DNA from: Dudresnaya verticillata
Lineage: Eukaryota
Reading direction: 5' to 3'
Length of the DNA stretch: 64,000 nucleotides
NCBI GenBank assembly: GCA_977862235.1
Contig: OZ374564.1
Location: forward strand, 1,116,001 to 1,180,000
The notes below the pieces were generated by a model. That model had not been told where the DNA came from. It saw nothing but the letters and a program-made list of their open reading frames with translations, and made no database searches. Numbering within the stretch: the first letter of the stretch is position 1; each line of letters starts with the position of its first letter. Made by a program: the position numbers and the translations under genes. This document shows positions 1 to 64,000 of this stretch, in pieces.

Positions 1-1010
1 CTCCAATTTGTCCTAACCGATAACGGACCGCAGTTTACTGCTGAGTTCTTTGACGCAGTGTGTTCCTTACTCGGAATCAGGCATTTACTTACCGCTGCCT
101 ACCATCCTACCACCTACCGCGACTACCAGTACCTGCAACCGTTGACGTATACATACAACATGCGGGTACACCGTATTACGGAAACACCGCCATTTGATTT
201 GGTGCTGACACGCCACCCATCGGACATTGTTGTACGAGGGGCTCTTGTCGAGCATCAAGAAACCGTTAGGGAAGGGCGTATGACCCCGGTGCTACAGAAG
301 TGGAGCACCATGCGCCGTTTACGGTATGCGCTCCAGACAGCGCGCACTAAGCAAACAGTGGCTCAGCAAAAAGCCAAGGCACTGTTTTACCGTAAGGTGC
401 GCTTTAGGCCTATAATCCGTAACGGAGATCAAGTCTATGTCGACAGGCCGCCCCATAACCTGCGGCCGACCGAACGCCGTGAGCGGGACCGATTGGAAGG
501 CAAACCGGATGATGTGGGCGAGGTGGCTCAAGAAGTGAAGAGACTCCTTCCGAGAGCCACGGGGCCTTATGAAGTGGAATCCGCAACGGAACATGTCGTT
601 ACAATCCGCAAGGAAGGGTTATTGATCCCAGTAAGTATAGATCGCATCACGAAGGTTCCGATCGGAGTTGCAGTTCAGCCGGCACCCTTGACAGTGCCGC
701 CTGTCACGCCATCAACCGTTTACGGAGAAGTAGTGCCACATCCAGAAGGCACTACAGTAGCGCCTACACCGTCAGCGGGCATTACACCCTCCATAGCGGA
801 ACCCCGACAAGCCGATACGGAATATGTGATCGACAAGATTGTCGGTCACCGCGACGAACCTACTGGGATGACATACAAAGTGCGCTGGTATGGTTACCCT
901 CCGGATCAGGACAGTTTTTGAGCCCGCGGAGGAGTTGCCGCGGAATTTCATCTACCGGTATTGGAAGCAAAAGAAAAAGGCATCCGCTAATGGTAAGCCA
1001 TGGAGACGTG
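1..1010 (+). pseudogene. Gypsy integrase C-terminal part with GPY/F motif and chromodomain, frameshifted
   Basis: LTDNGPQF (bases 11-34) and TAAYHP; LPRATGPYEV; EYVIDKIVGHR...YKVRWYGYPPDQDSF. An extra T near 915-919 breaks the frame, which continues as EPAEELPRNFIYRYW. Confidence 0.9.
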
Positions 1011-1511
1011 CTAACCCAACACGTCACTCACCGTAACGGACAATTGGAATGCTAGTGTGTGGGAACGTACAATGTTTATCGCAAGCTAAGGTCGAGGCAT
1101 ATTTCAAAACCGTTAAGGAGATCGTCGAACTGTAACTCTAAGAGTCACGGCGACGCCGCTTCGGAGCAGGGGCAACGGTATCTTCCTCGTTGCCCCCTGA
1201 CCCGTTCGAAAGCCGGGTTCCCCACTCTGATCCGATTAGAATGCACGCTGCGTATTGTCTTCCAAGACGCGAATCACACTATCCATACGCCGACGCTGAC
1301 GACGGACTACTGCGCGGAGATGAATCACCTTCTCCATTAGTCCCTCCGCTAAGGTTGGCGCCTCCTGAACGGATCCTGGCAATGGGAAGCGCTGTGTACG
1401 GCAAATGCCCCGTAGCACCTGTAGCCTGCTTTCCGTAGCGGCTAAGTGAGCCGGAACTGTAACGGTGGGATCCTCATCTTCCTGAAACTCTACCTTCGGG
1501 GATATAAACGG

Positions 1512-2213
1512 CTAATCCCTAACCCCGGCTTCGATTGAGCGCTCCGTTGAGGAAACCACCAATACGGATGGTCCCGACTCGGGTGAAGGTACTTCCTTCC
1601 GCGGAGGTGGGTTTGTGTCCTTCTCTGGAGAGGCTATATCGCTTTTCCGTAACAGTTCAGGACTTGACGCGGGAGCCGAAGGCTTGTCACCAATTACCCC
1701 GGCACTTGGGCGTTTTGGAGCCACTTCCGGTACGGTGATAGGTGCCTCACTCACCACTGGTGTGGGAGTGGGTGCCAACAGCGGAGCACTTGTCGGGGGC
1801 AGTTCGGCGGCTGCAGGCATTTGCGTCGCAGGAGACAGTGCTGCCGGCACAGTAACCGGCGGTGCTTCCGAAACGGTCTGCCCCTTCGAAGCCCCTTTCT
1901 TGGATGGTGCCGCAGGCTTAGGCACCGCAACAATAGGCTCAACCACGTCTATGGGTTTTGGGGTCTTAACCAACACGGGAGTAGTAGTCTCACGATCCAC
2001 ATCGCGCGACGTAAATGTAGCGACCACCGGAAGGACTGGAGCGGCTGTTTTCTCGATATTCGCTGCCATCGGTGCGACGGGCATGACCTCCTCCTGTTCT
2101 TCCAAGAAGGGGCCAGCTTCTTGCTGCCTCACCGTAACGGAATCGCTCGGGTCGATTGCACGCGAACGCCCCGCTGTCTCCTGACAACTCCCCCAATATT
2201 CGGCCCCATCCAA
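1512..2213 (-). CDS. Pro/Ala/Ser/Thr-rich low-complexity tail, probably the frameshifted continuation of the E1 antisense ORF
   Basis: Same strand and directly downstream of 2253-3629. E3 has the same layout (15401-16726). Confidence 0.55.
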   Translation of the reverse strand: MDGAEYWGSCQETAGRSRAIDPSDSVTVRQQEAGPFLEEQEEVMPVAPMAANIEKTAAPVLPVVATFTSRDVDRETTTPVLVKTPKPIDVVEPIVAVPKPAAPSKKGASKGQTVSEAPPVTVPAALSPATQMPAAAELPPTSAPLLAPTPTPVVSEAPITVPEVAPKRPSAGVIGDKPSAPASSPELLRKSDIASPEKDTNPPPRKEVPSPESGPSVLVVSSTERSIEAGVRD

Positions 2214-2252
2214 ACCGTCACGGTACGCATCCCTTGATGCTTGGCGAGGCGC

Positions 2253-3629
2253 TTAACCCCGATGGGGCTGCACCTCTAAGGCGAACCATTCCGGACGCGG
2301 ATATTCTCGATGAAGGAAATATGGCTCACCCACTCCGGGCCTAAGCGGGGGCACCGATAGGACACGGTCCTCATCCCAACTATACCCCAAGAAGCCCGGA
2401 GTGCGTTGCCAATCCTGCTGTCCGTGTACGGATAAAAGACACTCAACCCGATGAAGAGGATACGCCGACCCCGTCACCAAATCGGTTACGCCGACTTGGC
2501 GAATTAGGGCGATCACCGTCACGGGAAGTTGAAAAATACGGCCACAGTCTCCTCCGCGTAGGTCAGCTTCGTCACGCTGGAAGCAGTGCCAGTCGGATAA
2601 CTTGGTATTGCACCGCACTCCGTAGTAGGCAACCTGGAGCCACGAAAATAGCACCAGCATTGCCCACTCCGATCTGAAGATGCTCCAAAGCACGTCGAGT
2701 TGATCTTGGATCGGGGGACGCTCTCCGTTCGGATGTTCGTGATTCCACTCCCGCTCCGGGAGCAGGTTCGCAGAGAAGTACGCCACCACAGAAGGCGTGG
2801 GCACGGATAACCAACGAGTTACCTCGTATCTATCCCACCACGACGGAGCTGTGAGGTAGAGCTCACGTCGCATCTGATACGGAAGGTGGAAGAACTCCTT
2901 GGTATTCCACAGTTGCAAGATGGGTGCCCCCATATGCATTCCGTCTCGATAACGCGTCCGCAATCGGTGTTCCGTCGCCGCGTCGTCTTTCCACCCGTCG
3001 GCATAGCGGAACCAATACACCGACTGGTCATGCGGTGGGTCGAAGCAGATAAACTGCACCCCGATCGGTGCACCCCGTAGACGGAACGCCTTGGCCAACA
3101 AACGGCTCACCTTCGCGGTATACACAACTTCTCCGTGGCCGTGGCAACGGTACCACAACAAATCCGAAACGGTAGTGGTGCGTTCCTGGCAGTAGCTGTG
3201 CACCCATCGGCTTTGCCACACAAACGCCCGCCGGTTCGGCACGAAACCAATTCGCTGGTTTGCCTTGAAGGGCTGCTCCGAAACGGCTTGGTATCGTCGC
3301 GCTTCCAAAACGGTTGGGTAACCCTCGATGAAGTATGACACTGTCATCGGTGGTGTCACCTTCGCCCGTTCCGAATCGGATCTCGTCGGGCGCCCCGCAC
3401 GGTGCTCAAAATGGTGCCCCGGCCAGTATCCGCTCGGGACAGGACCCTCACCGGTACGGGTACGCGCCATCGGCATCCAAGAGCCTGTCGTAGGCGTCAT
3501 GCTCCACACTGGCACGCGCGACCGTTTCGGAGTGCTGCCTGACGCATATGGGCTCGCGCCCATGTTCCGCATCGGAGTTGAGACTAGGATCGATGGCGTC
3601 CGTAACGGAATCGATGGTAGGTCCGCCAA
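2253..3629 (-). CDS. Antisense ORF of E1, unknown Trp/Pro-rich domain (458 aa); probable true start is the ATG at 3978 via a frameshift near 3670
   Basis: Long open frame opposite to pol, between integrase and PPT. Motifs align with ORFs 14613-15488 and 48696-49595. Confidence 0.7.
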   Translation of the reverse strand: MADLPSIPLRTPSILVSTPMRNMGASPYASGSTPKRSRVPVWSMTPTTGSWMPMARTRTGEGPVPSGYWPGHHFEHRAGRPTRSDSERAKVTPPMTVSYFIEGYPTVLEARRYQAVSEQPFKANQRIGFVPNRRAFVWQSRWVHSYCQERTTTVSDLLWYRCHGHGEVVYTAKVSRLLAKAFRLRGAPIGVQFICFDPPHDQSVYWFRYADGWKDDAATEHRLRTRYRDGMHMGAPILQLWNTKEFFHLPYQMRRELYLTAPSWWDRYEVTRWLSVPTPSVVAYFSANLLPEREWNHEHPNGERPPIQDQLDVLWSIFRSEWAMLVLFSWLQVAYYGVRCNTKLSDWHCFQRDEADLRGGDCGRIFQLPVTVIALIRQVGVTDLVTGSAYPLHRVECLLSVHGQQDWQRTPGFLGYSWDEDRVLSVPPLRPGVGEPYFLHREYPRPEWFALEVQPHRG

Positions 3630-4298
3630 GTTGAGCTCCTCAGCACCACGTCGGACCTCCTCGTCATCATCCTTGGTCGAATCTTCTCCGTGACGGTGGG
3701 TCGCCGCATTCCCTAACTGGGTGTTCCTTGCGGCTGGGCCAGCAGCAAACGGATTCGGATCGTAGACAGACCAGCCGCGGCCCGCCGAGAGTATCTGTGA
3801 CGGTTACGCTGCGGTAACGCCCGTGCGACCACTCGTCGTGCGTGGTACCACAACCGCCGAGGACGAGGCCTGCGCTTGAGTCGAAGCATCTGTAACCGTA
3901 GGCGCACCTGGCGCTCTCGTCGTCTAGCTCGCGCGGGAACGCCGTTTCGGTTGAAGGCTTGCTCTTCTCCCCTGCCATCTTGGAAGCGGGCGCACGAAGG
4001 AGAAGGAAAAGTTGAGGAAGATAGCCGTATCGGTTGTGTGTGGGTGTGGAAGCAAAGGTAATCCGTGACGGTGGGCGCCCGAAGACGTGGCGCCATCTTA
4101 AGGAGGGGGGTCTGTGGTGAAGTGAGCCGTAGCGCGCATGCCGCACGCCGACGGCGAGCCAACCGTAACGGCTGATGTGGCAATACGTCACGCTGACGAT
4201 ATGGCAACGTGTAGCCGTGTCGGATGTGTGTGCGTATGTATTGCTGTACGCTGGTACGCATTGCTGTACAGCAGTGTAGCGCACCAACCATACCGGAG

Positions 4299-4306
4299 TA
4301 TTTATA
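4299..4306 (-). promoter_or_regulatory. Candidate TATA box for the E1 antisense gene
   Basis: TATAAATA on the minus strand, in a locally AT-rich patch about 320 bp upstream of the ATG at 3978. Confidence 0.35.
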
Positions 4307-5134
4307 GTATTTATTCCTTATTTTTAGTGAGTCTGTGTACAGTGTGTAGAGTAGCGCGCCAGCCAATGAGAATGCTGCGCATCTCCGTGTCGGAGATTGG
4401 GACCAGCAGGGCCGATTCCGCCATAGGACCAGACCAGTAGGGTCTGGCCCCCACGGACCGGACCGCTCGGTACCACCCTGACTTGTATATCAGCGCGACA
4501 CCGCAGCGGCTCCTAAGGTAAACGGTAAAGCAACCTTAGCCCAATCCTTTACGGTTTTCCCCGCGCCAAGCCCGTTGCGGTCTACCACCACCACCGTTAC
4601 GGATTCCATTCCGGCACTTGTACCACCCCCTTGTCTGTTGCTTCCCAATATCCGTCTCGGTTAGCCGCTCGCTGTTCTCCCGTTTCGGTGCGAACTGCTC
4701 TACCACCCCGTGGAGGTAGTGTTGCTCTCGTCCGTTAAGGAAAGTCAGGCCAGCTGTCCGTCTCGGCGTTCGTGGGTTTTCACTACACCACACGTTCGGT
4801 GCGCCGACGCCGGGAAGCAGACACACGTTGAACTACATCGCGGTGCACTTCCTCGAGCGCCTCCTGAAGCCTAGAAACTTCAAGAGGCTGTTTAGCACGC
4901 ACCTCACCAAGCGTTGACAGTTCCGTATGCTTCTCTAGCGGCAAAGCTGTAATACAGTGAAGGGCTTACAGAAGTGGGCCCTCTGCCCTCGTGTATGCGC
5001 TGAAATATCGTTACCTATAGGGCGCCAACAGGGACAAGACGGGTAGTCTCTGAATGGTCCAAGTGTCACCCTGTAGGTCAGTAGCTTAGTATCTGTCGAT
5101 TTAGTTTAGAAATTATAGCTTAGGATAGGGGGAG

Positions 5135-5466
5135 TGTATATAGCCCAGTATGAGGTGTGCTGCCTGACAGTCGGAGTACCATATAGGGGTATCACCCGTA
5201 GCGGTCCCTGTACAGTAAAGGTAAGCACCTTCCGGCCCCAACTACGTCTCCAAGCCATCGGCACCGCAGCACACCTGTCACCCGTGCCCGGTTAACCGCC
5301 CGCCCAGTGAACTACCTTCAGTATCGTGCTTCCAATCAGGTTACGCGCCCTAGTCTACCCTCTGGGTTCCTCCCACTCTACCACCGCTACCAGTTACCCG
5401 CTCTGTGGCTTTCTCATTGAGTGCACTCTTTGAGTTCACAAGAGACCTAAAAGGTACTTCCTTACA
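5135..5466 (+). repeat. 3' LTR of E1, preceded by PPT AGGATAGGGGGAG (5122-5134)
   Basis: TG...CA ends, adjacent purine tract, sharp junction with the E2 integrase at 5467. Confidence 0.75.
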
Positions 5467-8400
5467 AAAGCGCGTAGAAGCGGTCTTTTCGGAGCGATGC
5501 CTGTCATAACTTGCAATGGACAGCGGAAGACCAAGGGCTGATCCTTCTTGACCGGGCCGAGGCGTTTAAGAGGTGCCTGATTCAGGACGCTCTGTACACA
5601 TTCAGTTACTGCTGGCCAGTCTTTAGGGGCTAGCTTCCATTCCGAGAGGAGTGCAGTTACGGCCCGTTTCACCTCTCTACATACGCGCTCCACTGTCCCA
5701 TTAGACCAGGGAGAATAGGGCGTCGTAAAGTGGCGCTGCACATGGATGTGGTATAACGAAGTCCACGGTAATGCGGGGAAGTCTCGCACTGTAAGGAATG
5801 GCCTCGGAGCCTAACGAATGGCCTCGTAGCCTAACGGAGAAACGAAAAGGGGTGGTAGCGTGGTAGAGCGGAGCAACCAACACGAAGGACCACGGTGTCA
5901 ACGTATTCGTGTGCGGAAGGGAGAACTCGAGCGATCGATCACCGGGGATGACTCCGGGTGCGCGGGGCTATCGAAAGCGAGGCTCGACCGTATCCTCGGT
6001 CACGAAGACGAAGACACCGAACTCCAAGAAACAGGCGTTTACCGAAGACTCCGAGGTCCGGGCGCTAGTTGCTTACCGGAAATCCTCGGAGGTTGTGCCA
6101 GACGACTGGCTAATTAATACTACGTGAGCACGAATACACGTCAACGCGGGAGACGGTTCGTACTCGAATGATTTGTAACGGCCTCGGTGCCAACGAACGG
6201 TCGTCTCACGTATGGTGGCGGTTACGAAGTGCGCCAGCGATGCATACGGAGGTGCACACGCTTCGTGGGCCTCGGTGCCGTTACGCGCGGGAAACAACGG
6301 GAAAGTCACGAAGGAGTCAGCGATTTCGTATCGGGTGCGCACTGTAATGCGAATGCCATCGTGGCGCGCGCACAGTATGCGCACTGTAATACGTTTGCCA
6401 TCGTGGCGTGCGCATTCACGGAGTCACTTCGAAATTCGTATTTCTCGATCATTTTCACGTAGACCACGGAGTCGTTTCGCGCACAGCGTCTATACCACAA
6501 TGGAACTCGTCCGTTAAGTGTTTGACGAGCCAGTTGAGGAAGTGCGATCCCTGATCGCTCACTAACCAATCCATGGATCCAAAGGTAGCAATCCACATGG
6601 ATAAGGTTTTGGCAGCAGCCGAAGCATCTGCAGCGGATGCGGGGAATAGCCAAACATAGGAAGACAAGTCGTCACGCATGAGGAGCAGGTACTTGAGCTG
6701 CTAAGTGCTCTCGTCCATGTACAAAACTTCCACATGCAACACCTCGTTCGGCTTTGAGCCATGTAGAGCGTGGGAAAGAGGACGTGGAACGAACTTTCCG
6801 GATCTGTTGATGAGGCAGTGCAAGCACAATCTCACGAAGGTGGAGACTTCCAGTTTCAAGTTTTCCCACCAGAACTGCTCCCGAAGGATGCTCTCAGTGG
6901 CGTCTTGGCCCCGATGGCCCACCATTCCGGCGTATGACCCCACTAGAATACGCAACTTAAGGTCCTGCTCCACTTCAGGGATCCAGATTCTTCTTTCCAC
7001 GCGCCATAGCCCATCTTCATCGGATAGCTTGGCTGTATTCGGGGGAAGGTGATGTTTTAGGGCGTTCCGAATGGTCTCCCACTCGGGCCAGATGACCTCA
7101 TTCAACCTGGAATGAGCTGTGGAAGATGCTTAACGAGACCAAAAAGCGCCTTTAGAGCCTTGGGCTCGGTGCGATACCCTCGTAACCATCGGGTGAGGAC
7201 ATCCGCGAACACATTCTTGGCTCCGTCAATATGCTCGATCACATAACTGAACCTAGAGAGGTACAGTGCCCAACACTGTACCTTCGACACGACATGGCGC
7301 CGCAGCCCGGGGTCTAGTGCGAGCGGAGCAAACACGAAGAGTACGTTGCGATGGTCCGTGAAAACGTGGGCTTCCTGCGCACCAAGGAAGAGGTAGTCCA
7401 GCCTTGAGAATGCTTGGAAGATGGCGAAGCCTTCCTTCTCGAAGGTAATCCAGCGTTTTTCGGCTTTCTTAAACTCCGCACCTAACAATGCCAACGGTTC
7501 GTGCTGCTGTTCCTCGAAGGGCACCTTGAGCTGTCCAGGGTCTGCCTGTGTTACGACCGAAGACCAGAACCGGTCGGACGCGTCGGTGAAGACGCAAAGT
7601 GTCATTTCAGGCTTTGGGTGTGCCATTTTAACGGCTTGTTACAGCGTGTCTTGTATGTCACGGAACGCGTCAGCATGAATAGCGCCAAAAGACAGGGTGC
7701 ATAAGCGGATTCCCCAGATGGATCGAGTTTTGCAGCGGCCTGGTTTGGCGTATGCCTTTTCCAACAAGGCTTTCAATGGTGCCATCCGCTGAGGAAGGAG
7801 CGGGATGGCCTGTAACATCCTTTGGCAGCATTACAGGAACTGGGCGAGTTCATCCGCGGTTTCTGGAAGGGCCATAGACCGTATAGCGGAAAATCGAGCT
7901 GGATCCATCTCGTAACCATCGGCTGAGATGATGCGGCGGCACCATCTAACGCGACGAGTGAAGCATGTGCACTTTCGGGCGGAAAGGTACAAGTTTTGTT
8001 CTTCACAGATGGCAAAGCAGCGCGCAAGCAAGCGTAGCAAAGCCATCTCATCCGTGGCGTGGAGTGTGACGTCATCCAGCCACGCCTTCAGATTGTCTCG
8101 AAGGTCCTGGAAGAGCGGTTCAATCGAGCTCGGGAAATACGCCGTGGCATCGGTCAGGCCAGGTAACACCCGAGTGGACGAAATTACACCGCGAGGCGTG
8201 ACAATGCCAGAGGCATCGTAGGAGTCTGGGTGAAGTGGGAGCTGCCAGTACGCCGAAAAGAAGTCCAAAACGGCAAAAGACTTGCTGTCAACGACGTCAC
8301 GCAGTTCAGATTCGAGGTGGGGCATCGGCCAGGATTCTTTGACCGTGGCGGCATTGACTGGTCGCAAATCAATGGCCAGACGATACTTTGGGCGAGATCC

Positions 8401-10355
8401 TGGCTTGGGCACCAAGAGTGGTGCCGCTTGCCACGTAAGGGTTTGGCACCGCAAACCCAAGCTCAATCAGCTTGTTGACATACTTGTCGAGAAACGTACG
8501 GTGTTGTGGCGAATACCGTCGAGCTCTCACCCTAACGGCTCGCTTTCCTTCAAAGAGCCGCACCCACATGGGTTTAGCCTTGGCTGATGGGGTTTTTCCC
8601 AGCCTTAGTCGAAAATCGACTTGTGTTTGGCAATCAGTTGCTGCAACGTCCGGGCACCCTCCTCGGATAGCCCTTCAGCGCGAGCAGATTCAACTGTAGC
8701 AGAGAGAGCTGAATCCAGCGCCTCTTGCGAGTCCTCGCATAAGTCAATTTATACATCACTCTCGTCGAACGGGTCCACATCGTCACTGCCTCCTTGGCTG
8801 TGATGGGTCGAACCGTGTAGGTTCCTTACGCCGAGTAGTGAAGCAATTAGGCTCGAAGGGCGCTTACCGTTCTTACGAACGTCTGCGTCTAGGATATCCG
8901 GGACAAATACGCCTCCGTTATGGCGATCAAAAGCGGCTTGTAGTAGCACGCGATTGTCAATGCCGAGGGAGCGCAGGACAGGTCGACCAATAATGACGTG
9001 AGACATCGCTTGGTCACTCACAAGCCACTTCATGCCGCGAAGGAGCAATTGTGACCCATGGCGGATTCGCAGGCGCACATCAGCGTCTATGGTGCGGCGG
9101 CACACCAGCGGGGAAGCATTCTGGTCCGCCATCTCGAACCTATCCGGTGTAGTAAGATCTGTGGGCTTCAAATTCGGAGTCGCATGCAGGAGTTCCTTCA
9201 GCACGATCGGCGGGATAACGTTCTCATCGGCACCGGGGTCGGCTAGTACGGTAGTCTCTACAGCCCCATTAAGGAAAGTAGCGCTGAAGAGGGTACTCTC
9301 AATGTCTTTTCCCTCACTGATCAGGTTCATAACTCTCTTTCCACCCTGCGCTTTTTGTTGCGCACATACTCCTCCATAAGTTGCTTCTTCAGTGCTTCTG
9401 ACGTTATGGGGCAATCCTTGACCAGGTGTTTCTGCTTGCGGTCAGGGTTCAGACAGTCTGACAGGCTGTCGTGAGACGATGATGCGGCCTTAGTCGCCGG
9501 AGGAGGGTTTTTGCGCTTCTTTGCACCCTTCTTACCGGCTTTTTCCTTCTTCTTCCGAATGGTTTTGCGATCGGATTCGCGCCGAGCCTCAGAAGAGTCT
9601 TAGTCGCTGCCGGAGTCTGCACGAGACTGTGATAACTCACTTCGTTTAACCTCTTTTGCCATCTTGGCCAGCTCCCTCATGAAACGGCCGTAGTCCTTCT
9701 TGTCAAACCCTTCGTTTTTACGCCACGCGATGAGCTCCTTCATCTTCTGACGTAGACGAAGAGGTTGCACACGTTATATAATGTGCTTAACAGCTACATG
9801 TGGGCGCTCTTTGGGAAGGGCGACAATACCAGATGGCTCCAGAGCAGTACGACAAGACAAACTGAGTGACCAAACTCGACTCTCTGGCTTCTGAATGGAC
9901 ATATCCATTCGTACGTCCTTGATGGCAGCTTGCACGCGCGAGAAGTCATGGTCATCGTCGGGATCGGCCTTAGCCCGCTCTTCTACGCACTGGCGGATCT
10001 GTTCCTCGGTTATCGAGTCCAAATCCTCAGCCACAATCCACTGCTCTAACAAGAACTCCTCTAAGAGGGCGTCGTCCAACGAGTTGCGATACGAAGTTAG
10101 CGGAACGTTGACTCCCGCTTCTGAGTTCTTCTCTGCCACTCTCTTTTCGTAGAGCTGGCGTTTCTTCTTGAACGCGACGAAGGCGGACGTACTGACAGCC
10201 TTAAGAATGGGTGCTTCCCAAGTTTCGACAATTGTCTGCTTGACTGTGTCCTCTCCAGCAGCCCGAGTTTTTGGAGCCATTGCGCCTTTTCCTGGCAGAA
10301 CTTTTCGACCAAAAGTAATTACTGTGGCGATCTGCGGGTCGTGATGCTGGTCCAC
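5467..10355 (-). mobile_element. Decayed Ty3/Gypsy element E2 (gag-PR-RT-RH-INT)
   Basis: gag 9449-10355; protease LADPGADENVI (8749-9414); RT LDFFSAYWQ and AWLDD (7831-8466); RNase H TDASD, EKE and FTDHRN (7102-7626); integrase HRG...CLHC, VSDQGSHF and PWSNGTVER. Many frameshifts. Confidence 0.92.
5747..6499. mobile_element. Solo LTR (753 bp) inserted in the E2 integrase
   Basis: Ends TGTGGTATA...TATACCACA with 5-bp TSD ATGGA (5742-5746 and 6500-6504). Removing it rejoins LTDEFH|VQRHFTTPYS. Near-identical copy at 63199-64000. Confidence 0.93.
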
Positions 10356-11061
10356 GCAAACACGGGTTCGAGGCGAAAGCGAGGGGCGGGGCTACACACT
10401 CTGCGACGGTGATCGTCCGTGAGGGTGTTGCCTCTTTTTCTCTAACCTACTGAAAAGCGGATGGCCGGCCGGCCGCCGGCCCAGGCCGGCGACATTGGCC
10501 CGGCTCAAGTTTTGTCGCGAGGGGTGTGACTCCCGTGACACTCTAGGGCAGATAGTTTTGCCGTAATATCTGCGAAGGTGGTTCAGCGGGCGCCCAAGTG
10601 CGGGCGCATCGATTTCGCGGCAAGCAGGAATCCTCGAAAAAGTAAAGACTAAAGTACAAGCTGCGTCCGAAAACGCATGCTTATTGTGAGTGTGTACCCT
10701 AGGGTAGAGGTGCACCGAACACAACTCGCTGCCTGGCGCCCCGTAGGGACGCCTGTAACGGGCGTGACCCCGGTGAATGCACCGTGCCGAGTACGATTGT
10801 GCTGCGGGCTCAGCGTTACAAAGGTGGCGTTACCTGGGGTGATTGTGGCAGGCCCCTATTTCCGGGGCAGGGCACGATCGAGACTATTCTTTTTGTCCAA
10901 TTTCTCCACCAACAAGTAGCAAACGAAGGTGTATCATAATACGTGACTTGCGCATGCCAGCTGTGCCTTGGTGAAACGGCGCAGGAACGGTATGAAAAAT
11001 AGGGTAAAGTTTTGGACTTACTGGTTGACTGTTAGGGCAGCTCGAGGTTCTTGTTTCGGCG

Positions 11062-11595
11062 TGTGGTATAACAAGCGCTGGGGCGCTGTAAGGAGACACG
11101 TGTACACGCGACACCTGTAAGGCGTGGGACACAGGAGTGAGATGGCTGCTTGCCATTGGACAATTAATTACGTGAGCACTATGCGCGCTGAGTGGTGGAT
11201 ACGCACCATGATTTTACGCCTACTTTGTGTGCGGCGTCTTACAGTGACGCCGTACGTACGGAAGCGGTATGACCGCTCATTCCTATTTTTAATCGCTAGT
11301 GTAACTGTTAGTGTACAGTATTAGCTCACTGTTAGCATTATACAGTAACCCTAACTGAGCGGGTAGTATCTTTCCGGCTCCCGCCGTATTTATTAGGCCC
11401 CTGAGTAGCAGGGGCCCGCACTAAACGGGCAGCGGTGTGTGCGTTGGGCTTTTCTCCCTTCGTTGGACTCTCACGGTATCACCGCCACAACCGCTACAAC
11501 CCCCGTTAGGCGTTTACAAGCCGTGCTACCTACGACGACTGCTCTAAGCCGTACGGTTCGCCTTCCCTTTTCCCCCTCTTTTTGCAGGGCTTGCA
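11062..11595 (+). repeat. Truncated LTR related to 11596-12372 and 58194-58884
   Basis: Starts TGTGGTATA and shares the TATTTATT..GCCCCTGAGTAGCAGGGG block. Interrupted by the next LTR. Confidence 0.65.
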
Positions 11596-12372
11596 TGTGG
11601 AAGAATGAGCCGCAGCAGAAGTGCTAGCGCACTGTAAGTCATATGTGCGTATTAAGGTGTAAGACGCCCACTCGTCTCAAGCTGTAAGGCGCGCACAAGC
11701 GCCGTGCGCTGTAAGGATGATGCGCCCCGCTGGCATCCCTGCTGGCACCACATTTCATGGCGAATTGCCATTGGGTAATTTATTGTGGCCGCTCACGCGG
11801 CCCGACGCGGTACTACCACTAATCCGTATTTATAACTGACAACAGTACTATTAGATTAATAATTACAGCTAGAGTAGCTTAGAATAGCTCATAGGAGGTA
11901 AGAGCAATTCCGGCTCTGCCATACTTAATAGGCCCTTGAGTAGCAGGGGCCTCCTGAATAGAACCCAACTGTGGGTTTGGGTCTTTTTCCCTTTTCTGGA
12001 ATTCACGGACTCACCGTACCTTTCTCCCTTTCAGGCGCTCTGCGAGCCTATTCTCCGCGCGACGGAAGCTCTGCGCGAGCTGGGTAGCGCCGCCCCTCCC
12101 TTTTCCCCTTTTTCCTAGGCTTTGCGGCTTTTTCCCAAGTCTCTACCAACACCCCTTTTTCCCCCGAGCTACCGAAGCTAGTGTTGCCCATAGGACAGGT
12201 GTCCTGGTTGTCTCCGTTCTACCTGGCCCCGTGGCCATTCTACTACATTGCAGCCCTCTCAAGTATCTACCACCCCTTTTGGAGCTACCAACCACGCGAG
12301 TGGGATCACGCTTTCAGGACAGCTGTCGTGCTGTGTGGCCGTCTACTCTGGCTTGAAAGCCATTCTACTACA
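11596..12372 (+). repeat. 5' LTR of a truncated + strand LTR element
   Basis: TGTGG...CTACTACA, homologous end-to-end with 58194-58884, followed by PBS-like TGGTCTCCCGACCTAGG. Leader sequence runs to 13074. Confidence 0.8.
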
Positions 12373-12373
12373 G

Positions 12374-12390
12374 TGGTCTCCCGACCTAGG
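12374..12390 (+). promoter_or_regulatory. Primer binding site-like sequence
   Basis: TGG begins 1 nt after the LTR end. Resembles the E3 site at 25308-25327 (TCTGATATCCCGGCCTAGAA on the minus strand). Confidence 0.6.
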
Positions 12391-13074
12391 ACAAGTTCTC
12401 TGGGTTGACCCTTTTACTGCATTACCCCCGACGGGTCCAATCAAGACACTCAAATCAGGACGGTTAGTCCGTTGAAGTTTCAAGAAATCTTCCTTTCGAA
12501 GGGTAAAACCCTAGTCGTCTAACTGTCGACGGTTTCTACGCTTTATTTTAAGCTCCTGAGTTACGTCAAATCTTGTGAGCAAGCAAACTACGTTTACGGT
12601 TTTAACCGTCCATAGAAGTACCTTACAACGTCGGACTGACGCCCGGGTTGAGCTACTTCAACAGGTTTTCCGTGCATCCTGAGAAAACACGTGTAACAAT
12701 ACGGTTCCGAACCGTCGAGAAGCCTGGGAAGAAGTCCCCGTTGCCTCGTCGGCAGAGCCGAAAATTCCAAGAAGATGCCAACATCTAATGGCGACACTAC
12801 TAGGCCCGGGTTAACGAGCCGTGGAGCTAGCTGGACTGGAAGTCTTGCATCCGTAAGGACGATTGGGGCTCGCACCCGTGCGGTTTCAACCGCCCTTATA
12901 AGAAATCCGGAAACGGATGAGCCGGGACGTCCGCCAAGAACGACGGGCGCCCCGGCTGGAGAAGAAGTCCCGGGACCAGGTGCGTATCAGGTCCCGGAAG
13001 GAGAAACTACGGTTCGAACTGTCGGAGACTTCCCCGCTGACATCGGGGAGAATTTGGGTTCGAACCCTGAAACG

Positions 13075-13997
13075 TGTGGTGCAAACGTCCTGGACGAAAC
13101 ACCGCCGAGCAGATCGGGGCTCGGTGGGTAACGACGCCCGTGGCGGTGAATGACCTCGCCTAGGGCGGCTTGTGGTAGAGCGGTTGACACGCCTTGGGCG
13201 GACTGTAAACGCCCGAGACGGAAAGGAAGAACAAAAGAGAACGAAAGGGGAACAAGTCAACGACGGTGGTTGATCGTGGAAGCACGGGAGGTAGACGCTT
13301 CGGCCGTAGACAGCGGTAGCGGGGGGTACGCGCGTGCGGAACGGGGAAGTCTGGACCAAGCCCGGCTTTCCGGGAGTTTACCTCAACGTCTGGGACGGAT
13401 CAACGAAGTATAGAACTACTTAGCGGCGGCGACGCGTGCGTACGCGCCGCGCGGGAACTCGGGACACGTGTTGTCCCGAGGCGCATCTGACAGATCCGTC
13501 GGTCATGTAGCCGCGCTCCTGACAGATCACGCGTAGCTTCCCCGCTTGAGTCCTTACACATACACGTGGGTGTACTTCCTTACAGCCACACGCGCCTCAT
13601 GGTGCGTGCGATCTCGATCCGCACTAATCCCGATCCAATCCCGATTCGGGCCAGCCATGCGGATGCGCCAAGCTTACAGGCGCGTGCCTTACACCTCTTA
13701 ATCTCGATGTCTGATCCCGATGTGGCATTCCGATTGGATCCGGATCCGGGCCACACTTACAGCGAACGTTCCCGCCACTGCGCCATGCGCGCACGCGTGG
13801 CGCCGTACAGTGTTCCGGGTTCGGGCGTGCGGTCTGCAGGCCAAACGAGCCGTTCTGGCCCGGGTGGTCAGAGGCATGCGTCGGTGACGTGTTTGCGCCG
13901 CGGGCGGGTTGTGCGCGCGGTGGGCGGTCGCCCGTCGGTAGACGCGGAATATCAACCCGCTTGAAAGCGAAAAAGGGGAATCCCCTCTGGCACTACA
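13075..13997 (-). repeat. 3' LTR of E3
   Basis: TGTGGTGC...GCACTACA inverted termini, adjacent PPT, homologous to the LTR starting at 25328. Confidence 0.85.
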
Positions 13998-14612
13998 CGA
14001 CCCCCTCCGAAAACACAAACACGTCAACTTGCTTCAGCCCGCCTGCCTTCCTGCGTCCGCGCCGGTCGTCTGGGTCATCCGCGCCTTCTCGTTTGCACTT
14101 GCCCGCCCTTGGCGTTGTTTGAGCCCCGTCGAAGACGCACGTTCAGCTTCCCCCGCCTTTGGCGTAGGAACGTTTCCCGTCCAAGACGTACAGTTGCCTA
14201 ACTTCGCCAGTGGCGTGCGTGAAACCCTGTCTGTGACGTCGTATCTGTGCACGCGTTCGTGCACCTACCGCCTAGGGGTGGCTTTGAGTTCCGCCTTCGG
14301 CGTTGTTTGGTCCAACGTCGTTGACGTGTGTTTGTTTGTTTCCGCCTTTGGCGTAATTCACTCAACTTCGGAGTCAAGACCGTCGTTGACGTATCGTGCG
14401 AACTCCGCCAGCGGCGTGTGATTGTTGAGCGTCTCAGACGTAATTGCACAATTCAACGGCCTGCAAGTGGCTGCGCCTTCGGCGGCGCCGGTGTATCCGT
14501 CACCATTCGACTTTGTCTGGAGGATTCCCGCAACGATGCGCGCTTATTCTCGCGGACCCCCTGATTCAACCAGCAGGCCCTGCGGCACGAGGATCTCATC
14601 ATCCATTACGCT

Positions 14613-15488
14613 GTGAGCGGATGTTTGCCAGGGGAGTTACCCCTGACCGTCGTGTGGACGAACGAGTGGCGCCATCGGTGCGCCATTACGAGAGGCTGGC
14701 TGCGTATTACAGCCGGTCAGATGCGTGCAGATGCGCATGCGCGTTTCGTCGTGGACGTATATCGGCGGTTTACCCGCTATCCGGGGTCGGTATTGACGCC
14801 AGCCGTCTTTGAGTTTGACGCAGGGCAGTACCGCACCAGTGGTGCGGTTGGGAATGGAGACCGTTTTGGGACGTTGTCACTGAGCCATGTGGCTGTTTCG
14901 ACTGAGCCGTGGGTGCTTCAGGAGGCTAACCTCCTTGGTGTACGCTTGAAAGCGGATTTCCGATACCTCCATAGGACGGGCACCTTCTATTGGGAGCGCT
15001 GCGTCCGTTGGGAGTGCGAAACGCGCCGCCGCAAAGGTGTTTTCGTTCCGTATCAAGATACGGAAGTTGATCGCATTGAGCGGGAAAAGTTGCCGCACTG
15101 CTTCATCCGTGTCCCGCCGCTGTGGTGGGACTTTGAAGTCTGCGAGGGCTTTGCGGTTGATTTGCCTCCGTGTGTCATGTATATTGGCTCCGAGGTGCGG
15201 ACGGATCCGTACTCCCGATGTTGGATCGCATTCTTCACCGAGTGGGTCATCAATTTGACCTACGCCTGGATGTGGGAGGTGAATGACACCTTCCGTCTCT
15301 TTTACGTGCGACCACGCGTGATCAGCCTCCTTGGCGCGCTCGACTTGGCCGAAGTGCTGGTGGTGCCAAGAATTGCCAAGCGTTCTGGGATCTACGCCAT
15401 GTGGCGGATAACGTCAACTGGGACGATCCGGCTGTTGTGCCGCCGAGAAACAGACGCCGTAAGGCAAACCGTCCGCGTTACGCGATGA
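14613..15488 (+). CDS. Antisense ORF of E3, conserved domain part; frameshifts near 15360 into ORF 15401-16726
   Basis: VPPLWWDFEV...VDLPPCVMY...FTEWVINLTYAW...RLFYV aligns with the E1 antisense ORF. Confidence 0.7.
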   Translation: MSGCLPGELPLTVVWTNEWRHRCAITRGWLRITAGQMRADAHARFVVDVYRRFTRYPGSVLTPAVFEFDAGQYRTSGAVGNGDRFGTLSLSHVAVSTEPWVLQEANLLGVRLKADFRYLHRTGTFYWERCVRWECETRRRKGVFVPYQDTEVDRIEREKLPHCFIRVPPLWWDFEVCEGFAVDLPPCVMYIGSEVRTDPYSRCWIAFFTEWVINLTYAWMWEVNDTFRLFYVRPRVISLLGALDLAEVLVVPRIAKRSGIYAMWRITSTGTIRLLCRRETDAVRQTVRVTR

Positions 15489-16726
15489 GTAGAAACCATT
15501 CCGCCTGTGGCGATTGGGTGAGGTACAACCCGGGGACCAAACGTCTTACGACGGAGAACATCGCTGAGAGCCATCGTCGTACGGACCGCTTCACGCCAGC
15601 GAACCACCCACGCGGGTTGCGCAAGAATTACGACTTCGCGGGTGATTTCCCGCCGCACTTGAGCGCCATGATGGCGGAGGAGGATGCGTTCCACGCTAAC
15701 AGCGGACCGGTTAACCCATCTGGGACGGAGGTAATTATGCCTATGGCGGTTGAGTCTACTGCGGGGGCAATAGCCCCTGCGACAACTTCGCCAGCGGCGG
15801 TAGGACCGGCGGTTGTTGTGCCTGTTGGCTTGCCGTCGGTTGCGCCGTTGGATCTCTCGGCGCCCGTCAATGACGGTGATGGTGATGCCATCATGGCTGC
15901 GCCAGTGGCGAATTCTGCGTCTGCAGTTACGACTCAAGGCGGAGTGTCTAACGTCGCTGACGGTGCGCATCGCACTCCTGCAGGGGCCGAATGGACTGAG
16001 GAGCAGCGCCGCACGGTGCTCGCATTCTTACGGGCCACCGGTGTCGTCACTGACGGAGCGAGCGGAACATCGACGACGCCACTTGGGCACTCGCTCCTGG
16101 CTGCTCTGCAGCCCAGCGTTGCCGTGGTGCCGGCGTCGACTATCGTTGCAACTGTGCCGTCTAATGACGAAGTGGCGAAAAAGCCGGTGTCGCCTAAGGT
16201 GGGTTGTTCGGGTTCGTCCGCCATTGCGTCTACCGACGTTGTTAAAAAACATCCGCCAAAGGCGAGTGCGATGAAAGCGCCTACGGCGGGTCCGCAGGCT
16301 CCAGTAGCCTCTTCGTCCGTGACGGATGTTGACCGTTCAATGCCTTTGGCGGTTAATGGGGTCCCGTCACCGGAGGTGCCGGGGCCGTCGACTTCGCCCA
16401 AGGCGGTTGAGGATGCTCCACCTCCAAAGGCGAGCGAGCTTCCTTGTGTAGCGCCTAAGGCGGATAATGATTCTAACTCTGCGCCTGTGGCGGTTGACAA
16501 AGAGTCGTCGCCTAAGGCTTGGGGTGAGCCAAGCTCGTCGCCAGCGGCGGATGTCGCGACTTCGACAGCGGTGGTTGTGGCGGGCCCCTTGCGGTCTGTC
16601 CCTGCACCTACTGCGAGCGCACCGTTGGTGACGGAAGACGACCTCTACGAAGAGGCGTTAAGAGAATCCGCCAATGGCATCGGGGATGATGCCCCATCTG
16701 AGCCGTCTGCGACGAAAAAGCCGTAG
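15401..16726 (+). CDS. Antisense ORF of E3, C-terminal part with Pro/Ala/Ser-rich tail (441 aa)
   Basis: Long open frame containing the DWVRYNP motif followed by a low-complexity tail, as in E1. Confidence 0.6.
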   Translation: MADNVNWDDPAVVPPRNRRRKANRPRYAMSRNHSACGDWVRYNPGTKRLTTENIAESHRRTDRFTPANHPRGLRKNYDFAGDFPPHLSAMMAEEDAFHANSGPVNPSGTEVIMPMAVESTAGAIAPATTSPAAVGPAVVVPVGLPSVAPLDLSAPVNDGDGDAIMAAPVANSASAVTTQGGVSNVADGAHRTPAGAEWTEEQRRTVLAFLRATGVVTDGASGTSTTPLGHSLLAALQPSVAVVPASTIVATVPSNDEVAKKPVSPKVGCSGSSAIASTDVVKKHPPKASAMKAPTAGPQAPVASSSVTDVDRSMPLAVNGVPSPEVPGPSTSPKAVEDAPPPKASELPCVAPKADNDSNSAPVAVDKESSPKAWGEPSSSPAADVATSTAVVVAGPLRSVPAPTASAPLVTEDDLYEEALRESANGIGDDAPSEPSATKKP

Positions 16727-17938
16727 CGTTGTCGGATCGTTAAGAACGGTTAACAAACGCGAGAGCTCGTGTGGTGTCGCTTTGCCTGCCCCGAAGCGGG
16801 GTGGCCAGCGAGGGATGCATACGTCATAGACGGTTAGTGCGGCGTCTCGTGACGTAGGTCGTAGTGAGAAGTTATACGGGCACGGGGGTTACCCCCGCTT
16901 GTGAAGCCCGAATAGACTTGACCGTTGTTAAACGTAGTTACTTATAGTCCCACTTGGTGTAGAGCGCTCCGATAGCGAGAAGTGTGTAGCCGACGGGTCT
17001 CGTTTGTTTCGTTGTAGTTGTTTCGGTTCGCTGTAGTAGCGCTTGCATAAATGCTCGGGGCGGTGTCGCCTTGGCGACGTACTCCTTCTTGTTGCCGCTA
17101 CAGTAGCGTAGGCCCATTTTGGGGGAGCCCATGCTCTTCAGCCGACTTAGTCGTTTTGTTCACATCGTCATTCCGCTTGTTAAGCGAGTATGTAGTTAGG
17201 GAGCCGTTTTTCGGTTGGCTTTTCGTCTTTGAAGTAGGAAATGTTGGGTTGGCGTCGGCGGCCCTTAGCTTAGCGTTGCCCCGTGCGTTGGACGCGTCTC
17301 CTGCGACTCCTGGGCACGGTTGCCACGCCCAGTGGCGGAGTCATTTTTGCGACTAGCGCGTCGTGCACGAACAGTAGCCTAACTCCGTCTTCGACGACTG
17401 GTTCTTCTCTCGTGTTTGCCGGCGACCCCTTTTGCGATTTGAAACACGTCGTTGATGTCTACGGGCGTTGTCCTTGGAGCGCTTGCATGTGCCGCCAGCA
17501 AGGGTAGCGAGTTTCAGACTTGACCGTGGGCGTGGGAGACGGTCTGTCGCTTCCTTGCTTGCGTTTGCCTCGTGGGCGCTCGTAGTGCCGGGGCACACAC
17601 TTTTCAGATCCTCGTTTGTTGGGCGCCGCCTGGCTGGCCGTGCCTTCGCGTTATTGTTTTCACATTAAAAGGTTCCATTTCGTGTGTTGCTTGGTTTCGT
17701 GTGGTGCGTGCGCCCTCCACGCTTTCTGACTACTGTCAGCCGTCCTGTCCTTACGGACCCCCTCCGAAGAGGGTTGCCTATTCGCGTGTCGCCAACCCAA
17801 CCGTCCTTGACGCGGTGGATTACAGCACCCCGTCTTCCGTAACGAGTGCACCTCCGCGTCAACCCGTATGAGGATGTGGCGTGTACTTTCGCCGAATTAG
17901 ACCGCCCCGTTCGCTTTCAGCGTCCACCCTGACTAGGG

Positions 17939-20900
17939 TTACCCGCACTGCGCGTCGTCGATGTTTGGCGGCAGACGCGTGTGCTTCTGGCGGTGATATC
18001 GCACGACGTGTGATCGCGGTAGACTGGAGACTGGTTCCCAGGTATTAGCTGAGGCGGGGTATCCAAACCACTTGACGCGGTAGAGTATCTCACCGTCTTC
18101 CGCGTGTGCGTGCGACTCAACCCGTTCGATAACGTACTCCTTCTCGCTTGCAGCGGTCGACGTGGACTCCTGCCGTTTTAACGCCTTGGGCGGTTCACTT
18201 TGCTGCGTGATGGGCGTCTGCACCGGTTCTGCGAACCGTACTCGACGAGTCGATCGCCTAAGGCGCTGGGCCGGTGCCCGAGCGCTTCCGTAGCGGATTG
18301 TGGTTCGTCGCTTTTGCGTACTGGTTCCTCGCTGCCAGCGTTGTCCTTTGGATTAGCGCGGCCTTCCTCATCGACATTCGATGCGCTCGGAGCGGGACCT
18401 ACATTGGTAGCCGGCGATGCCGAGGTTGCGTGTCCCATTCGCGTACGGATGCCTGGACCCTCCTCATCGTTGGAGACGGATTGCGGGACTCCTTCATCAG
18501 GGTTGGCGGCGACGGGCGAGATCTCTACCAACCCACGACTTCGCGGCGTTGCATTAATTCGCTCCTGCGAGTCTTCCGCGCTTCGCGGTGTCCCTGTGCC
18601 TCCGACCAGGTCCGCCTGTGGCGTGTCTGGGGTTCCTGCTCCTTCGTCTGTTGACGTGGGGGCAGTGGGCCCCGGTACTTCAGGTGGTCCCGGTGGTTGC
18701 ACGGTTGCGGGGGCGACGTGCCCTAGTGGGGTTGGCGCCCATACCACGTGGTCCCGGGATAAACGCTAGCGTTCTCCACGTCCCTTGTCGACGGTGACCG
18801 TCTCTTCATTGACGTGAGTTACCCGATATGGTCCATCCGCCACAGGCGCGAGCTTGTGCTTCCTCTCGGCGCGATCGGTGCTCCCGCCACGGGCGAAGTA
18901 TTACTTTCGCACGAATGCGAAGTCACCCACAGCGATGTTCTCCTTCGATTTCCTCAGGCGAGTATCGAAGTTCCGTTTGTAACGCGCCTGCATTTTCTCG
19001 GGCGACATTTTAGCGGTTCCCATCAATTCTGCAACCCAGGTGCACCACTTGGTGTAGTACTGGTCAGCGGTGGGCACGCTTTCAAGCGACGGTTCCGCTT
19101 CCAGCGACAATGGCAGCGGGGGCTTGGATAGTACCAGTTCGAACGGAGCGAGGTGTGTAGACGAATGCAGTTGCGTATTGTACGCGAACTTCAAAACCTC
19201 GGTAAAAAAATCCCAGGCGTGTGGGTGGTCTGCTACGTAGTGACACAGGGAGGCGAGGATGGTTCGATTGAATCGTTCCACCTGGCCGTTACACTGTGGA
19301 TGATATTAGTGGTGAAGAGATTCTCCTCTCCTTGGATGCGGCAGACTTCCTGGAACAACTTGGCTACAAATTGCTGCCCATTGTCGGACAGCAGCTTCTT
19401 GGGTGGGCCATACACAAACACCCAGTGTCGAACAAACGCCTTAGCGATTTCCAATGCCGTAATCTTACGTAAGGGAACCGTCCGGACCAGCTTCGAGAAG
19501 CGGTCCGCGATGCCGAGTAGGAACTTATATGCCGAGTAGGAACTTATTCCCCCGCTTAGTGCGATGCGTTACCCGAGTATATCGATGGACACAAACTCGA
19601 GAGGCTCGGTGGCTGGGAACAGTTTCATCTCCTTCACGTTCTTTCGCATTAGTACCCGGTTCTTCGCGCAGGTAACGCAGTTTCGGACGGTCGCGTAACA
19701 ATCCACCGACATAGACGGCCAATAATACTCGCGTCGAAGCGTATGGTACAGCTTCCGCCCTCCGGGATGTCCTGCTAATTTAGCGTGATGCTGGAGGTGG
19801 ATCAATCGAACGCGTAACGCGGATGGTACAACGACTTGAGGTCGGGCCTCGACGGTCCGAACCAATAGTCCCTGTTCATCCGTTGCAAAGAGTAGGGCGT
19901 CTCCGTCTTCTAGACGTTCCCAGATCTCGGAACAGTACTGGTCATTGCCCTGGGCATGCAACAACTGTTCATGCGTCAATTGACGGAGGAGAACTTCATC
20001 CGCCGGTGGCGCGTTGGTAACCAACATCTCGTCAAACTCCTCGAACTCTCGTTCGGAGAAATCGACTTCGCCCTTGGCGCTTGACGTATCGCTTTCTCCG
20101 TGAGCGTAGCCGTCTTCTGACGAGTGATCCTCGTCTTTGACGCAACTTCCGTGGTAACACGGGATTTCATCGTCGATCGGTTCGACCGTTTCGCCGTTCG
20201 TCTGTATACGCGAGAGGGCATCTGCCTGAGTATTCAGGTATCCCTTTTTGTACTTCACGACAAAGTCGAATTCAGACAGACAAAGGCGCCATCTCATTAA
20301 CCGTCCCGAGAGGTCGCTGATTTCCATCAGGCTACGGCTACCTCAACGACGAATGGTCCGCATGAACTACGAGGCACTCCATCTGAAGGTACGGTCTCAA
20401 TTTTGTGATCGACCAAACCACTGCGAGGCATTCCTTTTCGGATACCGAGTAGTTGCGCTCCGGAGCGGTTAACGAGCGTGACCAGGAGCCAAGCGACTTC
20501 CGTTCACCGTCAGGCTGCGGTTGGAAGAGTGCACAGCCAACTCGGTATTCACTCGCGTCACTATCGACGTAGTGCGGTAGTCCCTGCTGCGGCGACACCA
20601 GGATGGGTGGGTGAGTCACCGCTTCGACAAGCGTGCTGAATTCCTGAGCTTGCTCCTCGGTGAACGGTTGTAACCGGAAGTCTTGCTCTTTCCTCAAAAC
20701 TTTGTTGAGGGGAGCGGCGACATGCGCGTATCGCGATAAAAGCCGTCTATTGACGTTGCACAATCCGAGAAAGCTCCGTAATTCCTTCTGGTCCCGCGGG
20801 TGCTTGGCTTCGCGTATCGCGGTGGTGACCGTACGGTCTACTTGCAATCGTCTCGGACGTATCACTTGGCCTAGATAGTTGACGGTCGGGGTGAAGAAGT

Positions 20901-22450
20901 CGCACTTGGTCAACTTCAATGTTACCCCGGCCCGATGCAAGGTCGAAAGGATCTCGTCAACGTGACGGAAGTGACTGTCCATGTCGTTAGAGAAGATGAT
21001 CACATCGTCAAGGTAGACGAGCATGAGCGCCACTTGTAACCAGCCAGTAAGATATCAAGGGTCCGTTGAAACGTAGCCGGCGCGTTAATAAGCCCGAAGG
21101 GCATACGCTTGTAGCGGAACAACCCGGCATGGCACGTGAACGCCGTCTTGTCGCGATCCCGCGGGTTGATGAGCACCTACCAGTAACCACTATTGCAGTG
21201 TAGGGTAGTGAAGACGTTTGCTTCCCCTAGACTTTCAATATATTCGTCGATTCGCGGAGAGGGTACGTGTCTACCGTCACCGCGTTCAAGCGACGGTAGT
21301 CGACGCAGAAGCGGAGTGTACCTTCCTTCTTGGGAGCAAAGACGACCGGCGACGCACATGGCGACTGTGCGGGTTCGATAACGCCCTGAAGCAGCATGCG
21401 ATCCACCTCCGCTTGGGCGAGTTGCCTTTGCTTTGGGCCAGCGCGATAGGGCAGGGATGAAATCGACCTGGAGCCGGGGAGCAAGTCAATATAGTGCTCC
21501 GTGGTTGCGATTTCTCCTAATGAACCGTCCCACATCGACGAGTACCTGCGAAGCATCTCCTTCAGCCATCCTTGATGTTCGGCTGAGAGATGACTCAGGT
21601 CCAACTCGTCCACTGACGGAGGTTTTTGCTACAGTTGCTTCGATCGACTTAGCGAATGTATCCGGCTGTGCCGTTACTCCATCATTATTTTGAAAACGGA
21701 AATCTTGATTCGCCTCTTCCTCCGTTGCCTGCTCCTCGGTGATACCTAGGACATCGGCCAGACTTATGTGACTGGGGAACACTGCTGTGGGATGTGGCAA
21801 CGCAGTAGCGATGACTTGTCCTTTGACGAGCGCCTGCGGACGCGGGGAAACGTTTGCGACGAGAATCCGGAACGCTCTCAGCGGCCCTACCGGAGCGACC
21901 CCGTTAGTAATGGCCAAAGCTTGCCGATCATATACCGTTCCAAACAGCGGGATGGTAATGACCCCTGCTCGTTCGGTCGTTACCGAGATCCAATTTTGCG
22001 CCTGTGTCGGGATGATCGTTCGTTTCGCAACGCGTATCTTGGGCGCCGTTTGCCCTCCGGCCGTGCCGTACTCTTGTTCCGTTGGCAACGGGGGTACGAC
22101 GGGGGCCGGCGCGGCGGGAGGCGCGTTATAGGGACGCGGGTCCCGTCGTCCAACTCAATCTCGCGACTCCGCGGATAAATGGCTTCGACAAAGCGGTCGC
22201 AAAAGTCGCAACCGAGTATAACCGGCGCAGCGAGTCGTTCGCAAACGATTAACTCCAACTTGACAGCCCTTCCTCCGATACATACGACTAATTACATGGT
22301 GCCTTCGGTTTGAAACGCCTTGTTATTGGCGTCTAATATTACAGGAAGACTCTTGGATACGATCCGTGGTCGCACTTCTATTGGAATGTCGTCAATACGA
22401 ATGAAATTCGGACCAGCCACGTGTCGATCACAGTACTTTTATGTTCCAAT
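17939..22450 (-). pseudogene. E3 pol (protease-RT-RNase H-integrase-chromodomain), multiple frameshifts
   Basis: VIDT/AGPNF near 22430; SPVVFAPKKEGTLRFCVDYRRLN; VYLDDV; ERNYSVSEKECLA; ERFNRTI; EYVIERVESH...YRVKWFGY...TWEP. Confidence 0.92.
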
Positions 22451-25400
22451 GTACTAACAGTTGCGCTCAAGTAGGCGTATACCTTTTAGTTACTTTTGGC
22501 CATTACGAACAAGTGTCCCCGTCCTCGCGGGGTTGGTACCTTCGCCAGGGGCGCTTTAACGACGCCTGTGACGAATATATCCGCCCTTTAGCGTGTTCAT
22601 TGACTAGCTTCGGGCCCTCCTTCGGTGTTAACACCCCAGACGGAGGTCTCTCGTTATGTTGTGACACTCCAGTGTCAGGATTCAGTACCATAGCTAGTTT
22701 TTCGCCTCTGGCGGTTGTTGCTGCGCTATGCAGGGATTGATCACTTTCGGGTGGCGTTCTGCCGCATGCGGCATTGGTCCGCCTCGTGGCGATTGTGGTC
22801 GTGCAGCACGGCGGATCGAGTCGTGAGTCGCGCGTTCCTTGACACGGGTGTCCGCGTCAGCTGGGACTGCGGCCTTCTCTGCGTCCGTTAGGCATTCATA
22901 GTTGGTAATCACATTCATGAAGTTGCTCATGCGGAGGAAGCAGTCTCGCGCGATGTGTCCGCGGGCGTAAAACTGGTGAGAGATTAGCTGTCGGTGCGCG
23001 TCTTGACGGAATGGACCCCGTTCCTGCCATCCTGGCCTTGCCTGGTGGACCTGTGGGGCATACCCCGAGTATGGAACACGTGGCGCGGGTACTACCGAAC
23101 GCCGAAAAGCGAGAGAGGGATACAGGTCTTGCTCATCTTCGTCCTCGACGTAATTGTACATTGGCAATGCGGAGGTCGGGACCGAAGCCTGCTCATCGGC
23201 TAAGTATAGATCGCCATCGGCGTATGTTTTTATGTCATCGTGTCGATGACTAGCGAAACTCGGCAGAAGACGCCGCTATCATAGCGCGCGCTGTTGACCT
23301 TGCGCATTCCGTCAGTTGAAGGAGTGCCGTTCGGGTAACGCCCACGGCGGATCGTGGGACACTGGCGTCTTGGGCTAGTACTATAATGTCCCATCGGGTT
23401 GACGCCGAGCTGGAATTGCCACGTCGTTCTCGGTTGGCGTCCCCTTCGTCCTACGTGAAGTAGAATAGCCTCCCGAACGACAATTCCGCCCTCGGCGTTT
23501 CTTCGTGGAAGCGAGCCAAGAGAGACATTATCGTTGGGTCGAGCCCGTCGATGTATAAGGTCATCTTTCCCAATCAGGTCATACGTTACCGCAATGAATG
23601 CACGCTCCGGCTAACCGTACCCCATAGGCCATTTCTTCCACGCCTTGCCTTTGCGGTGTCGAGCGGATTGAATGAATAGCAGTTGCGTACGTAAGAAGGC
23701 TGTACTATAACGCCTCCGGATACGAAGATACTCCACGACAGTGGCACGTTGACATCGACTTGACGGAGCGGAACTGCGTCGCCTCTGTACCTCGAAAGAA
23801 GTACGGTAGCGCGCCGCACGCCTGCGCCTCTCTCATCTCGAGCGTGTCGGCCTCATGCGCAAATCGCGTTAAGAACTCGAGGACAAAAACTGGGTCGTGT
23901 CCATTGAAGGCATCGTTCTGCAACGTTAACTCTAGACGCTTAATGTGGTCCTTGGCCTTGTCTGTCTCGCGTCTGGAGCGTGTCTGTCCCACTTCACTCA
24001 GACGATACGATCGGTATGACAGCAGTTGTTCGAGCAGGGGGTTGGAGGGGCATAGCTCCTTCAGCCATTTGTACGCTTTCCGCGAGATTCTACGGCATTG
24101 CCGTTGGTTGGCCGACCGACATCTTCAGACGATGGGTCCGATGCGTTTTCGTCACTTAACGTATGTGACGATGGAGATGACGAATCCCCAGGTCGATGAA
24201 GTTCCTTCTTCCGTCCTCGACGTGCCTTGCGGCCGCCTTGTTTCTTGCGATCCCTACGCCGACGGCGAAAGTCTTCATCTGAGCTATCTACTTCAGATGG
24301 TGGTCCATTGTGCCACTTGGCGGTTTCGAGTCGCTCGAAGGGGGCGGCTAAGCTGGAGAAACGCTCCCAGGTACTGCGGTCCGAGCGGATATGGGTTGAC
24401 CCGTACCCCGCTTCGTCAGTACATGGTCAAGGTCGGAGCGGAGCCCTTGAAGGCCCCGTCGCGATCTTCCTCCGAAGTCTGAAGACGGCTAAAGATTCCT
24501 CCGATACTGCCGTCTAGTATTTAGGCGACCCGAGCGAGCAGCGCATCGTCTTCAAGGACGAATACCTCTCGGATACGCGTGGTATCGTTAAGTTACTCAC
24601 GCGAACGGCGGTGGGTGACCCCGTTGGCGGTTGACGTGCGGGGGTTGATCTGTTGGCCGACCCCTCAGCGCTTCGACGTGGCGAATTCGGCTTAGCTGGC
24701 GAACAAACGGCACTGCCGTAGGGTGTGGGGCAACATGCCCCAGGTATTGGTGAATCGTCAACAATGTTGCGCTCCGCAGAGCGCCCTTGTTCGTCATTGA
24801 CGGGGATAGATGGTTGGTTTTCTGGACGTTCCGGTTATCTCACGACGGTCTCGGCTTGTCTTTCGTCTTCGGCGCGCTGTTGCTGGGCTTGTACTGTGTC
24901 AGCAGAGTTAACGTATGAGTGATAGGTGCGGAGGGCCGATCCCTCGGTGACTGAGGTACGGACGACAACAGGGATCCCTGTTGGTGGCGGAGGTAACTCT
25001 CCCTCGTTGTTCGAAGCGTGGGTGCCGTCGTGGTCGTGGCTCAGGGGTAACGTCGGGAAGGCCGACGCAATCTCTGTGCTCATGACCCGCCCATATCCTG
25101 TTTTCTTAGCTGGATACGACCGCTCCGACGCGGGGAGACTCGGCGTCGATGGTGGGCGTCTTGAACTGGGGCCTCTCGTAGTTGGCGGTCTGGAGGCCAT
25201 GATACAATCGTAGATCTGCTTGAACACCGTGGACGATTAGTGACACCATCAGATGATGGATTTTCTGACTTCGCACGACGGTAGAGCTCGTTGAAACATA
25301 ACGCTACTTCTAGGCCGGGATATCAGATGTAGTGCAAACGTCCTGGACGAAACACCGCCGAGGAGTTCGGGGCTCGGTGGGTAACGACGCCTTCGGCGGT

Positions 25401-25903
25401 GAGTAGCCACACCTTAGGCCGTAGTTGTAGAGCGATGGACGACGCCTTGGGCGGACTATTAACGACGTAGGCGGAAAGGAAAAACAAAAGAAGACAAAAT
25501 AAAACACGTCAACAACGGGGGCAGATCGTGGAAGCACGGAGAGGTAGCCGCATGAGCCTTGAGGCCAGCGGTTAGGTACGCGTGGCCCGGAAGGGCTAGT
25601 CTGTACCAAAGCCGGCTTGCTCTGGTTTACTCCAACGTTCTAGACGGGGTACCTATTTACCATTAGTAGCACGGATGCCGAGGGCGTCGCGCAAGAACTC
25701 AGGACACTTGTTGCGCTGTAGTGCGTCTAACAGATCTGCCGCGCGGTGCAGCGACGCATCCGACAGGCTTGTGCCACACGTCCTATACAGTTGCTTACAC
25801 ATACAAGTGGCCACGCGCCCCTTACAGGTGCGGGCGCGTGACAACGTGGGTGATCTCGATCCTAATCCGGATCCGCATCAGTATCACGAGTGCGCCGTTA
25901 TTA

Positions 25904-27975
25904 CAGCAATCCCTTGATTCAAGGAATGGCACGATGGAACAGAGGGGATTTCTTATAGCAAGTTGTTTCGTATTTGAGGAATCACCTTTATTTTCTGAAA
26001 TATGAGGAATCACCTTTATTTTCTGAAATATGACTTGTTTGGCCCATGCCTCGAACTTCTGCAAGTTTTAGCTCCAGTCGCAATGCACGTAATTGCGATA
26101 ACAACTAGGGATTCATGACCGGCTGCCTCTCGCATATGCCAATGACCTTGCCAACTGCATCAATCTTACCGGTTATTGGCATTGGCTCCTCTATAGGGTC
26201 AGCGGCAGTATCCGGGCTTTCCGTCTCTACATCCTCCAGATTATTCACTATCGTCTGTTCGAGGCCCTCGTCTCCAACTTCCTCCAAAATTTTGGTATCA
26301 TCCTCATTTAGCGAACTATTGATAGAAATGCGTCTGACAGTTCCCACAAGACATGAAACGACTGATTCTAACGCTTCAGTATCTTCTTCAGTTCGTCTTC
26401 TAAAATCAGCATCAGCCCCATTCCCAGCTGTTATTACCAGGCCGGTATACTTCCAGCAATTGCTTATCACATGGTGTGGAACCTCATTTCATATAGATTT
26501 ACACACTTCATGGCTGTGAGCTGGTCAATTTTGTATATGTTTCCAGAACTGTCGTCAACGTAGTCTATTGCCCTGTTTTCTTGTACGGTACGGTATTTGC
26601 GCTTCAGGGAAGCAATGATACCAGAATCCATCGGCTGTAACTTGGAAGTAGAGCTAGCAGGCAAAAGAACTATCCCAACAGACTCCAGCAGAGGCATGCA
26701 ACCATCCGACCCATGCCCAGAGAAAGTTTCCAGAAACAAAACCACCCTGCTTCCTGGTCTCTGCTGAATGTATTTGTCGAATCGCTTGAGCCATTCGAAA
26801 AATATCTGCAACGTCATCCACGCTTTCTTGTTGGAACTGTAGTCAAATCCTAGCTCTTTCCTTTCCCGAACGCTTTTGAAAACATCGTGGTACCTTTTCG
26901 TTCCCAAGGAATAGGAGGGGAACTTTTTGTGCCATCTGCGTTAGCGCAAACCAGCAAAGTAAGCCTACGCTTATCTTTGTTTCTTCCAGGTACAGCCGCA
27001 GTTGAAATTTTGCGATCCGGAGCCATTGCGTAGCTTAATCCCGTTTTGTCTGCATTCCAGATATCGGCGTGGTGGTAGTCATTGCATATCGATTGGAGCA
27101 ATAGTACTTGGGTTCTTATTGCGTCGGTATCAGCATCAACGCTCTCCCCATGCAGTTTCCTAGCCTCCAGGTTCCAATGATGTCGAAATTTCCACAGCCA
27201 ACCATTGGTAAACTTGAGTGATATCTCCCGCTTTCTGGGAAGTAAAGCGTTGACTTCAGAGAGCAGCCGTGTCGTGTTGACTCTGATCATGTCTCCATAT
27301 ATGAAGTTCCTAAGCTGGTTCTGATCATTAATCCAATGGACCAGACCAGCCTTGATGGCAGGTTGCGCCTGTGTTCTGGACCTTTTTGCATTATTTGGTG
27401 AGATGGGAGCTGCTAGTGATGATCTAGAGGAGAGCCTAGAATTTACCGGACGTAAAGGTGTGAAGGGAAGACGGAGGCTTTCCTGTGCCCACTCTGGAAG
27501 GTGCTGAAATCGGATCAACTCCGCGTTCTGTCTTGGTCGCCTGATTTCCTTTTGGATTTCAATGCGGTGTTTGTTGGTCAAGCATTTCCGCATCGTAATA
27601 ATGGAGAATGATGGTTGCATGTAAATTGAGCTTCACATTGCCACCGTTGTATATTACAGAGGTTTCTACAGAGATGTACAAAGCACGCTTCTATTATCAA
27701 GAGCATGACCCTTTGCATGTAAAGTGGGTACATTACGGGTACAACAGGTCACCTACGAAGAGGACCGTTTCTTGCTCAGTAATATGCTGTTCATAAAGGT
27801 ATTGAAACTTAAGGCTGTTCAGAACCGTTCCCGTTTGAGATTTCTTATAACGCGGAAGGAAGGAATGTACAATGGAAGTACTAATGAAGGTCACGAGTAT
27901 GGTGGACGGCAAAACGTTCCTTGTGTGCGTCAAGGGATTCCTTCCATGAGCGGTCCTTGAATCAAGGGATTACTG
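25904..27975 (-). mobile_element. pogo/Tigger-like Tc1/mariner DNA transposon (2072 bp)
   Basis: TIRs CAGCAATCCCTTGATTCAAGGA / TCCTTGAATCAAGGGATTACTG, TA target duplication on both sides. Confidence 0.93.
26105..27620 (-). pseudogene. pogo-family transposase (CENP-B-type HTH plus DDE), frameshifted
   Basis: KFTNGWLWKF, LHGES, IWNADKTGL, KKAWMT, LFLETFSGH and LQPMDSGII spread over three frames. Confidence 0.9.
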
Positions 27976-29974
27976 TACAGGCACAACGCATTACATCACC
28001 ATGGATCCTGATGCTCGATCTCGATCCCGGATCTAGATCCGATCTAGGTCCGGGCCGTCCATACAGACCCGTATCCTTACAGAATCGTTAATCCCAATGT
28101 CCATCCGGATCGCGTCATGGCTGGCATACGGCGCCTCGGAGTCCACTTGTACCGCTGTACAGTAGCGCTGCGTGCGCGCGTGAGCCGCAGAACGCGATTT
28201 ACGTACGCGGGTTAGCCGTCCATACGTCTACGACGTGTTCGCGCCTACGTTGGGTGAGCGCACCACTGGCGATATCATTGGTTGACGCTGTCGTTAAAAC
28301 CCGCTCAGAGCGAACAAAAGCCAGGTCCCCCTTTGCACCACAGGAAACACAACAAGCAACCGGCCTACGATGGTTCTTCCCCCTTGTTGTTTTGGGCTTC
28401 TTTCCCATTCTTTCGCCCTACGACTTTCCCTTATCCGTCTAGGCTCCCCTTTCCTTCCTTACCGTCGGTTTCGTGCCGCTCCACGACGGGGACGCTGGAA
28501 TCCGGCCGCTGCTGCCCGCGTACGGTCCACTCCGTGCGCGCTTCGGCTTCGACGCCGTAGATCGGCGACCGTCGACGGCATGCGCGGCCGACACCACCGC
28601 TCTTGAACTACAGCTACCACCACCCATGGACGGATCTGGGTGCGACTCCGAAAACAGCTAGCATAGACGCTCGGTTCCATCAGACGTCTATGCCACCGTT
28701 ACACGGGTACAGCGGGAGCGTCCGTTAGCGCTTACAGCGTATCATGCCATCATGGCATAAATCTCCATTGTGCAACAGCACGCCATCTGCAATGCGCTGC
28801 AGGTCATGAGCTGTGCACTTCATCACAATGGGCGTATATACAGCCTAGCCTACTAGCTAAAATGAGGGCTTTTTACCGAACCCTCGGAGTTTCAAATAAA
28901 AGTATCTAGATGGGAGCTCCAGGAACGGTTACTGTATATTAAAGGTAAGAACGTAGGTAGCTTCCCGCCCCAATTACGTCTACATCCACCGGCACCGCTG
29001 TAGAGCCGTCGCCCTTGCCGGTTAACTGTCCGCTCTGTGAATTACGTTCAGTAGCTTGCTTCCATTGCTTACATCTAGTCCGCTGGGTGGATCTGGCCCT
29101 GCTGGTCCCAGTCACTTTTGCGGACATGCTCGGCATTCTTATTGGCCGGCAATACACAACTTACTGAACAGAATAATTACAGTTACCTAATTAAAAATAA
29201 ATCAACTACTTGGTTCCGATTGGTGGGCGCCGCAGGTTCCAGAAAGGCATACAGTGCTACTGTGCCGCTGCACTCCGCTTCGGCTTTGGGCGTGAGCGCA
29301 CCGCTGCGCCGGTCGCGAGTTGGCTTAACCGTCGTCGGGACTCCCCAACGGCCACTTCACCACATACTCTACCACTGCTACCAGGTACCTTCTTGTCGGT
29401 CGAGACGGGGGGTCGATCCGGCGAAGTGGTTCTGTAGGGCCACAGTTGCGGACCGATGCGGTCCTTGTATGATAACCGGCCCGCTCCTGCGCTATCTGCT
29501 GCGCGGATGGGTCAATCGCACGCGAGGGCCGCGTCGTGTTGCGCTGAAGCGTTCGATGGCGCGTTTGCGGCGGCGGAGGTGGAGAAAATTTGTTTACTTT
29601 ACTGTGTTGGTGGTCTTACTTTGTGCCGGGTTCGTTCCGCTAGTTAGCTCTACGTTGTCTTAAGTAGGTCTAGGTAGTAGTAAAAGTATAACGCCTAGCG
29701 TAGCTAAAGTGGCCTAAACGTAACGCTAAACGCAGGTGCTACCCAAAAAAGGGCTCTAGTAGTACTAAAAAGGAAGGTTTTGTCTAAGCGAACTAGCCTA
29801 ATGCGGTGACCCCTTGGGTGGTCTGGCCCCACTAAATCAGGGTTTGGGCCCCATCCTGCTACCCAGGGGCGGCCGCGCAGCACTACAGCGGTGCTGTGTA
29901 CCTATCGCTTTTTGGGTGGACTAGTCCATTTGATCCACCTCACAAGAGGTCCAGAACTGGACAGACCGACACTG

Positions 29975-32900
29975 TCAAACATTTTCGCTTGGCAAACCAT
30001 CATTCCTTCTTTCAACCCGCTGGTCGATGCGATGATCGAGTTTCCATGCCCGCAGGGTACTGGTAAGAATCGAACGCCTCGTCTTCTTCGTTAGTCCATC
30101 GGGTGGGTTGCACTCTGACCGAAGGAAGCCCACCTGCTCCACATCTTGCTTCTTGCAAGCATTCTTAACTACTTCTAAGTCTGTCATTAACCTCTTCTCG
30201 GCTTTTGAGGATGCCTTTGTTACATCAAATAGAGACACTATCCGTGAGCATCACGATAGGTACGTCCATCTTCGTCCCTTGTTGTAGTTCATGCTTAATG
30301 GCATAAGCCATGTCGAATGCGTCGGCAAAAGCCATAGTTTCAATGCCTAGCACTGACCTACTGACTAGTTTAGACTTATGTGAAGACCAATATATTGGTT
30401 GACACTTCTTGGGAGAGTCTGTCAAGAAGATGATATACCCCAATTGTGATGAAACATCGTGGTTGTTTCCGTGCTAAGTGTCAGAATATACTTGCCAATT
30501 AAGGGTTCCCTTTTCAAGCTTTGGATAATTCATTTTGAGGTCTTTGTTGTTTCGAAGGTTCCTCAGGATACTATTCAGAGCTCTAATGAATAAAACGGGG
30601 CCTTGTTTGAACCTTTCGACGGTCACTTGTGCGCTTTGAGCTTCTGAACAAGAAATTTCGGGCCTGGTATTGGTTACCCATGCTAGGTTAACTCTTTGCG
30701 ACTGTAATCCTTGAAACGTATCTCACTGTTGAGAAGTTTAAGTTTTTGAGATATACTTCTGTTGATGTACTTAAAACTCAGAACCCTTAGTTTCAATCTG
30801 CTTGCCTACGAATTGGGAATCGTCGTAGATTCTTTCTCGGCACTGGAACTTCTCTTCTGTTTTCCTAGACTTGTCTTGGAACTCATGGTTTCCGGCCTGT
30901 AAGGAATCATCGGCGTATGTGACGCATAGTCCTTCCAACTTCTTCTCAATCTGTTGGACGAAGAAAGCTACGTGGGAGGTGGTTCACTCCATTCCTAGGT
31001 CTTGACAAAGGTAATCGTACAGTGTTTTGCCCTAGTAGTATCCGCTATCAGCAAGATCGTACAGTGGTTTCAGTAGCTTCAGGAGTTGGTCCTCTCCGAG
31101 TTCAAATTCTCCGGACGGTTTGATGTACACGTTTTGCATCAGCTTTTCAGAACTTTGAAGGCATGCTAGTGTAACGTCAGTCGAGTACATTCTGAAACCG
31201 AATAAGCTGCTAAGCCCAATAGTGCTCTAGTCGACTGCTGTTTGGCTGTCGCTGTACCGTGTAATACTGATTTCTTGATTCTGTCTCTATATCCTTGCAC
31301 TACAAACCTTGCTTTCCACAGTTCTTACTTCGTGCCTTCCTCTTTGATGGCTAAGACAAATCTTCTTTCCAAGATATTGGCGTCTTCATCTACTTCGCTT
31401 TTCAGTACAATTTTCCGCGTCCCTATGCTCACAAGTATTTGTATCTCTTTCTGCTTGGCAGCGTCGAGGCGCTTTCCTCTCTACCTTTGGGCCTCCAGGC
31501 TTCTGTATTTCCCTTAGGTACGTTGAGAATGAAAGATGGATGGGTCTGTCTTTTGTACGAAAAGCCTCGGTTATTCTGTGGAAGAACTCCTCTAGATGAA
31601 TGGTTTTTTGATTGTTCCGGCTCTCTTCTCTGAAATAGGGTTTGATTTGGTGGCTACTGTACCGTTCTTTGTCTTTGGTATCTGCGTTTTATACTGTTAC
31701 CATTATGCCTTCGAAATCGAAGTCAGCAACGTTCATTTATTCATGCAATTCTAGACGTTACGGACTACTACGGCCGCTGCACCCGCACCAAATTGGTAAC
31801 GGTCGAATGCGGGTGCCCGCCGTCCGCAGCGCTCTAGATTTAGAACCAAGATACACTATACAACCCTCCCCCCACGCGCTGTAGTCACCCCCTACCCCGG
31901 CAGGGGTCAGTGGGGCTGATCACCTCCCTGGCTTCCCATCTGGGCGGCCGTACACTGAAGCAGTCGCTTTAGGATCATCGCGGCAGCGCGGGACGTCACG
32001 CGCTATACAAATGGCCTCAGCGATCGTTATTCCCACAGGGAGGGACGAGGGAAAGGCCTCGCAGCCTTGGGCAGCAGTGGGGTTTGTCTCCCATTTCACC
32101 AAAATGAGACCAGATGGGCGCGGTCCCCCATCCCAAAAAAAGGACTGTTGGGCCTAATCTCCCACCCGCGAAAACCGAAAAACCGTCCCCCGCGATGAAC
32201 CCCTGAAGTTGAAAAAGGGTGGTAGCCACTGCGGTGCGGCTTGGGCGGGGCAAAATCCTTACACGTGTAATAGCTGTACCTTTCCAGCAATGCAAAGAAA
32301 ATTGACGTTTCCAAATATGGCCGCAGACGTGGCAATGCCAACCAAAGAGAGAGGCATGGGTGCGTAAGCACAGGGCGGGTGGGTGGGAAAGAGAGAGGCA
32401 TGCCCAGATTTCTCCGGGGGCATAGCGTCGAGCACTCTTATGACAAAGTTGCGTCCAAGAAAAGCGCGCCTTCTTCCCGGAAATTGGACACATACGCATC
32501 GTGTAGTATCCTCTTACAGGATCTTCCTCGCTATTCATTGGGTACGTTTCATGCGTATAAACGAGTCTACTCATCACGTAACGCGGTACGGACCAAACTC
32601 TTTATTCCTTCCATCTGTTCTCTTGCGACAAGTATTTAGTCACCAGGAAGGTAAATGCGATCTGCGGTTTGAGGTGTTTTTTGCTTCAATGCTGCGAGCA
32701 CGCTTCTATCCGCGATGATGGTACTCATTTCCCTTCTGGCTTCGTTGAGGATGTTCATCCGTTCCTGTTCGTAAGGCATTTGAGAATTAATGATTGGAAA
32801 TCTAGGCATAGTACCAAATTCCAGTAGCGAGGGTACCAAGCTGTCCTCTCCAATCATATCTTTCATATCGTTCACCGCTAATTTGAAGATAGCATTCGAA

Positions 32901-34600
32901 GACTCGGGAGGATAATCAAGGCCCACCTTATTATTTATTGGCAGCGGGTCATGAAACCTTTCCCGATTACGAGAGAATTGTGTGCCTGAATCCCGGATAT
33001 TTGCAGTTCGACTCTAACGGAATCTGCCCTACTCTTCCATCTAGGCGAAGTAGATACTGATCCAGAGTCTGCCTTCATTCGATTTGGGAATCCGGCATAC
33101 ATAGTACACCATGTTTCCAAAAATGGTCTCCATACACCTTCAACAATCTGTCCGTAGTCCATCCTATGAGCATCTAGAAACGTCTCACTTGAAAATCTAG
33201 TGGCTGTGTCTACAATATATAGCACTGCCTTAGAGCTTAGGAACATGGGGCCTAGTGAGACTTCTGATTCGAAGATAAGCTCGTAAGAGTTTGGCATTCT
33301 GACTTTGAATCTCAAAGGGGTAGGTCCCAGTCTCTGGTAGGTGTCAAATGTCTTTGAAATATCCTGCAAGATCTTTTTGTTTTTTGACAGTTTCCTCATT
33401 CATATCTTCAGGGCGTCCTCGTTTTAGCAGATTCATCAGTCTATCATTAGCCGGATGCTGAAAGACTCGGTGCAGTTTTACGAGCTCGGTCTTTTTGAAT
33501 AGAATATGGTCACACTTGTTCCATTCAAGGTAGACATGCCCGAGGTATCTTATGACCGGCGTACTCCAGCTTCCGTTACGGCAACGAAGTTCATTAGCTA
33601 CTGTATCCACGTAGATCCCTAAAGAATCCATGATATCCAACCCGATAAGGAACCGCACATTTCACGTAGATCCCTAAAGAATCCATGAAATCCAACCCGA
33701 TAAGGAACGGCACATTCGCGGAGACGATATAGACATTTACCATTGCAAATGTAGAAGACGAAAGTAGTACCCTAATTGGGATTGAGCCTAAGGACGGTTG
33801 TTGGTCTTCTCCAAACCTGTAACTATTGCTGTTACTTCTAGGTTTGAACTTGACTGACATGTACCGGCAGTAGGCTTTGGCTTGTGTCATGCCAATGGCC
33901 GTTCTTTGCGCTCCAGTGTCTATGCAGCTCCCATGCTATTTTTCTTTACCGTGGTTAAGTTTAACCTTCTCTAAACTCAGTTGGAGTACCTTGAAGGAGC
34001 GCTTCTTCTTTTTCTTCTTCCATCGCTCTTTCCTTATCAACTAGGATTTTGTAGACCTAGCGCCAGCCTTTTTCATGCCGCACCATTTCTTTCGGAGGAC
34101 AGTTTCAAAAAATGGACCAGCTTGACGGTTATTAGCCGGCACCGGTCGCAAACTTCGACTGTGTATACAACTGCCTCCGTCCAAAAATCCTCCAAGTCCA
34201 ATAGCTCAGTCAGACCCTTGAAGTCGTTGGAATGTTCCACTTCAGTTTCTATAAGGTGCTCATGGAAGTTCTCTGCAACATGAACTGACTCAGAGCTCTT
34301 AGAGTCAGACGAATTGGAATCATTAGAATGCAGCTTTTCGTCTTTCTCGGTGAAGAGCTCCTCAAAGATCTCATCGTCGTTTTGGAAAAGAGTATCTTCG
34401 ACTTGTATACAGAGCTAAAATAAGACATGTGCGGCTCCTTTCGGGTCTTTTTTAACCATTTTTCCGACATTTCGAAGAAGATTTCTCCCATTACGACAGT
34501 CCCTTATGAAATGGTCTAGACGTCCCCAGTTGTGACAGTTTCATGGTCTATCGAACGTGTCAGTCCCATTCTTACCAGCATTCGCGTTGGAACGGTGCTT
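29975..34600 (-). mobile_element. Decayed Ty1/Copia element (gag zinc knuckle, PR, INT, RT, RH)
   Basis: CHNWGRLDHFIRDC near 34500; IDTGAQR near 33920; integrase IVDTATRFS/ADSGS; RT LKPLYDLADSG and YADD; RH WSSHKSK..SRS/ETMA and NPPDGLTK. Integrase precedes RT, the Copia order. LTRs not identified. Confidence 0.85.
31700..32590 (-). mobile_element. Foreign insertion in the Copia element, with a PPT and LTR-start-like junction
   Basis: GC-richer non-Copia sequence. Minus strand reads GGGGGGAGGGT-TGTATAG near 31856-31873. Boundaries uncertain. Confidence 0.4.
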
Positions 34601-35353
34601 TGGGTCGAAGTTGCGCGGAGCCGAGGATCTGGAACCAGGCTTACGTCGTCTTCCGTACATACCTTGCCCTTACTAATAAGGGCCGGGTACGTTATTGCTT
34701 GATGGTAAGACCATTTTGCTTTCGGAGTTATCCTTTTTACGTCACTCTTATTCTTCCTGTCCCTGAAGCCACACTACGAGGTCACGTTTATTTTCAGCAA
34801 CAATTTTCCATGTTCCTGATCAGCAAAAATCAATGCTTAAAATTGCCACAGAAATGGCCCGTCTATAGGTTCCAGAAACATTGCTTTGGACCAAACATAT
34901 TGCCTCCATATCACATTAACTTTTTTGATTCGTCACCCGTTGCTTTCCGGGATGACAACCAAGACATGTTCTTTTATCTAGTTATTAATTTAGGTTGGAT
35001 AAGTCCGCTTCGGGGCCCCGACACCGTTCATTTACCGAGACCTGAGACGCTCGTCAAGGTCCGAGTATACCTGGTTGCACTCGAGCGTGAAACAACAGAG
35101 CGGGGGTCATTTCTCATATGCCCGTATGGGCATGCGTGTCGGCTCGTCGCGACTCCCCGCGTGTTTGTTTGCGCCGCTATCCGATAGCTATCGACGGTTG
35201 TCTAAGCAGCTACTGTAGTGCAGTAAGCGTTATCGCGCGCGCGCCGGCATCGCGCGGGCTGTGAAATGAGTCCCCTGTTCTCATCCAGGGATACAAGGTC
35301 TCCTTGCCACACGGAGGTCAAGCACCTGTAGGTATCCTTTACTAATCACCTGT

Positions 35354-36928
35354 TCAACTATCATTCACTCTAGTCGATCGACTGAAGCGCAGCGCTACGC
35401 TCCCGAGTACATCTTCGTTCGCTGAATGTGCAAGCTCCCCACAGAGTTGCTTTCCGCGAGTCTCTAAAAGGGGTAGACTAAGGTCCAGGGTTCCAAGATT
35501 GGACGTTTCTCGAGCTAGACGGCCGGACCACATCTTTGTGCTTAACGTCGTCGTTCGAGGCCAAGTCAGAACATTTTGTTGTAAAGAGCGACTTTCCGCT
35601 TCGTGGGGATCTTGTATACATGCTTTCCTCTGTGTAAGTTTCAAGCGACTGTGATACCTACCATCCAAGACGTTGAACGTTCTTGTCCTCCGCGTTAGTA
35701 CTACTGTAGGACCCACATTATGATGACAGCACGATTCCGTGGATCCACTCCCGTGAGTTTTCGGACAGAAGACGGCGCTGTGTCCCATAAACAGATGGAC
35801 AGAAGTTTTATCATTCTTTTCATCAAAGATGTATCCGCCGAGAAATACGGAGAAGATCTTCATTCACTCCTGACCCACACTTTCGCATCATATACATTCT
35901 ATCGGTTACACCAGGTATAGCAAGGTACATGCATAGATCGTCGAACGACGCGAAAACTATATGAAAACGGAGACAGGCTTGCGCTGGAGACTATGTGTGG
36001 CTGAAGAAGATCCTGTCCGTTGTTCGTACATCGGCTCGTATACATTGCGCGATGCTTTCAAACTCACCAAGTCCGCAGTCGGCAGTTGTTCGCATAACGA
36101 AGGAGGATAGTTTGTCCTTCCGAGGAATCAAGGTGATACCATCCATTCCCTGGCGCTTGATCCTGTCTTGAGTTATATGCACAGTTGTTTTCAGCGCCGC
36201 CTGCAACCGTACAGCTACACACGTTCGCAGGCATGACATGACTCGAGGCATTGTCGGTCACGGCTGGGACGGTCTCCCTATTCCAGCCTAGAAATCCTAC
36301 GTTCGAAGAAACTTTTGTGGCCGAGTAGCTCTACTCTCACTTCGGCGTAGTTATCACGGAGCCGTTGTATTTCCTCCATGCAGTTGCAAATATCACCTTT
36401 AGTAGATGTTCTCATCCGTTTAGAGACTGGCTCCCTCCGCTCCTCTTCGTCGTCCGATTCTTTTTCAGTCTGACGATCGTCTCTAGCAGCAAAACGCCAA
36501 GATAGTTTCGGGTTTCCTTTGCTTCCATCTCTGAAAGTATCAAGGTCATTCGCAACTTCTTCACCTAGAAGAGCCTCGTCCTGACACAACAGTACATACC
36601 CTGGGTAGAACAAAACTTTATCGACCTGCACAGGGTAGTCATTTTCAGGAAGATAGTGGATGACTCCAGTGCCCAGTGCACCTCCCTGTCCGATGAGTGG
36701 CTCCACAAGCAGGACATCCGCTGTACAACACACATCAGGGCAGTCTGGATAGTGGTCCATTGTCCATAGGACCTGTATCAATGCAGCCCGTGGCGGCAAG
36801 TCCGCTCGCGCCCTCGTGATGCGCCCACCCCCCATGATCACACGATGCAGAAAAGACCTCGAGTTCACATCCAGACCCACGCTACAGATCCTCTTGATCC
36901 GTCCCGTTGGTAGCGAGAAATGTTGCAA
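35354..36928 (-). pseudogene. Broken ORF of unknown function, possibly a companion gene of the CMC-like transposon
   Basis: Successive minus-strand ORF pieces (216, 86 and 169 aa) with an acidic/coiled-coil segment. No recognised domain. Confidence 0.35.
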
Positions 36929-38104
36929 AACCTTGAAGAACGAAATATTTCCAATGACTGGTCAAGCTCTGCCTGCTTGTTTCCACACGAAAAAACAAGC
37001 TTGTATTCTTACGTATGCCGTGAGGAGGTACGTCAGGCCTGACGCGCGTCAAAGACAAATTCGAGAGTGCTCTAGTTCCGCAACTGCATCTGCCGTATCC
37101 GCGGGAAAGGAGAGTTCGTATGCTACATGCGTTCGATGCTCAGAGATACAGTGCTGTTTAAGTAGAGGGCGGTGTCGGAATGGAACGGAGACTCCAGATG
37201 GCGCAGAATATACCGTAGACCGATGGGCTACCTACACGTTTGTACACAAATCATCTCCGCTGCGATTGGTTACAAATAGAGGTATTGATGTAGTTGTAGC
37301 GCCCCGATTACCGTTCATTGAGCTCATTCTTATGGGCTGGCCCAGTCACTTGCTCCATCTCTCCTATACAGCAGGGATATGATTTGACGCGATGAATGTC
37401 TCGTGTAGGAGGTGTAAGTATTACTTCTCTTGATCAAAAACAGTCCTCAATAGCTCTTGCCTGGGCTCATACTATTATGGACGTCCATAGCTGAAGATAG
37501 CTTCGAGTGCAATTGCTGATCTCAAGACTGCTGACGCGCGTCGCTGCGCCATTTACCTGTTCGTCCCGAAATGGGCGGGAACTTCTAACCATGCGAATCA
37601 TGCTGTTCACAGCGTCTGTCTACTCAATTGCGGGCGACTCATCGCACTATCGAAATCAGAACAATTTGCCGGAAAATAATGCTGCCGTCGATACTCACCA
37701 CAACATGAGGACTGCCAGTCAGTACCGCGTGTTACGGAGTTGTGGGGCTACATTTTATTCTTTGCACTGTTGTTTAAGTGAGCAAAAAACAGCATCCTCC
37801 GCAATACGAGACGATCTTTTTCGCGCGAAAGAATAGCTCATGTTACCACCAAAACGATAACAGGATAGTCTGCGGTGACGTGTGAATCCCACGTTGGCTT
37901 TGTGTAGAATACATGTCATCATCAACCGCAAAAAGCACAGTGATCGGGGAATCTTGAAGCCCGTCTGGCGGCATCTATCTCCCAATATAAATTCACACTT
38001 TTGTTAACCAACCCCTCATGACTCGTACAGCCGCACCCCCGGAACACTTCTCTCTTCTCTTCTGGGCACGGCGTGCAGCTTCCCAACAACGAGAAGATTA
38101 TATA

Positions 38105-40474
38105 ATGGCTCCAGCAAGACAGAAGGCATCCATCCGGCAGCGCGGGCGACCCAAAAACATTTCGCAAAAGCTTGCGAAGTTCCGTGAGGATTTCGAGGCG
38201 GAAGAGCTTTCAAGCGGAAAGACTACTAAAGGGAGTCAGTCGAGTTCTGGGAAGGAAAATCCATCACCAGATGCGAGGAGGAGAATCGGAAAATCTCCGT
38301 CGAGTTCCGGCGGCTCAGCCAATCCACGAAGAAAATACATCCTGGACTCAATTGATGAGGCAACTGACATCCCACGCACAACAAAGTCTTTATCATTTCG
38401 GAAGAGGCGTGTGCAAGCACCCAGAGTCCCACCATTATCTGGTTAAAAGCGCTTTCTACCTGTTTCAACAGGTCATGAGGAGGATCTTGCCGACTCGGAT
38501 CGCAGTAGGTTGCGCAGCAGTGAAGAAGAGTGCACGCAACCGATGGAAAAGGAGTCGACACACCCATCGAAGAAAGGAAAGGAATACCTCACACCCGAAC
38601 GCAGGAGTAATTCCCCTCTTAATTCGAGATTACTGTCCGGTAGCGCTAGCAATTTAGATAGGCGACCAGGAGTTGGTGTTGAAGGTGCTCCTCGCGAAGA
38701 CCGTTCTTTTGGGGAGAAAGCAGGGGAACAATACCCAGAGTTTATTGATGATGATGAAGCTTTTCGCACTAGTTCAGTACCAGGATCAGCCATGAGGACA
38801 CGTAGAGGTGATGTCACAGGGGAGCCTCTTGCCAAACGTAGCATTCTGCCCGCTTGTTCCCGCGATGATTATTTCGTCGGTTAAGAAATTGAGCCTCTCG
38901 TCACCACCGACAGCTGTCCACCTGCTTGGACTCCTACAGATACGGATGTTCTGTCCAGGCTTATATCATCTGTGGGAAGAGATATATCTCGACAAAATGA
39001 AGATCTTCACAAGGCATGTTTGGCAGCAAACAGGATGTTCGAAAGCAAACTCTCCTCGGAGATGAAGACGCTTCGAGAGGAGATTGCTGATATGGCTATC
39101 TCGATGCCTAAGGGGCGGAGTCCTCGTGGACTTACGCAAGTCAAGAATGAGGTTAAAACCACCTTGGGCCAATGGGAGAAAACATCGAATGCCCTCACCC
39201 CTTTCAAAGACCTCGTCTTCTGCTCGTCCGTCTTTTCGCGAGTACTCGTCTATAATGCCCCTCTTATTATTGTGCGGATCTGCAAGGCGTTGCGTACTGG
39301 GTTACCTAGAGTGCGCGGTAAACGGGAGACCGTTCTTCATAATGCTTCAAAGGCGTTGTCCACACTGATGTTCAGTCTTATGCCTAACGAATCTCGTAAG
39401 AAATTCGGAGAAGGAATCGGGAAAAAGCACGGGAACTTCAGGTTTACAGTTATGAAAATGCTTTCTACAATTTCCATACAGACAGATTTGGCTTCTCAAA
39501 AAACCAGGCAGCGGTTGTTCACCTGGAACCAGTTCACATACGCCGAAGGCGACAACCGAGGGCCCCGTCGACCAGCCTATGTGGACTAAGCCCGGTTACG
39601 TCATTTTGAATACATTACACGCCGCTCGGCAACAACTGGAACAGAAGAAGGACACTCGTAAGACGATATTGAAGGATATTCCAACCAAATCAGATGCGGA
39701 TACACATGGAGCCATGAAAGGATTTCGTTATCTTATCCTGGATCTTCATGACGGACGCGAGAGGCTCCGTTCTATGTTTTCCCAGATCTTGGATATCTGC
39801 TCGTGAACTGGAATGAGTTTTTCCCAGATGTGGACCACCGGAATCTCAAGCTGAGCTGGATGGATCAAGTCACAGTCGATTTAGATGTGGAGATAAGATA
39901 TCTGTTGCTCGACGATGTTCCGGAAATGAATGTGCACCGTGGAGGCCCGACTACCGAAACGGATGCTAAGAACAAAGCAGAGTTGGATGAATTCTTTGCT
40001 GATTGCCCGGAGATGACTCTTGTCGCTGAACATGAAGTTTTCGCTATGTTCTGTCCTCCCAATAAGTCAAGACAGAAGAAACATTCTGGTGGTAGGAAGA
40101 AGGTAATTCGCCGTAAGATAAATCTTATTGACGTATCCTGGAACGTTATCAGCGACTATACGAAGGCTGAAGATGGATGGGCTTTCCTTCGAGCACAAGA
40201 GTTATCTTTGAAGAGAATTTACGCGATCGCAATGGTTCTAAGAGAGCTTGTAGATATTTACATCCGGTCGCTCGACCCGAGCTCTGGAATTCGTCCAAAG
40301 TTAGAATCGATCGAGATAGGACCCACTAGCATAGCCTTGCTAATGACCGGCAGAGGGACTCAGGAAACGCTCATAGGGCGTCGTTGCATCCGAATGACGG
40401 AGACAGAGTTCGCTGCCTTGCACCAGCCCATTTTCGGTCGAAACGAGAATGAGGAAAGTCCCTTTGAGGATTAA
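38105..40474 (+). pseudogene. Large frameshifted ORF convergent with the CMC-like transposase, unknown function
   Basis: Chain of + strand ORFs (MAPARQK..., 38510, 38972, 39579, 39803) with a disordered basic N-terminus and a globular C-terminal part. Confidence 0.5.
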
Positions 40475-40699
40475 AGGGATGACGCAATGATTGAGGTTTC
40501 GGACGACGTGGATGTTGTTGCACTTGAAATTTTTTCCTCGGCACTGCATGCAGTGGCCGTTGATCAGACAAGGCATAGAGCAATCAAACCAAGTTTTTGC
40601 ATGCACAACGAGATATGTTTCTGTATCGCCTGATGATAAAAACTCGTATGCCTGCAGGCATATTTGCATTAAACGGCGTAGGTTTGTGCAGAGTTGTCT

Positions 40700-43600
40700 G
40701 AATAATGAATGATGGGTCTCAGAACAATAAAGGGGTATTGGTTTCCATGAAAGATGAGCCGTTTGGTCTCTTAGCTTGAGCCCGGCTTCCGGCTGAAAAC
40801 GAGCGTCTGCGAAGAATGGTTGCGAACGTGCCAGCTTGATGGTTCAGTGATGATGTCCTGCACGTCAATTTGACCTTCTAACGAGTTTTTCTGCTGTGTT
40901 TACTATAGGAGGTGATACATTACGAATATTGACCGGAGCATAGAAAGCAATTGTGAAACGCTAGTATAGGGGTCGGAAATCTGGATCGAGATTGCTTGGA
41001 ACCAATGACCCTGCAAGCGCTCACTTTCCAGCCATCAAAATGTGAATTGGTGAGCGTTACTGATTCGACTACTACTCCAGCGGGCAATAGCAACCACGAG
41101 TGCCCCAGGACACGGGCGAATTCGTGGTCGCGATACTATTGCGTGTGCAATGGCGCACTGCATGTAGCTTCTATAGCAGTGAGTGCTGGAGATGGTGTTC
41201 TGGAGTACTACCATGCGCATGCAAGCATCAAAGCGCGTTGCGAGGCCACCCTCAAGTCAACGAAGGTAATAATATCAATGCGGGTACCAAATATGCTGCG
41301 TTCGATTGGTTAGATTACAATACACACTACCCCATTCTTGGTGGGAACCCCTGTGATCTGCCTTGAAGTCTCATCTTGGAACCACTTAGAATGCTGCTAC
41401 GATGTAGAATCTTACCCGAATTTCGATGGAAAGGACATACCTTGCCGTCTTCAGATCTGCAGTCGTGATATATTGATATTCTTCTATCGCTATCACCCAT
41501 TTTCATCCATTGGACCGCAGCTGAACTTAGTGGCTTTTCCATCATAATCATGTTGGACTCCTTTATGCAACGCTGCACCAGACTCGAGCTATCACCATGT
41601 CCAATCTGAGCCATCCCGATGGCAACATATTGTTGCAATTGGGCACCATGTTTGGAAGTGCAACAAAATATCTTATCCTTCATCTCTCGTGGAAGTACAA
41701 GAGCTTGAATGGCATTCCCTGGGCGTATTTCATTGTATCCATCTACCGAGGAGATGTTGTTTTCGTCTTTTGGGTCCGACTGGACTCTTTTACCAGTAGT
41801 AAAAAGCGTCAGCTCCGATTGCACGACTTCGTGCCCCTGAATTGTAGGGTACCACTCTCGAAGGCAAGAGATGCAGCTTTCAACGATAGCAATCACTTCC
41901 TCCCGTCGATCGACAATATATGTAGATTCAGTAGCCCTTTGTTTGATGCATTTCCATACCGTAGCATCGGAGATGAGAAGTTGGACACCAGTGACCTTCC
42001 CTTCAAGAGCCTCTTGACTGGTGCAGAAAGTTGATCAGTGAGGCAGTTGTCAATTATCGCAATCATCTCATGATGCTCATCTTCTACCAGTCCTTCTAGT
42101 ACTGTCCTTAACTTGAATTTCCGTAGTTCTCGTCGAGCGACCTGCTTATTACTACCATCTTCGGATGTTAACTGCCTGGAGACATTGGCAAGACGACCTT
42201 GCCAGTCATTTCCAATGCAGTGCTCAGGTGCAGAGACATGCGCCTTGCCGTAGTTCGATCGAGCGATACATCTCTTTAATGGCTGATGAGCATGTTCAAA
42301 TACAAGCTCGATAAATTCCCGGACGTGCCCCATGATAGGGATAGAATGGAAATAGAGCTCCAGAAGCCTGTGTAGATTCGGTTTGTCGAGAAAACCTTTT
42401 ATGTCAGGAAACTTGGAGCAAACAAGATTCACTGATGATACATAATCCTTCGCCATTGCCTGTACCTCCTGGTAGCATATTGAGCGACCAGCGCCAGACA
42501 CGAAACGCACAGCTCTTAGTCCATCAACGTCTTGTTCAGGCCACCAGTACGTATAACCTAATATTTTCTGAAGCTTCTGAAGTATTTGCACGAGTCAACG
42601 TGCAAGATACGTTGCATTTATCGAGCGACTTCGTAAGGGTAGCATTATGGCCATCACTTGGGAAGCGACGCGGACGACAAAAAGGAGACTGGATAGGCTC
42701 ATGCTGTTCATCTTCTTTGACTCTGGGTTGTAATCTCTCTTCTGCTTGAGCAAGCCGTTTTCGGACAAGGCGTGAACTATATACCTGTCGGCAACGAGCC
42801 GTTACCCTTTCGGAAATGAATAGAATATTTCATCCATTATATTGCTGGCCAAACCGGACAGAAGGTGATCAGGGGCGACAAAGTTCGAGCGATATGCATC
42901 ACATACTCCTGGAACAACGGGGCTCCCCGAAATAGACCTTTGAACGAGATGTTTTACCTCTTCGATTCGTTTCTTTATAATATCAACGGGCCGCTTTCGT
43001 CATCCACTCTGACTGCTGGTTTCATGCCCAGTGTATTAGCGTTTCTGCCACTCATACCAGCATCTCGCACTGCTCCTTGTCGCTCCCCTGTTTAAGCGAA
43101 AGCGGAGTCCTGGAAATGTATAAGAGTGGTGTATCCATTTTGTGTCGATGCATCGTAATTTTGTTTCTCCTTCCTGAATGTGCACTGAGTACACGGCGTT
43201 TTAGCAATGTGTCCTAGTTGATCGACAACATGAGCTGATGCAGGATAGTCGCCTATAAAACCAACGATATCGATGAATATCCTGACGTATTCACCACTCG
43301 GCATTTTCCCTGTATTCCGTCTACCATGGACTTCACGAGATCATCAACCATGCAGTGCAATGCCTTTTTAGTAGAAACGCCCGGTGGAGTAAGAGAAATA
43401 ATACAAACTGCCGAAGTGCTTCGACGAGATTATGCAACAAGCCCGACTGGGAGCATGTAGCAGCCTCCAGCAGAACCTTGGGGAAACAATGAGGAACCCA
43501 GCTTAAAGTCATCAAGTTAGAGTAGAATTCTATATACAACGTACTGGGTACCATCTTGAAGAATCCCTTTGTTAGGGTCCGAATCAGCCACATGAGGAGG

Positions 43601-45446
43601 CTCCTCTTCGTTCTAAAGGTAGCGTAGTTTTCGAACAACTTGTCTGAATATAGGCTTAAAGACTCCCTCTTCTTTTTCCTTGGTTACCCAAAGCAGGGAG
43701 AGCGAAGGGATGCTGTGCGTTTCTCCCATGGAGGCATGAACGATTATTATATAGGTTCTGGAGGCGGTTTTTTCCCTCGGTATCAACAAAGTACACTTAT
43801 CTCCAGGAAACAAGGAAAGGATGCGCTATATAGCAGTAAGGTACCCCTTTTCAATAACAGAACCTGAAAACTGTCCACAAAAACAGTTTGACAATCGTCT
43901 TCCCATCCGTTGTCAATTGGTCCAGGGCTCGGGCTTCCTTAAGTCTTCTAGTTTTTTCCTTGGTTTCCAACGCACCACACGCAGAGTATCTTAGCACCAA
44001 TACGAAAAGCGTTTGAGGCCGTTGAAGTGCTGTAGCTGTGGTCCGGGTCCGGCACTTGTCTTGAGACAGTTGGCTCGAGATGAAATCCCGGACCTGCTTG
44101 CTTCAGGAACCCTGAAGCATCTTATACAATCACATGTTGCCCCTGTAACAGGACTTTCTTCCGAGACTTGACGAGCGCTGAGCTCTCAAACGTCCTATTA
44201 AACACTCTACTGCCAGAACATCGCTGCTCACCGACTTGTGCGTACAGTTGGTCGTAAATAATATTTGTTGCAATATCTAGAAGCGCCCTTGAAGACGGCA
44301 ACACAATACGCACCTCGACACTTCCGGGTCCCGTCTCTCTAGCATCCTCATCCCCTTGTTCGTGACGAGAGCTGTCTCTACATGACTGCCTACTCGAAGG
44401 AGTCAGCTCCATAGCAGGACTCTGAATAAACTGCACTTCTGTATGGTCGACCTGTTCTTTTAATATCGGGTTAAAAAGTTTTGGTGCGAATGTCTGGGCT
44501 CACCATGACTTTTAAGCAGGTCGTTCATCACTTGTAAATCTTCCGACCGGAAGACCTTAATGACGCTCTTTGGGAATACCTTCTAAAGAAGCCTTTCATA
44601 GAACCTTTTCACTGCTTTATAGGAATGAAGAGCTTCACCATGGGCCAATTGATCTGACAACATCAAATTGTTCAACTGAAAATCTCACACTGCCAGATAC
44701 TATTAACGTAGAAAGTAATCGTTTTTTGTTAGACCACTTCTTAAGTTCCCTTTTCAGAATACGTAAGTTATGGGTAGTTCTGTTGATCGACACGATGTTC
44801 CCACAGCTGCTCTTTCTGATGAGCTTCCAAGCTCCTTGTGGGCTTCTCCTTCAACGTCTACTAGATCTAGGATCTCATCTTCCTCACCACTGCTCCGATA
44901 CTCATCAAGTCCTGTTGTTTCCTCAAGTTACGAGATGAAAGGAACAAACTCTCCTCCAGCCTCCCTGTCTCGTTCTCCTCTCAGTTGCTCTAACATCACT
45001 TCCGCTGCAAGTGCTGTTGAAATTTGAGGCCATCGACTGCTGGATCCAGCTCCATCATTTCCTTCTTCGTCAAAAAATCGTTCCTGTGACTGGTCAGTAC
45101 CGCTGATCTCAAACGTGCCTGTTGCAGATGGGGATCCCCTGTCTTGAAGTAAATCGGAACCTTCACGCTCGTGTCTGTTATCATCATCTCTTTCCTCGTT
45201 GAGTTCTGCGGACCGCCATGGCGATGCTTCAGGGATTTCTTCTACGCGATATTCAAAATCCATATCCTTCAATTTGACGGCTCGCTGATCGATACCTCTT
45301 CTCGCCCGATATGGGTCGAATATATTTTTTGCAAGAGTCTGGAGCCATGTGGAGTTATCAGAATCCCTCTTCCGCTTCCGAGGCATGACCGAAAAGCTCT
45401 TGAGCTGTTGTGCTACCTGAAAATAGAATGCAATGACTTGAGTCAA
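40700..45446 (-). pseudogene. CMC-superfamily (Plavaka/Mirage/EnSpm-like) DDE transposase, decayed
   Basis: In order: LDDF...SAGGCYMLP...LTPPGVS; FIGDYPA...GH...PCTQC; APDHLLSG; KPNLH...IPIMG...FEHAHQPLKR. Confidence 0.75.
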
Positions 45447-46119
45447 TGTTCACGGAATCCTCGGATGTTGCAGAGCTCTGCAACAATTGTTACTTTAGCA
45501 GTTGAGATGAAGGGGTAGTGAGATCTCTCGATCCTTATGATTAATTCCGAGCTCAGCCTTATGGTTGAATGGACAACGATAACAGCGCAAGCCAACAATG
45601 TCATTGGTCTCCGGGCCAACCGTGCTCAAGTGCTTTCTTTTTGAAGCTAATCGCGCGTCATTGGCGCGTCATTGTCGATCTGAGCCATTGAAATTCAGCA
45701 ACCAGAGTTGTAATGCCTCGGATCGATCGCGAAGCTTGTGTTGACGCTGTATGTGCGCATATATATGCGCTGTATACAGCGCTTGCACATGCTGGTGCCT
45801 GGCCCCAACTGTAACATTGCACAACCTCAGCAAAAAACGCAAAACAGCATACGTTCATGCATTGTCTGCAGACAAGTGCCGTCCGTATGAAGTGAAGCAT
45901 CTTTTTTGGAGCTCCAATACACCTAGGTCATGAGCTAGCTCAAGTTGTACGAAAATTGTATAAGCCAATGCACATTCATCTCGAGACTTGATCCATCTTT
46001 GCGACAGCAGTACTTTTTCTTTTAGGTTTGTGATCCTTCAGGGTGGCCATGGCCACGAGGGTGTACCCTAAAAGTGCCGGCACTGTACGCTGCTAGCCAG
46101 GATCTCCGATCTGAAGAGA

Positions 46120-46163
46120 ATATCGTCACTGGTCAAGAGACTAGTCTGGACCAGTGACGATAT
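46120..46163. repeat. Perfect 15-bp-stem inverted repeat
   Basis: ATATCGTCACTGGTC - 14 nt containing the palindrome AGACTAGTCT - GACCAGTGACGATAT. Confidence 0.85.
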
Positions 46164-47289
46164 ACGCAGCTGCGTCACGACGGGCGCCCGTCAATGCACA
46201 TGTTACCGGACGCAGCATTTGCGTTCTTATCAGTTCCCAACAATGTTTCCACGCTTAGCCCTGCGTCACTGCGTCCAACACAGTATATGCTCGCATATGC
46301 GAGTATTTACTCGCATAGAACTATGGCAGATACTCGTATCTCGTTGCACCTTAAATTGCAGATAAAGCTTGCTCGTGCCAAGTGCTCATCCTAGTACAGA
46401 TGCATGTATTAACTAGTCTTAATTAGTCTGCTTAAGCTTAATTAGCTTCAGCTGTGTGAGCATAAACCAATTGGTTTATGCTTAAGCTCTTAGGGACACC
46501 TCATTGCTTGTATGCGGGGTGGGTGTCTTTATATTGCACATTTTATACCCAGCCATCTACATACAATATTGATCGATGCGTAAGTAGAGAAACGTGATTG
46601 ATAGTACTTAATGTAGTAAATAACGATCGTCGACCTAAATATGAACGTAGAATTGTGAACGTAGGTTAACCCGATCGATTGTTAGCATCGACAATTGTCG
46701 TGTTACTTATTGTTATTGGTTTAAGCCAAGAACAATAAGCAACAATGAAGTGAGAATTGACGCTTGAAAAACGAATCCAAAAGGTAACCTCCATGGTGCC
46801 CGAGAAGGCGAGCAAAGGGATGAAATCGTTCCAATATCTGTATTCATGTTTCCTTCAACCTCTGTGTTGAGAAAATATGCTGGAGTGTTCCAAGGACCTT
46901 AAAGTAGTAGCTACTCTCTGACGCGAACAAAATGGCACCTGAAGGCCAATTGGAATTGGCATTGGGCAACATAAGCTAATAAAATAAATAAATAAAGTCT
47001 CAGCAAGAAAATAGACGTGCATCATGATGACTTGTGCTCAGCAACACCAGTGCAATAGCGCGCGTGAACTCATCCATCGATATTGAAACTTCAGCAGTGC
47101 CCTATACAGCCGCAGCTATAAAACAACAGTGAGGTGGCGGTTTTAAGTATACCTATATGTGTACAAAGTAGGATTACTTAGTGTTATAGACGTAGGCAAT
47201 AAAAAACTTTGCTTGTCGGGGCTCCCCTATTCCTGCGCGGGAAATGGCTCGTACGAGGTGGTGGAATTGCGCACACCATAGGTGTATGT

Positions 47290-48285
47290 ACAATAGAAGT
47301 CGTAATCAAATTTATGTGAGTAGAGTTTGAGGAGGAACCTCTATCACAAGCACCCCAGGGCGCTAGGCGCTAGCCTCCCTCATGAGGTTAATGAACAGGT
47401 CTCTTTGCGTAACTGCAATTGTACATAGCTTTCGTTTCAACATGTTTAAACATGTTTAACTATAGTGCACTATAGTGCAATTGTACATAGCTTTTTCAAA
47501 AACTATGCACAATTGCACTAGTTTAGCGCACATTCGTGCGCATTTGCCCATACAATACCCAATTATATAAATGAAAGTCAGAGTTAATATCAGCAGCTGC
47601 TGCTGCAGCTGCCATGGAACTAGTGCCCTACTCAAACATGATTGATAACGAGTGCTGACGTGCTAGCAAGTGCTTGCTTGTCACGCGCGTGAATTGGTCG
47701 TTCGAAATTGAGGTCTCAATGTCGTCAGCCGAAACCCCGTCGTAGGACATTTAAGTGTATAGAAATTTCTATAGTGAGTAGACCTACGTAGGCCTACTCC
47801 GGATTGCAAGGCCTAGAAACTTCTATCGTTAGCATATGCGATATCAATATCGAGAAGCTCCGCGATGCTATTAAGAGGTAAAACTTAAGTACCTGTAAAC
47901 GGCTCTCGTTCTGTGAGCAATTGCGCACACAGAAGTGTCAACTACAACAAAAAGCACAGTTACGTTTATGTGAGTAGAACTACTAAGCTCGACCCTGACG
48001 AGGAACTTGTACCTCAAACAGTTGGGGTAGCCCAGAGCACTAGACGCTGGCCTCACCAGGTTAATGAACAGGTCTCTTCGCAAAGTGCAATGCTCGCACA
48101 TGGACTTTTTAGTGCTAGTACTTGAGCTGAATTGCCCGCACAATACACCACTATATAAACAAAAGACGGCGTCATTCTCAGTGGTGTTTGACGCAAGAGT
48201 GACGCGTGTGATTTGGTGGATCGACAATGAAAAGTTAGCAGCGTCGGCTATCGTTAGCACCGAGAAGCTTCTCGATGCTAGCGAT
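47290..48285 (+). repeat. Diverged tandem duplication with embedded hairpins
   Basis: Shared blocks in the same order: TTTATGTGAGTAGA (47311/47966), AGGTTAATGAACAGGTCTCT (47385/48058), TATATAAA, TATCGTTAGCA, GAGAAGCT..CGATGCTA. Confidence 0.65.
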
Positions 48286-48695
48286 GGAACAAAAATCTCG
48301 CCTGTCGCATCCACCCATTCTCGCCATGGGGTTGGGAACGGCAGATATCTCCTAGGAGATATTTTAATTTCTCCGCCTTTAGATGTGCCAAAATGTAATT
48401 ATAATTAAAGAGAATAGAGCACGCCAATTCGCCAATTCGCCTGCGGGGTGTACATCAGTGGGCCTATGAGCCTGTGCAAAGGCTCTCCTACAAGACCTAT
48501 GTTGTTTAGAACGACAACTCACAAGCCGACATAGCTCGACTTAAGCATCTCGCGTCGCTCGACACTCGGTGTGCACGTGTATCGCTGCGAACATGGCAGG
48601 CGTATTGCGAGGAGCCTCGGTATCATATACCGTTCACGCTGTATTGCGACCGTACCTTTTGTCGTGACGGATTCGAGGCGTACTATGTCTATGCC

Positions 48696-49595
48696 ATGGA
48701 CATCTTTCTGAGCAATGATGACCTGGAGATCAGAATGGAAAACCTGCCGCTGCTGAAGGGCAGAGTGACTGATAGAAGATCGTTTGCATTTGCCGAGCGG
48801 CCCGTATTCTTCCGGGAACTTCACAACCGTATCATACACAACGTTTGGATTGCTTCGGATCGCTGCATGAGCCGCGAAATCGACACTCTCCCTCCATCTA
48901 CTCTGCAGGCTGACTTCCCAACATCTCCGCAATGGGTTGAAGCGTTCCACCAGCCAGCCGGACGCCCGGTACCGACTCCTTTGGTTCTGTACTACTATCA
49001 TAGGGAGCTTCGTTCTCAAGATGGCCCTCGTCGTACGAAGAGGATGGATAAACTGCAGAAGGCCTTGAAGTTGGAATACGTTGTTATGTTTGTGGAGGCA
49101 TGGTTCTTGGAAGCTGCTATAGGGTCCAGGCAGTTTATCCTTCCGTTTGAAACCATTGAGAAGCTCGGAAAAATAATTGGAGATGTAAAGATCGTCAAGA
49201 ATGTAGCCAACGTATACATTCTGTCCTTGATGCGCCTCGCTGCTGTTACGGATGCCAAACTGTACAACCGCTTCCACTTCGTGCGTTACTCGTGGATGAT
49301 GGCTCAAAATGTTCGCTACACAAAGCTGCCGGTTCCAGACAGCATCTTCCTGTGGGCGAAGAAAGGGACAGGAATCATGTACATGCAGGAGCCTTCTGGG
49401 AAGATATGCTTTGCTTCTTTGTGGACGAGGAATATGTCGTTACGACCACGTACTCTCTTACTCCCATTTGGTATCTTTTGTCCTGATGTTCGAGGTGTGG
49501 ATCCAGTAGTGTCCGGTAAATCTTTGCCGCAATCTCCCTCTCTTGCAATCACACCTAGGACAGCGCTAATGGCATCCCTAAAGGCGCTCAGATGA
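48696..49595 (+). CDS. Intact 299-aa protein homologous to the Gypsy antisense-ORF domain
   Basis: ATG-to-stop uninterrupted. TSPQWVEAF...PVPTPLVLYYY...LEYVVMFVEAW...RQFILP...FVRYSW parallels the E1 and E3 antisense ORFs. Confidence 0.7.
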   Translation: MDIFLSNDDLEIRMENLPLLKGRVTDRRSFAFAERPVFFRELHNRIIHNVWIASDRCMSREIDTLPPSTLQADFPTSPQWVEAFHQPAGRPVPTPLVLYYYHRELRSQDGPRRTKRMDKLQKALKLEYVVMFVEAWFLEAAIGSRQFILPFETIEKLGKIIGDVKIVKNVANVYILSLMRLAAVTDAKLYNRFHFVRYSWMMAQNVRYTKLPVPDSIFLWAKKGTGIMYMQEPSGKICFASLWTRNMSLRPRTLLLPFGIFCPDVRGVDPVVSGKSLPQSPSLAITPRTALMASLKALR

Positions 49596-52289
49596 CCCCG
49601 AATATCGTTATCGTAGTACTATTTCTCCGCCTCCTGCGTTACTTCATATGTACCTGCAGCCGTTTGCTCGTCGTGGCTTGTGGAATGTGCGCCATGATCA
49701 ATAATACTGCGAAGCCGTTGCAGGTTATGGAGCTCTTCATTAGTGGGAAGTTCTTCCAATGATTCATACACGCAAGTAGACCTTCCTTCCTTTTTGTGAC
49801 AGAAGCTGGGCTGCGCATTCAAAAAGGACATGTTTGTCCTGCTCGATAAAAATCAGTTTGATGATGGAACATTGACATGCTTTTCCTTAGATTGGTTCTG
49901 CAAAAAAGCCCGTTTGAGACATAGATGCGCTATCATCCCACATAGACCCACAGGGGCTGTTTACTCCTCGGTTTTTGAACATCCCGAAATACCATAACAA
50001 TTCCAGAGTTGATCGTCTCTGTTTCAAGAACATCTTAGCAAATACAGTGAGCAAGCGGATATACCTGACGAAAGCCGAAATATCATTGCTATGCCATTCA
50101 GTCCTTTTCTTGTTCACATCCACCTCATGGAAGTATCTGGAGTTAACGGCGAGGATGCAGCATGTCATACCAACTGATGTTCACGACAAGAAAAGGTCGT
50201 GAGTCGACATTTTATACACCAAACCACGGCTACGCTTCACTTCAGAAAGCAAGCAAAACGGGTTAGAGTCCAGCATGGTCTGAGGACCCGACATTGAATG
50301 AGCCGAGTTGATATACATAACTCGTGTGGAGCAATGCAAGTCACTGAACTCCAAAGATGTGCTTCCATCTTCACTTCAGTAGAAAATCTCTCTCTCCTCA
50401 TTCCCGCGAACAGCTTGTCTTTACCCTTCTTGATAGACATGTAGCGATTGAACCCATCTTATTCAAGATATTTGCGAAGCTCAGTCACAATTAGTTTCCT
50501 AGCGGGGCGGATGGAGTGGTTTGGCATGCGATTCATATATGCGATTTGTCTCTTCGATCAAAAATATTTGGGAAGGTTAACCTTCAAGCCGTAAAACGCT
50601 AGATATGTTAACGTCCCTTAGTTTCTCTTGCGTAGCTCTACCAAAACCCGACTTTATCTAACAGCTGACAGCGAGCAGCTCCCCGGTCAAGCTTCCTGAC
50701 AAGTTGCGTTTAGGCAACGCTTTATAGAACGCAGGTCAGAGTAGCCTTGGCCTCAAGAGATAACTTCGAATTGTTCGCACGGCATGCATTGCAGGCCTCC
50801 CAGGACCGGCCCCCGTGGCAGATTATCGTGGCTTGCTCTAAAAGTAGCAGGGGCAAGGCAGTTTCGAAGGTTTCCGATACCGTGATTGCCGCAGCTGTGC
50901 CTAACCGTATGTTCTGTCTGTGGTTCGAGAGAGCTCAACCAAGTTCCAGCTCCCTGATATCTACTAGAATAAAAATGCTATGATTTTTATCAAATTACGA
51001 AAATCTCCCAAGGCAACGTGCTGAGTGCTTGACATGGCGTAAATTAACAAAAAGTGGGATGTGAAGCGTGCTTCGCATGCTAGAGCCTGCATTTGACAGC
51101 AACTACCACGCCAAAACATATGCATCCTAGAAGGTAGCTTGCAATTGGCTATGCCCGTGTATACAGGACGGGAATCTTCCCAATTGCGAGAGCTGCAGTA
51201 ATCCACATTTGGATACATACTGGACCCAACGCCCTGTGGAAAGGTGTATTATAGGTACGCGGGTGTAGCTTCGAATCGCGTGCATTCACTGCGTGCCGTT
51301 CTGCAAACCAGCCTGCTATGGTAGATATTAACAACAAAATTGCATATGGTCGCGACAGCTGCAGTATGTAAGAGTACTATAGCACAGTTGTGGCAAAACG
51401 CTCGTCAAAGCGGGGTCTATTTTCAACCAATCCGTTCTTTAAGCACCCCCGCGTCAATTTCGCCTACAGATGAACCATGTTTCATGTATACATGTGTCAA
51501 CTACCGCGTTCACCACCTGGGCGAGGGCACCAAACGCCAGTCTAGGCTATCCGATGTAGGCAGCTGGAGGCGAACCTGGATGCTGTGCAGCGCGCGCTAC
51601 TCCATCTGGAGAACTCACACGACCTGTTGGAGGTGCTAACAGCAGACCAATTGGTTGCGCAACCGCAGTTCGTGCCGCAATCTCAGCTTCCGCGGCGGAA
51701 TTCTAGTCGCAACGACACGCTGTGTTCCACGGGAGCGGCTCCGGATGATTTGAGCTAACCCAAGCAGCGACATCCCGCCGCGAAGCTACCAGTCTCTGTG
51801 CAGCACGGACGACGGACGCAGTGCTATCCTCCTTCAAATCCACACTACCTGCACAGGCCCAAGTGCTGTATTAGAAACCGGTTGTTGATAGGCTTCTGCA
51901 GCCTGAGGAATGAAAACCCCTAGCACGCACAGCAAGCACACGCAACCGCCGCTTTCCACAGACTGCGTGTCTCTACAAGAGTTTAGTATTTTCCTCGAGT
52001 GGAGCTGGCTCTTTCCCTCGGGAGCATTCCCGAATCTCACATATTCATTCAACAGTAATTGAGTCATTGTAGTTTGTGTCATTCAAGTTCAACGGGTTTC
52101 TGCATTCTTCCCCGAGAGCATTATCCCCGACAGACCACAACGCATCCCAAAGCGTGCCTTCAGCCCGCACAAAAGATACGTGTCCTCTAATATTACAGTT
52201 GTGCGTCCCTATAGTGCCAACTTCAATACCGCCCTAGGAGCAGTTATACCGTCTCGGACGGACCTCTACCGCCCTCGGAATTTCACCGC

Positions 52290-53305
52290 CAACGGCGTGC
52301 AAGGTCTGGACCCGGGCGCGAACCTGTTCGCACTTCCTGGGAAATGTCGTTCTAGGCGTAGATTACAGCAAAGCCAGTTTCGGATGGGTGGCATGCGGCA
52401 CACGCGGTATATGCGGTGTACTGCGTCAGTGGCCTACAACGCCAAGGGCGTATATACTCTCTATGACGGTCCGAAATCACCGACGGCTTGTTGACCCCGT
52501 TTGGAACATTGTCGCGAAAATACCGTTCGACCACGGCAACCGTCGATGACCTCGCGGCGCGCGGGCGCCGTGAGGCCGCGCGCGCCGCAATCGAACACGA
52601 TCCGCAGATCGGGATTGCCCCTTTGTCACACGTGTGCTCTAGATGCCGCGTGCCGCGACTGCACTGTAAGCCAGGCGCGCCCAGGACGCAGGGGTGTAAG
52701 GCAAAGGGGGCCAGCAAGGATGCGCCGCGCGCACGCGTGTAAGCCCAGTACAGATTCGTACCAAGATTGGACGCGACATCACACGCGCGTCTGCAATTCG
52801 CGTGCGGTGCTACGTGTAGGTGTAAGCGCGCGCCCCGCGTGCACGGTGGCGGGGACAAATTTCTCAGGAGCACAGCTGCATTATGGCAGCGCCTATCAGA
52901 CGCGCGGCTGGGCAACACGTGTCCGGGGTTCCCTCGCTGCGCGATACCGCCGTCGCCACCCGCGTAGTAGGCGTAATACTTAAATAGTTCGTCATCGATG
53001 ATGCCTTAAACACCCGGTAAAACCGGTCTTGGTACCTGAATTCCCTTTCCGCTGGCGGGTGCGCCGTCACCGCTGCTGTTAGGAAAAGCGTCTGTACCTC
53101 CGTGCTGCCACGTTCAAAACCGTCGTTGGCTTGTTTCCCTTTTCGTTTTGTTTCGGTGCATTCGTTCAACCTACTTGCTGCCCGATGCGTTTACAGTCCC
53201 CCTCGTGGTAGTGTCCATACTCTACCATCCCTACTGTCGGTAACTTGCTACCCGCCGGGTTCCGAACTATCCGGCCGTGTTTTTGTCGTAGAGGTTTTGC
53301 ACCAA
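52290..53305 (+). repeat. Diverged LTR related to the E3 LTRs (opposite orientation; left boundary uncertain)
   Basis: ACCTCCGTGCTGCCACG...CCGAAC..GTGTTT..GTTTTGCACCAAA matches the reverse complement of the E3 LTR ends. Contains TGTAAG repeats. Confidence 0.6.
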
Positions 53306-53734
53306 AGTCCCAACTCTGACTTGAAACACCTCCCCCTTCTTTGTCTTCTGTGTGGTGCAACACCCAAACAAACGGGGATTTCCCCTTACCGTGTTCACGC
53401 GGTCTCCTGCTGGTTGGCAGCGAACGCCACGCGGTGAGGCGAGCATTGGAGGGGTGGTAGAGCAGCCACGGCACGGGGTGTGCCCCAGGTGGTAGATAGT
53501 GTGACCGGGGTCGACTGTAAACCCCCGGTCAGCTAGAAGTGCCGTAGTGCACGGAAGGTAGTGACAGCGGTACGCGCCGGTAATGAGGCGTGGAATATCC
53601 GCTCAGAACAGGGTACGTAACCCGAGTTGCCTACGGTGGTGGCACCGGAAGGAAGGTCGGGGGTATCCTCAGGTTTCGAGGCCAACTTGGTGCTTTACTG
53701 TGAGATGGGTTCACCCCTAATATTGAGTACCCCC

Positions 53735-56700
53735 GCGGGGTGTGCGCGCGTGTCTGGCGCCGTGCGCCTGACATTTGGCAGGCGTGCGCATTGCGAGCTC
53801 ACTAAAATATCGAACAAAAATATCTAGAGTACAAATACTACTACCGCACTGTAAACCAGTGTAATCTAAGCGTGCGCATTGCTGGCGCACACCCGGTCGA
53901 GGATATATGTGGCGCGCGTTGTGCGCGTGTACAGGAGGGCGCATGTTCCCCGTGTTTCGCGGTGGCGCGTGTCACAGTGGCGCGTGCGATGTGCCACGAG
54001 CACATTGCCCATTGGCACGATCTCGCACGCACTGTACGCGCGCGCGTTCGCCCAGCTTGCAGATACGCGGCATTTTTGCCATTCCCGCGGTTCATCCGCG
54101 CTTGTCGACGAGCGCGGACCACCACGCGGGCGTCTGCGCGTAAAGTGATATAAAAAGGGTATGCCCAGGTCCCTTGCACCGCATTCTGGAAATCCGCTAA
54201 TGGGGTCAGCGGATAGGGACCCATTTCGCCTAGCCCAAAAGCAACGTTCATCTAGAGTCCACTGCATCCGGTATCGGTGAGATCGCCGCGTATCAGCAAA
54301 ATGCTGAACGGTGGTACAGATACCAATTCACATGGTGCGGTACGCAACATTTTCTCCTCTCCTCATTGTTCCTTACTGCCTGAAGAATATGAGTACATGG
54401 CCAACCAAGATAGCGAAGGGTTGTTTCCCGCTGATAATTTCTGTGAGATTAGACAACTCAGGTGGCTCCCCGGCATCGGGAAGTGGCGTACGACGGGGAT
54501 GCCATCCGGGCGGGGGAACCATAAAGCCAGCATTTGGCGTTTGTGTCTTACTTTCCTCTCCCGTGCAAATGAGCCGTAATCCACGGAAAGGCATGCGCAC
54601 CTCATACCCATGTCCTAGCAGCCCAATAATGTCCAAATATCTCGACAAATATAATAAATAATATACAACAACACATATTTCGACAAATATGCTTCTGCAA
54701 CGCTCCTGTCACGAAATTGACTTCCCCTCCCGTATTCATCCCCGCATTTCTTGTTATGATTCCTTTCATACAGCTTGTCGGAAAGTCTTCATTACTTTCC
54801 CAACACATGAAAGCTCCCATTGCATCCGGCCGAGTGCGGAATCCGTGCTTGATTTCTGCCAGATTGCGAGTGGGATCCGTGCAAATGACATGCCACACAT
54901 CACCTGATGACATACTAACCATAAGAGCAATATATTCAGTAAGACGGCGAATGTTTGCGAAGTTCTCCATGGAGAAGTCCCTCGAAAATATTCCCCGATC
55001 CACAGCATAGCCCTTGGTATAGAGCTGATCACCGACCTGTTTGCCATGACCCATTGCCATGTTCGGTAGCTCCGACGGTTTTGATACAGCGTAGGAGACC
55101 ATTGCGGTACAACGGCAAGGGGGCCACTGAAAGGAAGCAGCTCGACGGGCTAACTGTACGATCGGCCCAACCAAACGAAGACACTTGGCCAATGGAGTCG
55201 TGACGTCGGCGCACGGACGGCGGTGAGCGCTCACAAGTATGAAACGTGTCCACCGGTTATACACGTGGCTCACACGTGGCCACCTACGACACTGAAGCAC
55301 ACCACGTGGCCCACCGTACACGTACGATCCGATTTTCGGCCAGACACAAATTGAAATTGGATTTGGCCGCAAGGTGAATCAAAAGGAAGACAGTGGAAAA
55401 ATCAAGGGAAAATCTAACTCGCATGGCCAACCATTAACGCACAAGTACATGGTTTAGTCTCACAAGGGCCTTACATTGGCCCGAAGCCGGAACACAAGTA
55501 GATATTATGGCCGACAGGGGTAACCTTGGCCACTAACTGTAGAATAGCTCTAGATTAGCTCAGATGGCCGATTTTGGGTCTATTTAGCTTGCCACCTACT
55601 GCGGCTTAGCCGAAAAAGGTACGAAGCCGTCCCGCCAGAGGTTGGGAGCAAAGTTAGCAACTGAACCCCCGACTTGGTCATTTTCTGTCTTCATCGCATA
55701 TTCTGGCCACGACTTCGTCTGGGCGCTCCCACTCTACCACGCTTGCTACCGGCGCGCAGGTCCGTTCTCCGTTCTGGCAAGTTTCTGCGAAATCCGACAG
55801 GTCTTTTTGGTCTTCTTGGGGTCTCGTTTGGCCGCCGCACTCGGTGGTGCTTTAGAGATACTACAACTGTCCCCTGTTATTGGTCTGCGTGTGAGGACCC
55901 TCGCGGTTCTGAGAGCTGCTGAACAATATCGAACTACGCTATCGGTTATTTTTTCCCAATCACGTTTTTCAATGAAGCCTAAACCAGGCCAAACACCATC
56001 GATTCCCACAATATGACCGCGATTATGTCGTAATGAAGGTCGATTGTGGACGTTGACTAGAAAACATTTGGAACCGCTTCCATTTCGTCGCCAGTCGCGC
56101 TTCGTTCCTCCTACTTATTGCAAGTTGAGAACGAATTGACACAGGTCTGGGATGCGGATACCTTGTTTCTTGGAAAGGACCATAATGAACACAGCTGGGC
56201 GTCCTTCGTGAGCTGAAAATTCAACTAGGACGATGCTCTAGACCCTAGTGTCTCATTTACACCCGGCATAACTTTCAGCATTCCAAAAATTGGACGTGAC
56301 AGTAGAGTCCGAAGTCTTTTTTTGCGTTGCATACATTCCTGCAGAAGTTTTCTCTTCTTACGCCCGACAGACCACAGCACTTCACCTCCATCTCCTTGGT
56401 CGACGATGGTCTCGTGCACAATGTCACGTCTTCATCTTTGCTTATCTGGAATTGAAGACGCCAATGATGGACAACCATCTTGCTTTGGTTCGTTTCGTCG
56501 ACTACTTCACGCCGGTACAAGCTCTAGCAATAATGACAAGTGCAGAACTTTGAGTGCGTCATTCCCGGTCCTACATATAAGCTTGGCCTTTATTATTCCG
56601 CCGTTAAACACTGAAAGCTGTCCAATATACGCAATTAGCTCCCCGTTTGTGTTCCCGACACGGGTTGTGTAACTTTTGCGAGCTGTAACTACTGAAAGCA

Positions 56701-57410
56701 GTGAAACAACAATACTTTTCGAAGGCGAGTAAGGAGGTTGCGTCTGTGTGGTCAGCATGTAGGTGTTCGGTAGCACCAGACCCTGTGGCAGGTCTTCTGA
56801 GATGCCTAACCTTGCAATTACAGTCTCGCAAAACAGTAGAAGCTGCACGGCGTGAGTGACGAACATGACAGAGCTCTCCGGTGCCCATCCGTGCATTGTT
56901 TTGCCCATCTCTTGCAAACGCCGCTAGCGGCCCCACAGGACTTGTAGCAGTGTCTTCATCGATGAATAGTTCAACGGCACAAGCGCTTCACAGGAAGGCA
57001 AGTTGAGAGGAAATAGGGGGCCTTCAGTCAAGTTAGAGAGTTGCTTGAATACTGAAAGAGCATCCACATTTTCTCTTCTCGAAAGAGTGGAGGAAAATCG
57101 GAACCACCGCGGCTCTAATCGAATGGAAGTGCTGAAAATTGTGGTGCATTGCCGTGACCCTCTTTTCGCGTGGAAGCCCACTTCTTTCCACGCGCACACG
57201 TGGCGCAATCACCCACGTTTACACGAGCACACGCGCGCCACGCATATGCAGGGGAATCCTCGACCGGGTGCGCCCCAGCAATGCGCACCCTTAGATTACA
57301 GTGATTTACAGTGCCAGCGTAGTAATTCTACTTAGATATTTTTGTGTGATCTTTAGCGAGCTCACGGGTGCGTGCTTATGACAAGTGGCCCTGACAGGCG
57401 CGCGCACCCT
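53735..57410. repeat. Diverged inverted repeat pair, about 53735-53935 and 57200-57410
   Basis: GAGCTCACTAAA..AAAAATATCTA..GCACTGTAAA..GTAATCTAAG.GTGCGCATTGCTGG.GC.CACCCGGTCGAGGAT occurs in opposite orientations. Confidence 0.7.
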
Positions 57411-57831
57411 GTGGTGCAAACCATGGCGCGCGCGATCACAAAGTCAGCTCGGGATTCGTCCGGAGGTGTCAGCGATATCGTATCACGTGCGTGCTGTAAT
57501 GCGAATGCCATCGTGGTGCGCGCGATCACGAAATCAGCGCGGAATTCGTCCGGAGGTGTCAGCGATTTCGTATCACGTGCGTGCTGTAATGCGAATACTA
57601 TCGTGGCGCGCGCGATCACGAAGTCAGCGCGGGATTCGTCCGGAGGTGTCAGCGATTTCGTATCACGTACGTGCTGTAATGCGAATGCCATCGTGGCGCG
57701 CGCACAGTATGCGCACTGTAATACGTTTGCCATCGTGGCGTGCGCATTCACGGAGTCACTTCGAAATTCGTATTTCTCGATTATTTTCACGTAGACCACG
57801 GAGTCGATTCGCGGATAGAGTCTATACCACA
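57409..57831. repeat. Partial copy of the 5747-6499 LTR family with three tandem 90-bp units (57421-57690)
   Basis: Ends in TATACCACA. The 90-bp period is directly visible. Confidence 0.88.
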
Positions 57832-58193
57832 GAAACCTCAAGGCAAAGGAAGCACCCGCGGCGCTGTGAACCGACGCTAAGGGTGTTGAGGTGCGAGGTA
57901 CTGAGGTGACCGGAAGGGTCTACTGGCAACGCGCCGAATAGCGCTTGAAATAACCAGCTGAGCGAGGCTTTCGCGCGAAAGCGATACTGGATACCCGTCG
58001 AGACGGGACACCCGGCGCCAGATGGGCGTACGATGATTTGTCGCCACGCGGCCGTCGCGAGACGGGCGTTTTGGTGGCGGTTACTTCTCCCTCAACGGGC
58101 CGTTTGGGACGTCCCCTGCACGTCCGCCCCAACCGGGCCAATGGAAACAGCCTTGCTGGCTTCGCGGGTCTCTCAGCTTTAGAGAGGGGGCCG

Positions 58194-58884
58194 TGTGGTA
58201 CAATGAGCCGCCAGGGGCTGTAAGCACGTACACGTGTTTCGCGCCTGTAATGCGCGGGTAATATTGCGCGTGGCATGCGCCTGTAAGGCGCCGCCCGTAC
58301 TGACGCACTGCAAGGCCCAGTGCACTGCTGCCCACTCCATATGGCATTGCTGGGAACAATACGGCGCCAATGAGATGGCTTGCCGTGATTGGCTAATTTA
58401 TCATGGCCTCTTGCTCAGGATCTTGCCCCAGTCATGGGCACTTGACGTGCGCAAGGCGGAGTACGACCGTTCACTACCTCATTGTAATTATGAACGCTAA
58501 CTGCGATAGCTTAGAATAGGAATAGCGGCGAAGGCGCTTTCGGCCTTCGCCATATTTATTGCGCCCCTGAATAGCAGGGGTCTGCTGAATAGAACCCTAC
58601 GGTGGGCTTCGGGTCTGTACCCTTTCTTTGGTCTACACGGGCTCACCGTACTCCCCCTTCCAGGTGCTTTACAAGCTTTAGCCTCGTACGGCTTTGTACT
58701 CTACGAGTGTTAGGGTGGCGCCGCCCCTTTTCCCCTTTCTTTCAGGCACGCTAGCCTTTCTCCCCTTTTCCCTCAAGTCTCTACTAACTCCCCATTGAGC
58801 TACCATCGTTACGGTGTGTGCACGCACGGGACAGCTGTCCTTGCCGTTTAGCGGGCTACTGGCTCGTCGCGCCATACTACTACA
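58194..58884 (+). repeat. 3' LTR preceded by PPT AGAGAGGGGG (58181-58190)
   Basis: TGTGG...CTACTACA, homologous to 11596-12372. Confidence 0.82.
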
Positions 58885-60639
58885 CATTTGTGCGGCCTAC
58901 TGTACAGTGTAGGGCGCGAGGCAGTTGCAGGACACCAGCGTTGGTGGAGAGTTGGCGTTTGGGTACTGGTGCTGTGGATGAGGCGATTTGCAGTGATTTG
59001 AAGTCACTGTTGACCTCCGCCCTGAGCAAAAGCGCGGCCTTAGCTATTTGAATTCAACCGCGACTGCTTCTGTGAGTCTGTTGGCACACTTGTCGCTAAG
59101 TTGTAGGTGTCCAAGGGGAGAACTGGGGGCTTTATTGGCAGAAGTGTTCTTTTGTCCATTAACTGCCCATGTCCAATATTTGCCTTTTGGGGAAGGGTAC
59201 ACACTGGCCATTGTGAGACGAAGATTGCAAACGCGCCTCTTGTGAACACGCCGGTTCATGCGGGGAGCAGCAGCTTTACAACCACTTGTCCGATTTCAGG
59301 TCTTGTACCCAGAGAATAATCCTCTCTTACAGTACTGTACAATGGCGGGGTGTCAGCGCGCCCATCCGAAATGGTTTGGGAGCTATGTGCCTTCTAAAAG
59401 AGCCTCGTATGAGCACCAAGTGGACACTGTAGAGTCCATTTGGGGCTGACGCCCAAAATCCAGAAATGACCAAATGGACACTGCAGTGCCCATTTGCGGT
59501 ATCGGGATATACTGTAGTTTCCTTCATCGTGTTGGTCTTTTCAAAGTCATTCGGATTCTGCTCGCAATAAGAGCTATATCGCCCTTCTTCTTCCTCCAAA
59601 TTGACCTTTGTCCAGCCCCTTTGCAACAAAAGGAAGTTCACGATCGAGGGTGGACCCCCTGTGCCACAAATCCAGACTGGTCGCCCCCTAAATGTGTAAC
59701 GCCCTGCGCTATAAGCGCATCCTTCCGCTCTGCGAGCCAAGGAGAGAGCGTACTAGAACCTATATGGTCTAATCGTCTGTGAGCCGTTGGAGTACCCCAG
59801 CACAGGGTGAAAGGTCGCAGGTTCGAGTCTCCAAGCGGGAGGCTCGAGCTCTTTTTCCTGAAGCGACGCTGCAACCCCGAAACTCGCTACAGAAATTTCT
59901 GACATGGCGCTGGGAGTCGTCATCTGAAGCTCCGCGCGCAACAAGAACTATCGGTTCTACAAGATTAATCCTTGTATGCTTAAGTATGAAACGACGGACT
60001 TGGCAAACGAGCATGGGCCCTGTCACACGCTATTGCGTGGATATCTGCAAGGACTAATCAATTCCTAAATTGATAATATAGGACTCTAGCGAACGTGGCG
60101 TTCGGCGGCTGTCGAAGCCCGTTTTCAACGTACTGCTATTGTGGTAGTCTGCTATCTAGACTGATGTGCACTGCAAGTCATTTCGTGCGGCTATCCGGAC
60201 GATGGAAACAGATGGTCACGCGAATTCGCTCGTGAATTTGGAGCGCCGATGCGGTGAGACCCATCGACCCGCGCTCAGTTTACTGGAGCGCCTCCGCAAG
60301 GGGAGTGTAAATTCCGTGGCCCTCACGCAACGCGCATATGCTCCATAGGGGGTTCCCATCTGGAGCAGGTCGCTTGCGTAGTACGATAGCAGTAGATTTA
60401 CTCGCTATAAAGGCATGGCCTGCCCGACCCGGCTCTGGGTACGGAGGACAGACAAGCGACTACCATAGTTGCAGGCCATCGCCAAACGCCTCGCCTATGC
60501 CTCAACCGAAATCTCTTCTGAAACCAAGAACGCTGCTGGTATACCGGTCTTCGCCCGCTATTGCTGGGACACTTCACAGTAATTACTTTTGTTTGCGCAA
60601 GCAAAGTTCCAGTTGTGGACGAGGATTGATATCAGGATG

Positions 60640-61120
60640 CAGACAAGAAATAATGCTTTCAGCCGAGGAGAAACCGTCCGTCAGACTATCGTCGAGATCC
60701 CCGTCTGAAAGATATATCGCCGAAGGGTTTCGTTGCCTTTAAGGAAAAGAGAGAGGTTTACGAACGTCTAGTTTCCGAGAAGAATGCTGAGTCCGGAGTT
60801 CAAGTTCCACTAACGTCATATCGAAACGCCATCGAGAAGGCTCTGTTGGACATCTTCGTCACAACCCAATGGGTTCCAGTTTCTAATGTGGAGGATATAA
60901 CGGAGGAACACCTTCGTGATGTCGTCAAGAATCAAGCTCGAGTAGACCCTGAGGAGTACGACCTGGCGATAATCGAGCGAGAACTCGCTGGTATCAAGTT
61001 TGAGAAAGCAAATCGCTCCTGTGACCTGCAACGCCAAGTATGGCGTTTCTGCCTCCGCTATAGGACCCGCCTTCGCAATTGCGGTTATGAAGACTTCGTG
61101 CAGCGCCACCCAAAGGTAGC
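60640..61120 (+). pseudogene. gag fragment of an E2-like Gypsy element
   Basis: EKNAESGVQVPLTSYRNAI...DITEE...HPKVA matches E2 gag EKNSEAGVNVPLTSYRNSL...SITEE...RPHVA. Confidence 0.8.
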
Positions 61121-61240
61121 CTCTGAGTGGTTGGATAGCACGAGCGCAGGTCTCCCTTCTATGTACTTATCGTGGCCTGATCACTTCTTCCTTTTATTTC
61201 CGTCAGTAAAGGATTAGGATGCTACTTAAACACTGTGGAA

Positions 61241-63198
61241 TTAGCAATTGCCGTCGGGTTGAGCTCCAATGGCGTTCAGTGGTATTCGCGAGATTATGGC
61301 CTGGGCGGTGCTGGAACAAATGGAGTAGCTGATCCTTTCCATGAGACGGGACTTGACTTGTCCAGCACTCGACGATTTGCGGTACGCGATGCGTTGGGAA
61401 ATCGCGGTGATTAGGCTTAGCGTTGTAGTGCTCGCTGCTGCAAAGGTGTCGAACGCGAGCGGGATGAACGTCCAGCTTAACTCTGGCAGTGCGCTGTAGT
61501 CGTCAAGGTGGAAGGCCGTGCGGATAGTTCGGGAATGTGTGCTGAGCTTGTCTTGGTGACCTGCTTCGGCTGCTCCGGAGTTGCAAGTGGCAGCTTTTCG
61601 CACGATGTTTTTCGCGAAGGGGCATCTGACCGTGATGTCGAGGGCCGTTGGGCGGGGGATGAGAGCAGAAACTTCATTCGGAGGCTGCACGAGTATGTCC
61701 GCTGGGCGTAGCTGGGTTCCAGGTATGAGCAGGGGTGCGGAGCAGGGGTGCCTCGAGCTGATAAGCAAGGCCGGCTGGCTTCAGTGCAATTCGAGCGATT
61801 GTGTTGCGAACTGTGTTGTGTCTGTGCGTGACTCCGAACCCATGTTTGCACATGACGGCATGGTCACCCCGTCTGTCCATTTTTCGTTGCAATGAGGGCA
61901 TTTCAGTGCACGCGCACACTCTTCGTACACATGCAGGTCTAAGTGGCGTCGCAACATAATCGACCAGTGCTGGATAGGGACGTTTGTATCGTTAAATGGG
62001 TGTGCGTGGAGGAACGCACTGGCTCCGGATCCTATTAATGCTCTGTATCTTATGCGGCGTCGGACGTCTTCTCCAGTGCGCTGCTTAGGGCTTGGGAGTC
62101 TTTGCCATTCTTCCAATTGCCAAAACCGATGTGCTGCTGCCTCGCTGTGCGTCTGAGATAGAAAGCGGTGGGGTTCAGACCGCGTTGCGAGTGCCTCTGG
62201 ATCAAATGCCTCCAAATCTTGGGCAAGGATAAAGTCGTCAGGCTGGAACTGAGTGGGGAGATTCATGACAAATGCCTGTATCGGGCAGCGGACGAAGCGG
62301 CGATAAAATGATGGTGGTTGCACTTGTGGTTGTGCGTTGCGTAACGGGGCACTCGAGATTAGACTGAAAGCATATGAGGCGTGCACTAGGGGAGCTAGTG
62401 GTGTCAATCCGTGACCACCAAGACGGAAAGGCAGTTGGATTTGGCTTATGGCAGACGTGGTCAGGTTGATATCGTTGAGCCGTGAGTAGGCTTTTATTTG
62501 TGCTACGTCGAATGCTTGGGTGTACCGGTGCGAAATGGTAGGAGGTATATGCGGGAAAAGGTGCTGAACCTTACAAGCAGGGCTGGTCATTCTGTGCAGG
62601 TGAAACCGAATGCGTGCGTCAGGTACACCCGCGATAGAGTCGATGGTGGGGTCGACTTCGGCCAGCTTCTTTTCAATTTCGGCATTGATGAAAGCATTGG
62701 AGCCCACAGGGGATCCTAGTAGGGTGATGCCGTCTGCCGAATATTTCACAGGGAAAGCTTCCATGAGGTATTGCAATTCTTTGCCGTCCGTGGTGGGCCA
62801 GAATGTCTTTGTTTTCGTGGCATTGAGGAAAAAACCGAACGTGGGGCCCTCTGTCTGGAGTATGTGTAGCGCTTTTGTTAGTTCAGTGAAAGAGTCGATT
62901 AGTAGTCCATCTTCAGCGTACCACAGGTTCATATCCAGTGTACAATGTGAGGATATCTTCTTGATCAGCGGTTGTATAGCGAGGGAGAAAAGGAGCATGC
63001 TAGCTGGATCGCCTTGCTGCGTGCCTTCTTCGCTCTTGATCGTTGTGGTGGTAGCTCCGGGTATAATGAGCTTTGGTTGCGTGCCGGCGTAGACCATGTT
63101 GATGAAGCGTGCCATTGATGCCGTCGTAGAGGAAAGCTGGTCGAGGAAACACTGCCTTGAGCACAGGTTGAACGCGTTTGTTGCGTCGATAGAGACAA
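61241..63198 (-). mobile_element. CRE-like non-LTR retrotransposon (RT plus CCHC plus restriction-like endonuclease), decayed
   Basis: SIDATNAFN, GTQQGDP, WYAEDG, LLGSPVG, LPFRLGGHG, CPHC...D..GDHAVMC, RHN, RPADI...ALDITV. Frameshifts near 61880 and 61740. Confidence 0.88.
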
Positions 63199-64000
63199 TG
63201 TGGTATAGACGCTATCCGCGAAACGACTCCGTGGTCTACGTGAAAATAATCGAGAAATACGAATTTCGAAATGACTCCGTGAATGCGCACGCCACGATGG
63301 CAAACGTATTACAGTGCGCATACTGTGCGCGCGCCACGATGGCATTCGCATTACAGCTGATACGAAATCGCTGACACCTCCGGACGAATCCCGAGCCGAC
63401 TTCGTGATCGCGCGCGCCACGATGGCATTCGCATTACAGTGCGCACCCGATACGAAATCGTGACACCTTCGTGACTTTCCCGTTGTTTCCCGCGCGTAAC
63501 GGCACCGGGGCCCACGAGACACGCGCACCTCCGTATGCATCGCTGGTGCACTTCGCAACCGCCACCATACGTGAGGCGACCGTTCGTTGGCACCGAGGCC
63601 GTTACGAATCATTCGAGTACGAACCGTCTCCCGCATTGACGCGCATTCGTGCTCACTTAGTACTACTTAGCCAGTCGTCTAACACAACCTCCGAGGGTTT
63701 CCGGGATGCGACTAGCGCCCGGACCTCGGAGTCTTCGGTAAACGCCTGTTTCTTCGAGTTCGGTGTCTTGTTCGTGACCGCGGATACGGTCGAGCCTCGC
63801 TTTCGATAGCCCCGCGCACCCGGAGTCATCCCCGGGTGATCGATCGCTCGAGTTCTCCCTTCCGCACACGAATCCGTTGACACCGTGGCCCTTCGTGTTG
63901 GTCGCTCCGCTCTACCACGCTACCACCCCTTTTCGTTTCTCCGTTAGACTACGAGGCCATTCGTTAGGCTCCGAGGCCATTCCTTACAGTGCGAGACTTC
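63199..64000. mobile_element. LTR of the 5747-6499 family, inverted relative to that copy, inserted in the non-LTR RT; runs off the window
   Basis: Starts TGTGGTATA. Near-identical reverse complement of the solo LTR, with one extra internal repeat unit. Confidence 0.92.

Follow-up and report, generated by a model that had tools for sequence, protein, structure and literature searches.

The antisense genes found between pol and the 3' LTR of Gypsy elements are stated to have no known function in the accessible portions of two reports (PMC7264820, PMC11963269), and a preprint, in its accessible part, calls the control of transposons by chromatin in red seaweeds unexplored (bioRxiv 10.1101/2025.02.11.637652). 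In the window (the whole stretch of 64,000 nucleotides of Dudresnaya verticillata DNA that was analyzed), two Gypsy elements, E1 and E3, each carry such a gene together with a short symmetric motif, or tag, repeated along the element, which raises the question of whether the protein reads the tag. The genes are homologous, the tags are element-specific, and the tags inside coding sequence are under selection; these results confirm and extend the observation made in an initial annotation of this DNA. Because an antisense gene is here accompanied by a statistically sharp candidate target, it becomes testable which protein reads which tag, and whether as duplex, hairpin DNA, or RNA.

The elements and their antisense genes

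The following features were identified in the window.

1..990, plus strand: E1 integrase C-terminal part and chromodomain (Pfam rve and Chromo; tblastx and tblastn matches)
1512..3978, minus strand: E1 antisense accessory gene, broken; main frame 2256-3803 (phmmer relatives; AlphaFold2)
4113..4792, plus strand: E1 3' LTR, identified from the sequence and preceded by a polypurine tract at 4101-4112
5439..10391, minus strand: E2, a distant Gypsy gag-pol with neither tag (Pfam)
13075..13997, minus strand: E3 3' LTR, next to a polypurine tract at 13998-14009; contains 11 hairpin-type sites
14565..16726, plus strand: E3 antisense accessory gene, broken; frame change near 15350-15380, start not fixed
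17942..22506, minus strand: E3 pol, coding for RT, RNase H, integrase, and chromodomain; several stops and changes of frame
25328..28342, minus strand: E3 5' LTR, interrupted by a pogo-type transposon; identity to the 3' LTR about 75%
25904..27975, minus strand: DDE_1 (pogo/Tigger-like) DNA transposon inside the E3 5' LTR, with terminal inverted repeats and TA flanks
48510..49595, plus strand: third and most diverged member of the antisense protein family, outside any recognisable Gypsy element, with neither tag (profile E 2.7e-8; HHalign 75.6%)
52206..53305, minus strand: solo LTR related to that of E3 (74% identity); 10 hairpin-type sites, most of them at positions that differ

E1 is the 3' end of a plus-strand Gypsy element, with only the integrase, polypurine tract, and 3' LTR inside the window. 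Its open frame covers 1-918, and the end of the chromodomain lies beyond a stop; the rve (E 4e-4) and Chromo (E 3e-5, 24.1 bits) matches at 1-918 both fall below the Pfam cut-off because the sequence is truncated. E3 has the order of RT, RNase H, and integrase, the LTRs with TG...CA ends, and the polypurine tract that define Ty3/Gypsy elements, and its Chromo match (PF00385, a domain also present in many relatives of this pol) is above the cut-off of 25.1 (37.9 bits, E 1.7e-9), whereas its protease region was found by tblastn only. As had been proposed, E1 and E3 are both chromodomain Gypsy elements, chromovirus-like by their integrase C-terminal chromodomain; both are decayed, and their host is probably a florideophyte red alga. 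Since the LTRs of E3 have diverged this far and no target-site duplication is evident, E3 is possibly a mosaic.

Both antisense ORFs lie between the integrase and the 3' LTR. In E1, the conserved domain occupies approximately 2350-3350; an upstream piece, with a putative start codon at 3978, is in another frame, and the main frame ends at a single in-frame stop (2253-2255) followed by a Pro/Ala/Ser-rich tail. In E3, the conserved part is at 14990-15350 and a low-complexity tail extends up to 16723. Direct comparison of the two ORFs by BLASTP was weak (16 of 70 residues identical, E 0.005). However, a profile built from database relatives of the E1 protein retrieved the E3 ORF from among 968 ORF pieces of the window at E 8.5e-12, HHalign gave 96.5% over 117 columns, and the tblastn query P0034 matched it at 9e-11. 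The homology asserted in the initial annotation therefore holds, and by these comparisons the two ORFs are classified as remote homologues within one uncharacterised protein family. By phmmer, the E1 protein has 82 relatives, and the family comprises approximately 80 proteins. The E3 protein belongs to a diverged subfamily; the two proteins are widely separated on a quick tree, and their tags differ too.

No Pfam match, including DUF1985, PMD-like, and TRP28 (PF04195) domains, was obtained for the family (79 members at E 0.01; 10 members at E 1). Structure prediction followed by a fold search, which had been put forward as a way of identifying the domain, succeeded in its first half: the AlphaFold2 model of the E1 protein was confident (mean pLDDT 85), as was a model of the E3 protein across residues 141-260 (pLDDT about 90), but no PDB or fold match was listed from a library without predicted cellular proteins. 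The family has conserved arginines at positions 21, 43, 50, 70, 119, 131, 133, 163, and 257 and no conserved cysteine cluster, and a basic C-terminal cluster was found in 12 of 26 long homologues compared with 15 of 156 other tail windows. This domain of about 330 residues, modelled with confidence but with no fold match listed, is spread through red-algal mobile DNA and is a target by itself.

Two tags of different kinds

The tags are distributed as follows, without reference to strand.

417..4766: E1 tag field with 34 sites of CCG-N3-CGG, the spacer mostly having A or T at its ends
13075..25900: E3 tag field, 129 sites of the form CG-ab-N3/N4-b'a'-CG, in the LTRs, antisense gene, spacer, pol, and gag
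14104..14440: densest E3 cluster, 11 sites mostly 23-27 bases apart, with CGCC and CGTC largely alternating

The dyads originally reported were CCGT-N-ACGG for E1 and CGTC-N3-GACG for E3, and both persisted against order-3 and order-4 Markov backgrounds; each, however, was only part of a wider class. CCGT-N-ACGG occurs 12 times in the window, 10 of them in E1 (0.6-1.5 expected; reached in 0 of 200 simulations per order), one at 16317, and one at 33573. It belongs to the class CCG-N3-CGG, whose 34 sites in E1 (4-6 expected) are divided among the integrase (3), the spacer (3), the antisense gene (17), the region upstream of that gene (2), and the LTR (9). Within the antisense gene, 16 sites were counted against 3.3 on a codon-conditioned background. 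No covariation between the arms was detected in this tag, and the results support an E1 site that behaves like an ordinary degenerate dimer site.

CGTC-N3-GACG has 25 occurrences in the window: 24 lie in E3 and one in the related solo LTR, with none in E1. The simulations gave 23 in E3 against 1.2-1.3 expected (reached in 0 of 200 per order). Instead of a fixed word, it is one form of a covarying class, CG-ab-loop-b'a'-CG, whose commonest member, CGCC-N3-GGCG (35 sites), had been overlooked. This class has 129 sites against about 17 expected, approximately one per 100 bases, with a 3-base loop in 92 and a 4-base loop in 37. Independent half-sites were rejected in E3, where the arms were symmetric in 73 of 81 cases against 27.2 expected, and therefore something reads base pairing. 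Arm covariation was also far above chance (94 of 235 against 20.9; maximum 39 in 5000 shuffles). In pol, the sites are written by synonymous choice (3-base loops, 20 against 3.4; 4-base loops, 17 against 2.8). This pattern is characteristic of a four-base-pair hairpin under selection, with CG at the base, and not of an ordinary dimer site. The earlier proposal of a dimeric sequence-specific factor is compatible with the dimer-like site of E1, and the motifs of both elements exceed Markov and codon-conditioned backgrounds, but as worded, with a fixed dyad, it is not supported in E3.

Several strict homodimers, present or past, with half-sites CGCC, CGTC, CGCT, and CGGC, could produce symmetric sites in E3 with no hairpin. 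A few leading halves do dominate the 3-base-loop class (35, 23, 9, 6, and 6 of 92), and E3 is, as noted, possibly a mosaic. Such homodimers would nevertheless leave unexplained the non-pairing of the flanks, the second loop length with its 11 different stems, and the weaker stems on 4-base loops (inner G+C 36 of 74, against 133 of 184 on 3-base loops), and sites of every type are intermingled along a single continuous pol. We consider this explanation highly improbable.

The tags are confined to the two gene-bearing elements and the E3-related solo LTR within the 64-kb window, and they barely cross, as first noted: apart from the single CCGT-N-ACGG in E3, E1 has 3 and 2 hairpin sites against about 2.5 expected each, and E3 has 11 CCG-N3-CGG sites against 7.2-7.7. 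E2, which served as an internal negative control, has one hairpin site among 436 CG and one CCG-N3-CGG against 0.9 expected in its ORFs, an absence that is informative only if E2 has no antisense gene, the expected position of which (the 3' end) is outside the window. The nested pogo element, a negative control, has one hairpin site among 81 CG and neither tag field.

A functionless origin of the tags, by fold-back template switching during reverse transcription, protection of paired CpGs from deamination, or local repeat expansion, is disfavoured and is the least probable explanation of all. The array-like cluster at 14104-14440 is of the kind expected from it, as is a slight excess of variants in which the outer CG has become TG or CA (15 against 6.4). 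Fold-back repair, however, would extend stems outward, and Watson-Crick pairing just outside the stem is depleted threefold (12 of 129 against 34.9; control, 64 of 244 against 62.8). Moreover, E3 stems start at CG only (no other closing dinucleotide passes), internal sites are not mutual copies (best flank match 10.9 of 20, against 10.5 at random positions), the two LTRs keep 78 of 87 stem bases but 18 of 36 loop bases (background 478 of 641), and the neighbouring E2 has nothing of the kind. Whatever its reader, a signal written into pol and made of 129 strictly paired four-base-pair stems, with CG at the base and the flank unpaired, is unusual, and no description of one was found in a full-text literature search, most subscription journals lying outside it.

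Possible readers of the tags

As the best explanation, we tentatively propose a self-marking system like that of VANC with an unrelated protein, which would bind its own element's tag and keep the copies active; this reading is plausible but falls short of probable. The antisense gene is predicted to encode a protein that is likely nuclear and nucleic-acid-binding, and this protein would bind the CG-based tag repeated along its element, so that tagged copies would likely stay active despite silencing by the host, much as VANDAL transposons do through VANC. The E1 tag would be read as sequence in duplex DNA (CCG, three bases, CGG). The E3 tag would be read as a shape, namely a stem of four base pairs with C-G/G-C as its basal step, a loop of 3-4 bases, and an unpaired pair below the stem, probably formed in locally unwound DNA or in a single strand. 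The dense E3 cluster, upstream of the antisense gene, is possibly a promoter region.

Several observations count against self-marking. The pairing of gene and tag is seen in two elements only, and the third homologue, at 48510-49592, has 0 and 1 hairpin sites (0.5 and 0.1 expected) and no CCG-N3-CGG. The E3 protein is alignable over the C-terminal half of the domain only, and the basic character of the conserved core is slight (mean net charge +1.6 in 45 cores). For one family to read a duplex word in E1 but a hairpin in E3, the binding mode would have to change, and a cruciform arm of four base pairs is not expected to extrude unaided. The occurrence of methylation and H3K27me3 on repeats in red algae, reported in the available part of one study, counts in favour (PMC8566409). 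CpG is not depleted in E1 or E3 (observed/expected 1.11 and 1.26), but its level is uninformative on anti-silencing because the tag-less E2 is not depleted either (1.03).

A rather unlikely alternative is that the sites act in single strands during the retrotransposition cycle, as many small landing sites at which Gag, reverse transcriptase, integrase, or the accessory protein would meet the genomic RNA or cDNA during packaging, export, or copying. Covariation, variable loop length, and the trade-off with stem strength in E3 are hairpin properties, the sites cover the whole transcribed length, and lone sites are predicted to fold when single-stranded (-2.1 to -4.1 kcal/mol for DNA). In each gene, the loops lean towards A on the sense strand (A:T 29:26 for the antisense gene against 40:76 for gag-pol; P 0.03, post hoc). 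This lean, which hints at a reading linked to RNA or transcription, we also counted against self-marking. On the other hand, the inner stem makes no use of G-T wobble and the flank does not avoid it, whichever strand is considered, and this absence of strand bias leans towards a DNA reading. In a 60-base context, 40% of the sites have a pairing probability above 0.5 as RNA, against 56-59% as DNA; there is no loop word on the two strands (GNRA 1/37 and 2/37; UNCG 0/37 and 3/37), and the E1 tag has no covariation.

The most specific form of self-marking is that a new-fold protein recognises its own Gypsy element by a private tag, which in the E3 lineage would have turned into a code of structure: a DNA mini-hairpin that the protein stabilises, with CG fixed at the junction, written in synonymous codons every 100 bases, giving VANC-independent anti-silencing by DNA shape. 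In this full form the proposal is unlikely. If true, it would mean retrotransposon self-recognition and anti-silencing that arose independently of VANC and read DNA shape instead of sequence.

Finally, the selected tags may be read by proteins of the host (a factor acting in transcription or on chromatin, or one that binds hairpins), the antisense gene then being a passenger that has no connection with them and does something else. Some dimeric factors of hosts typically have CCG/CGG half-sites, and the third homologue has no tag; however, two elements of one genome have different, barely crossing tags, and other elements in the window have neither. We regard a host reader as distinctly unlikely.

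Comparison with known systems

Single-stranded RNA viruses have dispersed stem-loop packaging signals that are strand-specific and have a loop motif. The E3 tag, but not the E1 tag with its lack of covariation, resembles these in its many small degenerate stem-loops spread along the whole element, including coding regions, but its sites are defined by the stem, have no loop motif, and are nearly strand-symmetric.

Among Gypsy elements, and as far as the accessible text of the sources extends, the closest likeness in position and orientation is to the antisense pol-3'LTR ORFs of plant Retand/Tat elements, such as TRP28 (PF04195) and Grande GENE23, for which a nuclear or DNA-binding role has been proposed and whose pol-3'LTR interval has family-specific repeats (PMC11963269, PMC7264820). 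No cognate dispersed motif was found in the available parts of these two papers; the hosts are flowering plants and the elements are non-chromoviruses, whereas E1 and E3 have a chromodomain and no TRP28 match. The accessible part of a report on Botrytis BcGypsy1 describes brtn, an additional ORF of unknown function in a Gypsy element with a fungal host (bioRxiv 10.1101/2021.04.13.439636); beside it, the red-algal family has neither a conserved cysteine cluster nor a Pfam match. The Plant Mobile Domain modules MAIN, MAIL1, and MAIL2 are protein-DNA motif pairs shown for Arabidopsis host genes, in which a transposon-related domain and a short motif counter Polycomb silencing, and PMD-A versions are retrotransposon-encoded, according to the portions available (bioRxiv 10.1101/2024.09.27.615353; PMC13547354). 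The antisense family has no PMD Pfam match.

The VANC anti-silencing proteins of Arabidopsis VANDAL (Mutator-like) transposons, for which motif binding and demethylation have been shown, recognise the motifs YAGTATTAY and AGTTGTCC/AGTTGTAC. According to the part of the paper accessible, these motifs have no palindromic symmetry, lie mainly in non-coding sequence, and have spread through tandem repeats (PMC5735166). In E1 and E3, by contrast, the tags are symmetric, lie within coding sequence by codon choice, and form only one array-like cluster; the elements are LTR retrotransposons instead of eudicot DNA transposons; and the protein has no DUF1985 or PMD Pfam match and is paired in E3 with a base-pairing code. 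Both systems nevertheless combine an element-borne accessory protein, consisting of a conserved domain and a variable tail, with a short motif that is dense in one family, rare in its relatives, and different from family to family.

Elements and other mobile DNA in the window

The window is made up of stacked, decayed mobile elements. Two of these, E1 and E3, are chromodomain Gypsy elements that each carry an antisense accessory gene between the integrase and the 3' LTR, and their parts are listed below.

Parts of E1 and E3 (window positions, strand)
1-918, +, E1 integrase end with chromodomain (Pfam)
1515-2252, 2256-3803 and 3670-4317, -, E1 antisense frames (ORF search)
4113-4792, +, E1 LTR, preceded by a polypurine tract (sequence)
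13075-13997, -, E3 3' LTR
14565-15485 and 15287-16723, +, E3 antisense frames
17942-22506, -, E3 pol, continuous but broken
25328-28342, -, E3 5' LTR, divided by a pogo-type transposon

The E3 LTR pair is only about 75% identical and no target-site duplication is evident, so E3 is either old or a subfamily mosaic. Common LTR ends, TGT(G/A)GTG...CAC(C/T)ACA, were seen at 4113-4792, 13075-13997, 25328-28342 and 52206-53360, and the G-rich polypurine tracts of E1 and E3 are alike, though the integrases are only about 27% identical. Primer-binding sites typically begin with TGG. The first bases at the E3 primer-binding position (25301-25327) are not TGG, and no self-priming complement to this site was found in the LTRs. 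The neighbouring E2 (- strand), seen in the window without its 3' end, is an unrelated Gypsy whose RT is about 27-30% identical to relatives of E3.

Short stretches at 28900-29300 resemble the E1 LTR (4358-4433, inverted) and 5202-5334, and are probably another LTR remnant. Remnants of one more retroelement lie at 32600-33950 (-), with a weak aspartyl protease match, integrase-like text, an AT-richer composition and one CCGT-N-ACGG at 33573. Between 36000 and 45500 there are long ORFs on both strands with no Pfam match, one of which (41896-42594, -) may resemble a CACTA/Plavaka-type transposase; TCG-N2-CGA is locally in excess at 40-44 kb (10 vs. 1.3) and GCA-N2-TGC at 44-48 kb (11 vs. 1.7). 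A young repeat with a 90-base tandem unit is present in three copies that are 92-94% identical (5778-6502, 57424-57831 and 63196-64000), one of them within the E2 integrase; it is probably a LINE end or derivative, because another copy follows the RT-bearing ORF 61784-63211.

The accessory protein family

The antisense products of E1 and E3 show marginal similarity when compared pairwise. A phmmer search with the E1 core turned up 82 relatives within an E limit of 0.001. These relatives and seven cluster members, with the window sequences excluded, went into a family profile that was run on 968 window ORF pieces; it recovered the ORF of E3 (E 8.5e-12) and, on the + strand, a third one at 48510-49592 (2.7e-8), the next piece being at 0.019. 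HHalign against the family gave 96.5% for E3 and 75.6% for the third ORF. The initial annotation had considered the E1 and E3 antisense proteins homologous, and these results support that view. The insect protein P0020, also offered to the profile, matched through 8 short stretches and is probably a false relative.

The E3 protein can be aligned over the C-terminal half of the domain and lacks an internal segment, as do the database relatives P0034, P0093 and P0057. A rapid tree with 47 rows, which omits fragments and near-duplicates and whose careful search was unfinished, separates E3, the third ORF and P0034 from an E1-type majority; long branches meet in it, and the majority reflects the query used. 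Among 120 listed of the 185 pol relatives, the five that carry an organism name are from Chondrus crispus (four) and Agarophyton chilense (one); of the 30 antisense-protein relatives looked up, which include P0020, one cluster was from Gracilariopsis chorda. The host is therefore probably a florideophyte red alga. A word-based protein search yielded 0 of 2009 candidates with the E1 domain as the query and just 5 close members with an alignment, the ESM Atlas gave no usable match, and collection scans of viral contigs, metagenomes and prokaryote genomes confirmed no loci of the relatives.

The third family member (48510-49595) lies outside any Gypsy, with neither a domain nor terminal repeats found in its surroundings, and downstream of several near-perfect hairpins (46100-48300). 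The family may ride other mobile DNA, or may have been left behind.

Near-perfect hairpins upstream of the third family member
46120-46163
46701-46744
47473-47520
48250-48285

Full-length relatives have about 500-1000 residues, and their conserved domain is followed by a tail that is coiled or of low complexity. Twelve of 26 relatives carry a basic cluster in their final 25 residues, vs. 15 of 156 other tail windows. The AlphaFold2 model of the E1 core is mostly helical (mean pLDDT 85), and that of E3 residues 141-260 (pLDDT about 90) has its elements in the same order. No Pfam family describes the domain, the best PDB sequence match had an E of only 0.014, and Foldseek against the PDB and a viral library returned nothing at E 0.001. 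VIA-align gave weak matches for the E1 model (best Z 4.9, rmsd 4.8, 109 aligned) and the E3 model (best Z 3.2, rmsd 4.1, 97 aligned); such matches do not prove a new fold. A homodimer prediction, in which the alignment was not used, scored 0.00 and gives no answer either way. The conserved arginines suggest a nucleic-acid binder, but with its conserved acidic residues and near-neutral core the protein may instead be an enzyme. It seems doubtful that the protein has a new fold and recognises its own element by shape.

The E1 and E3 tags

The initial annotation had assigned each element its own dyad motif and proposed that the antisense protein could be a dimeric sequence-specific factor. The motifs are real, but the 10 noted E1 sites (CCGT-N-ACGG) are a subset of 34 CCG-N3-CGG sites in 1-4793, vs. 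4.2-5.5 expected from Markov simulations (200 for each order, highest count 12). Elsewhere there is one such site at 5196 and 25 across the other 59 kb. Nothing in the site stands out beyond its C/G flank and its spacing of 3 bases: the spacer ends, mainly T or A, vary independently of each other (13 of 34 paired vs. 12.8), and flank pairing is at chance (10 vs. 10.2). The tag looks like the degenerate site of a symmetric dimer, in line with the earlier proposal. In the E1 antisense gene there are 16 sites where amino acids and codon usage predict 3.3.

As worded, the proposal is not supported for E3. Here CG-N7-CG is present at 235 places, with 137 expected, and self-complementary sites account for the excess (94 vs. 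20.9 with arms shuffled). Of the 81 sites whose two arms are both among the four most frequent halves, 73 are symmetric vs. 27.2 if the halves were independent (52 of 56 vs. 17.3 without the LTRs and array). The signal is most simply a mini-hairpin, because symmetry read regardless of sequence requires arm pairing. The 4-base-loop class is also enriched (40 vs. 9.8), loops of 5 and 6 fade (18 and 14 vs. 9), and no closing dinucleotide besides CG showed a self-complementary excess in E3. The excess reaches z 15.5 and 8.8 in E3 and at most 5.2 in other window regions; 13075-25900 holds 92 sites with a 3-base loop and 37 with a 4-base loop, with 8.6 expected for each.

Just beyond the stem, a Watson-Crick pair is present at 12 of 129 sites vs. 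34.9, as against 64 of 244 vs. 62.8 in non-symmetric CG pairs. The CG step would have to sit at a junction, and outer pairing may be selected against because a longer stem would shift it. Stems on 3-base loops are richer in G+C than those on 4-base loops (P 5e-4). Variants with wobble in the inner stem match the background level (8 vs. 5.7; 6 vs. 6.4), and a slight excess of outer TG/CA variants (15 vs. 6.4) may be decay or wobble. An apparent GNA-loop strand bias (1 vs. 9) agrees with column frequencies (2.1 and 9.3 expected), and GNRA loops show no excess.

Codon-conditioned counts were 20 vs. 3.4 and 17 vs. 2.8 sites in E3 pol, and 19 vs. 3.0 and 7 vs. 2.4 in the antisense gene, pointing to synonymous placement; non-symmetric CG pairs in E3 coding sequence were at expectation. 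Per CG, hairpin-type sites number 1/81 in the pogo insert, 1/436 in E2 and 129/1317 in E3. A mutational by-product as the source of the tags is highly improbable.

The 5' LTR of E3 keeps 6 of the 11 sites in the 3' LTR intact, one with a changed loop length; identity between these LTRs is 78/87 in stems, 18/36 in loops and 478/641 in background, although alignment anchoring may inflate these values. The 74% identical solo LTR (52206-53360) has 10 hairpin-type sites of its own and the stems are not kept in place (52/66 vs. 0.74), so the tag class persists while positions turn over. No nucleosome-scale or helical periodicity was found (best P 0.93-1.0, 60-260 bases); E1 tag spacing is a little more even than random (P 0.036). 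Just outside the E3 3' LTR, 11000-13074 contains eight hairpin-type sites, three with a CGGT stem, and is similar to 58507-58796 (70%); it could represent a further LTR family whose tag is related.

Inferring the relatives' DNA tags from protein sequence is underpowered and was not counted as evidence. For the antisense genes of E1 and E3 the true tags came first or close to first in the ranking, but E3 pol as a control gave only z 1.9 for the entire hairpin class, and the tag-less E2 pol gave P 0.055. At P 0.05, 5 of 30 homologues vs. 0 of 6 controls were positive, with differing motifs; a recurring CCG-N4-CGG may be the product of a conserved peptide. Pol similarity gave no trend in the expected direction.

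Possible function and comparison with known systems

Both tags place CG opposite CG within 7-12 bases, and both are found where the accessory gene occurs. The element-encoded protein would coat its own element via the tags, and the activity of the coated element would likely be protected, by the logic known for VANC. We regard this reading as plausible, though short of probable, because only two elements support it, the third homologue has no tag around it, and the indications on DNA versus RNA are mixed. Wobble use shows no strand bias and the stems pair better as DNA, which points toward DNA; a weak sense-strand A lean in the loops points toward RNA. That the tags are single-strand signals of the replication cycle is unlikely, if worth keeping in view. 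It is rather improbable that host proteins read the tags, with the antisense gene as a passenger, and very unlikely that several strict dimers produce the E3 symmetry.

In red algae, the likely host group, methylation and H3K27me3 are described on repeats (PMC8566409; PMC9861306). Elements of the E1/E3 type may already be in the repeat libraries of red-algal genome papers. The ORFs of Retand (TRP28) and Grande (GENE23) occupy the same position as the E1/E3 antisense genes (PMC11963269; PMC7264820), but their domain is a different one. For VANC, the self-protection logic is shown (PMC5735166), descent is traced to MAIN-like PMD proteins (PMC13547354; bioRxiv 10.1101/2024.09.27.615353), and a meeting report mentions an unpublished VANC21 structure (PMC8756742). 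VANC is alike in outline, whereas the E1/E3 system is set apart by element class, domain and motif style.

Follow-up and report, generated by a model that had tools for sequence, protein, structure and literature searches.

Why should a decayed retroelement carry the same short palindrome many times over? The question is raised by E1, the element at the start of the window (the whole 64-kb stretch of Dudresnaya verticillata DNA that was analysed). An earlier note had described ten copies of CCGT-N-ACGG in E1, starting at 417, 1031, 2132, 2215, 2516, 3600, 3688, 4063, 4163 and 4594. All ten are present and are spread, as it said, over integrase, antisense open reading frame (ORF) and non-coding DNA alike. 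The near variants at 315 and 716 are also there (both CCGTTTACGG, with a spacer of 4), as are six of the further variants CCGAAACGG/CCGTTTCGG, plus two of CCGGTACGG. The features of E1 are as follows.

1..1036, plus strand: 3' end of pol, with the C-terminal part of integrase and the chromodomain (Pfam, homologues, alignment)
417..5204, no strand: field of 35 CCG-N3-CGG sites, ten of them CCGT-N-ACGG (motif scan)
1141..3803, minus strand: antisense ORF between pol and the LTR, with a conserved domain and a long Pro/Ala/Ser/Thr-rich tail
2319..3446, minus strand: the conserved domain, ~350 residues, mostly helical (79 homologues in a full HMMER scan)
4297..4433, minus strand: predicted antisense promoter, an ATTGG box with an AT-rich, TATA-like run after it (from sequence)
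5122..5136, plus strand: polypurine tract then TG, with the predicted 3' LTR start at 5135 (from sequence)

E1 is a Ty3/gypsy chromodomain retrotransposon, present as a broken 3' half. The integrase-then-chromodomain order that defines this class is found in E1 as Pfam rve followed by Chromo, both under the cut-off in the broken copy; the 5' half lies outside the window, and the RT-RH-IN order and two LTR-like ends are seen only in the neighbouring element E3. The E1 pol has 22 homologues at 33–47% identity, most of them with rve/Chromo and two named Chondrus crispus. The origin of E1 is likely red-algal; its named relatives are red-algal. Relative to the homologues, pol has a 22-codon gap, and its frame breaks at ~919.

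The ten-copy motif proved too narrow a description: the wider unit is CCG-N3-CGG, of which CCGT-N-ACGG is the most frequent form. Within positions 1–5200, CCGT-N-ACGG occurs 10 times versus 0.18–1.40 in shuffles preserving 2- to 5-mers (0 of 1000 reach 10 at each k). Only two more copies occur elsewhere in the window (16317 and 33573), and window-wide dinucleotide shuffles (n = 100) contain 1.00 ± 1.05 copies, at most 4. The wider unit occurs 34 times in the same interval versus 3.1–5.5 in shuffles (largest shuffle 16); with CCGT-N-ACGG set aside, the other 24 are still in excess (2.9–4.1 in shuffles). A scan of CCG/CGG spacers from 0 to 12 yielded 34 pairs at spacer 3, 10 at spacer 4 and 1–6 at each remaining spacer; in the other 58.8 kb of the window spacer 3 forms no peak (25, inside the 11–29 range of other spacers there). 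The CCG stem alone is enriched (34; next stem 4), the inner bases combine freely (T..A 10, mixed 12, A..T 2), pairing past the arms is not in excess, and no strand bias was found (p 0.25; p 0.91 in a second test). Site density is 4–6 per kb over positions 1–3446 and reaches its maximum of 12–14 per kb over 3447–4800, around the predicted antisense promoter and the 5' end and upstream region of the antisense ORF. The final site starts at 5196 and positions 5501 to 7000 contain none; the motif stops with the element. Region and motif were chosen from the same data on which they were tested, which is tolerable because the enrichment (log10 P = −19.9) lies well beyond the number of palindromes scanned.

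Chance, base composition, codon bias or the relic of a tandem repeat could be invoked, given that E1 is 56% GC with a CpG O/E of 1.09. ORFs hold 19 of the 34 sites, with every reading frame represented; shuffles of synonymous codons give 3.83 (at most 10, and 0 of 2000 reach 19), and shuffles of codon order 2.02. The shuffles rule out chance, composition and codon bias, and the earlier contention that no codon pattern explains the sites holds under both dinucleotide- and codon-preserving controls. No tandem array was found over the sites, and their flanks are unrelated to each other; together these explanations retain a practically negligible probability. CpG depletion, as methylation silencing would suggest, was not seen (O/E 1.09 in E1; second value 1.26).

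The alternative offered by the earlier note was a host factor, the AACGG core resembling MYB/MSA sites. More broadly, each lineage might have recruited transcription factors or chromatin proteins of the host (of MYB/MSA type or CGG-triplet dimers). The borrowing of host factors by elements is common, the sites cluster at the predicted promoter, and E1 contains 6.5 AACGG per kb. However, most of this excess vanishes once the sites are masked (3.85 per kb, versus 3.08 in E2 and 3.10 in E3); only 14 of the 34 AACGG/CCGTT words fall within a CCG-N3-CGG site, CCGTNAC half-sites lacking their partner arm show no excess in E1 (5 vs 3.4–10.3), and the MSA consensus has no match in E1. Identity with MYB3R/MSA elements was thus rejected, the masked core being near its level in the neighbours (3.1) and without MSA context. 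The location of over half of the sites within ORFs also speaks against host factors.

The antisense ORF of E1 is broken by stops at 2253–2255 and 1512–1514, with frame changes beyond, and ends in an NLS-like basic stretch near 1150. Of 33 long homologues, 13 have such an end (four near-identical), compared with 43 of 732 control windows. A word-based protein search with the ORF gave no match; the full HMMER scan did, and one homologue of the domain comes from a Gracilaria changii transcript assembly. The conserved positions are rich in Arg, Trp, His, Asp and Glu. The AlphaFold2 model of the domain has a pLDDT of 85.3 and a pTM of 0.88, and the N-terminal 210 residues modeled separately have a pLDDT of 87.4. 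No Pfam family was found for the domain in 72 aligned members (coiled-coil families match single members only), nor any Pfam link to VANC or MAIN. The search of solved structures gave a best E of 0.34. With the whole domain, Foldseek searches of PDB and viral structures gave E > 0.6 and VIA a best Z of 3.2 over 47 residues; the N-terminal 210 residues gave no Z of at least 2, and ESM Atlas no usable match. These results do not prove a new fold, and they are not decisive for a VANC/MAIN-like fold, since entry 9LNK may be absent from the libraries searched. Among viral contigs, the integrase scan found no relative and a motif-pair scan gave scattered, chance-like matches; the domain alignment has no stretch conserved enough for contig scanning. 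DNA motifs inferred from homologous protein sequences were too noisy (controls z 3.5–4.4, false matches higher).

The earlier note overlooked that the neighbour E3 has a palindrome of its own; its reading of non-random, dispersed sites independent of codons is otherwise borne out, apart from MYB/MSA. The features in the rest of the window are as follows.

13000..25900, minus strand: E3, a second chromodomain gypsy element, degenerate (RT-RH-IN, two LTR-like ends 77% alike)
14104..14484, no strand: cluster of seven CGCC-N3-GGCG and five CGTC-N3-GACG just upstream of the E3 antisense domain
14565..16726, plus strand: E3 antisense ORF, frameshifted, with the homologous domain and a low-complexity tail (HMM iE 1e-8)
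34.5–52.6 kb: further element
44500..49595, ORF at 48510–49595, plus strand: third, remote domain homologue (hhalign 83%, E 8.5e-6; HMM iE 4e-5)

The E3 domain matches the antisense domain by hhalign (96%, E 3.8e-9). E3 contains 92 perfect CG-xy-N3-y'x'-CG palindromes versus 8.5 in shuffles (0 of 200), with the arms CGCC (35), CGTC (23), CGCT (9), CGCG (6) and CGGC (about 5). The arms must be complementary (mixed CGCC/CGTC only 3), a loop of 4 is likewise enriched (37 vs 7.2), and an outer pair is avoided (8 of 92 vs 25.2 expected). At the place that matches the E1 promoter region, the density of E3 sites is 22.9 per kb. The clustered sites mostly alternate at intervals of 23–27 nt, with flanks only 29–36% alike. 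Three of the five LTR sites occur in both LTRs, one of them with all three spacer bases changed. Though in the same genome, neither E1 nor E3 has the main signature of the other (3 vs 2.5; 11 vs 8.0). A module related to the predicted E1 promoter lies at 29074–29150 (blastn, 75% over 77 nt). Neither signature is present in E2 (CG-N3-CG 25 vs 24.6) or in the Copia stretch. In the 4 kb ahead of the third homologue's ORF there are 36 perfect loopless palindromes of at least 10 bp versus 4.6 in shuffles (largest of 30 shuffles 8); these palindromes, at 44.5–48.5 kb, have no fixed sequence.

In an integrase tree, E1 groups with L001/L002 (98/96) and E3 with L046 (97/95), and the motif type follows this tree. 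CG-N3-CG is enriched in E1 (63 vs 39.9), L001 (29 vs 14.2) and L002 (74 vs 32.0), and CG-xy-N3-y'x'-CG in L046 (15 vs 4.3), with 0 of 200 shuffles reaching each count. L003 is borderline (10 vs 5.3; 15 vs 8.0), and L081 and L082 have no signature. L001 and L002 have 5 of their 6–7 CG-N3-CG in common over 356 nt at 74% identity, some in conserved codons. That E1 and E3 differ within one genome while relatives elsewhere share their signatures is difficult to reconcile with host factors, which we judge decidedly improbable. Besides E1 and E3, the antisense domain was detected in 29 of 80 loci, in all 29 opposite to integrase. Domain and spacer-3 signature occur together in E1, E3 and L046; L001/L002 carry the signature and are too short to reveal the presence or absence of the ORF. 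Twenty-eight of the 29 domain-bearing loci belong to a clade of 58–66% GC, nearly all in one cluster, and its representatives L012, L041 and L065 contain neither signature nor a clear non-palindromic word. The tree of the antisense protein is poorly resolved and does not indicate co-evolution with motif type. Independent cases are few because there are only two motif-bearing lineages and one unclear element. A palindrome scan of the 80 loci also found CTGC-N5-GCAG in L059 (15 vs 0.8) and GCCG-N1-CGGC in L005 (15 vs 1.7), with matches in L034, L029, L025 and L079.

Alternatively, the sites could be mini-hairpins in the element's RNA or in its single-stranded cDNA, recognised by Gag, integrase or reverse transcriptase as scattered signals for packaging or replication, with the antisense ORF merely co-travelling. 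E3 and L046 agree with this in needing Watson-Crick arms with varied stems, in their loop preference (3 > 4 > 5) and in an unpaired next position; the CGCC and CGTC stems fold as RNA at −4.8 and −2.7 kcal/mol, the E3 loops are slightly T-biased on one strand (p 0.06), gag-pol also carries sites, and the clade with the domain but without palindromes would be accounted for. However, G-T wobble is no commoner than A-C mismatch (12 vs 10), the 3-bp stem of E1 is marginal (−1.4) and its ACG form gives no RNA fold, and E1 has no strand bias. The L001/L002 flanks combine freely (21 matched A..T, 30 A/T mixed), and the densest clusters fall at the antisense promoter region. We regard this alternative as unlikely, if deserving of weight. 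Short perfect palindromes could also be left by mutation in the absence of selection, through hairpin-templated correction or through template switching in reverse transcription. Such a process predicts the complement-only arms of E3, and the higher density in less constrained DNA and the palindromes of no fixed sequence at 44.5–48.5 kb are in keeping with it. Nonetheless, correction should extend stems, yet a further pair is avoided (0 of 35 vs 9.6); a single stem is enriched in E1, sites survive where spacers and flanks have diverged, and the palindrome differs between lineages, which makes this process improbable.

The explanation that we prefer, and hold to be evenly balanced between right and wrong, is that the lineage-specific palindromes serve as sites for the antisense protein that the element itself encodes, in a mode like that of VANC or TnpA without membership in either system. 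It is supported by the co-occurrence of domain and signature in E1, E3 and L046, by the third homologue behind a palindrome-rich stretch, by the lack of signatures in E2 and Copia, by the agreement of motif type with the integrase tree, by the high site density around the predicted E1 promoter and at the matching place in E3, by the retention of sites between the E3 LTRs and between L001 and L002, by the conservation of the protein family and its NLS-like ends, and by the precedents of VANC and TnpA. The clade that has the domain but not E1- or E3-type palindromes (L012, L041 and L065 tested) counts against it, as do the complementary arms needed in E3, the antisense-protein tree, the small number of independent cases and the absence of CpG depletion. 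The antisense ORF would be transcribed from the internal minus-strand promoter, and its protein may enter the nucleus via the basic C-terminus and contact, probably as a dimer, two CpG-containing half-sites around the 3-nt spacer. With many weak sites, the protein would coat copies of its own lineage, spare the rest of the genome and feed back on its own promoter. Its most likely role, by analogy with VANC and TnpA in plants, would be to keep the element clear of host silencing. For E1 and L001/L002 the read-out appears duplex-DNA-like. In the E3/L046 lineage what is read would have to be a symmetric distortion or a mini-hairpin with paired bases. E3 does not behave as expected for an ordinary homodimer whose half-site is degenerate, because complementary arms are required, a loop of 4 is enriched and the outer pair is avoided.

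VANC is the anti-silencing system of eudicot MuDR transposons, an element-encoded accessory protein with a conserved domain and a variable tail, whose short family-specific motif is concentrated in cognate elements and differs among related families (PMC5735166). These traits recall E1. The VANC motifs are non-palindromic and lie in tandem repeats of non-coding DNA-transposon regions (PMC5735166), whereas the E1 sites are palindromic and dispersed in an LTR retrotransposon, over half of them in ORFs, with binding and anti-silencing as predictions. VANDAL/VANC membership was rejected on the nature of the carrier, an LTR retroelement and not a MuDR DNA transposon, and VANC-type tandem non-coding targets on the ORF sites and lack of an array, E3 having one diverged cluster. 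Spm TnpA likewise has family-specific clustered motifs that co-diversify with lineage, and its activity depends on motif density; it is transposase-derived and binds DNA-transposon termini (bioRxiv 10.64898/2026.08.24.746577), unlike the present sites, which cover the whole retroelement. Plant Retand, Grande and RIRE2 carry antisense ORFs between pol and the 3' LTR, in the position and orientation seen in E1 and E3, with the TRP28 domain PF04195; such ORFs are described as common and of unknown function, their products as nuclear and proposed DNA-binding regulators (PMC11963269; PMC7264820). In contrast to E1, Retand is a non-chromovirus of angiosperms, and the available text of these sources names tandem arrays and no cognate palindromes (PMC11963269; PMC7264820). 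The TRP28 family was rejected, PF04195 (Transposase_28) having no match at E 0.05 in the 72 aligned members. The Plavaka genes PAG1-3 are also red-algal accessory genes that move between transposable element (TE) families; PAG1 has no known domain, and PAG3 is a proposed binder of neighbouring inverted-repeat arrays in the transposon that carries it but combines ParB-like and 2OG oxygenase domains in giant DNA transposons with tandem arrays (bioRxiv 10.1101/2025.02.11.637652).

A broader proposal is tentative, possible rather than probable: red-algal gypsy elements and at least one other element type may share a mobile nucleic-acid-binding module of undescribed fold, by which each lineage marks its entire genome as self, coding DNA and all, with CpG palindromes that number from dozens to a hundred. 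In E3/L046 the tag would be read as structure (a CG-based mini-hairpin of 4 bp whose inner sequence is free) and not as bases. Since the predicted target of the antisense protein differs by lineage, the question becomes one of a swap, in which the protein of each of two lineages is set against the palindromes of both. The red-algal genome preprint knows of no transposon other than VANDAL that binds and modifies its own sequence, and calls red seaweed chromatin unexplored (bioRxiv 10.1101/2025.02.11.637652). No paper describing such a system was found in a literature search that covered few subscription papers and Repbase reports. If true, the broader proposal would make these the first retrotransposons with a self-recognition (anti-silencing) system. 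The lineage-specific target also points to a new family of proteins that bind nucleic acid at short sites, and to a way into TE silencing in red seaweeds.

All ten CCGT-N-ACGG palindromes that the earlier note had placed between 417 and 4602 in E1, the broken 3' half of a Ty3/gypsy chromodomain retrotransposon, were confirmed at their positions; the remaining 59 kb of the window adds only two, and a shuffled window averages 1.0 copies. The copies are real, but the unit proposed for them was too narrow, the true one being CCG-N3-CGG. Positions 1-5200 hold 34 such sites versus 3.1-5.5 in shuffled sequence preserving 2- to 5-mers (reached by 0 of 1000 shuffles at each k), and the 24 that are not of the CCGT-N-ACGG form are enriched by themselves. 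The pairing of CCG with CGG depends on the spacer, with 34 pairs at a spacer of 3, 10 at 4 and 1-6 at the others within 0-12. As had been argued, a codon pattern does not explain the sites: coding DNA carries 19, a count that synonymous shuffles, at 3.83, never reach (0 of 2000), and all three frames are used. A search for a tandem array beneath the E1 sites found none, and the field stops with the element, its final site lying at 5196 and none occurring from 5501 to 7000. One site, CCGTAACGG at 1031-1039, includes the stop codon of the frame after the chromodomain. The features of E1 and the two other regions with antisense-domain homologues are as follows.

1-1036: C-terminal part of the integrase and chromodomain
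5122-5136: purine tract followed by TG, predicted 3' LTR, from sequence
3803 to about 1141, minus strand: broken E1 antisense ORF; stops at 2253-2255 and 1512-1514, frame changes further on
13000-25900, pol on the minus strand: E3, a degenerate chromodomain gypsy element with a homologous antisense ORF (hhalign 96%)
48510-49595: remote third homologue of the antisense domain (hhalign 83%)

The E1 integrase and chromodomain have 22 homologues at 33-47% identity, Chondrus crispus being named for two, which makes a florideophyte red alga the likely host. At E <= 0.001, residues 120-495 of the antisense ORF have 79 homologues, the top one at 1.7e-27 (31%); among 20 checked, the named sources were Gracilariopsis chorda, as one cluster (PXF39757.1 and three more), and, for one homologue, a Gracilaria changii transcript assembly. 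The domain conserves Arg, Trp, His and acidic residues and its predicted structure is confident (pLDDT 85.3, pTM 0.88); a family assignment was sought and none was obtained. Of 33 long homologues, 13 have an NLS-like basic end, four of these being near-identical, versus 43 of 732 control windows; the E1 antisense ORF itself has one as well. Site density is 4-6 per kb across the integrase, antisense tail and antisense domain, and 12-14 per kb in 3447-4800, which comprises the antisense ORF 5' end and the predicted promoter. Relatives of an E1 LTR segment (5202-5334) and of the predicted antisense promoter (4358-4433, inverted) stand back to back at 28926-29150.

E3 carries its own signature, CGCC-N3-GGCG (35 versus 1.06 in shuffles) and CGTC-N3-GACG (23 versus 1.09), which also exceeds codon-shuffle expectation. 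E1 lacks the main signature of E3 and E3 lacks that of E1; E2, of another gypsy lineage, was scored for both and has neither. Mixed-arm sites in E3 number only 3, and every perfect CG-xy-N3-y'x'-CG together 92 versus 8.5, with loops of 4 enriched as well (37 versus 7.2). G-T wobble forms hold no advantage over A-C mismatches (12 versus 10), and pairing at the position just outside the arms is rarer than expected (8 of 92 versus 25.2). Density peaks at 22.9 per kb directly upstream of the antisense domain, as in E1; the dense stretch has 12 sites, mostly alternating at 23-27 nt, with flanks just 29-36% alike. A mutational origin of the palindromes is improbable, given that longer stems are avoided and that arms persist although spacers diverge. 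CpG depletion was examined in E1 and E3 and found in neither. An LTR-like E3 relative at 52000-53600 (72% to 13234-13522) carries the E3 signature 7 times versus 1.2.

The best 80 of 345 loci from a metagenome scan were retained; 29 of these match the antisense domain, all 29 opposite to the integrase. In the integrase tree (22 rows: 12 of 85 loci, E1, the longest piece of E3 and 8 of 22 proteins; midpoint root, without a clade test), E1 groups with loci L001 and L002 and Chondrus-type proteins (98/96), and E3 pairs with locus L046 (97/95). CG-N3-CG exceeds expectation in E1 (63 versus 39.9), L001 (29 versus 14.2) and L002 (74 versus 32.0; 0 of 200 each), the flank in the two loci being A or T where E1 has C, and L046 follows the E3 rule (15 versus 4.3; 0 of 200). 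Motif type tracks the integrase-tree groups. The E1 palindrome field is real, strong and lineage-specific, exceeds its first description and recurs in the neighbour and in outside loci. The L001 and L002 contigs are too short for an antisense ORF to show. Of the 29 domain-bearing loci, 28 fall in a single clade of 58-66% GC that is almost entirely one cluster; the representatives scored for both signatures showed neither, which weakens the generality of the domain-plus-palindrome pairing. Elsewhere, L003 scored borderline and L081 and L082 negative, and the antisense-protein tree resolves branching poorly. L081 and L082 are gypsy integrases within bacterial MAG contigs, probably eukaryotic contamination. 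Further palindrome excesses in L059, L005, L034 and L079 (CTGC-N5-GCAG 15 versus 0.8; GCCG-N1-CGGC 15 versus 1.7; GGC-N4-GCC 53 versus 19; GCGGC-N15-GCCGC 5 versus 0.05) possibly reflect tandem repeats or codon effects.

The third homologue is housed in 34800-52000, about 17 kb at 47% GC. The 4 kb before it (44.5-48.5 kb) hold 36 perfect palindromes of at least 10 bp versus 4.6, and 35-44.5 kb holds 28 perfect loopless palindromes versus 9.8; lengths within 34800-52000 reach 24 bp. A Pfam scan of this region gave no match. In size it is like the giant DNA transposons of red algae, which measure 16-20 kb, but a transposase was sought without success; one study reports En/Spm families of 16-20 kb in Chondrus (PMC6431247), and a Delisea preprint offered no decisive addition. 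E2 (6502-11300, cut off in the integrase) and a related gag (58500-61300) have no palindrome signature and served as control. One repeat recurs at 5778-6502, 57424-57831 and 61784-64000; its 90-nt tandem unit includes GCCA-TCG-TGGC, and an RT ORF beside it looks non-LTR-like by eye. A DDE_1 transposase remnant (Pfam) lies at 26470-27632, and a degenerate Copia-like element was recognised by eye from translations at 30500-34800.

The inner bases of E1 sites combine like independent half-sites (10:12:2), tests of these sites for strand bias and for pairing past the arms found neither, and the 3-bp stem is marginal; for these reasons the sites fit a dimer on duplex DNA. The L001/L002 form has no RNA fold. 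An ordinary homodimer does not account for the complement-only arms of E3, which point to a hairpin or symmetric distortion. The same arms keep viable the reading, unlikely overall, that Gag or Pol recognises the palindromes as RNA or cDNA hairpins. A host factor, raised earlier as an alternative in view of the MYB/MSA likeness of the core, is improbable and is weakened because AACGG is near background once palindromes are set aside. For a binder that would vary with element lineage and not with host, the element's own antisense protein would be the simplest candidate.

The motifs that VANC binds are specific to the family, are not palindromic and lie in the non-coding tandem repeats of DNA transposons (PMC5735166); a relationship of VANC to MAIN is reported (PMC13547354), and Spm termini have clustered family-specific motifs bound by TnpA (bioRxiv 2026.08.24.746577). 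Plant Retand antisense ORFs are positioned as in E1 and carry TRP28, and their function is described as unknown (PMC11963269; PMC7264820). In red-algal Plavaka, the proposed targets of PAG3 are inverted repeats adjacent to it, and PAG1 is given without a known domain (bioRxiv 2025.02.11.637652). E1 belongs neither to VANDAL/VANC nor to TRP28-Retand. Literature searches, judged from their listings apart from the papers cited here, turned up no account of the antisense domain or of these palindrome signatures.

The E1 system may function as VANDAL/VANC does, without membership. In a VANC/TnpA-like scheme, to which we give about an even chance, the antisense ORF would be transcribed and its protein would enter the nucleus, bind many cognate sites, feed back onto its own promoter and, by analogy, perhaps shield the element from silencing. 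The likeliest reading of the whole feature is self-recognition by red-algal gypsy retrotransposons, through a protein and its sites.

Follow-up and report, generated by a model that had tools for sequence, protein, structure and literature searches.

Two retrotransposons in the 64,000-nt stretch of DNA analysed here (hereafter the window), which is a nest of transposable elements, each carry between pol and the 3′ LTR a gene that runs antisense to gag-pol, and this gene almost certainly belongs to a genuine accessory gene family that is under selection. The arrangement is best read as a known layout, like that of the antisense reading frames (aORFs) of plant Retand and Grande elements, combined with an undescribed domain. 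Because both retrotransposon copies are broken, selection holds for the family and not for the copies in the window. As for its role, we tentatively favour, with slightly less than even confidence, a nuclear regulator that sustains transcription of the element against host silencing.

Position and structure of the antisense genes

The more complete of the two elements, E3, is a Ty3/gypsy LTR retrotransposon, as seen from its order of reverse transcriptase, RNase H and integrase, its two LTRs, and the polypurine tract before its 3′ LTR. Its fragmented gag-pol (17942..24426, minus strand) matches Pfam families RVT_1, RT_RNaseH, Integrase_H2C2, rve and Chromo (1.7e-9) in Ty3/gypsy order, with the gag part assigned by position only. 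The 3′ LTR (13075..13997, minus strand), recognised by its termini and by a 315-nt stretch with 77% identity to its counterpart at 25328, lies next to a polypurine tract read from the sequence (14001..14008, minus strand), and the 5′ LTR (25328..25905, minus strand) is truncated by lower-GC sequence beside a DDE transposon. A DDE_1 (pogo/Tigger-type) transposase remnant (26467-27632, minus strand) adjoins this cut end; the primer-binding position (25301-25327) is without the usual TGG start or a complement in the LTR, and one simple test there gave no tRNA-type or self-priming match. E1, a plus-strand element, is represented in the window by its 3′ end only: the end of pol (1..990), with an integrase core (rve, E 4e-4) and a chromodomain broken near 920 (Chromo, E 3e-5), both below Pfam cut-offs; a polypurine tract (4100..4110); and a 3′ LTR (TGTGGTG...CACCACA, 4113..4792) whose right end was placed from the terminal motif, the 5′ LTR being outside the window. 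Integrase and chromodomain of E1 resemble those of E3, and both elements have the chromodomain at the integrase C-terminus that marks chromoviruses, at 37.9 bits in E3, above the cut-off of 25.1, and at 24.1 bits in E1, where it falls just under the cut-off and is interrupted by a stop. Chromodomain integrase, antisense ORF, polypurine tract and LTR follow one another in the same order in E1 and E3, and the gene has in both the placement by which aORF-3R genes are defined, in the interval from pol to 3′ LTR and antisense to gag-pol.

In E1 the gene (1138..3978, minus strand) is broken and its start is uncertain: the domain is read in a different frame from the ATG at 3978, and in-frame ATGs occur from 3572. 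Along this strand lie a conserved globular domain of about 335 aa (2346..3353, recognised by HMM and AlphaFold), a P/A/S/T-rich linker (1512..2252, recognised by composition, with a counterpart of low confidence in a homologue model), a further conserved motif, helical and found ahead of the coiled coil in homologues (1311..1403, in the frame of the domain; a profile of the tails of 5 homologues detects it only weakly, at E=0.008 among 1644 frames), and a basic NLS-like C-terminus followed by the stop (PAPKRRRRDS, 1138..1170), resembling a motif enriched at homologue C-termini. The sequence-only reading that drew attention to this locus had given the span 1512..3978. This span is no single ORF, since two stops (2253-2255 and 1512-1514) interrupt the frame of the domain and the ATG at 3978 does not share that frame; nor does the gene end at 1512, as coding runs on through a frame change near 1240 to a final stop at 1138-1140. 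Near 2852 and 2687 the minus strand does contain the motifs quoted for E1.

The antisense stop (1138) and the stop of E1 pol (about 990) converge, and because only about 150 nt separate them, the pol and antisense transcripts must overlap. Such a convergent layout would suit self-restraint, an explanation discussed in PMC7264820, in which the antisense transcript, its protein or both damp the element, as dsRNA or as a repressor, and so limit its copy number. We consider this quite unlikely: a role of the RNA alone would leave a conserved fold of 330 aa unexplained, whereas a repressor protein would still be compatible with it.

The E3 gene (14565..16726, plus strand) is interrupted by a shift of frame that falls somewhere from about 15360 to 15490 and separates the domain (core 14898-15359) from the tail, and it ends without a basic motif. 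The motifs quoted for it lie at 15108-15294 and 15515 (plus strand). Both members of the pair FLGYSW/WVRYNP, which had been aligned with each other, likewise exist, but the pairing crosses the frame change of E3 into a frame matched by neither profile. The P/A/S/T-rich tails ascribed to both genes were recovered (46% in E1 and 47% in E3, vs 23% in the E1 domain).

Compared directly, E1 and E3 form a marginal pair, their local score of 64 being equalled by 3 of 2000 shuffles and tblastn within the window giving E=0.57; at the DNA level the two antisense genes have no similarity (best blastn E 0.55). They are linked by sequences from outside. A profile HMM that contains no window sequence, only 81 outside homologues retrieved in a search started from E1, recognised among 1644 window frames E1 (E 6e-84), E3 (1.1e-11) and a third, divergent member, X48 (2.9e-6), with the next frame at 0.037 and the best reversed frame at 0.16. 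E3 was also matched by hhalign against alignment A1 (probability 97%, E 7e-11) and by a subfamily HMM (E 5e-20). The earlier proposal of protein-level conservation without evident DNA similarity is thus sustained by the profile, to which pairwise significance adds little.

Breadth, conservation and predicted fold of the family

With the E1 domain as query, an index-free protein search yielded 82 representatives, of which 24 reached E 1e-10 or better; one, the repeat protein P0023, proved to be an artefact and was dropped to leave 81. A word-index search gave no match with the single E1 protein, none among longer proteins (1758-5000 aa only), and, when started from the alignment, one protein that was already known. 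The pattern scans for genomic context were narrow. Of the pattern matches in JGI metagenomes, none of 45 held up with A3, against 1 of 20 with P0104; the viral, phage and prokaryote collections, scanned with limited sensitivity, yielded no credible relative (IMG/VR 0 of 11, phage records no match). A Thiobacillus MAG, one of 20 GTDB pattern matches, was rejected (profile E 0.024, 0 matches in that genome), and two JGI fragments of the P0041 cluster labelled ubiquitin hydrolase were disregarded, the 15-residue test stretch not being common to P0104.

Among the 30 representatives that were looked up, three clusters were labelled "hypothetical protein" and one had an organism name, Gracilariopsis chorda. 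The four G. chorda proteins of this 90% cluster lie on separate contigs, which fits the expectation for a mobile element. The homologues from this species (BWQ96_10536 [PXF39757.1], BWQ96_04855, BWQ96_04265 and BWQ96_06091/07814; match to the E1 domain at E 8e-19 and 33% identity) are true homologues that are annotated only as hypothetical host proteins, and some red-algal "hypothetical genes" are probably transposon accessory genes. Because the named homologues are red-algal, the host of E1 and E3 is likely to be a red alga as well, as judged from homologues alone.

Although the median pairwise identity of 30 long domains is 26%, conservation reaches 80% or more in 24 alignment columns, which include six Arg and five acidic ones. 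With divergence of domain and tail serving as a proxy for selection, the domain was the more conserved part in seven of seven sister pairs (40-64% vs 25-48%). In 17 non-independent pairs drawn from 90% clusters, the domain differed at 81 of 5104 sites and the tail at 143 of 4250, a single pair contributing 50 of the 143; without that pair the values are 1.5% for the domain and 2.3% for the tail. Together with a confident fold (see below), this conservation bears out the suggestion that the gene is selected.

The conserved columns include His, Asp, Glu, Arg and Tyr and the domain is compact and enzyme-sized, and other retrotransposons carry extra ORFs for methylases, demethylases or exonucleases (PMC5408684, PMC6338049). 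All this could point to a captured enzyme of unsolved fold that acts on nucleic acid or chromatin, but no column is invariant in the 82-row alignment and neither an enzyme profile nor an enzyme fold matched, so that we rank this possibility slightly below self-restraint.

In a tree of 36 rows, restricted to domains of 230 aa or more, the family divides into many deep subfamilies; E3 groups with P0041/P0060 (support 94/86), and both E3 and X48 have long branches, that of X48 being unplaced. An outside locus, L001, has a reversed LTR start and polypurine tract 75 nt upstream of the family ATG, a pattern that recurred in 4 of 20000 shuffles and that was composed after all three sites had been viewed. 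Element context thus comes from three loci only, E1, E3 and L001, the last by its polypurine tract and LTR start alone. This small number, and the fact that X48 is open and lies outside a recognisable LTR element, would leave room for the view that the gene is passive cargo or comes from an ordinary host gene family captured by the elements, without a role in transposition. We regard this as very unlikely, since the gene has the same place and strand in E1, E3 (with no DNA similarity between them) and L001, and since the family contains near-identical multicopy clusters besides its deep subfamilies.

AlphaFold predicts the E1 domain (about 330 aa) as a confident globular structure (pLDDT 88, pTM 0.90), which answers a check that had been proposed for it. 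In the model of a homologue, P0011, a disordered linker leads to an 87-residue helix (466-552), and this is the one homologue in which a clear coiled coil was modelled. The predicted layout begins with a globular domain of ~330 aa, followed by a disordered linker and then by a helical hairpin and a long helix or coiled coil. As the earlier reader had failed to recognise the family, so did Pfam: none of the 82 members has a domain match, the weak matches being mostly to coiled-coil families (best E 0.0011). Searches of PHROGs, PDB sequences and the ESM Atlas gave no match to the domain, and fold searches (Foldseek/VIA; PDB and viral fold libraries) no significant one, which makes the domain a candidate new fold.

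Position between pol and 3′ LTR is also where an env-like or cell-to-cell movement protein could be placed, and 8 of 32 homologues have a hydrophobic helix at 1.8-2.2. However, of the ten homologues with hydropathy of 1.8 or more, these eight have their peak in the conserved core helix, inside the confidently predicted globular domain, and the maxima of the window proteins are 1.45, 1.79 and 1.42 (peaks of 1.4-1.8). The gene is, moreover, antisense, its product has no viral fold match, and its terminus is NLS-like. We consider an env-like role the least probable explanation of all, in agreement with the architecture noted at the outset.

Known antisense genes and a possible role

In plant Retand, Grande, RIRE2 and PvRetro13 elements and in fungal Boty, aORF-3R genes have the same position, antisense orientation and gypsy host (PMC7264820; PMC11963269). 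The likeness extends to their products, which are without transmembrane envelope features and have a conserved domain, a coiled-coil-type region and a nuclear signal. Retand elements are, however, non-chromoviruses of flowering plants, whereas E1 and E3 bear chromodomains and their named relatives are red-algal. Our results extend the arrangement to chromodomain elements of a likely red alga, which suggests repeated independent invention. GENE23 of Grande encodes a nuclear protein and has an antisense promoter of its own (PMC7264820), and the antisense ORFs of Retand encode TRP28 proteins, some with Smc-type domains, that have been proposed to be DNA-binding regulators (PMC11963269). In these two papers no demonstrated function is reported for antisense accessory ORFs. 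A survey of green plants describes plant extra ORFs as mostly too divergent for a shared-domain definition (PMC6317226).

No member (0/82) matched Transposase_28 (PF04195), PMD (PF10536) or Athila ORF-1 (PF03078) at E 0.01, and these were not among the 25 families listed of the 49 found at E 10. By Pfam comparison the proteins fall outside the TRP28, PMD and Athila ORF-1 families, to which they may yet be remotely related in structure. Two further systems invite comparison. VANC of VANDAL Mutator-like elements and TnpA of En/Spm are lineage-specific, fast-evolving accessory proteins, and the anti-silencing VANC and the Athila accessory proteins have been modelled as coiled-coil oligomers (PMC13547354); for VANC and TnpA the likeness is a functional analogy only, as both are DNA-transposon genes with no sequence match to the family. 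HBZ of HTLV-1 and APH-2 of HTLV-2, driven by the 3′ LTR, follow the same antisense, nuclear and regulatory logic (PMC11963269), but they are unrelated, and the family protein is much larger and belongs to a retrotransposon without env. Among the papers listed by searches of the open literature, judged by title and the opening of the abstract, none describes an antisense gene of this kind in red algae; one may have been annotated earlier as an unnamed extra ORF.

If the product is a nuclear regulator, the 3′ LTR or its flank would supply an antisense promoter for its gene, and the protein, judging from motif enrichment, would enter the nucleus through its basic tail. Its coiled coil would drive oligomerisation, the targets of its globular domain would be the element's own DNA, nucleic acid or chromatin, and the outcome would be an activating or anti-silencing effect that keeps the element transcribed. 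Of 32 long homologues, 10 have the motif K[KR]x[KR] within 15 residues of the C-terminus, as against a mean of 0.15 and a maximum of 2 in 2000 shuffles. The position, orientation, homology and breadth of the family and the conservation of domain over tail are observed, as this enrichment is; the six Arg among the 24 most conserved columns, the long helix of P0011 and the plant precedents also speak for a regulator. Several observations count against it: the terminal motif is absent from the other 22 of 32 homologues and from E3, no fold or family match backs DNA binding, the domain is near neutral in net charge (median +1.5 over 30 domains), so that its conserved Arg may be structural, in salt bridges with the five conserved acidic residues, X48 has no retrotransposon context, and the plant precedents come without a demonstrated function.

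The terminal NLS-like motif and the coiled coil would equally suit an integration helper, that is, a protein of the particle or pre-integration complex that assists in nuclear import or target tethering, and the same role has been proposed for plant aORF-3R proteins (PMC7264820). We consider this unlikely, if the most serious of the alternatives, because the integrase already bears a chromodomain and X48 exists without pol. Also counting against it, particle proteins are not usually supplied from a separate antisense transcript. For the favoured nuclear regulator as for its rivals, a deep, alignable family, a confident model, a modular layout and intact members in G. chorda make localisation, binding and structure testable.

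X48 and other elements of the window

X48 (48510..49595, plus strand), which the sequence-only reading had not included, is open for 361 codons, matches the family at 48591-49121 (hhalign probability 87%, E 4e-6) and has no tail. Pfam and comparison with the pol sequences of the window found no pol near it. Its GC3 of 0.55 is nearer to the surrounding block of 44-51% GC than to the 0.66-0.67 of the retrotransposon copies. At a distance of 3 kb is a fragmented transposase-like gene (41330-45449, minus strand), a weak lead from the ESM Atlas, in which it was matched to fungal clusters at 0.95 with recognition below threshold; one such set of clusters has DUF6830 in 29% of its members. This gene has no Pfam match, and its motifs resemble those of CACTA/En-Spm or Plavaka transposases. 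It and neighbouring ORFs may make up a single large DNA transposon; a search for terminal inverted repeats on either side of it and X48 found none. Two ORFs of no recognised family lie nearby (37991-40474, on the opposite strand, and 36278-36961, minus strand), and directly upstream of X48 an AT-rich tract (46100-48300) contains a number of palindromes as well as a degenerate duplication (47354-47419 / 48031-48091).

X48 may travel as cargo of a DNA transposon, or it may be a domesticated copy or a remnant. A bolder proposal, which we think improbable to about the same degree as an integration helper, is that chromodomain retrotransposons of red algae independently evolved an anti-silencing protein of new fold that also came to reside on a CACTA-like transposon or was domesticated, as X48. 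If true, this would be a red-algal counterpart of the sharing of VANC, MAIN and PMD genes between transposon classes and host.

Two other LTR-type elements of the window have no family member. One, of gypsy order (6704-10400, minus strand), has protease, reverse transcriptase, RNase H and an integrase zinc finger, and no family match on its 3′ side; its gag-like ORF is 38% identical to one at 60654-61217 (plus strand). Degraded protease- and integrase-like frames at 32600-33935 (minus strand), with a 54-nt tandem duplication, belong to a different LTR-type element. Pieces resembling solo LTRs occur at 52864-53153 (72% to the E3 LTR) and 29074-29150 (75% to the E1 LTR). A non-LTR-type reverse transcriptase is encoded at 61241-63211 (minus strand; RVT_1, E 9e-8), and dispersed repeats that are 92-97% identical (5778-6502, 57424-57831 and 63196-64000), with a 90-nt tandem unit, adjoin reverse transcriptase of this non-LTR type.

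Follow-up and report, generated by a model that had tools for sequence, protein, structure and literature searches.

The closest described system is that of the VANC proteins and their motifs in the Arabidopsis VANDAL (Mutator-like) transposons (PMC5735166; PMC13547354), and sequence-specific anti-silencing is established for that one group of plant DNA transposons. The function of antisense ORFs in LTR retrotransposons is an open question. Those of the plant Ty3/gypsy elements of the Retand (Tat) type, with their TRP28/PF04195 domain, lie between pol and the 3' LTR and are conserved in the lineage, and the account in PMC11963269 proposes their product as a DNA-binding regulator and places repeats nearby. 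A further point of comparison is offered by the multiple packaging signals that RNA viruses and HBV carry in dispersed form, which are, as far as PMC6281560 describes them, many small weak stem-loops over the whole genome, with a common loop motif and on strand-specific RNA.

In the window, i.e. the whole 64,000-nucleotide stretch of Dudresnaya verticillata DNA analysed here, the element carrying the palindromes (hereafter the carrier) is a Ty3/gypsy chromodomain LTR retrotransposon, with reverse transcriptase, RNase H and integrase in gypsy order, a C-terminal chromodomain (Pfam), LTRs with TG...CA termini and a polypurine tract. It resembles red-algal Ty3/gypsy chromodomain retrotransposons in domain order, chromodomain, LTRs and polypurine tract, and its closest named pol matches are from the red algae Chondrus crispus and Agarophyton chilense. 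Neither for its palindromes nor for its antisense-ORF family was a description found in the literature searched. The features of the carrier and of related sequence in the window are as follows.

13075..13997, minus strand: 3' LTR with TG...CA ends and 7 sites (3 CGTC and 4 CGCC)
13998..14008, minus strand: polypurine tract adjoining the 3' LTR, read from the sequence
14104..14490, no strand: densest site cluster, just upstream of the antisense ORF
14565..16726, plus strand: antisense extra ORF with one frameshift (E 2e-88 to the family profile)
17939..18352, minus strand: C-terminal chromodomain of the integrase (Pfam PF00385, E 1.7e-9)
18901..21628, minus strand: integrase, RNase H and reverse transcriptase, spread over several broken frames (Pfam PF17921, PF17917/PF17919, PF00078)
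21486..25236, minus strand: putative protease and gag region, placed by position, no Pfam match
25328..28342, minus strand: 5' LTR, interrupted by the pogo insert, aligned with the other LTR
25904..27975, minus strand: pogo/Tc1-like DNA transposon inside a TA, with terminal repeats (DDE_1, E 3e-27) and zero sites
13086..28235, no strand: CGTC-N3-GACG, 24 copies by pattern scan (the earlier 22 plus 16704 and 20849)
13135..28312, no strand: CGCC-N3-GGCG (35), CGCT-N3-AGCG (10) and CGGC-N3-GCCG (6), by pattern scan
1..4787, plus strand: second gypsy element, with its integrase end, an antisense ORF (1512-3803, minus strand) and an LTR (4113-4787)
52215..53300, plus strand: related solo-LTR-like stretch with a CGTC site at 52250 and two CGCC sites, found by sequence comparison

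The two LTRs of the carrier are 64% identical over 888 aligned nt and their flanks differ, so that it has neither the near-identical LTR pair nor the target-site duplication of a single insertion; the copy may be old or chimeric. Four palindromes stand at matching positions in both LTRs, two of them with altered spacers.

The original prediction had listed 22 copies of CGTC-N3-GACG, all at exact coordinates, and its spacer of three bases was confirmed over spacers of 0 to 10 (0, 0, 1, 24, 10, 3, 4, 2, 1, 2 and 0 copies in the carrier), with the second peak at 4. Restriction to this element family also held. The sole other copy in the window, at 52250, belongs to a related LTR-like stretch that shares 72% identity with the carrier's left LTR across 298 nt. 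By chance the window would hold few such sites (shuffle mean 1.37, largest 6; none of 100 shuffles reached 25). The CGCC class is commoner still (35 versus a Markov mean of about 1, maximum 5), and the CGCT and CGGC classes are likewise enriched, giving 75 sites of four classes in the 13,211 nt of the carrier versus 10 in the remaining 50,849 nt of the window. As the original prediction had noted, CGTC-N3-GACG is absent from E1 and from the pogo insert; the insert, which has no sites, serves as an internal negative control. All four classes have CG at both ends and favour the same flanks (T at -2, little G), and the sites are spread across coding and non-coding sequence. They reach 23 per kb in 13999-14564, and in the cluster at 14104..14490 palindromes of the CGCC and CGTC classes take turns at intervals of 23-27 nt, resembling a decayed unit of about 50 nt. 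An amino-acid or codon artefact was rejected by synonymous codon shuffling (pol/gag segments, 16 versus a mean of 1.5; antisense ORF, 17 versus 2.2), as was tandem duplication as the sole cause, since the spacers and flanks of the sites differ and TRF finds no array there.

The symmetry of the sites is strict. Free combining of the four half-sites would give about 66% hybrids, whereas mixed half-sites are at chance (8 versus 9.2) and the matrix of half-sites is filled on its diagonal only. Maximal 4-bp stems with a loop of 3 are in excess (93 versus 34), but 5-bp stems are not (9 versus 8.5); the fifth, outer pair is in fact avoided (complementary in 5 of 75 sites versus 21.4, P = 2e-6; in 0 of 35 in the CGCC class). 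G·U pairs show no excess on either strand (78/91, 113/123). Hybrids at chance, the lack of G·U enrichment and fifth-pair avoidance together disfavour a simple homodimer site and favour a hairpin of fixed size. Of the dimeric protein site originally proposed, the fixed length and free spacer sequence stand, but the plain homodimer does not. The spacers of the carrier are A/T-rich (0.56 versus 0.43, P = 1e-4). A stable-loop sequence was considered as an explanation in the carrier and rejected, as there is no loop consensus.

Related loci were taken as the best 80 of 593 matches of a pol scan over 4 of the 64 parts of the search set; many of these are close relatives of one another, and the numbers of loci are therefore not independent. 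Among them, an excess of 4-5 bp stems (z>=5) was found in 35 of 57 in-clade loci versus 0 of 22 outgroup loci. The stems of the hairpin-rich relatives are mostly of any sequence, with no 4-mer dominating in clades A-C and no need for CG, while loop size is lineage-specific. In clade A a pyrimidine is preferred at the loop-closing position, and 6-bp stems are hardly enriched. A protein reader of the sites, as originally suggested, is still the best guess, but relatives that keep the geometry with almost any stem sequence speak against a plain homodimer site. One 17-locus clade among the same best 80 matches lacks hairpins or any other strong motif, and 7 of its loci have the antisense ORF, meaning that ORF and hairpins are not tied.

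The antisense ORF of the carrier encodes a globular domain of about 390 aa, of an unannotated family, and a disordered tail whose region holds 14 sites. With 191 clusters at 50%, the family is of great diversity. Among the best 80 of 593 pol matches, 21 related loci have an ORF match, and in 19 of them the ORF follows pol on its downstream side. Its database relatives, of which Gracilariopsis chorda is the named one, are annotated only as hypothetical proteins. The predicted structure of the domain is a confident model with no match at E<=0.001 in the PDB and viral structures (Foldseek), a best Z of 2.8 in a VIA structure search, hence no functional hint, and a Z of 4.8 for two short helices at the C-terminus; the missing match does not in itself prove a new fold. 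Searches with the family gave a best E of 0.38 against PDB sequences and no usable match in the Atlas, and metagenome and viral contigs gave nothing by ORF-based scans, nor viral contigs by RT scan.

Palindrome excess in the window occurs in three places, i.e. positions 1-4787, the carrier and a DNA-transposon-like region at 33.8-52 kb, and is absent in E1, the pogo insert and 59-64 kb. All three have a gene of the ORF family, the last one weakly (hhalign probability 3.8%). The antisense ORF of the second gypsy element matches the same family profile as that of the carrier (E 1e-41), and this element has a palindrome of its own, CCG-N3-CGG (34 versus 4 expected, spacer usually W-N-W), which is sequence-specific and does not avoid a further pair.

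The best explanation, which we advance tentatively from the sequence patterns and at less than an even chance, is that the element marks itself much as in the VANC system, but with DNA micro-hairpins, which the protein of its antisense ORF would read. The 75 inverted repeats with four-base arms and three-base spacers would be family-specific marks, forming micro-hairpins in the DNA to which the protein of their own element binds, and this protein would work like a ruler on hairpin size. Folding is suggested because sites that are free in sequence yet strictly symmetric call for base pairing, DNA and not RNA because G·U is not in excess and both strands are used alike, and a ruler-like reader because an extra pair would let the junction slide, which could explain why the fifth pair is avoided. 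As with VANC, the purpose might be autoregulation, or to keep the host from silencing the element's copies. Besides the symmetry, exact size, absence of a G·U excess and A/T-rich spacers, this reading is supported by the spread of the stem excess through the lineage, the slower divergence of stems in clades A and B given below, the place of the ORF downstream of pol and the palindrome excess of the elements in the window that have an ORF-family gene. Against it stand the clade that has the ORF but no hairpins, the fold without functional hint, the weak ORF link of the DNA-transposon-like region and, as detailed below, the lack of slowing in clade C, the lack of an excess of compensatory changes and the RNA-like loops of clade A and sense-strand spacers of the carrier. 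Cruciform arms of four bases also lack stability in chromatin unless a protein holds them.

The main rival, possible but in our view rather unlikely, is that the sites are dispersed RNA packaging signals, small stem-loops in genomic RNA that the Gag of each family would recognise, so that it prefers its own RNA. Sites dispersed over coding and non-coding sequence, a lineage-specific hairpin geometry and a stem-length cap that suits an RNA needing translation and copying all agree with it. So does the sense bias of GNRA loops in clade A (37 versus 10.6 on the sense strand, 19 versus 11.1 on the antisense; 2.5-4.5 fold and 1-3 fold enriched, respectively), as does predicted RNA pairing at two loci (L021, L037), somewhat higher on the sense strand; the spacers of the carrier are also slightly A-rich on that strand (P = 0.02), which is RNA-like. 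However, G·U is not tolerated, median predicted pairing in the carrier is just 0.18 sense versus 0.16 antisense, and a loop motif on the packaged strand is lacking there, the GNRA bias being confined to clade A and the loop motifs of three other loci (L043, L034, L047) being strand-symmetric. Moreover, weak A/T stems in clade A show no less enrichment than G/C stems (2.6-4.1 fold whatever the GC level of the stem), and palindrome excess extends to the DNA-transposon-like region.

It is unlikely that the palindromes are plain duplex sites bound by several paralogues of the antisense protein, each acting as a homodimer with a half-site of its own, sites of present and earlier specificities having been kept. 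The diversity of the ORF family, the flank preference common to the four classes and the single sequence-specific palindrome of the neighbouring element would fit such a history, as would an alternating array that resembles the VANC motif arrays described in PMC5735166. CGCT and CGGC sites are mostly in constrained coding regions and CGCC and CGTC sites in fast-evolving ones (39:4 versus 20:12, P = 0.004), a relic-like pattern. Left unexplained are the avoidance of the fifth pair and the any-sequence stems of clades A-C.

Functionless by-products of mutation, e.g. of fold-back template switching during reverse transcription of the element, are improbable and already weakened as an explanation. 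Strict Watson-Crick symmetry, indifference to stem GC content and a whole clade without repeats are in their favour, as is turnover without compensation, double changes being complementary in 33 of 76 cases versus 19 of 59 in controls, which is no excess. But near-perfect stems are converted at the background rate (0.028-0.040 versus 0.023-0.036 in controls), and in clades A and B divergence is slower at ancestral stems than at the remaining positions, which is not so for control stems (clade B, non-CpG C/G, 0.027 versus 0.047, P = 1e-6); clade C, the third clade tested, shows no such slowing, and as the triples in the tests of stem divergence and gain overlap, P values are optimistic. Copying errors would also not be expected to produce the length cap and CG-anchoring, nor arms kept while spacers changed between LTRs of 64% identity.

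Co-opted sites of a dimeric host transcription factor that is sensitive to CpG methylation, for which the CG ends and a lean of one-mismatch variants to CpG transitions (17 versus 6.5 expected, hand-summed) would speak, are very improbable, given no hybrid half-sites above chance, a different palindrome in each family of the same window, no need for CG in relatives and no CpG hypermutability (12/191 versus 20/230 other C/G in one LTR pair of the window; 0.048 versus 0.047 in clade B relatives). The methylation sensitivity that the original prediction had deduced from the CpG finds no support in these rates, nor in the DNA methylation of G. chorda, which is biased to non-CG sites according to a review (PMC8566409).

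Returning to self-marking by DNA micro-hairpins, one might speculate further, although we find it doubtful in this wider form, that red-algal retrotransposons and a DNA transposon mark themselves by a shape code, in which hundreds of DNA micro-hairpins of lineage-specific size would be extruded from chromatin by a protein of new fold that the elements encode in common and that would shield the element against silencing. In that case an element would know its own kind by symmetry and length instead of by sequence. If their shape is read on DNA, the palindromes would represent a new way of self/non-self discrimination in chromatin; if they are read on RNA, a retrotransposon would have packaging signals of the dispersed kind. 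Their excess is statistically strong under either reading. The lineage combines a large family of antisense proteins, with a confident but unmatched fold, and a cis-code of clade-specific geometry, which makes cognate and non-cognate pairs directly testable.

With the packaging signals described in PMC6281560 the carrier shares the many small weak stem-loops over a whole genome, but its loops are free, G·U is not enriched and both strands are used almost alike. With Retand it shares the position and lineage conservation of the antisense ORF, the proposed DNA-binding role and the repeats nearby; unlike the carrier, Retand elements are without a chromodomain and confined to flowering plants, a hairpin code is not among the features described for them in PMC11963269, and PF04195 is found in 0 of 90 members of the carrier ORF family. 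From VANC, as described in the papers cited above, it departs in being a retrotransposon whose words are symmetric, of fixed geometry, sequence-free in relatives and also fill coding regions. No match of the ORF family to VANC/MAIN (plant mobile domain) was seen in sequence or fold (Pfam, PDB sequences, fold searches), binding and anti-silencing by the carrier protein are predictions, and not every element with the protein has the motif (the 7 loci above). The resemblance to VANC lies in (i) an accessory protein that the element itself encodes, which persists through the lineage and joins a conserved domain to a variable tail, (ii) short words, particular to each family, that have built up along the element and in part form tandem units, and (iii) fast divergence between families.

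The palindrome feature of the main element, a Ty3/gypsy chromodomain retrotransposon, is real, strong and broader than first reported. All 22 CGTC-N3-GACG start coordinates listed in the original prediction for 13086-28235 were exact on rescanning, and two more copies, at 16704 and 20849, bring the element to 24. The whole window holds 25, against a shuffle mean of 1.37; the sole outside copy, at 52250, lies in a related LTR-like stretch, and the claimed absence from the pogo insert and from E1, a different gypsy family, was borne out (zero in either). Across spacer lengths, the CGTC/GACG pair peaks at 3 (24 copies), and spacer 4 forms a shoulder (10). When every spaced pair of 4-mers was scanned, CGCC-N3-GGCG came first (35 vs 1.07 expected) and CGTC second, followed by CGCT-N3-AGCG (10) and then CGGC-N3-GCCG; order-3 and order-4 Markov simulations stayed at or below 5 for all four palindromes. 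Pooled, they number 75 in 13,211 nt of main element and 10 in the remaining 50,849 nt.

The carrier comprises, besides pol and gag:
13075-13997, minus strand, LTR
14565-16726, plus strand, antisense ORF between pol and the 3' LTR, with one frameshift
25328-28342, minus strand, other LTR, interrupted by a pogo-like element at 25904-27975

By Pfam, RT, RNase H, an integrase zinc finger and the chromodomain lie on the minus strand, and the named pol relatives come from Chondrus crispus and Agarophyton chilense, which makes a red-algal host likely for this DNA. The two LTRs are 64% identical, without target-site duplication at their flanks; four sites occupy equal positions in both, the spacer having changed in two. 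This LTR identity is low, though the internal sites are little decayed; possibly the copy is chimeric, derived from two subfamilies. Sites are densest in the stretch that separates the polypurine tract from the antisense ORF (23 per kb), where CGCC and CGTC sites alternate at 23-27 nt; the disordered tail of the ORF has 13 per kb, and pol and gag also carry sites, about 3-8 per kb. Codon shuffling of the coding parts yields 1.5 and 2.2 sites, compared with 16 and 17 observed.

The antisense ORF matches 191 protein clusters at E<=0.001, and among 10 looked up one is named (Gracilariopsis chorda hypothetical proteins). No Pfam family fits the 90 members searched, which gave 1 weak low-complexity match. 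A 397-residue domain of an intact relative, with numerous conserved Arg, Trp and Glu residues, has a confidently predicted fold (pLDDT 95.6, pTM 0.93) without structural match (best Z 2.8 among 48,161 chains; none with Foldseek). Linkage in other assemblies is hinted at by two pairs of pol and ORF-family proteins, P0171/P0017 and P0175/P0155, with equal-sized longest contigs (12899 and 11104).

Symmetry and size outweigh sequence in the sites. A 16x16 matrix of the inner dinucleotides shows a diagonal pattern, and half-site hybrids number 8 (9.2 by chance), whereas about 66% of sites should be hybrids if pairing were free. The two bases that flank the stem could pair in 5 of the 75 sites (21.4 expected), and in none of the 35 CGCC sites. 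At loop 3, maximal 4-bp stems are in excess (93 vs 34), but not 5-bp stems (9 vs 8.5); neither strand shows an enrichment of stems containing one G·U pair, and spacers are A/T-rich. The dimeric protein site originally proposed keeps its fixed spacer, but a single homodimer on duplex DNA would account for none of these features, whereas, we infer, a hairpin of fixed length would.

Among relatives, the geometry of the inverted repeats follows the pol tree. A pol scan (best 80 of 593 matches, 4 of 64 parts scanned) gave 79 related loci, of which 57 group with the main element in the RT/RNase H tree (support 0.96) and 22 fall outside. Among these best matches, inverted repeats (>=4 bp, loops 3-7, z>=5) are in excess in 35 of the 57 in-clade loci and in 0 of the 22 others. 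Of the in-clade loci, 21 gave a match to the ORF family, which in 19 of them runs antisense and lies downstream of pol; many of the remaining loci stop short of this region. Clades A and B and locus L043 have loops of 4 with stems of 4-5 bp; in clade C the loop is either 3, with 5-bp stems, or 5. Clade A stems take nearly any sequence, enrichment being 2.6-4.1 fold whatever the GC level; beside the loop C or T is preferred, and 6-bp stems are scarcely enriched. Stem sequence is also free in L034, L047 and L043, with symmetric loop cores (A-S-T in the first two, G-C in L043). In several long contigs the signal drops within the flanking sequence, and it persists after codon shuffling. A 17-locus clade showed no hairpin excess or other motif, although 7 of its loci bear the antisense ORF; L001, L004 and L036 are also low in hairpins.

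Within the window, an element at 1-4787 shares the layout of the main element and a homologous antisense ORF (E 1e-41), with CCG-N3-CGG 34 times (4 expected), one CGCC site and zero CGTC sites. A DNA-transposon-like region at 33800-52100, with possible terminal repeats at 33844/52077, contains broken minus-strand transposase frames (about 41300-44100) whose motifs we take to be CACTA/Plavaka-like; they had no Pfam match, and their Atlas look-alikes, unnamed fungal proteins and DUF6830, fell below the recognition threshold. This region has a palindrome excess (stems >=5, loops 0 or 2), even beyond its densest part, the non-coding 45500-48500, where 22 perfect palindromes with arms >=6 (12-24 nt long, about 1 expected) accompany a duplicated promoter-like unit at 47354/48031. 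A 361-aa ORF at 48510-49595 (plus strand) weakly resembles the antisense-ORF family (16.6 bits vs 6.1 for the best of 500 shuffles; hhalign probability 3.8%); a homologue search was without result. The E1-type family (5778-11000, 57400-57840, 59000-64000), whose LTRs have 90-nt repeats, has neither antisense ORF nor palindrome excess. Short non-coding repeated units common to 11372-12158 and 58507-58796 are possibly small non-autonomous elements, and the words TACAG/CTGTA are frequent in LTR-like stretches.

Dispersed RNA packaging signals, a concept set out in PMC6281560, would suit the sense bias of GNRA loops in clade A and the slightly A-rich sense loops of the main element. We consider them somewhat less likely than DNA hairpins, as G·U-containing stems are not enriched, flanks and loop cores are symmetric between strands, predicted RNA pairing in the main element is low (0.18 on the sense and 0.16 on the antisense strand, and about 0.6 under DNA parameters), and a palindrome excess also occurs in the DNA-transposon-like region holding the weak ORF relative. 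For these reasons DNA is modestly favoured over RNA as the level of action. Several paralogous homodimers, each reading its own duplex sites, seem to us slightly less likely again.

That the sites are a mutational by-product is improbable: one-mismatch stems turn perfect no faster than controls, and in clades A and B stems common to two copies diverge more slowly in a third copy than the remaining positions do (e.g. 0.027 vs 0.047). Selective retention is thereby favoured over mutational drive, in comparisons that overlap one another and also take in neutral decay following insertion. Slowed divergence was seen neither for shared stems of clade C nor for control stems with loops 9-12. Compensatory changes show no clear excess: the sites turn over collectively, as a population. 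CpG-methylation-sensitive binding, also suggested originally, is unsupported, as a window LTR pair and clade B show no CpG hypermutability; the one-mismatch variants are skewed towards CpG transitions (17 vs 6.5 expected), but C/G sites generally mutate more than A/T. According to a review (PMC8566409), methylation in G. chorda is about 8%, mostly non-CG and small-RNA associated, and Cyanidioschyzon has H3K27me3 on repeats. That the palindromes are sites for a host factor is very improbable.

Our preferred reading, possible though short of probable, is that the palindromes fold as DNA micro-hairpins marking the element as self, and that the antisense-ORF protein, their putative reader, would work like VANC, the anti-silencing proteins of Arabidopsis VANDAL transposons. 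The literature searched, which included few subscription papers, gave no account of these repeats or of the antisense-ORF family. VANC proteins and their motifs are described in PMC5735166 and PMC13547354, and Retand antisense ORFs in PMC11963269. The likeness to VANC lies in the proposed way of working, an analogy drawn without assigning the protein to the VANC family, just as the antisense ORF of the main element is set beside TRP28 (PF04195), the antisense-ORF family of plant Retand elements, without being assigned to it.

Follow-up and report, generated by a model that had tools for sequence, protein, structure and literature searches.

Does a protein domain carried by antisense open reading frames (ORFs) of Gypsy retrotransposons also exist as an intact gene outside them? 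The question is raised by a 299-amino-acid ORF in 64,000 nucleotides of Dudresnaya verticillata DNA (contig OZ374564.1), the whole of which we analysed and refer to as the window. The window is a nest of transposons, with three Gypsy elements, a pogo-like DDE element, a non-LTR reverse transcriptase and others. In the original prediction the ORF was an intact, uninterrupted homologue of the antisense domain outside any recognisable retroelement, and could be a domesticated host copy serving in counter-defence or as a decoy, the cellular source of the captured domain, or cargo of another element type. Translation bore out the frame itself, which runs from an ATG at 48696 to a TGA at 49593-49595 with no stop between. 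The description as intact did not survive: the ORF is the back part of a gene that has been cut by an in-frame stop (Table 1).

Table 1. Features of the broken gene, its surroundings and its relatives in the window.
Feature	Position	Strand	Evidence
299-amino-acid ORF, 3' part of the gene	48696..49595	+	conserved internal Met as ATG
Full conserved domain, ~325 amino acids, with one in-frame stop inside	48438..49436	+	profile and frameshift-aware alignments
In-frame TAG, after the first conserved block L-x-G-x-H-x-W	48507..48509	+	sequence; homologue alignments
8-bp tandem duplication just 5' of the domain	48422..48441	+	Tandem Repeats Finder
Decayed EnSpm/CACTA (Plavaka-type) DDE transposase, many stops and frameshifts	41330..45386	-	homologues, tblastn, Atlas
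Non-coding spacer, dense perfect palindromes of unrelated sequence	45450..48440	.	shuffle comparison
Broken gene, no Pfam or PDB match	37991..40474	+	in-frame and shifted ORFs
Possible broken gene converging on the ORF, approximate limits	49619..50600	-	short frames; no Pfam or PDB match
Antisense ORF 1; homologous domain near 2613-2876, low-complexity tail past a stop	1512..3803	-	profile, hhalign
Antisense ORF 2; homologous domain near 14985-15338, frameshifted tail	14565..16726	+	profile, hhalign

To delimit the gene we compared it with its homologues. A profile of 40 homologues matched the full domain at 249.9 bits, reading straight across the TAG, and homology began 86 codons 5' of the ATG; these 86 codons alone scored 59.7 bits, compared to at most 1.7 in 100 shuffles. 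Among 38 aligned homologues, 22 reach 5' of the ATG, and a Met occupies the ATG column in 21 of the 24 that have a residue there. Eleven of the 32 best-conserved columns (those conserved in at least 80% of homologues) precede the ATG, including the R-T-F-x-R-D block. In an AlphaFold model, the Met encoded by the ATG (Met63) lies inside a predicted helix spanning residues 54-68, with the helices upstream of it confidently placed. All five homologues tested by frameshift-aware alignment were colinear with the gene across the TAG, and an intron skipping the TAG is ruled out because they align there without a gap. The TAG could be an assembly error. Translation of the upstream frame revealed no in-frame ATG 5' of the domain start, only stops. 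A working protein is most likely no longer produced from this copy, and the locus is a case of ordinary decay.

We then assessed the predicted kinship with the two Gypsy antisense ORFs. Pairwise BLAST of the 299-amino-acid ORF against them was marginal (E 0.003 and 0.002, 22-24% identity). Using a profile of 40 relatives that included no window sequence, antisense ORFs 1 and 2 scored 23.2 and 20.0 bits and ranked second and third among the 181 ORFs of the window, the next scoring 5.4 bits; none of 300 shuffles of either antisense ORF reached its score. Profile-to-sequence comparison by hhalign gave 84% (E 7.6e-6) for ORF 1 and 84.7% (E 6.7e-6) for ORF 2. Judged by these sequence comparisons, the 299-amino-acid ORF is a distant homologue of both antisense ORFs, and the relationship is remote but real. 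Three of the motifs originally named as common to the domain, P-x-W...VPTP-x-V-x-x-Y, E[YW]-x7-W and R-x-F-x-LP, are indeed present in that order, with a gap of seven rather than six residues in the second; VRYSW is not a family motif and falls in an insertion that a single relative has in common with the ORF.

Both antisense ORFs lie in elements of recognisable type. ORF 1 opposes an integrase and chromodomain at 1-930 on the plus strand (Pfam rve and Chromo), and ORF 2 sits between pol (17939-21628, minus strand) and the 3' LTR; the Gypsy element that contains it has a chromodomain, an LTR pair at 13075-13389 and 25328-25638, and Pfam RT, RNase H, integrase and Chromo matches on the minus strand. 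In an unrooted FastTree phylogeny of 35 rows, which is silent on the direction of transfer, the two antisense ORFs grouped together on long branches and the 299-amino-acid ORF fell among environmental relatives, closest to P0034 (support 0.96). The ORF groups apart from the antisense ORFs and is therefore no recent copy of them.

The relatives define an unnamed protein family. A word-based protein search returned no match for the ORF and one for the alignment, and the family surfaced only by exhaustive search, which found 40 relatives at E <=0.001 (11 at 1e-10) with 23-37% identity. None of 59 sequences from the 30 of 40 clusters looked up carries a source name. Members consist of a core of about 325 amino acids with variable low-complexity or coiled-coil extensions, and among the residues that hardly vary are several Arg and Asp, Tyr, Trp, a Glu and prolines. 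The ORF does lack the low-complexity tail, as had been remarked, but this is common in the family: at least 190 amino acids follow the domain in only 12 of 40 relatives, contig ends perhaps cutting some of them. Two tail-less relatives, P0033 and P0043/P0061, combine the family domain with an N-terminal RING-like Cys/His pattern and form a sister group in the FastTree phylogeny; for one of them Pfam zf-RING_2 gave E 0.039. They are candidates for host genes or E3-type effectors.

No Pfam match was found in 39 aligned members at E up to 10, nor in 40 homologues at E up to 0.01, and a search of PDB by sequence returned no match for the family. AlphaFold modelled the frame that is open from 48510 with a pLDDT of 82.3 and a pTM of 0.81, and the C-terminal part folded alone reaches a pLDDT of 88.8. 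With the whole model, the best Foldseek E was 0.44 in PDB and 0.41 in BFVD, and the best VIA match (Z 5.5, rmsd 3.5, 76 aligned) was generic helical, which does not in itself prove a new fold; the C-terminal part alone gave at best Z 3.1 and E 1.6 in fold searches. An ESM Atlas comparison with one homologue was uninformative (best 0.76). Our literature search, which did not extend to Repbase Reports and preprint supplements, found no published description of the family; possibly it is already in Repbase unnamed, for instance as one of the Chondrus EnSpm ORFs, or is PAG1 (discussed below).

Family loci were absent from the viral collection and prokaryote genomes scanned, and metagenomes gave one, L001, a 2.8-kb record without a transposase and the sole relative with DNA context. 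Directly downstream of its homologous ORF, at L001:1997-2750, a palindromic 12-mer core recurs seven times in 750 bp, at intervals of 70-210 bp, in what looks like a binding-site or subterminal repeat array.

To what, then, did the broken gene belong? That it lies outside retroelements held up, with no gag or pol pieces found at 46-54 kb; that it lies outside any recognisable element did not. Head to head with the domain and on the opposite strand, a decayed transposase starts 3.05 kb upstream. Sixteen homologues map over most of the transposase by tblastn, one of which, Gracilariopsis chorda BWQ96_08694 (49% identical), is the only named relative of any protein searched. Direct Pfam searches gave no match for the transposase; Atlas look-alikes of its catalytic part, which count as leads, carry DUF4218/Transposase_21 and Plavaka at 0.92-0.93.

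The spacer between the two genes holds 19 rows of palindromes, some overlapping, compared to a mean of 1.2 and a maximum of 5 in 200 shuffles, a sixteen-fold excess; all other 3-kb tiles of the window have 0-5. The palindromes extend from 45466 to 48362, ending 75 bp before the domain, and the spacer also contains a diverged direct repeat of about 200 bp (47242-47432 and 47897-48108; score 121 versus a shuffle maximum of 48). Rather than protein binding sites, the spacer palindromes could be footprints of hairpin-type excision or of template switching. Rfam returned no match at 45.4-52.5 kb. The GC content of the ORF (0.50) is within the range of the neighbouring broken genes (0.46-0.51), the antisense ORFs being at 0.58-0.59, and its trinucleotides fit the 38-45 kb block best by a small margin. 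Beyond the transposase, the broken gene at 38-40 kb is likely to be another accessory gene of the same element, and protein-like broken frames on both strands (40340-41330) lie between it and the transposase end. Two domains suggested by eye, a SET domain at 40957-41310 (plus strand) and an Ulp1-like protease at 49.6-50.6 kb, found no support in Pfam or PDB.

We searched around both genes for element ends, in the form of CACT[A/G] termini accompanied by target duplications of 2-3 bp. The 25 CACT[AG] inverted-end candidates were at chance level and none that brackets both ORF and transposase has a flanking duplication, in an element that is old and nested; two candidates, 37765-47131 and 41325-45520, would leave the ORF outside.

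We conclude, with a probability of a little over 60%, that the broken gene is a dead accessory gene of a giant EnSpm/Plavaka-type transposon spanning roughly 38-51 kb; of the readings originally offered, cargo of another element type has thus become the best. The reading is favored by the stop, the kinship with transposon ORFs, the nearby transposase, the continuous spacer, GC content, the sense orientation of the ORF relative to the nearest LTR-like piece, its placement in the tree and the 12-mer array of L001, which fits a set of binding sites. Counted against it are the lack of element ends, the end candidates that exclude the ORF, the missing transposase in the short L001 record, the better preservation of the gene compared to the transposase, the chance that the stop is an assembly error and the failure to detect the known Plavaka accessory genes PAG2 and PAG3. 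The gene and the transposase probably belong to one element, and would once have been read divergently from the palindrome-rich spacer. Red-algal EnSpm families on record are 16-20 kb long with 4-5 ORFs (PMC6431247), and Plavaka elements of 17-19 kb are described with three accessory genes that move between transposable element (TE) families (10.1101/2025.02.11.637652).

An alternative, unlikely but the best placed of the rivals, is that the ORF is a remnant of an older Gypsy element, an antisense ORF that lost pol and LTRs by deletion and lies beside a DNA transposon by chance. The other two members of the family that the window contains are Gypsy antisense ORFs, the window is an element nest with an LTR-like piece close by at 52864-53153, and the two end candidates described above would terminate the DNA transposon before reaching the ORF. 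However, the ORF is in sense to that LTR-like piece, which is wrong for an antisense layout, and no pol lies between them or elsewhere at 46-54 kb. The DNA upstream of the ORF showed no likeness to the window LTRs and instead forms one palindrome-rich block with the upstream region of the transposase, and the GC content of the ORF is below that of the antisense ORFs.

Less probable still is a host gene, derived from the transposon domain or ancestral to it, that was recently pseudogenised or whose stop is an error or is read through, with a counter-defence or decoy role like that of MAIL1/MAIN. The ORF was predicted to be uninterrupted where nearly every other gene is broken, but it is the fourth longest open frame of the window, and the three longer ones are all in transposons. 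Homologue alignments show one break in about 1 kb of the ORF's gene, whereas the well-aligned core of the transposase has nine in 2.28 kb (one stop-frameshift pair merged), about four per kb. At the transposase's rate, at most one break in 1.0-1.16 kb has a probability of 0.06-0.10, so that the deficit is not significant; it leans slightly towards longer selection and is the main remaining point for domestication. The domain also retains 29 of the 32 best-conserved residues, scores 244.1 bits against the core profile (leave-one-out range of 16 near-full members, 165-405) and has a confident fold. Plants offer a precedent in a domain present in Gypsy elements, MULEs and host silencing genes (PMC5418596), and the two RING-fused, tail-less relatives may have a host-type architecture. 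Set against these points, a product started at the ATG would begin in the middle of a helix and miss 11 of the 32 best-conserved columns, and not one of the 59 sequences from 30 clusters is source-named, although the transposase search did yield a named red-algal protein. Both the domesticated and the source readings are unsupported because the stop lies in the domain, no ATG precedes it, the surrounding transposon genes are broken and the relatives are unnamed.

Least probable of all is that the ORF was cargo of a different, unrecognised element, perhaps a Helitron-like or non-autonomous unit that landed next to the EnSpm element or within it. In favour of this, the ORF and the transposase are not linked by any element ends, and Plavaka accessory genes are reported to be mobile among many TE families (10.1101/2025.02.11.637652); against it, searches of 46-54 kb turned up neither a further transposase nor a Rep or helicase, and the spacer palindromes run unbroken from the transposase to the ORF.

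Several other features of the window were observed in passing. An element with terminal inverted repeats of about 100 bp occupies 53795-57363 and contains broken frames at 54602-55378 and 56507-56923 (minus strand) without Pfam match. A 143-amino-acid open frame at 52063-52494 (plus strand), just left of the LTR-like piece, likewise has no Pfam match. Three related young repeats with a 90-bp tandem unit (5778-6502, 57424-57831 and 63196-64000) are 92-97% alike, and one copy splits the integrase of the 5.4-10.4 kb Gypsy element. The non-LTR reverse transcriptase at 61241-63211 (minus strand) contains a frame of 444 amino acids, the window's longest with an ATG start.

Returning to the accessory gene of an EnSpm/Plavaka-type element, what might intact members of the family do? 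Tentatively, and by analogy with known accessory proteins, they may act as regulators that relieve the silencing of their own element or promote its expression, or as adaptors to host chromatin factors. As a non-enzymatic regulator, such a protein would help its element to escape silencing or be expressed. The folded domain, which has conserved Arg, Asp and aromatic residues and no known catalytic fold, would bind either nucleic acid of the element or a chromatin factor of the host. The disordered or coiled-coil tails, or the RING finger, would be variable effector parts, and a useful module of this kind could be swapped between retrotransposons and DNA transposons. More speculative, and in our judgement doubtful, is a fuller scheme: an undescribed accessory protein whose fold is new would pass between chromodomain Gypsy elements (as antisense ORF) and giant EnSpm/Plavaka elements and act in sequence-specific anti-silencing on palindromic repeat arrays, and RING-fused versions would degrade a silencing protein of the host or have turned into host genes, making the family a red-algal counterpart of VANC and the plant mobile domain.

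The interest of the family is that a domain with a confident fold and no Pfam, PDB or BFVD match is apparently common to retrotransposons and a DNA transposon, and so to both transposon classes within a single genome. The Bostrychia preprint names as an open question the means by which red seaweeds silence transposons and their giant elements resist (10.1101/2025.02.11.637652). With the domain delimited, a structure model built and a candidate repeat array in view, that question becomes testable, and the family profile is a new marker for annotating red-algal elements.

Among known systems, the plant mobile domain (PF10536) differs from this family in that none of 39 members gave a Pfam match at E up to 10, the lineage is different and any host gene of the present family is a candidate at most. 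What the two would share is distribution: the plant mobile domain is described as common to extra ORFs of Gypsy elements, DNA transposons (MULEs) and the host genes MAIL1/MAIN, with links to silencing (PMC5418596). The TRP28 ORFs (PF04195) of plant Retand Gypsy elements encode a conserved domain of unknown function and occupy the antisense strand between pol and the 3' LTR (PMC11963269), the same placement as that of the two relatives in the window. They have no sequence match to the family, and that paper reports no likeness of TRP28 in other TEs; Retand elements are non-chromoviruses of flowering plants, whereas the carriers in the window have a chromodomain (PMC11963269).

The Plavaka accessory genes PAG1-3 resemble the present locus in lying near an EnSpm-type transposase, in a red alga, with non-coding DNA rich in inverted repeats (10.1101/2025.02.11.637652). 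PAG2 combines a methylase with SET and PAG3 combines ParB with a 2OG oxygenase (10.1101/2025.02.11.637652), and no Pfam or fold match to any of these domain types was found in the ORF family. PAG1, compared here by description only, has no known domain, as is the case for the ORF family, and PAG genes are reported to move between TE families; the available portions of the text draw no link between them and Gypsy antisense ORFs (10.1101/2025.02.11.637652).

For VANC of VANDAL (PMC5735166) and TnpA of Spm (10.64898/2026.08.24.746577), no sequence or fold likeness to the ORF family was detected, and the window palindromes differ from one another in sequence, unlike the VANC motif array. By analogy, VANC and TnpA would provide the functional model for intact members of the family, that of a DNA-transposon accessory protein which recognises motifs repeated in the element that encodes it and, by binding them, relieves silencing.
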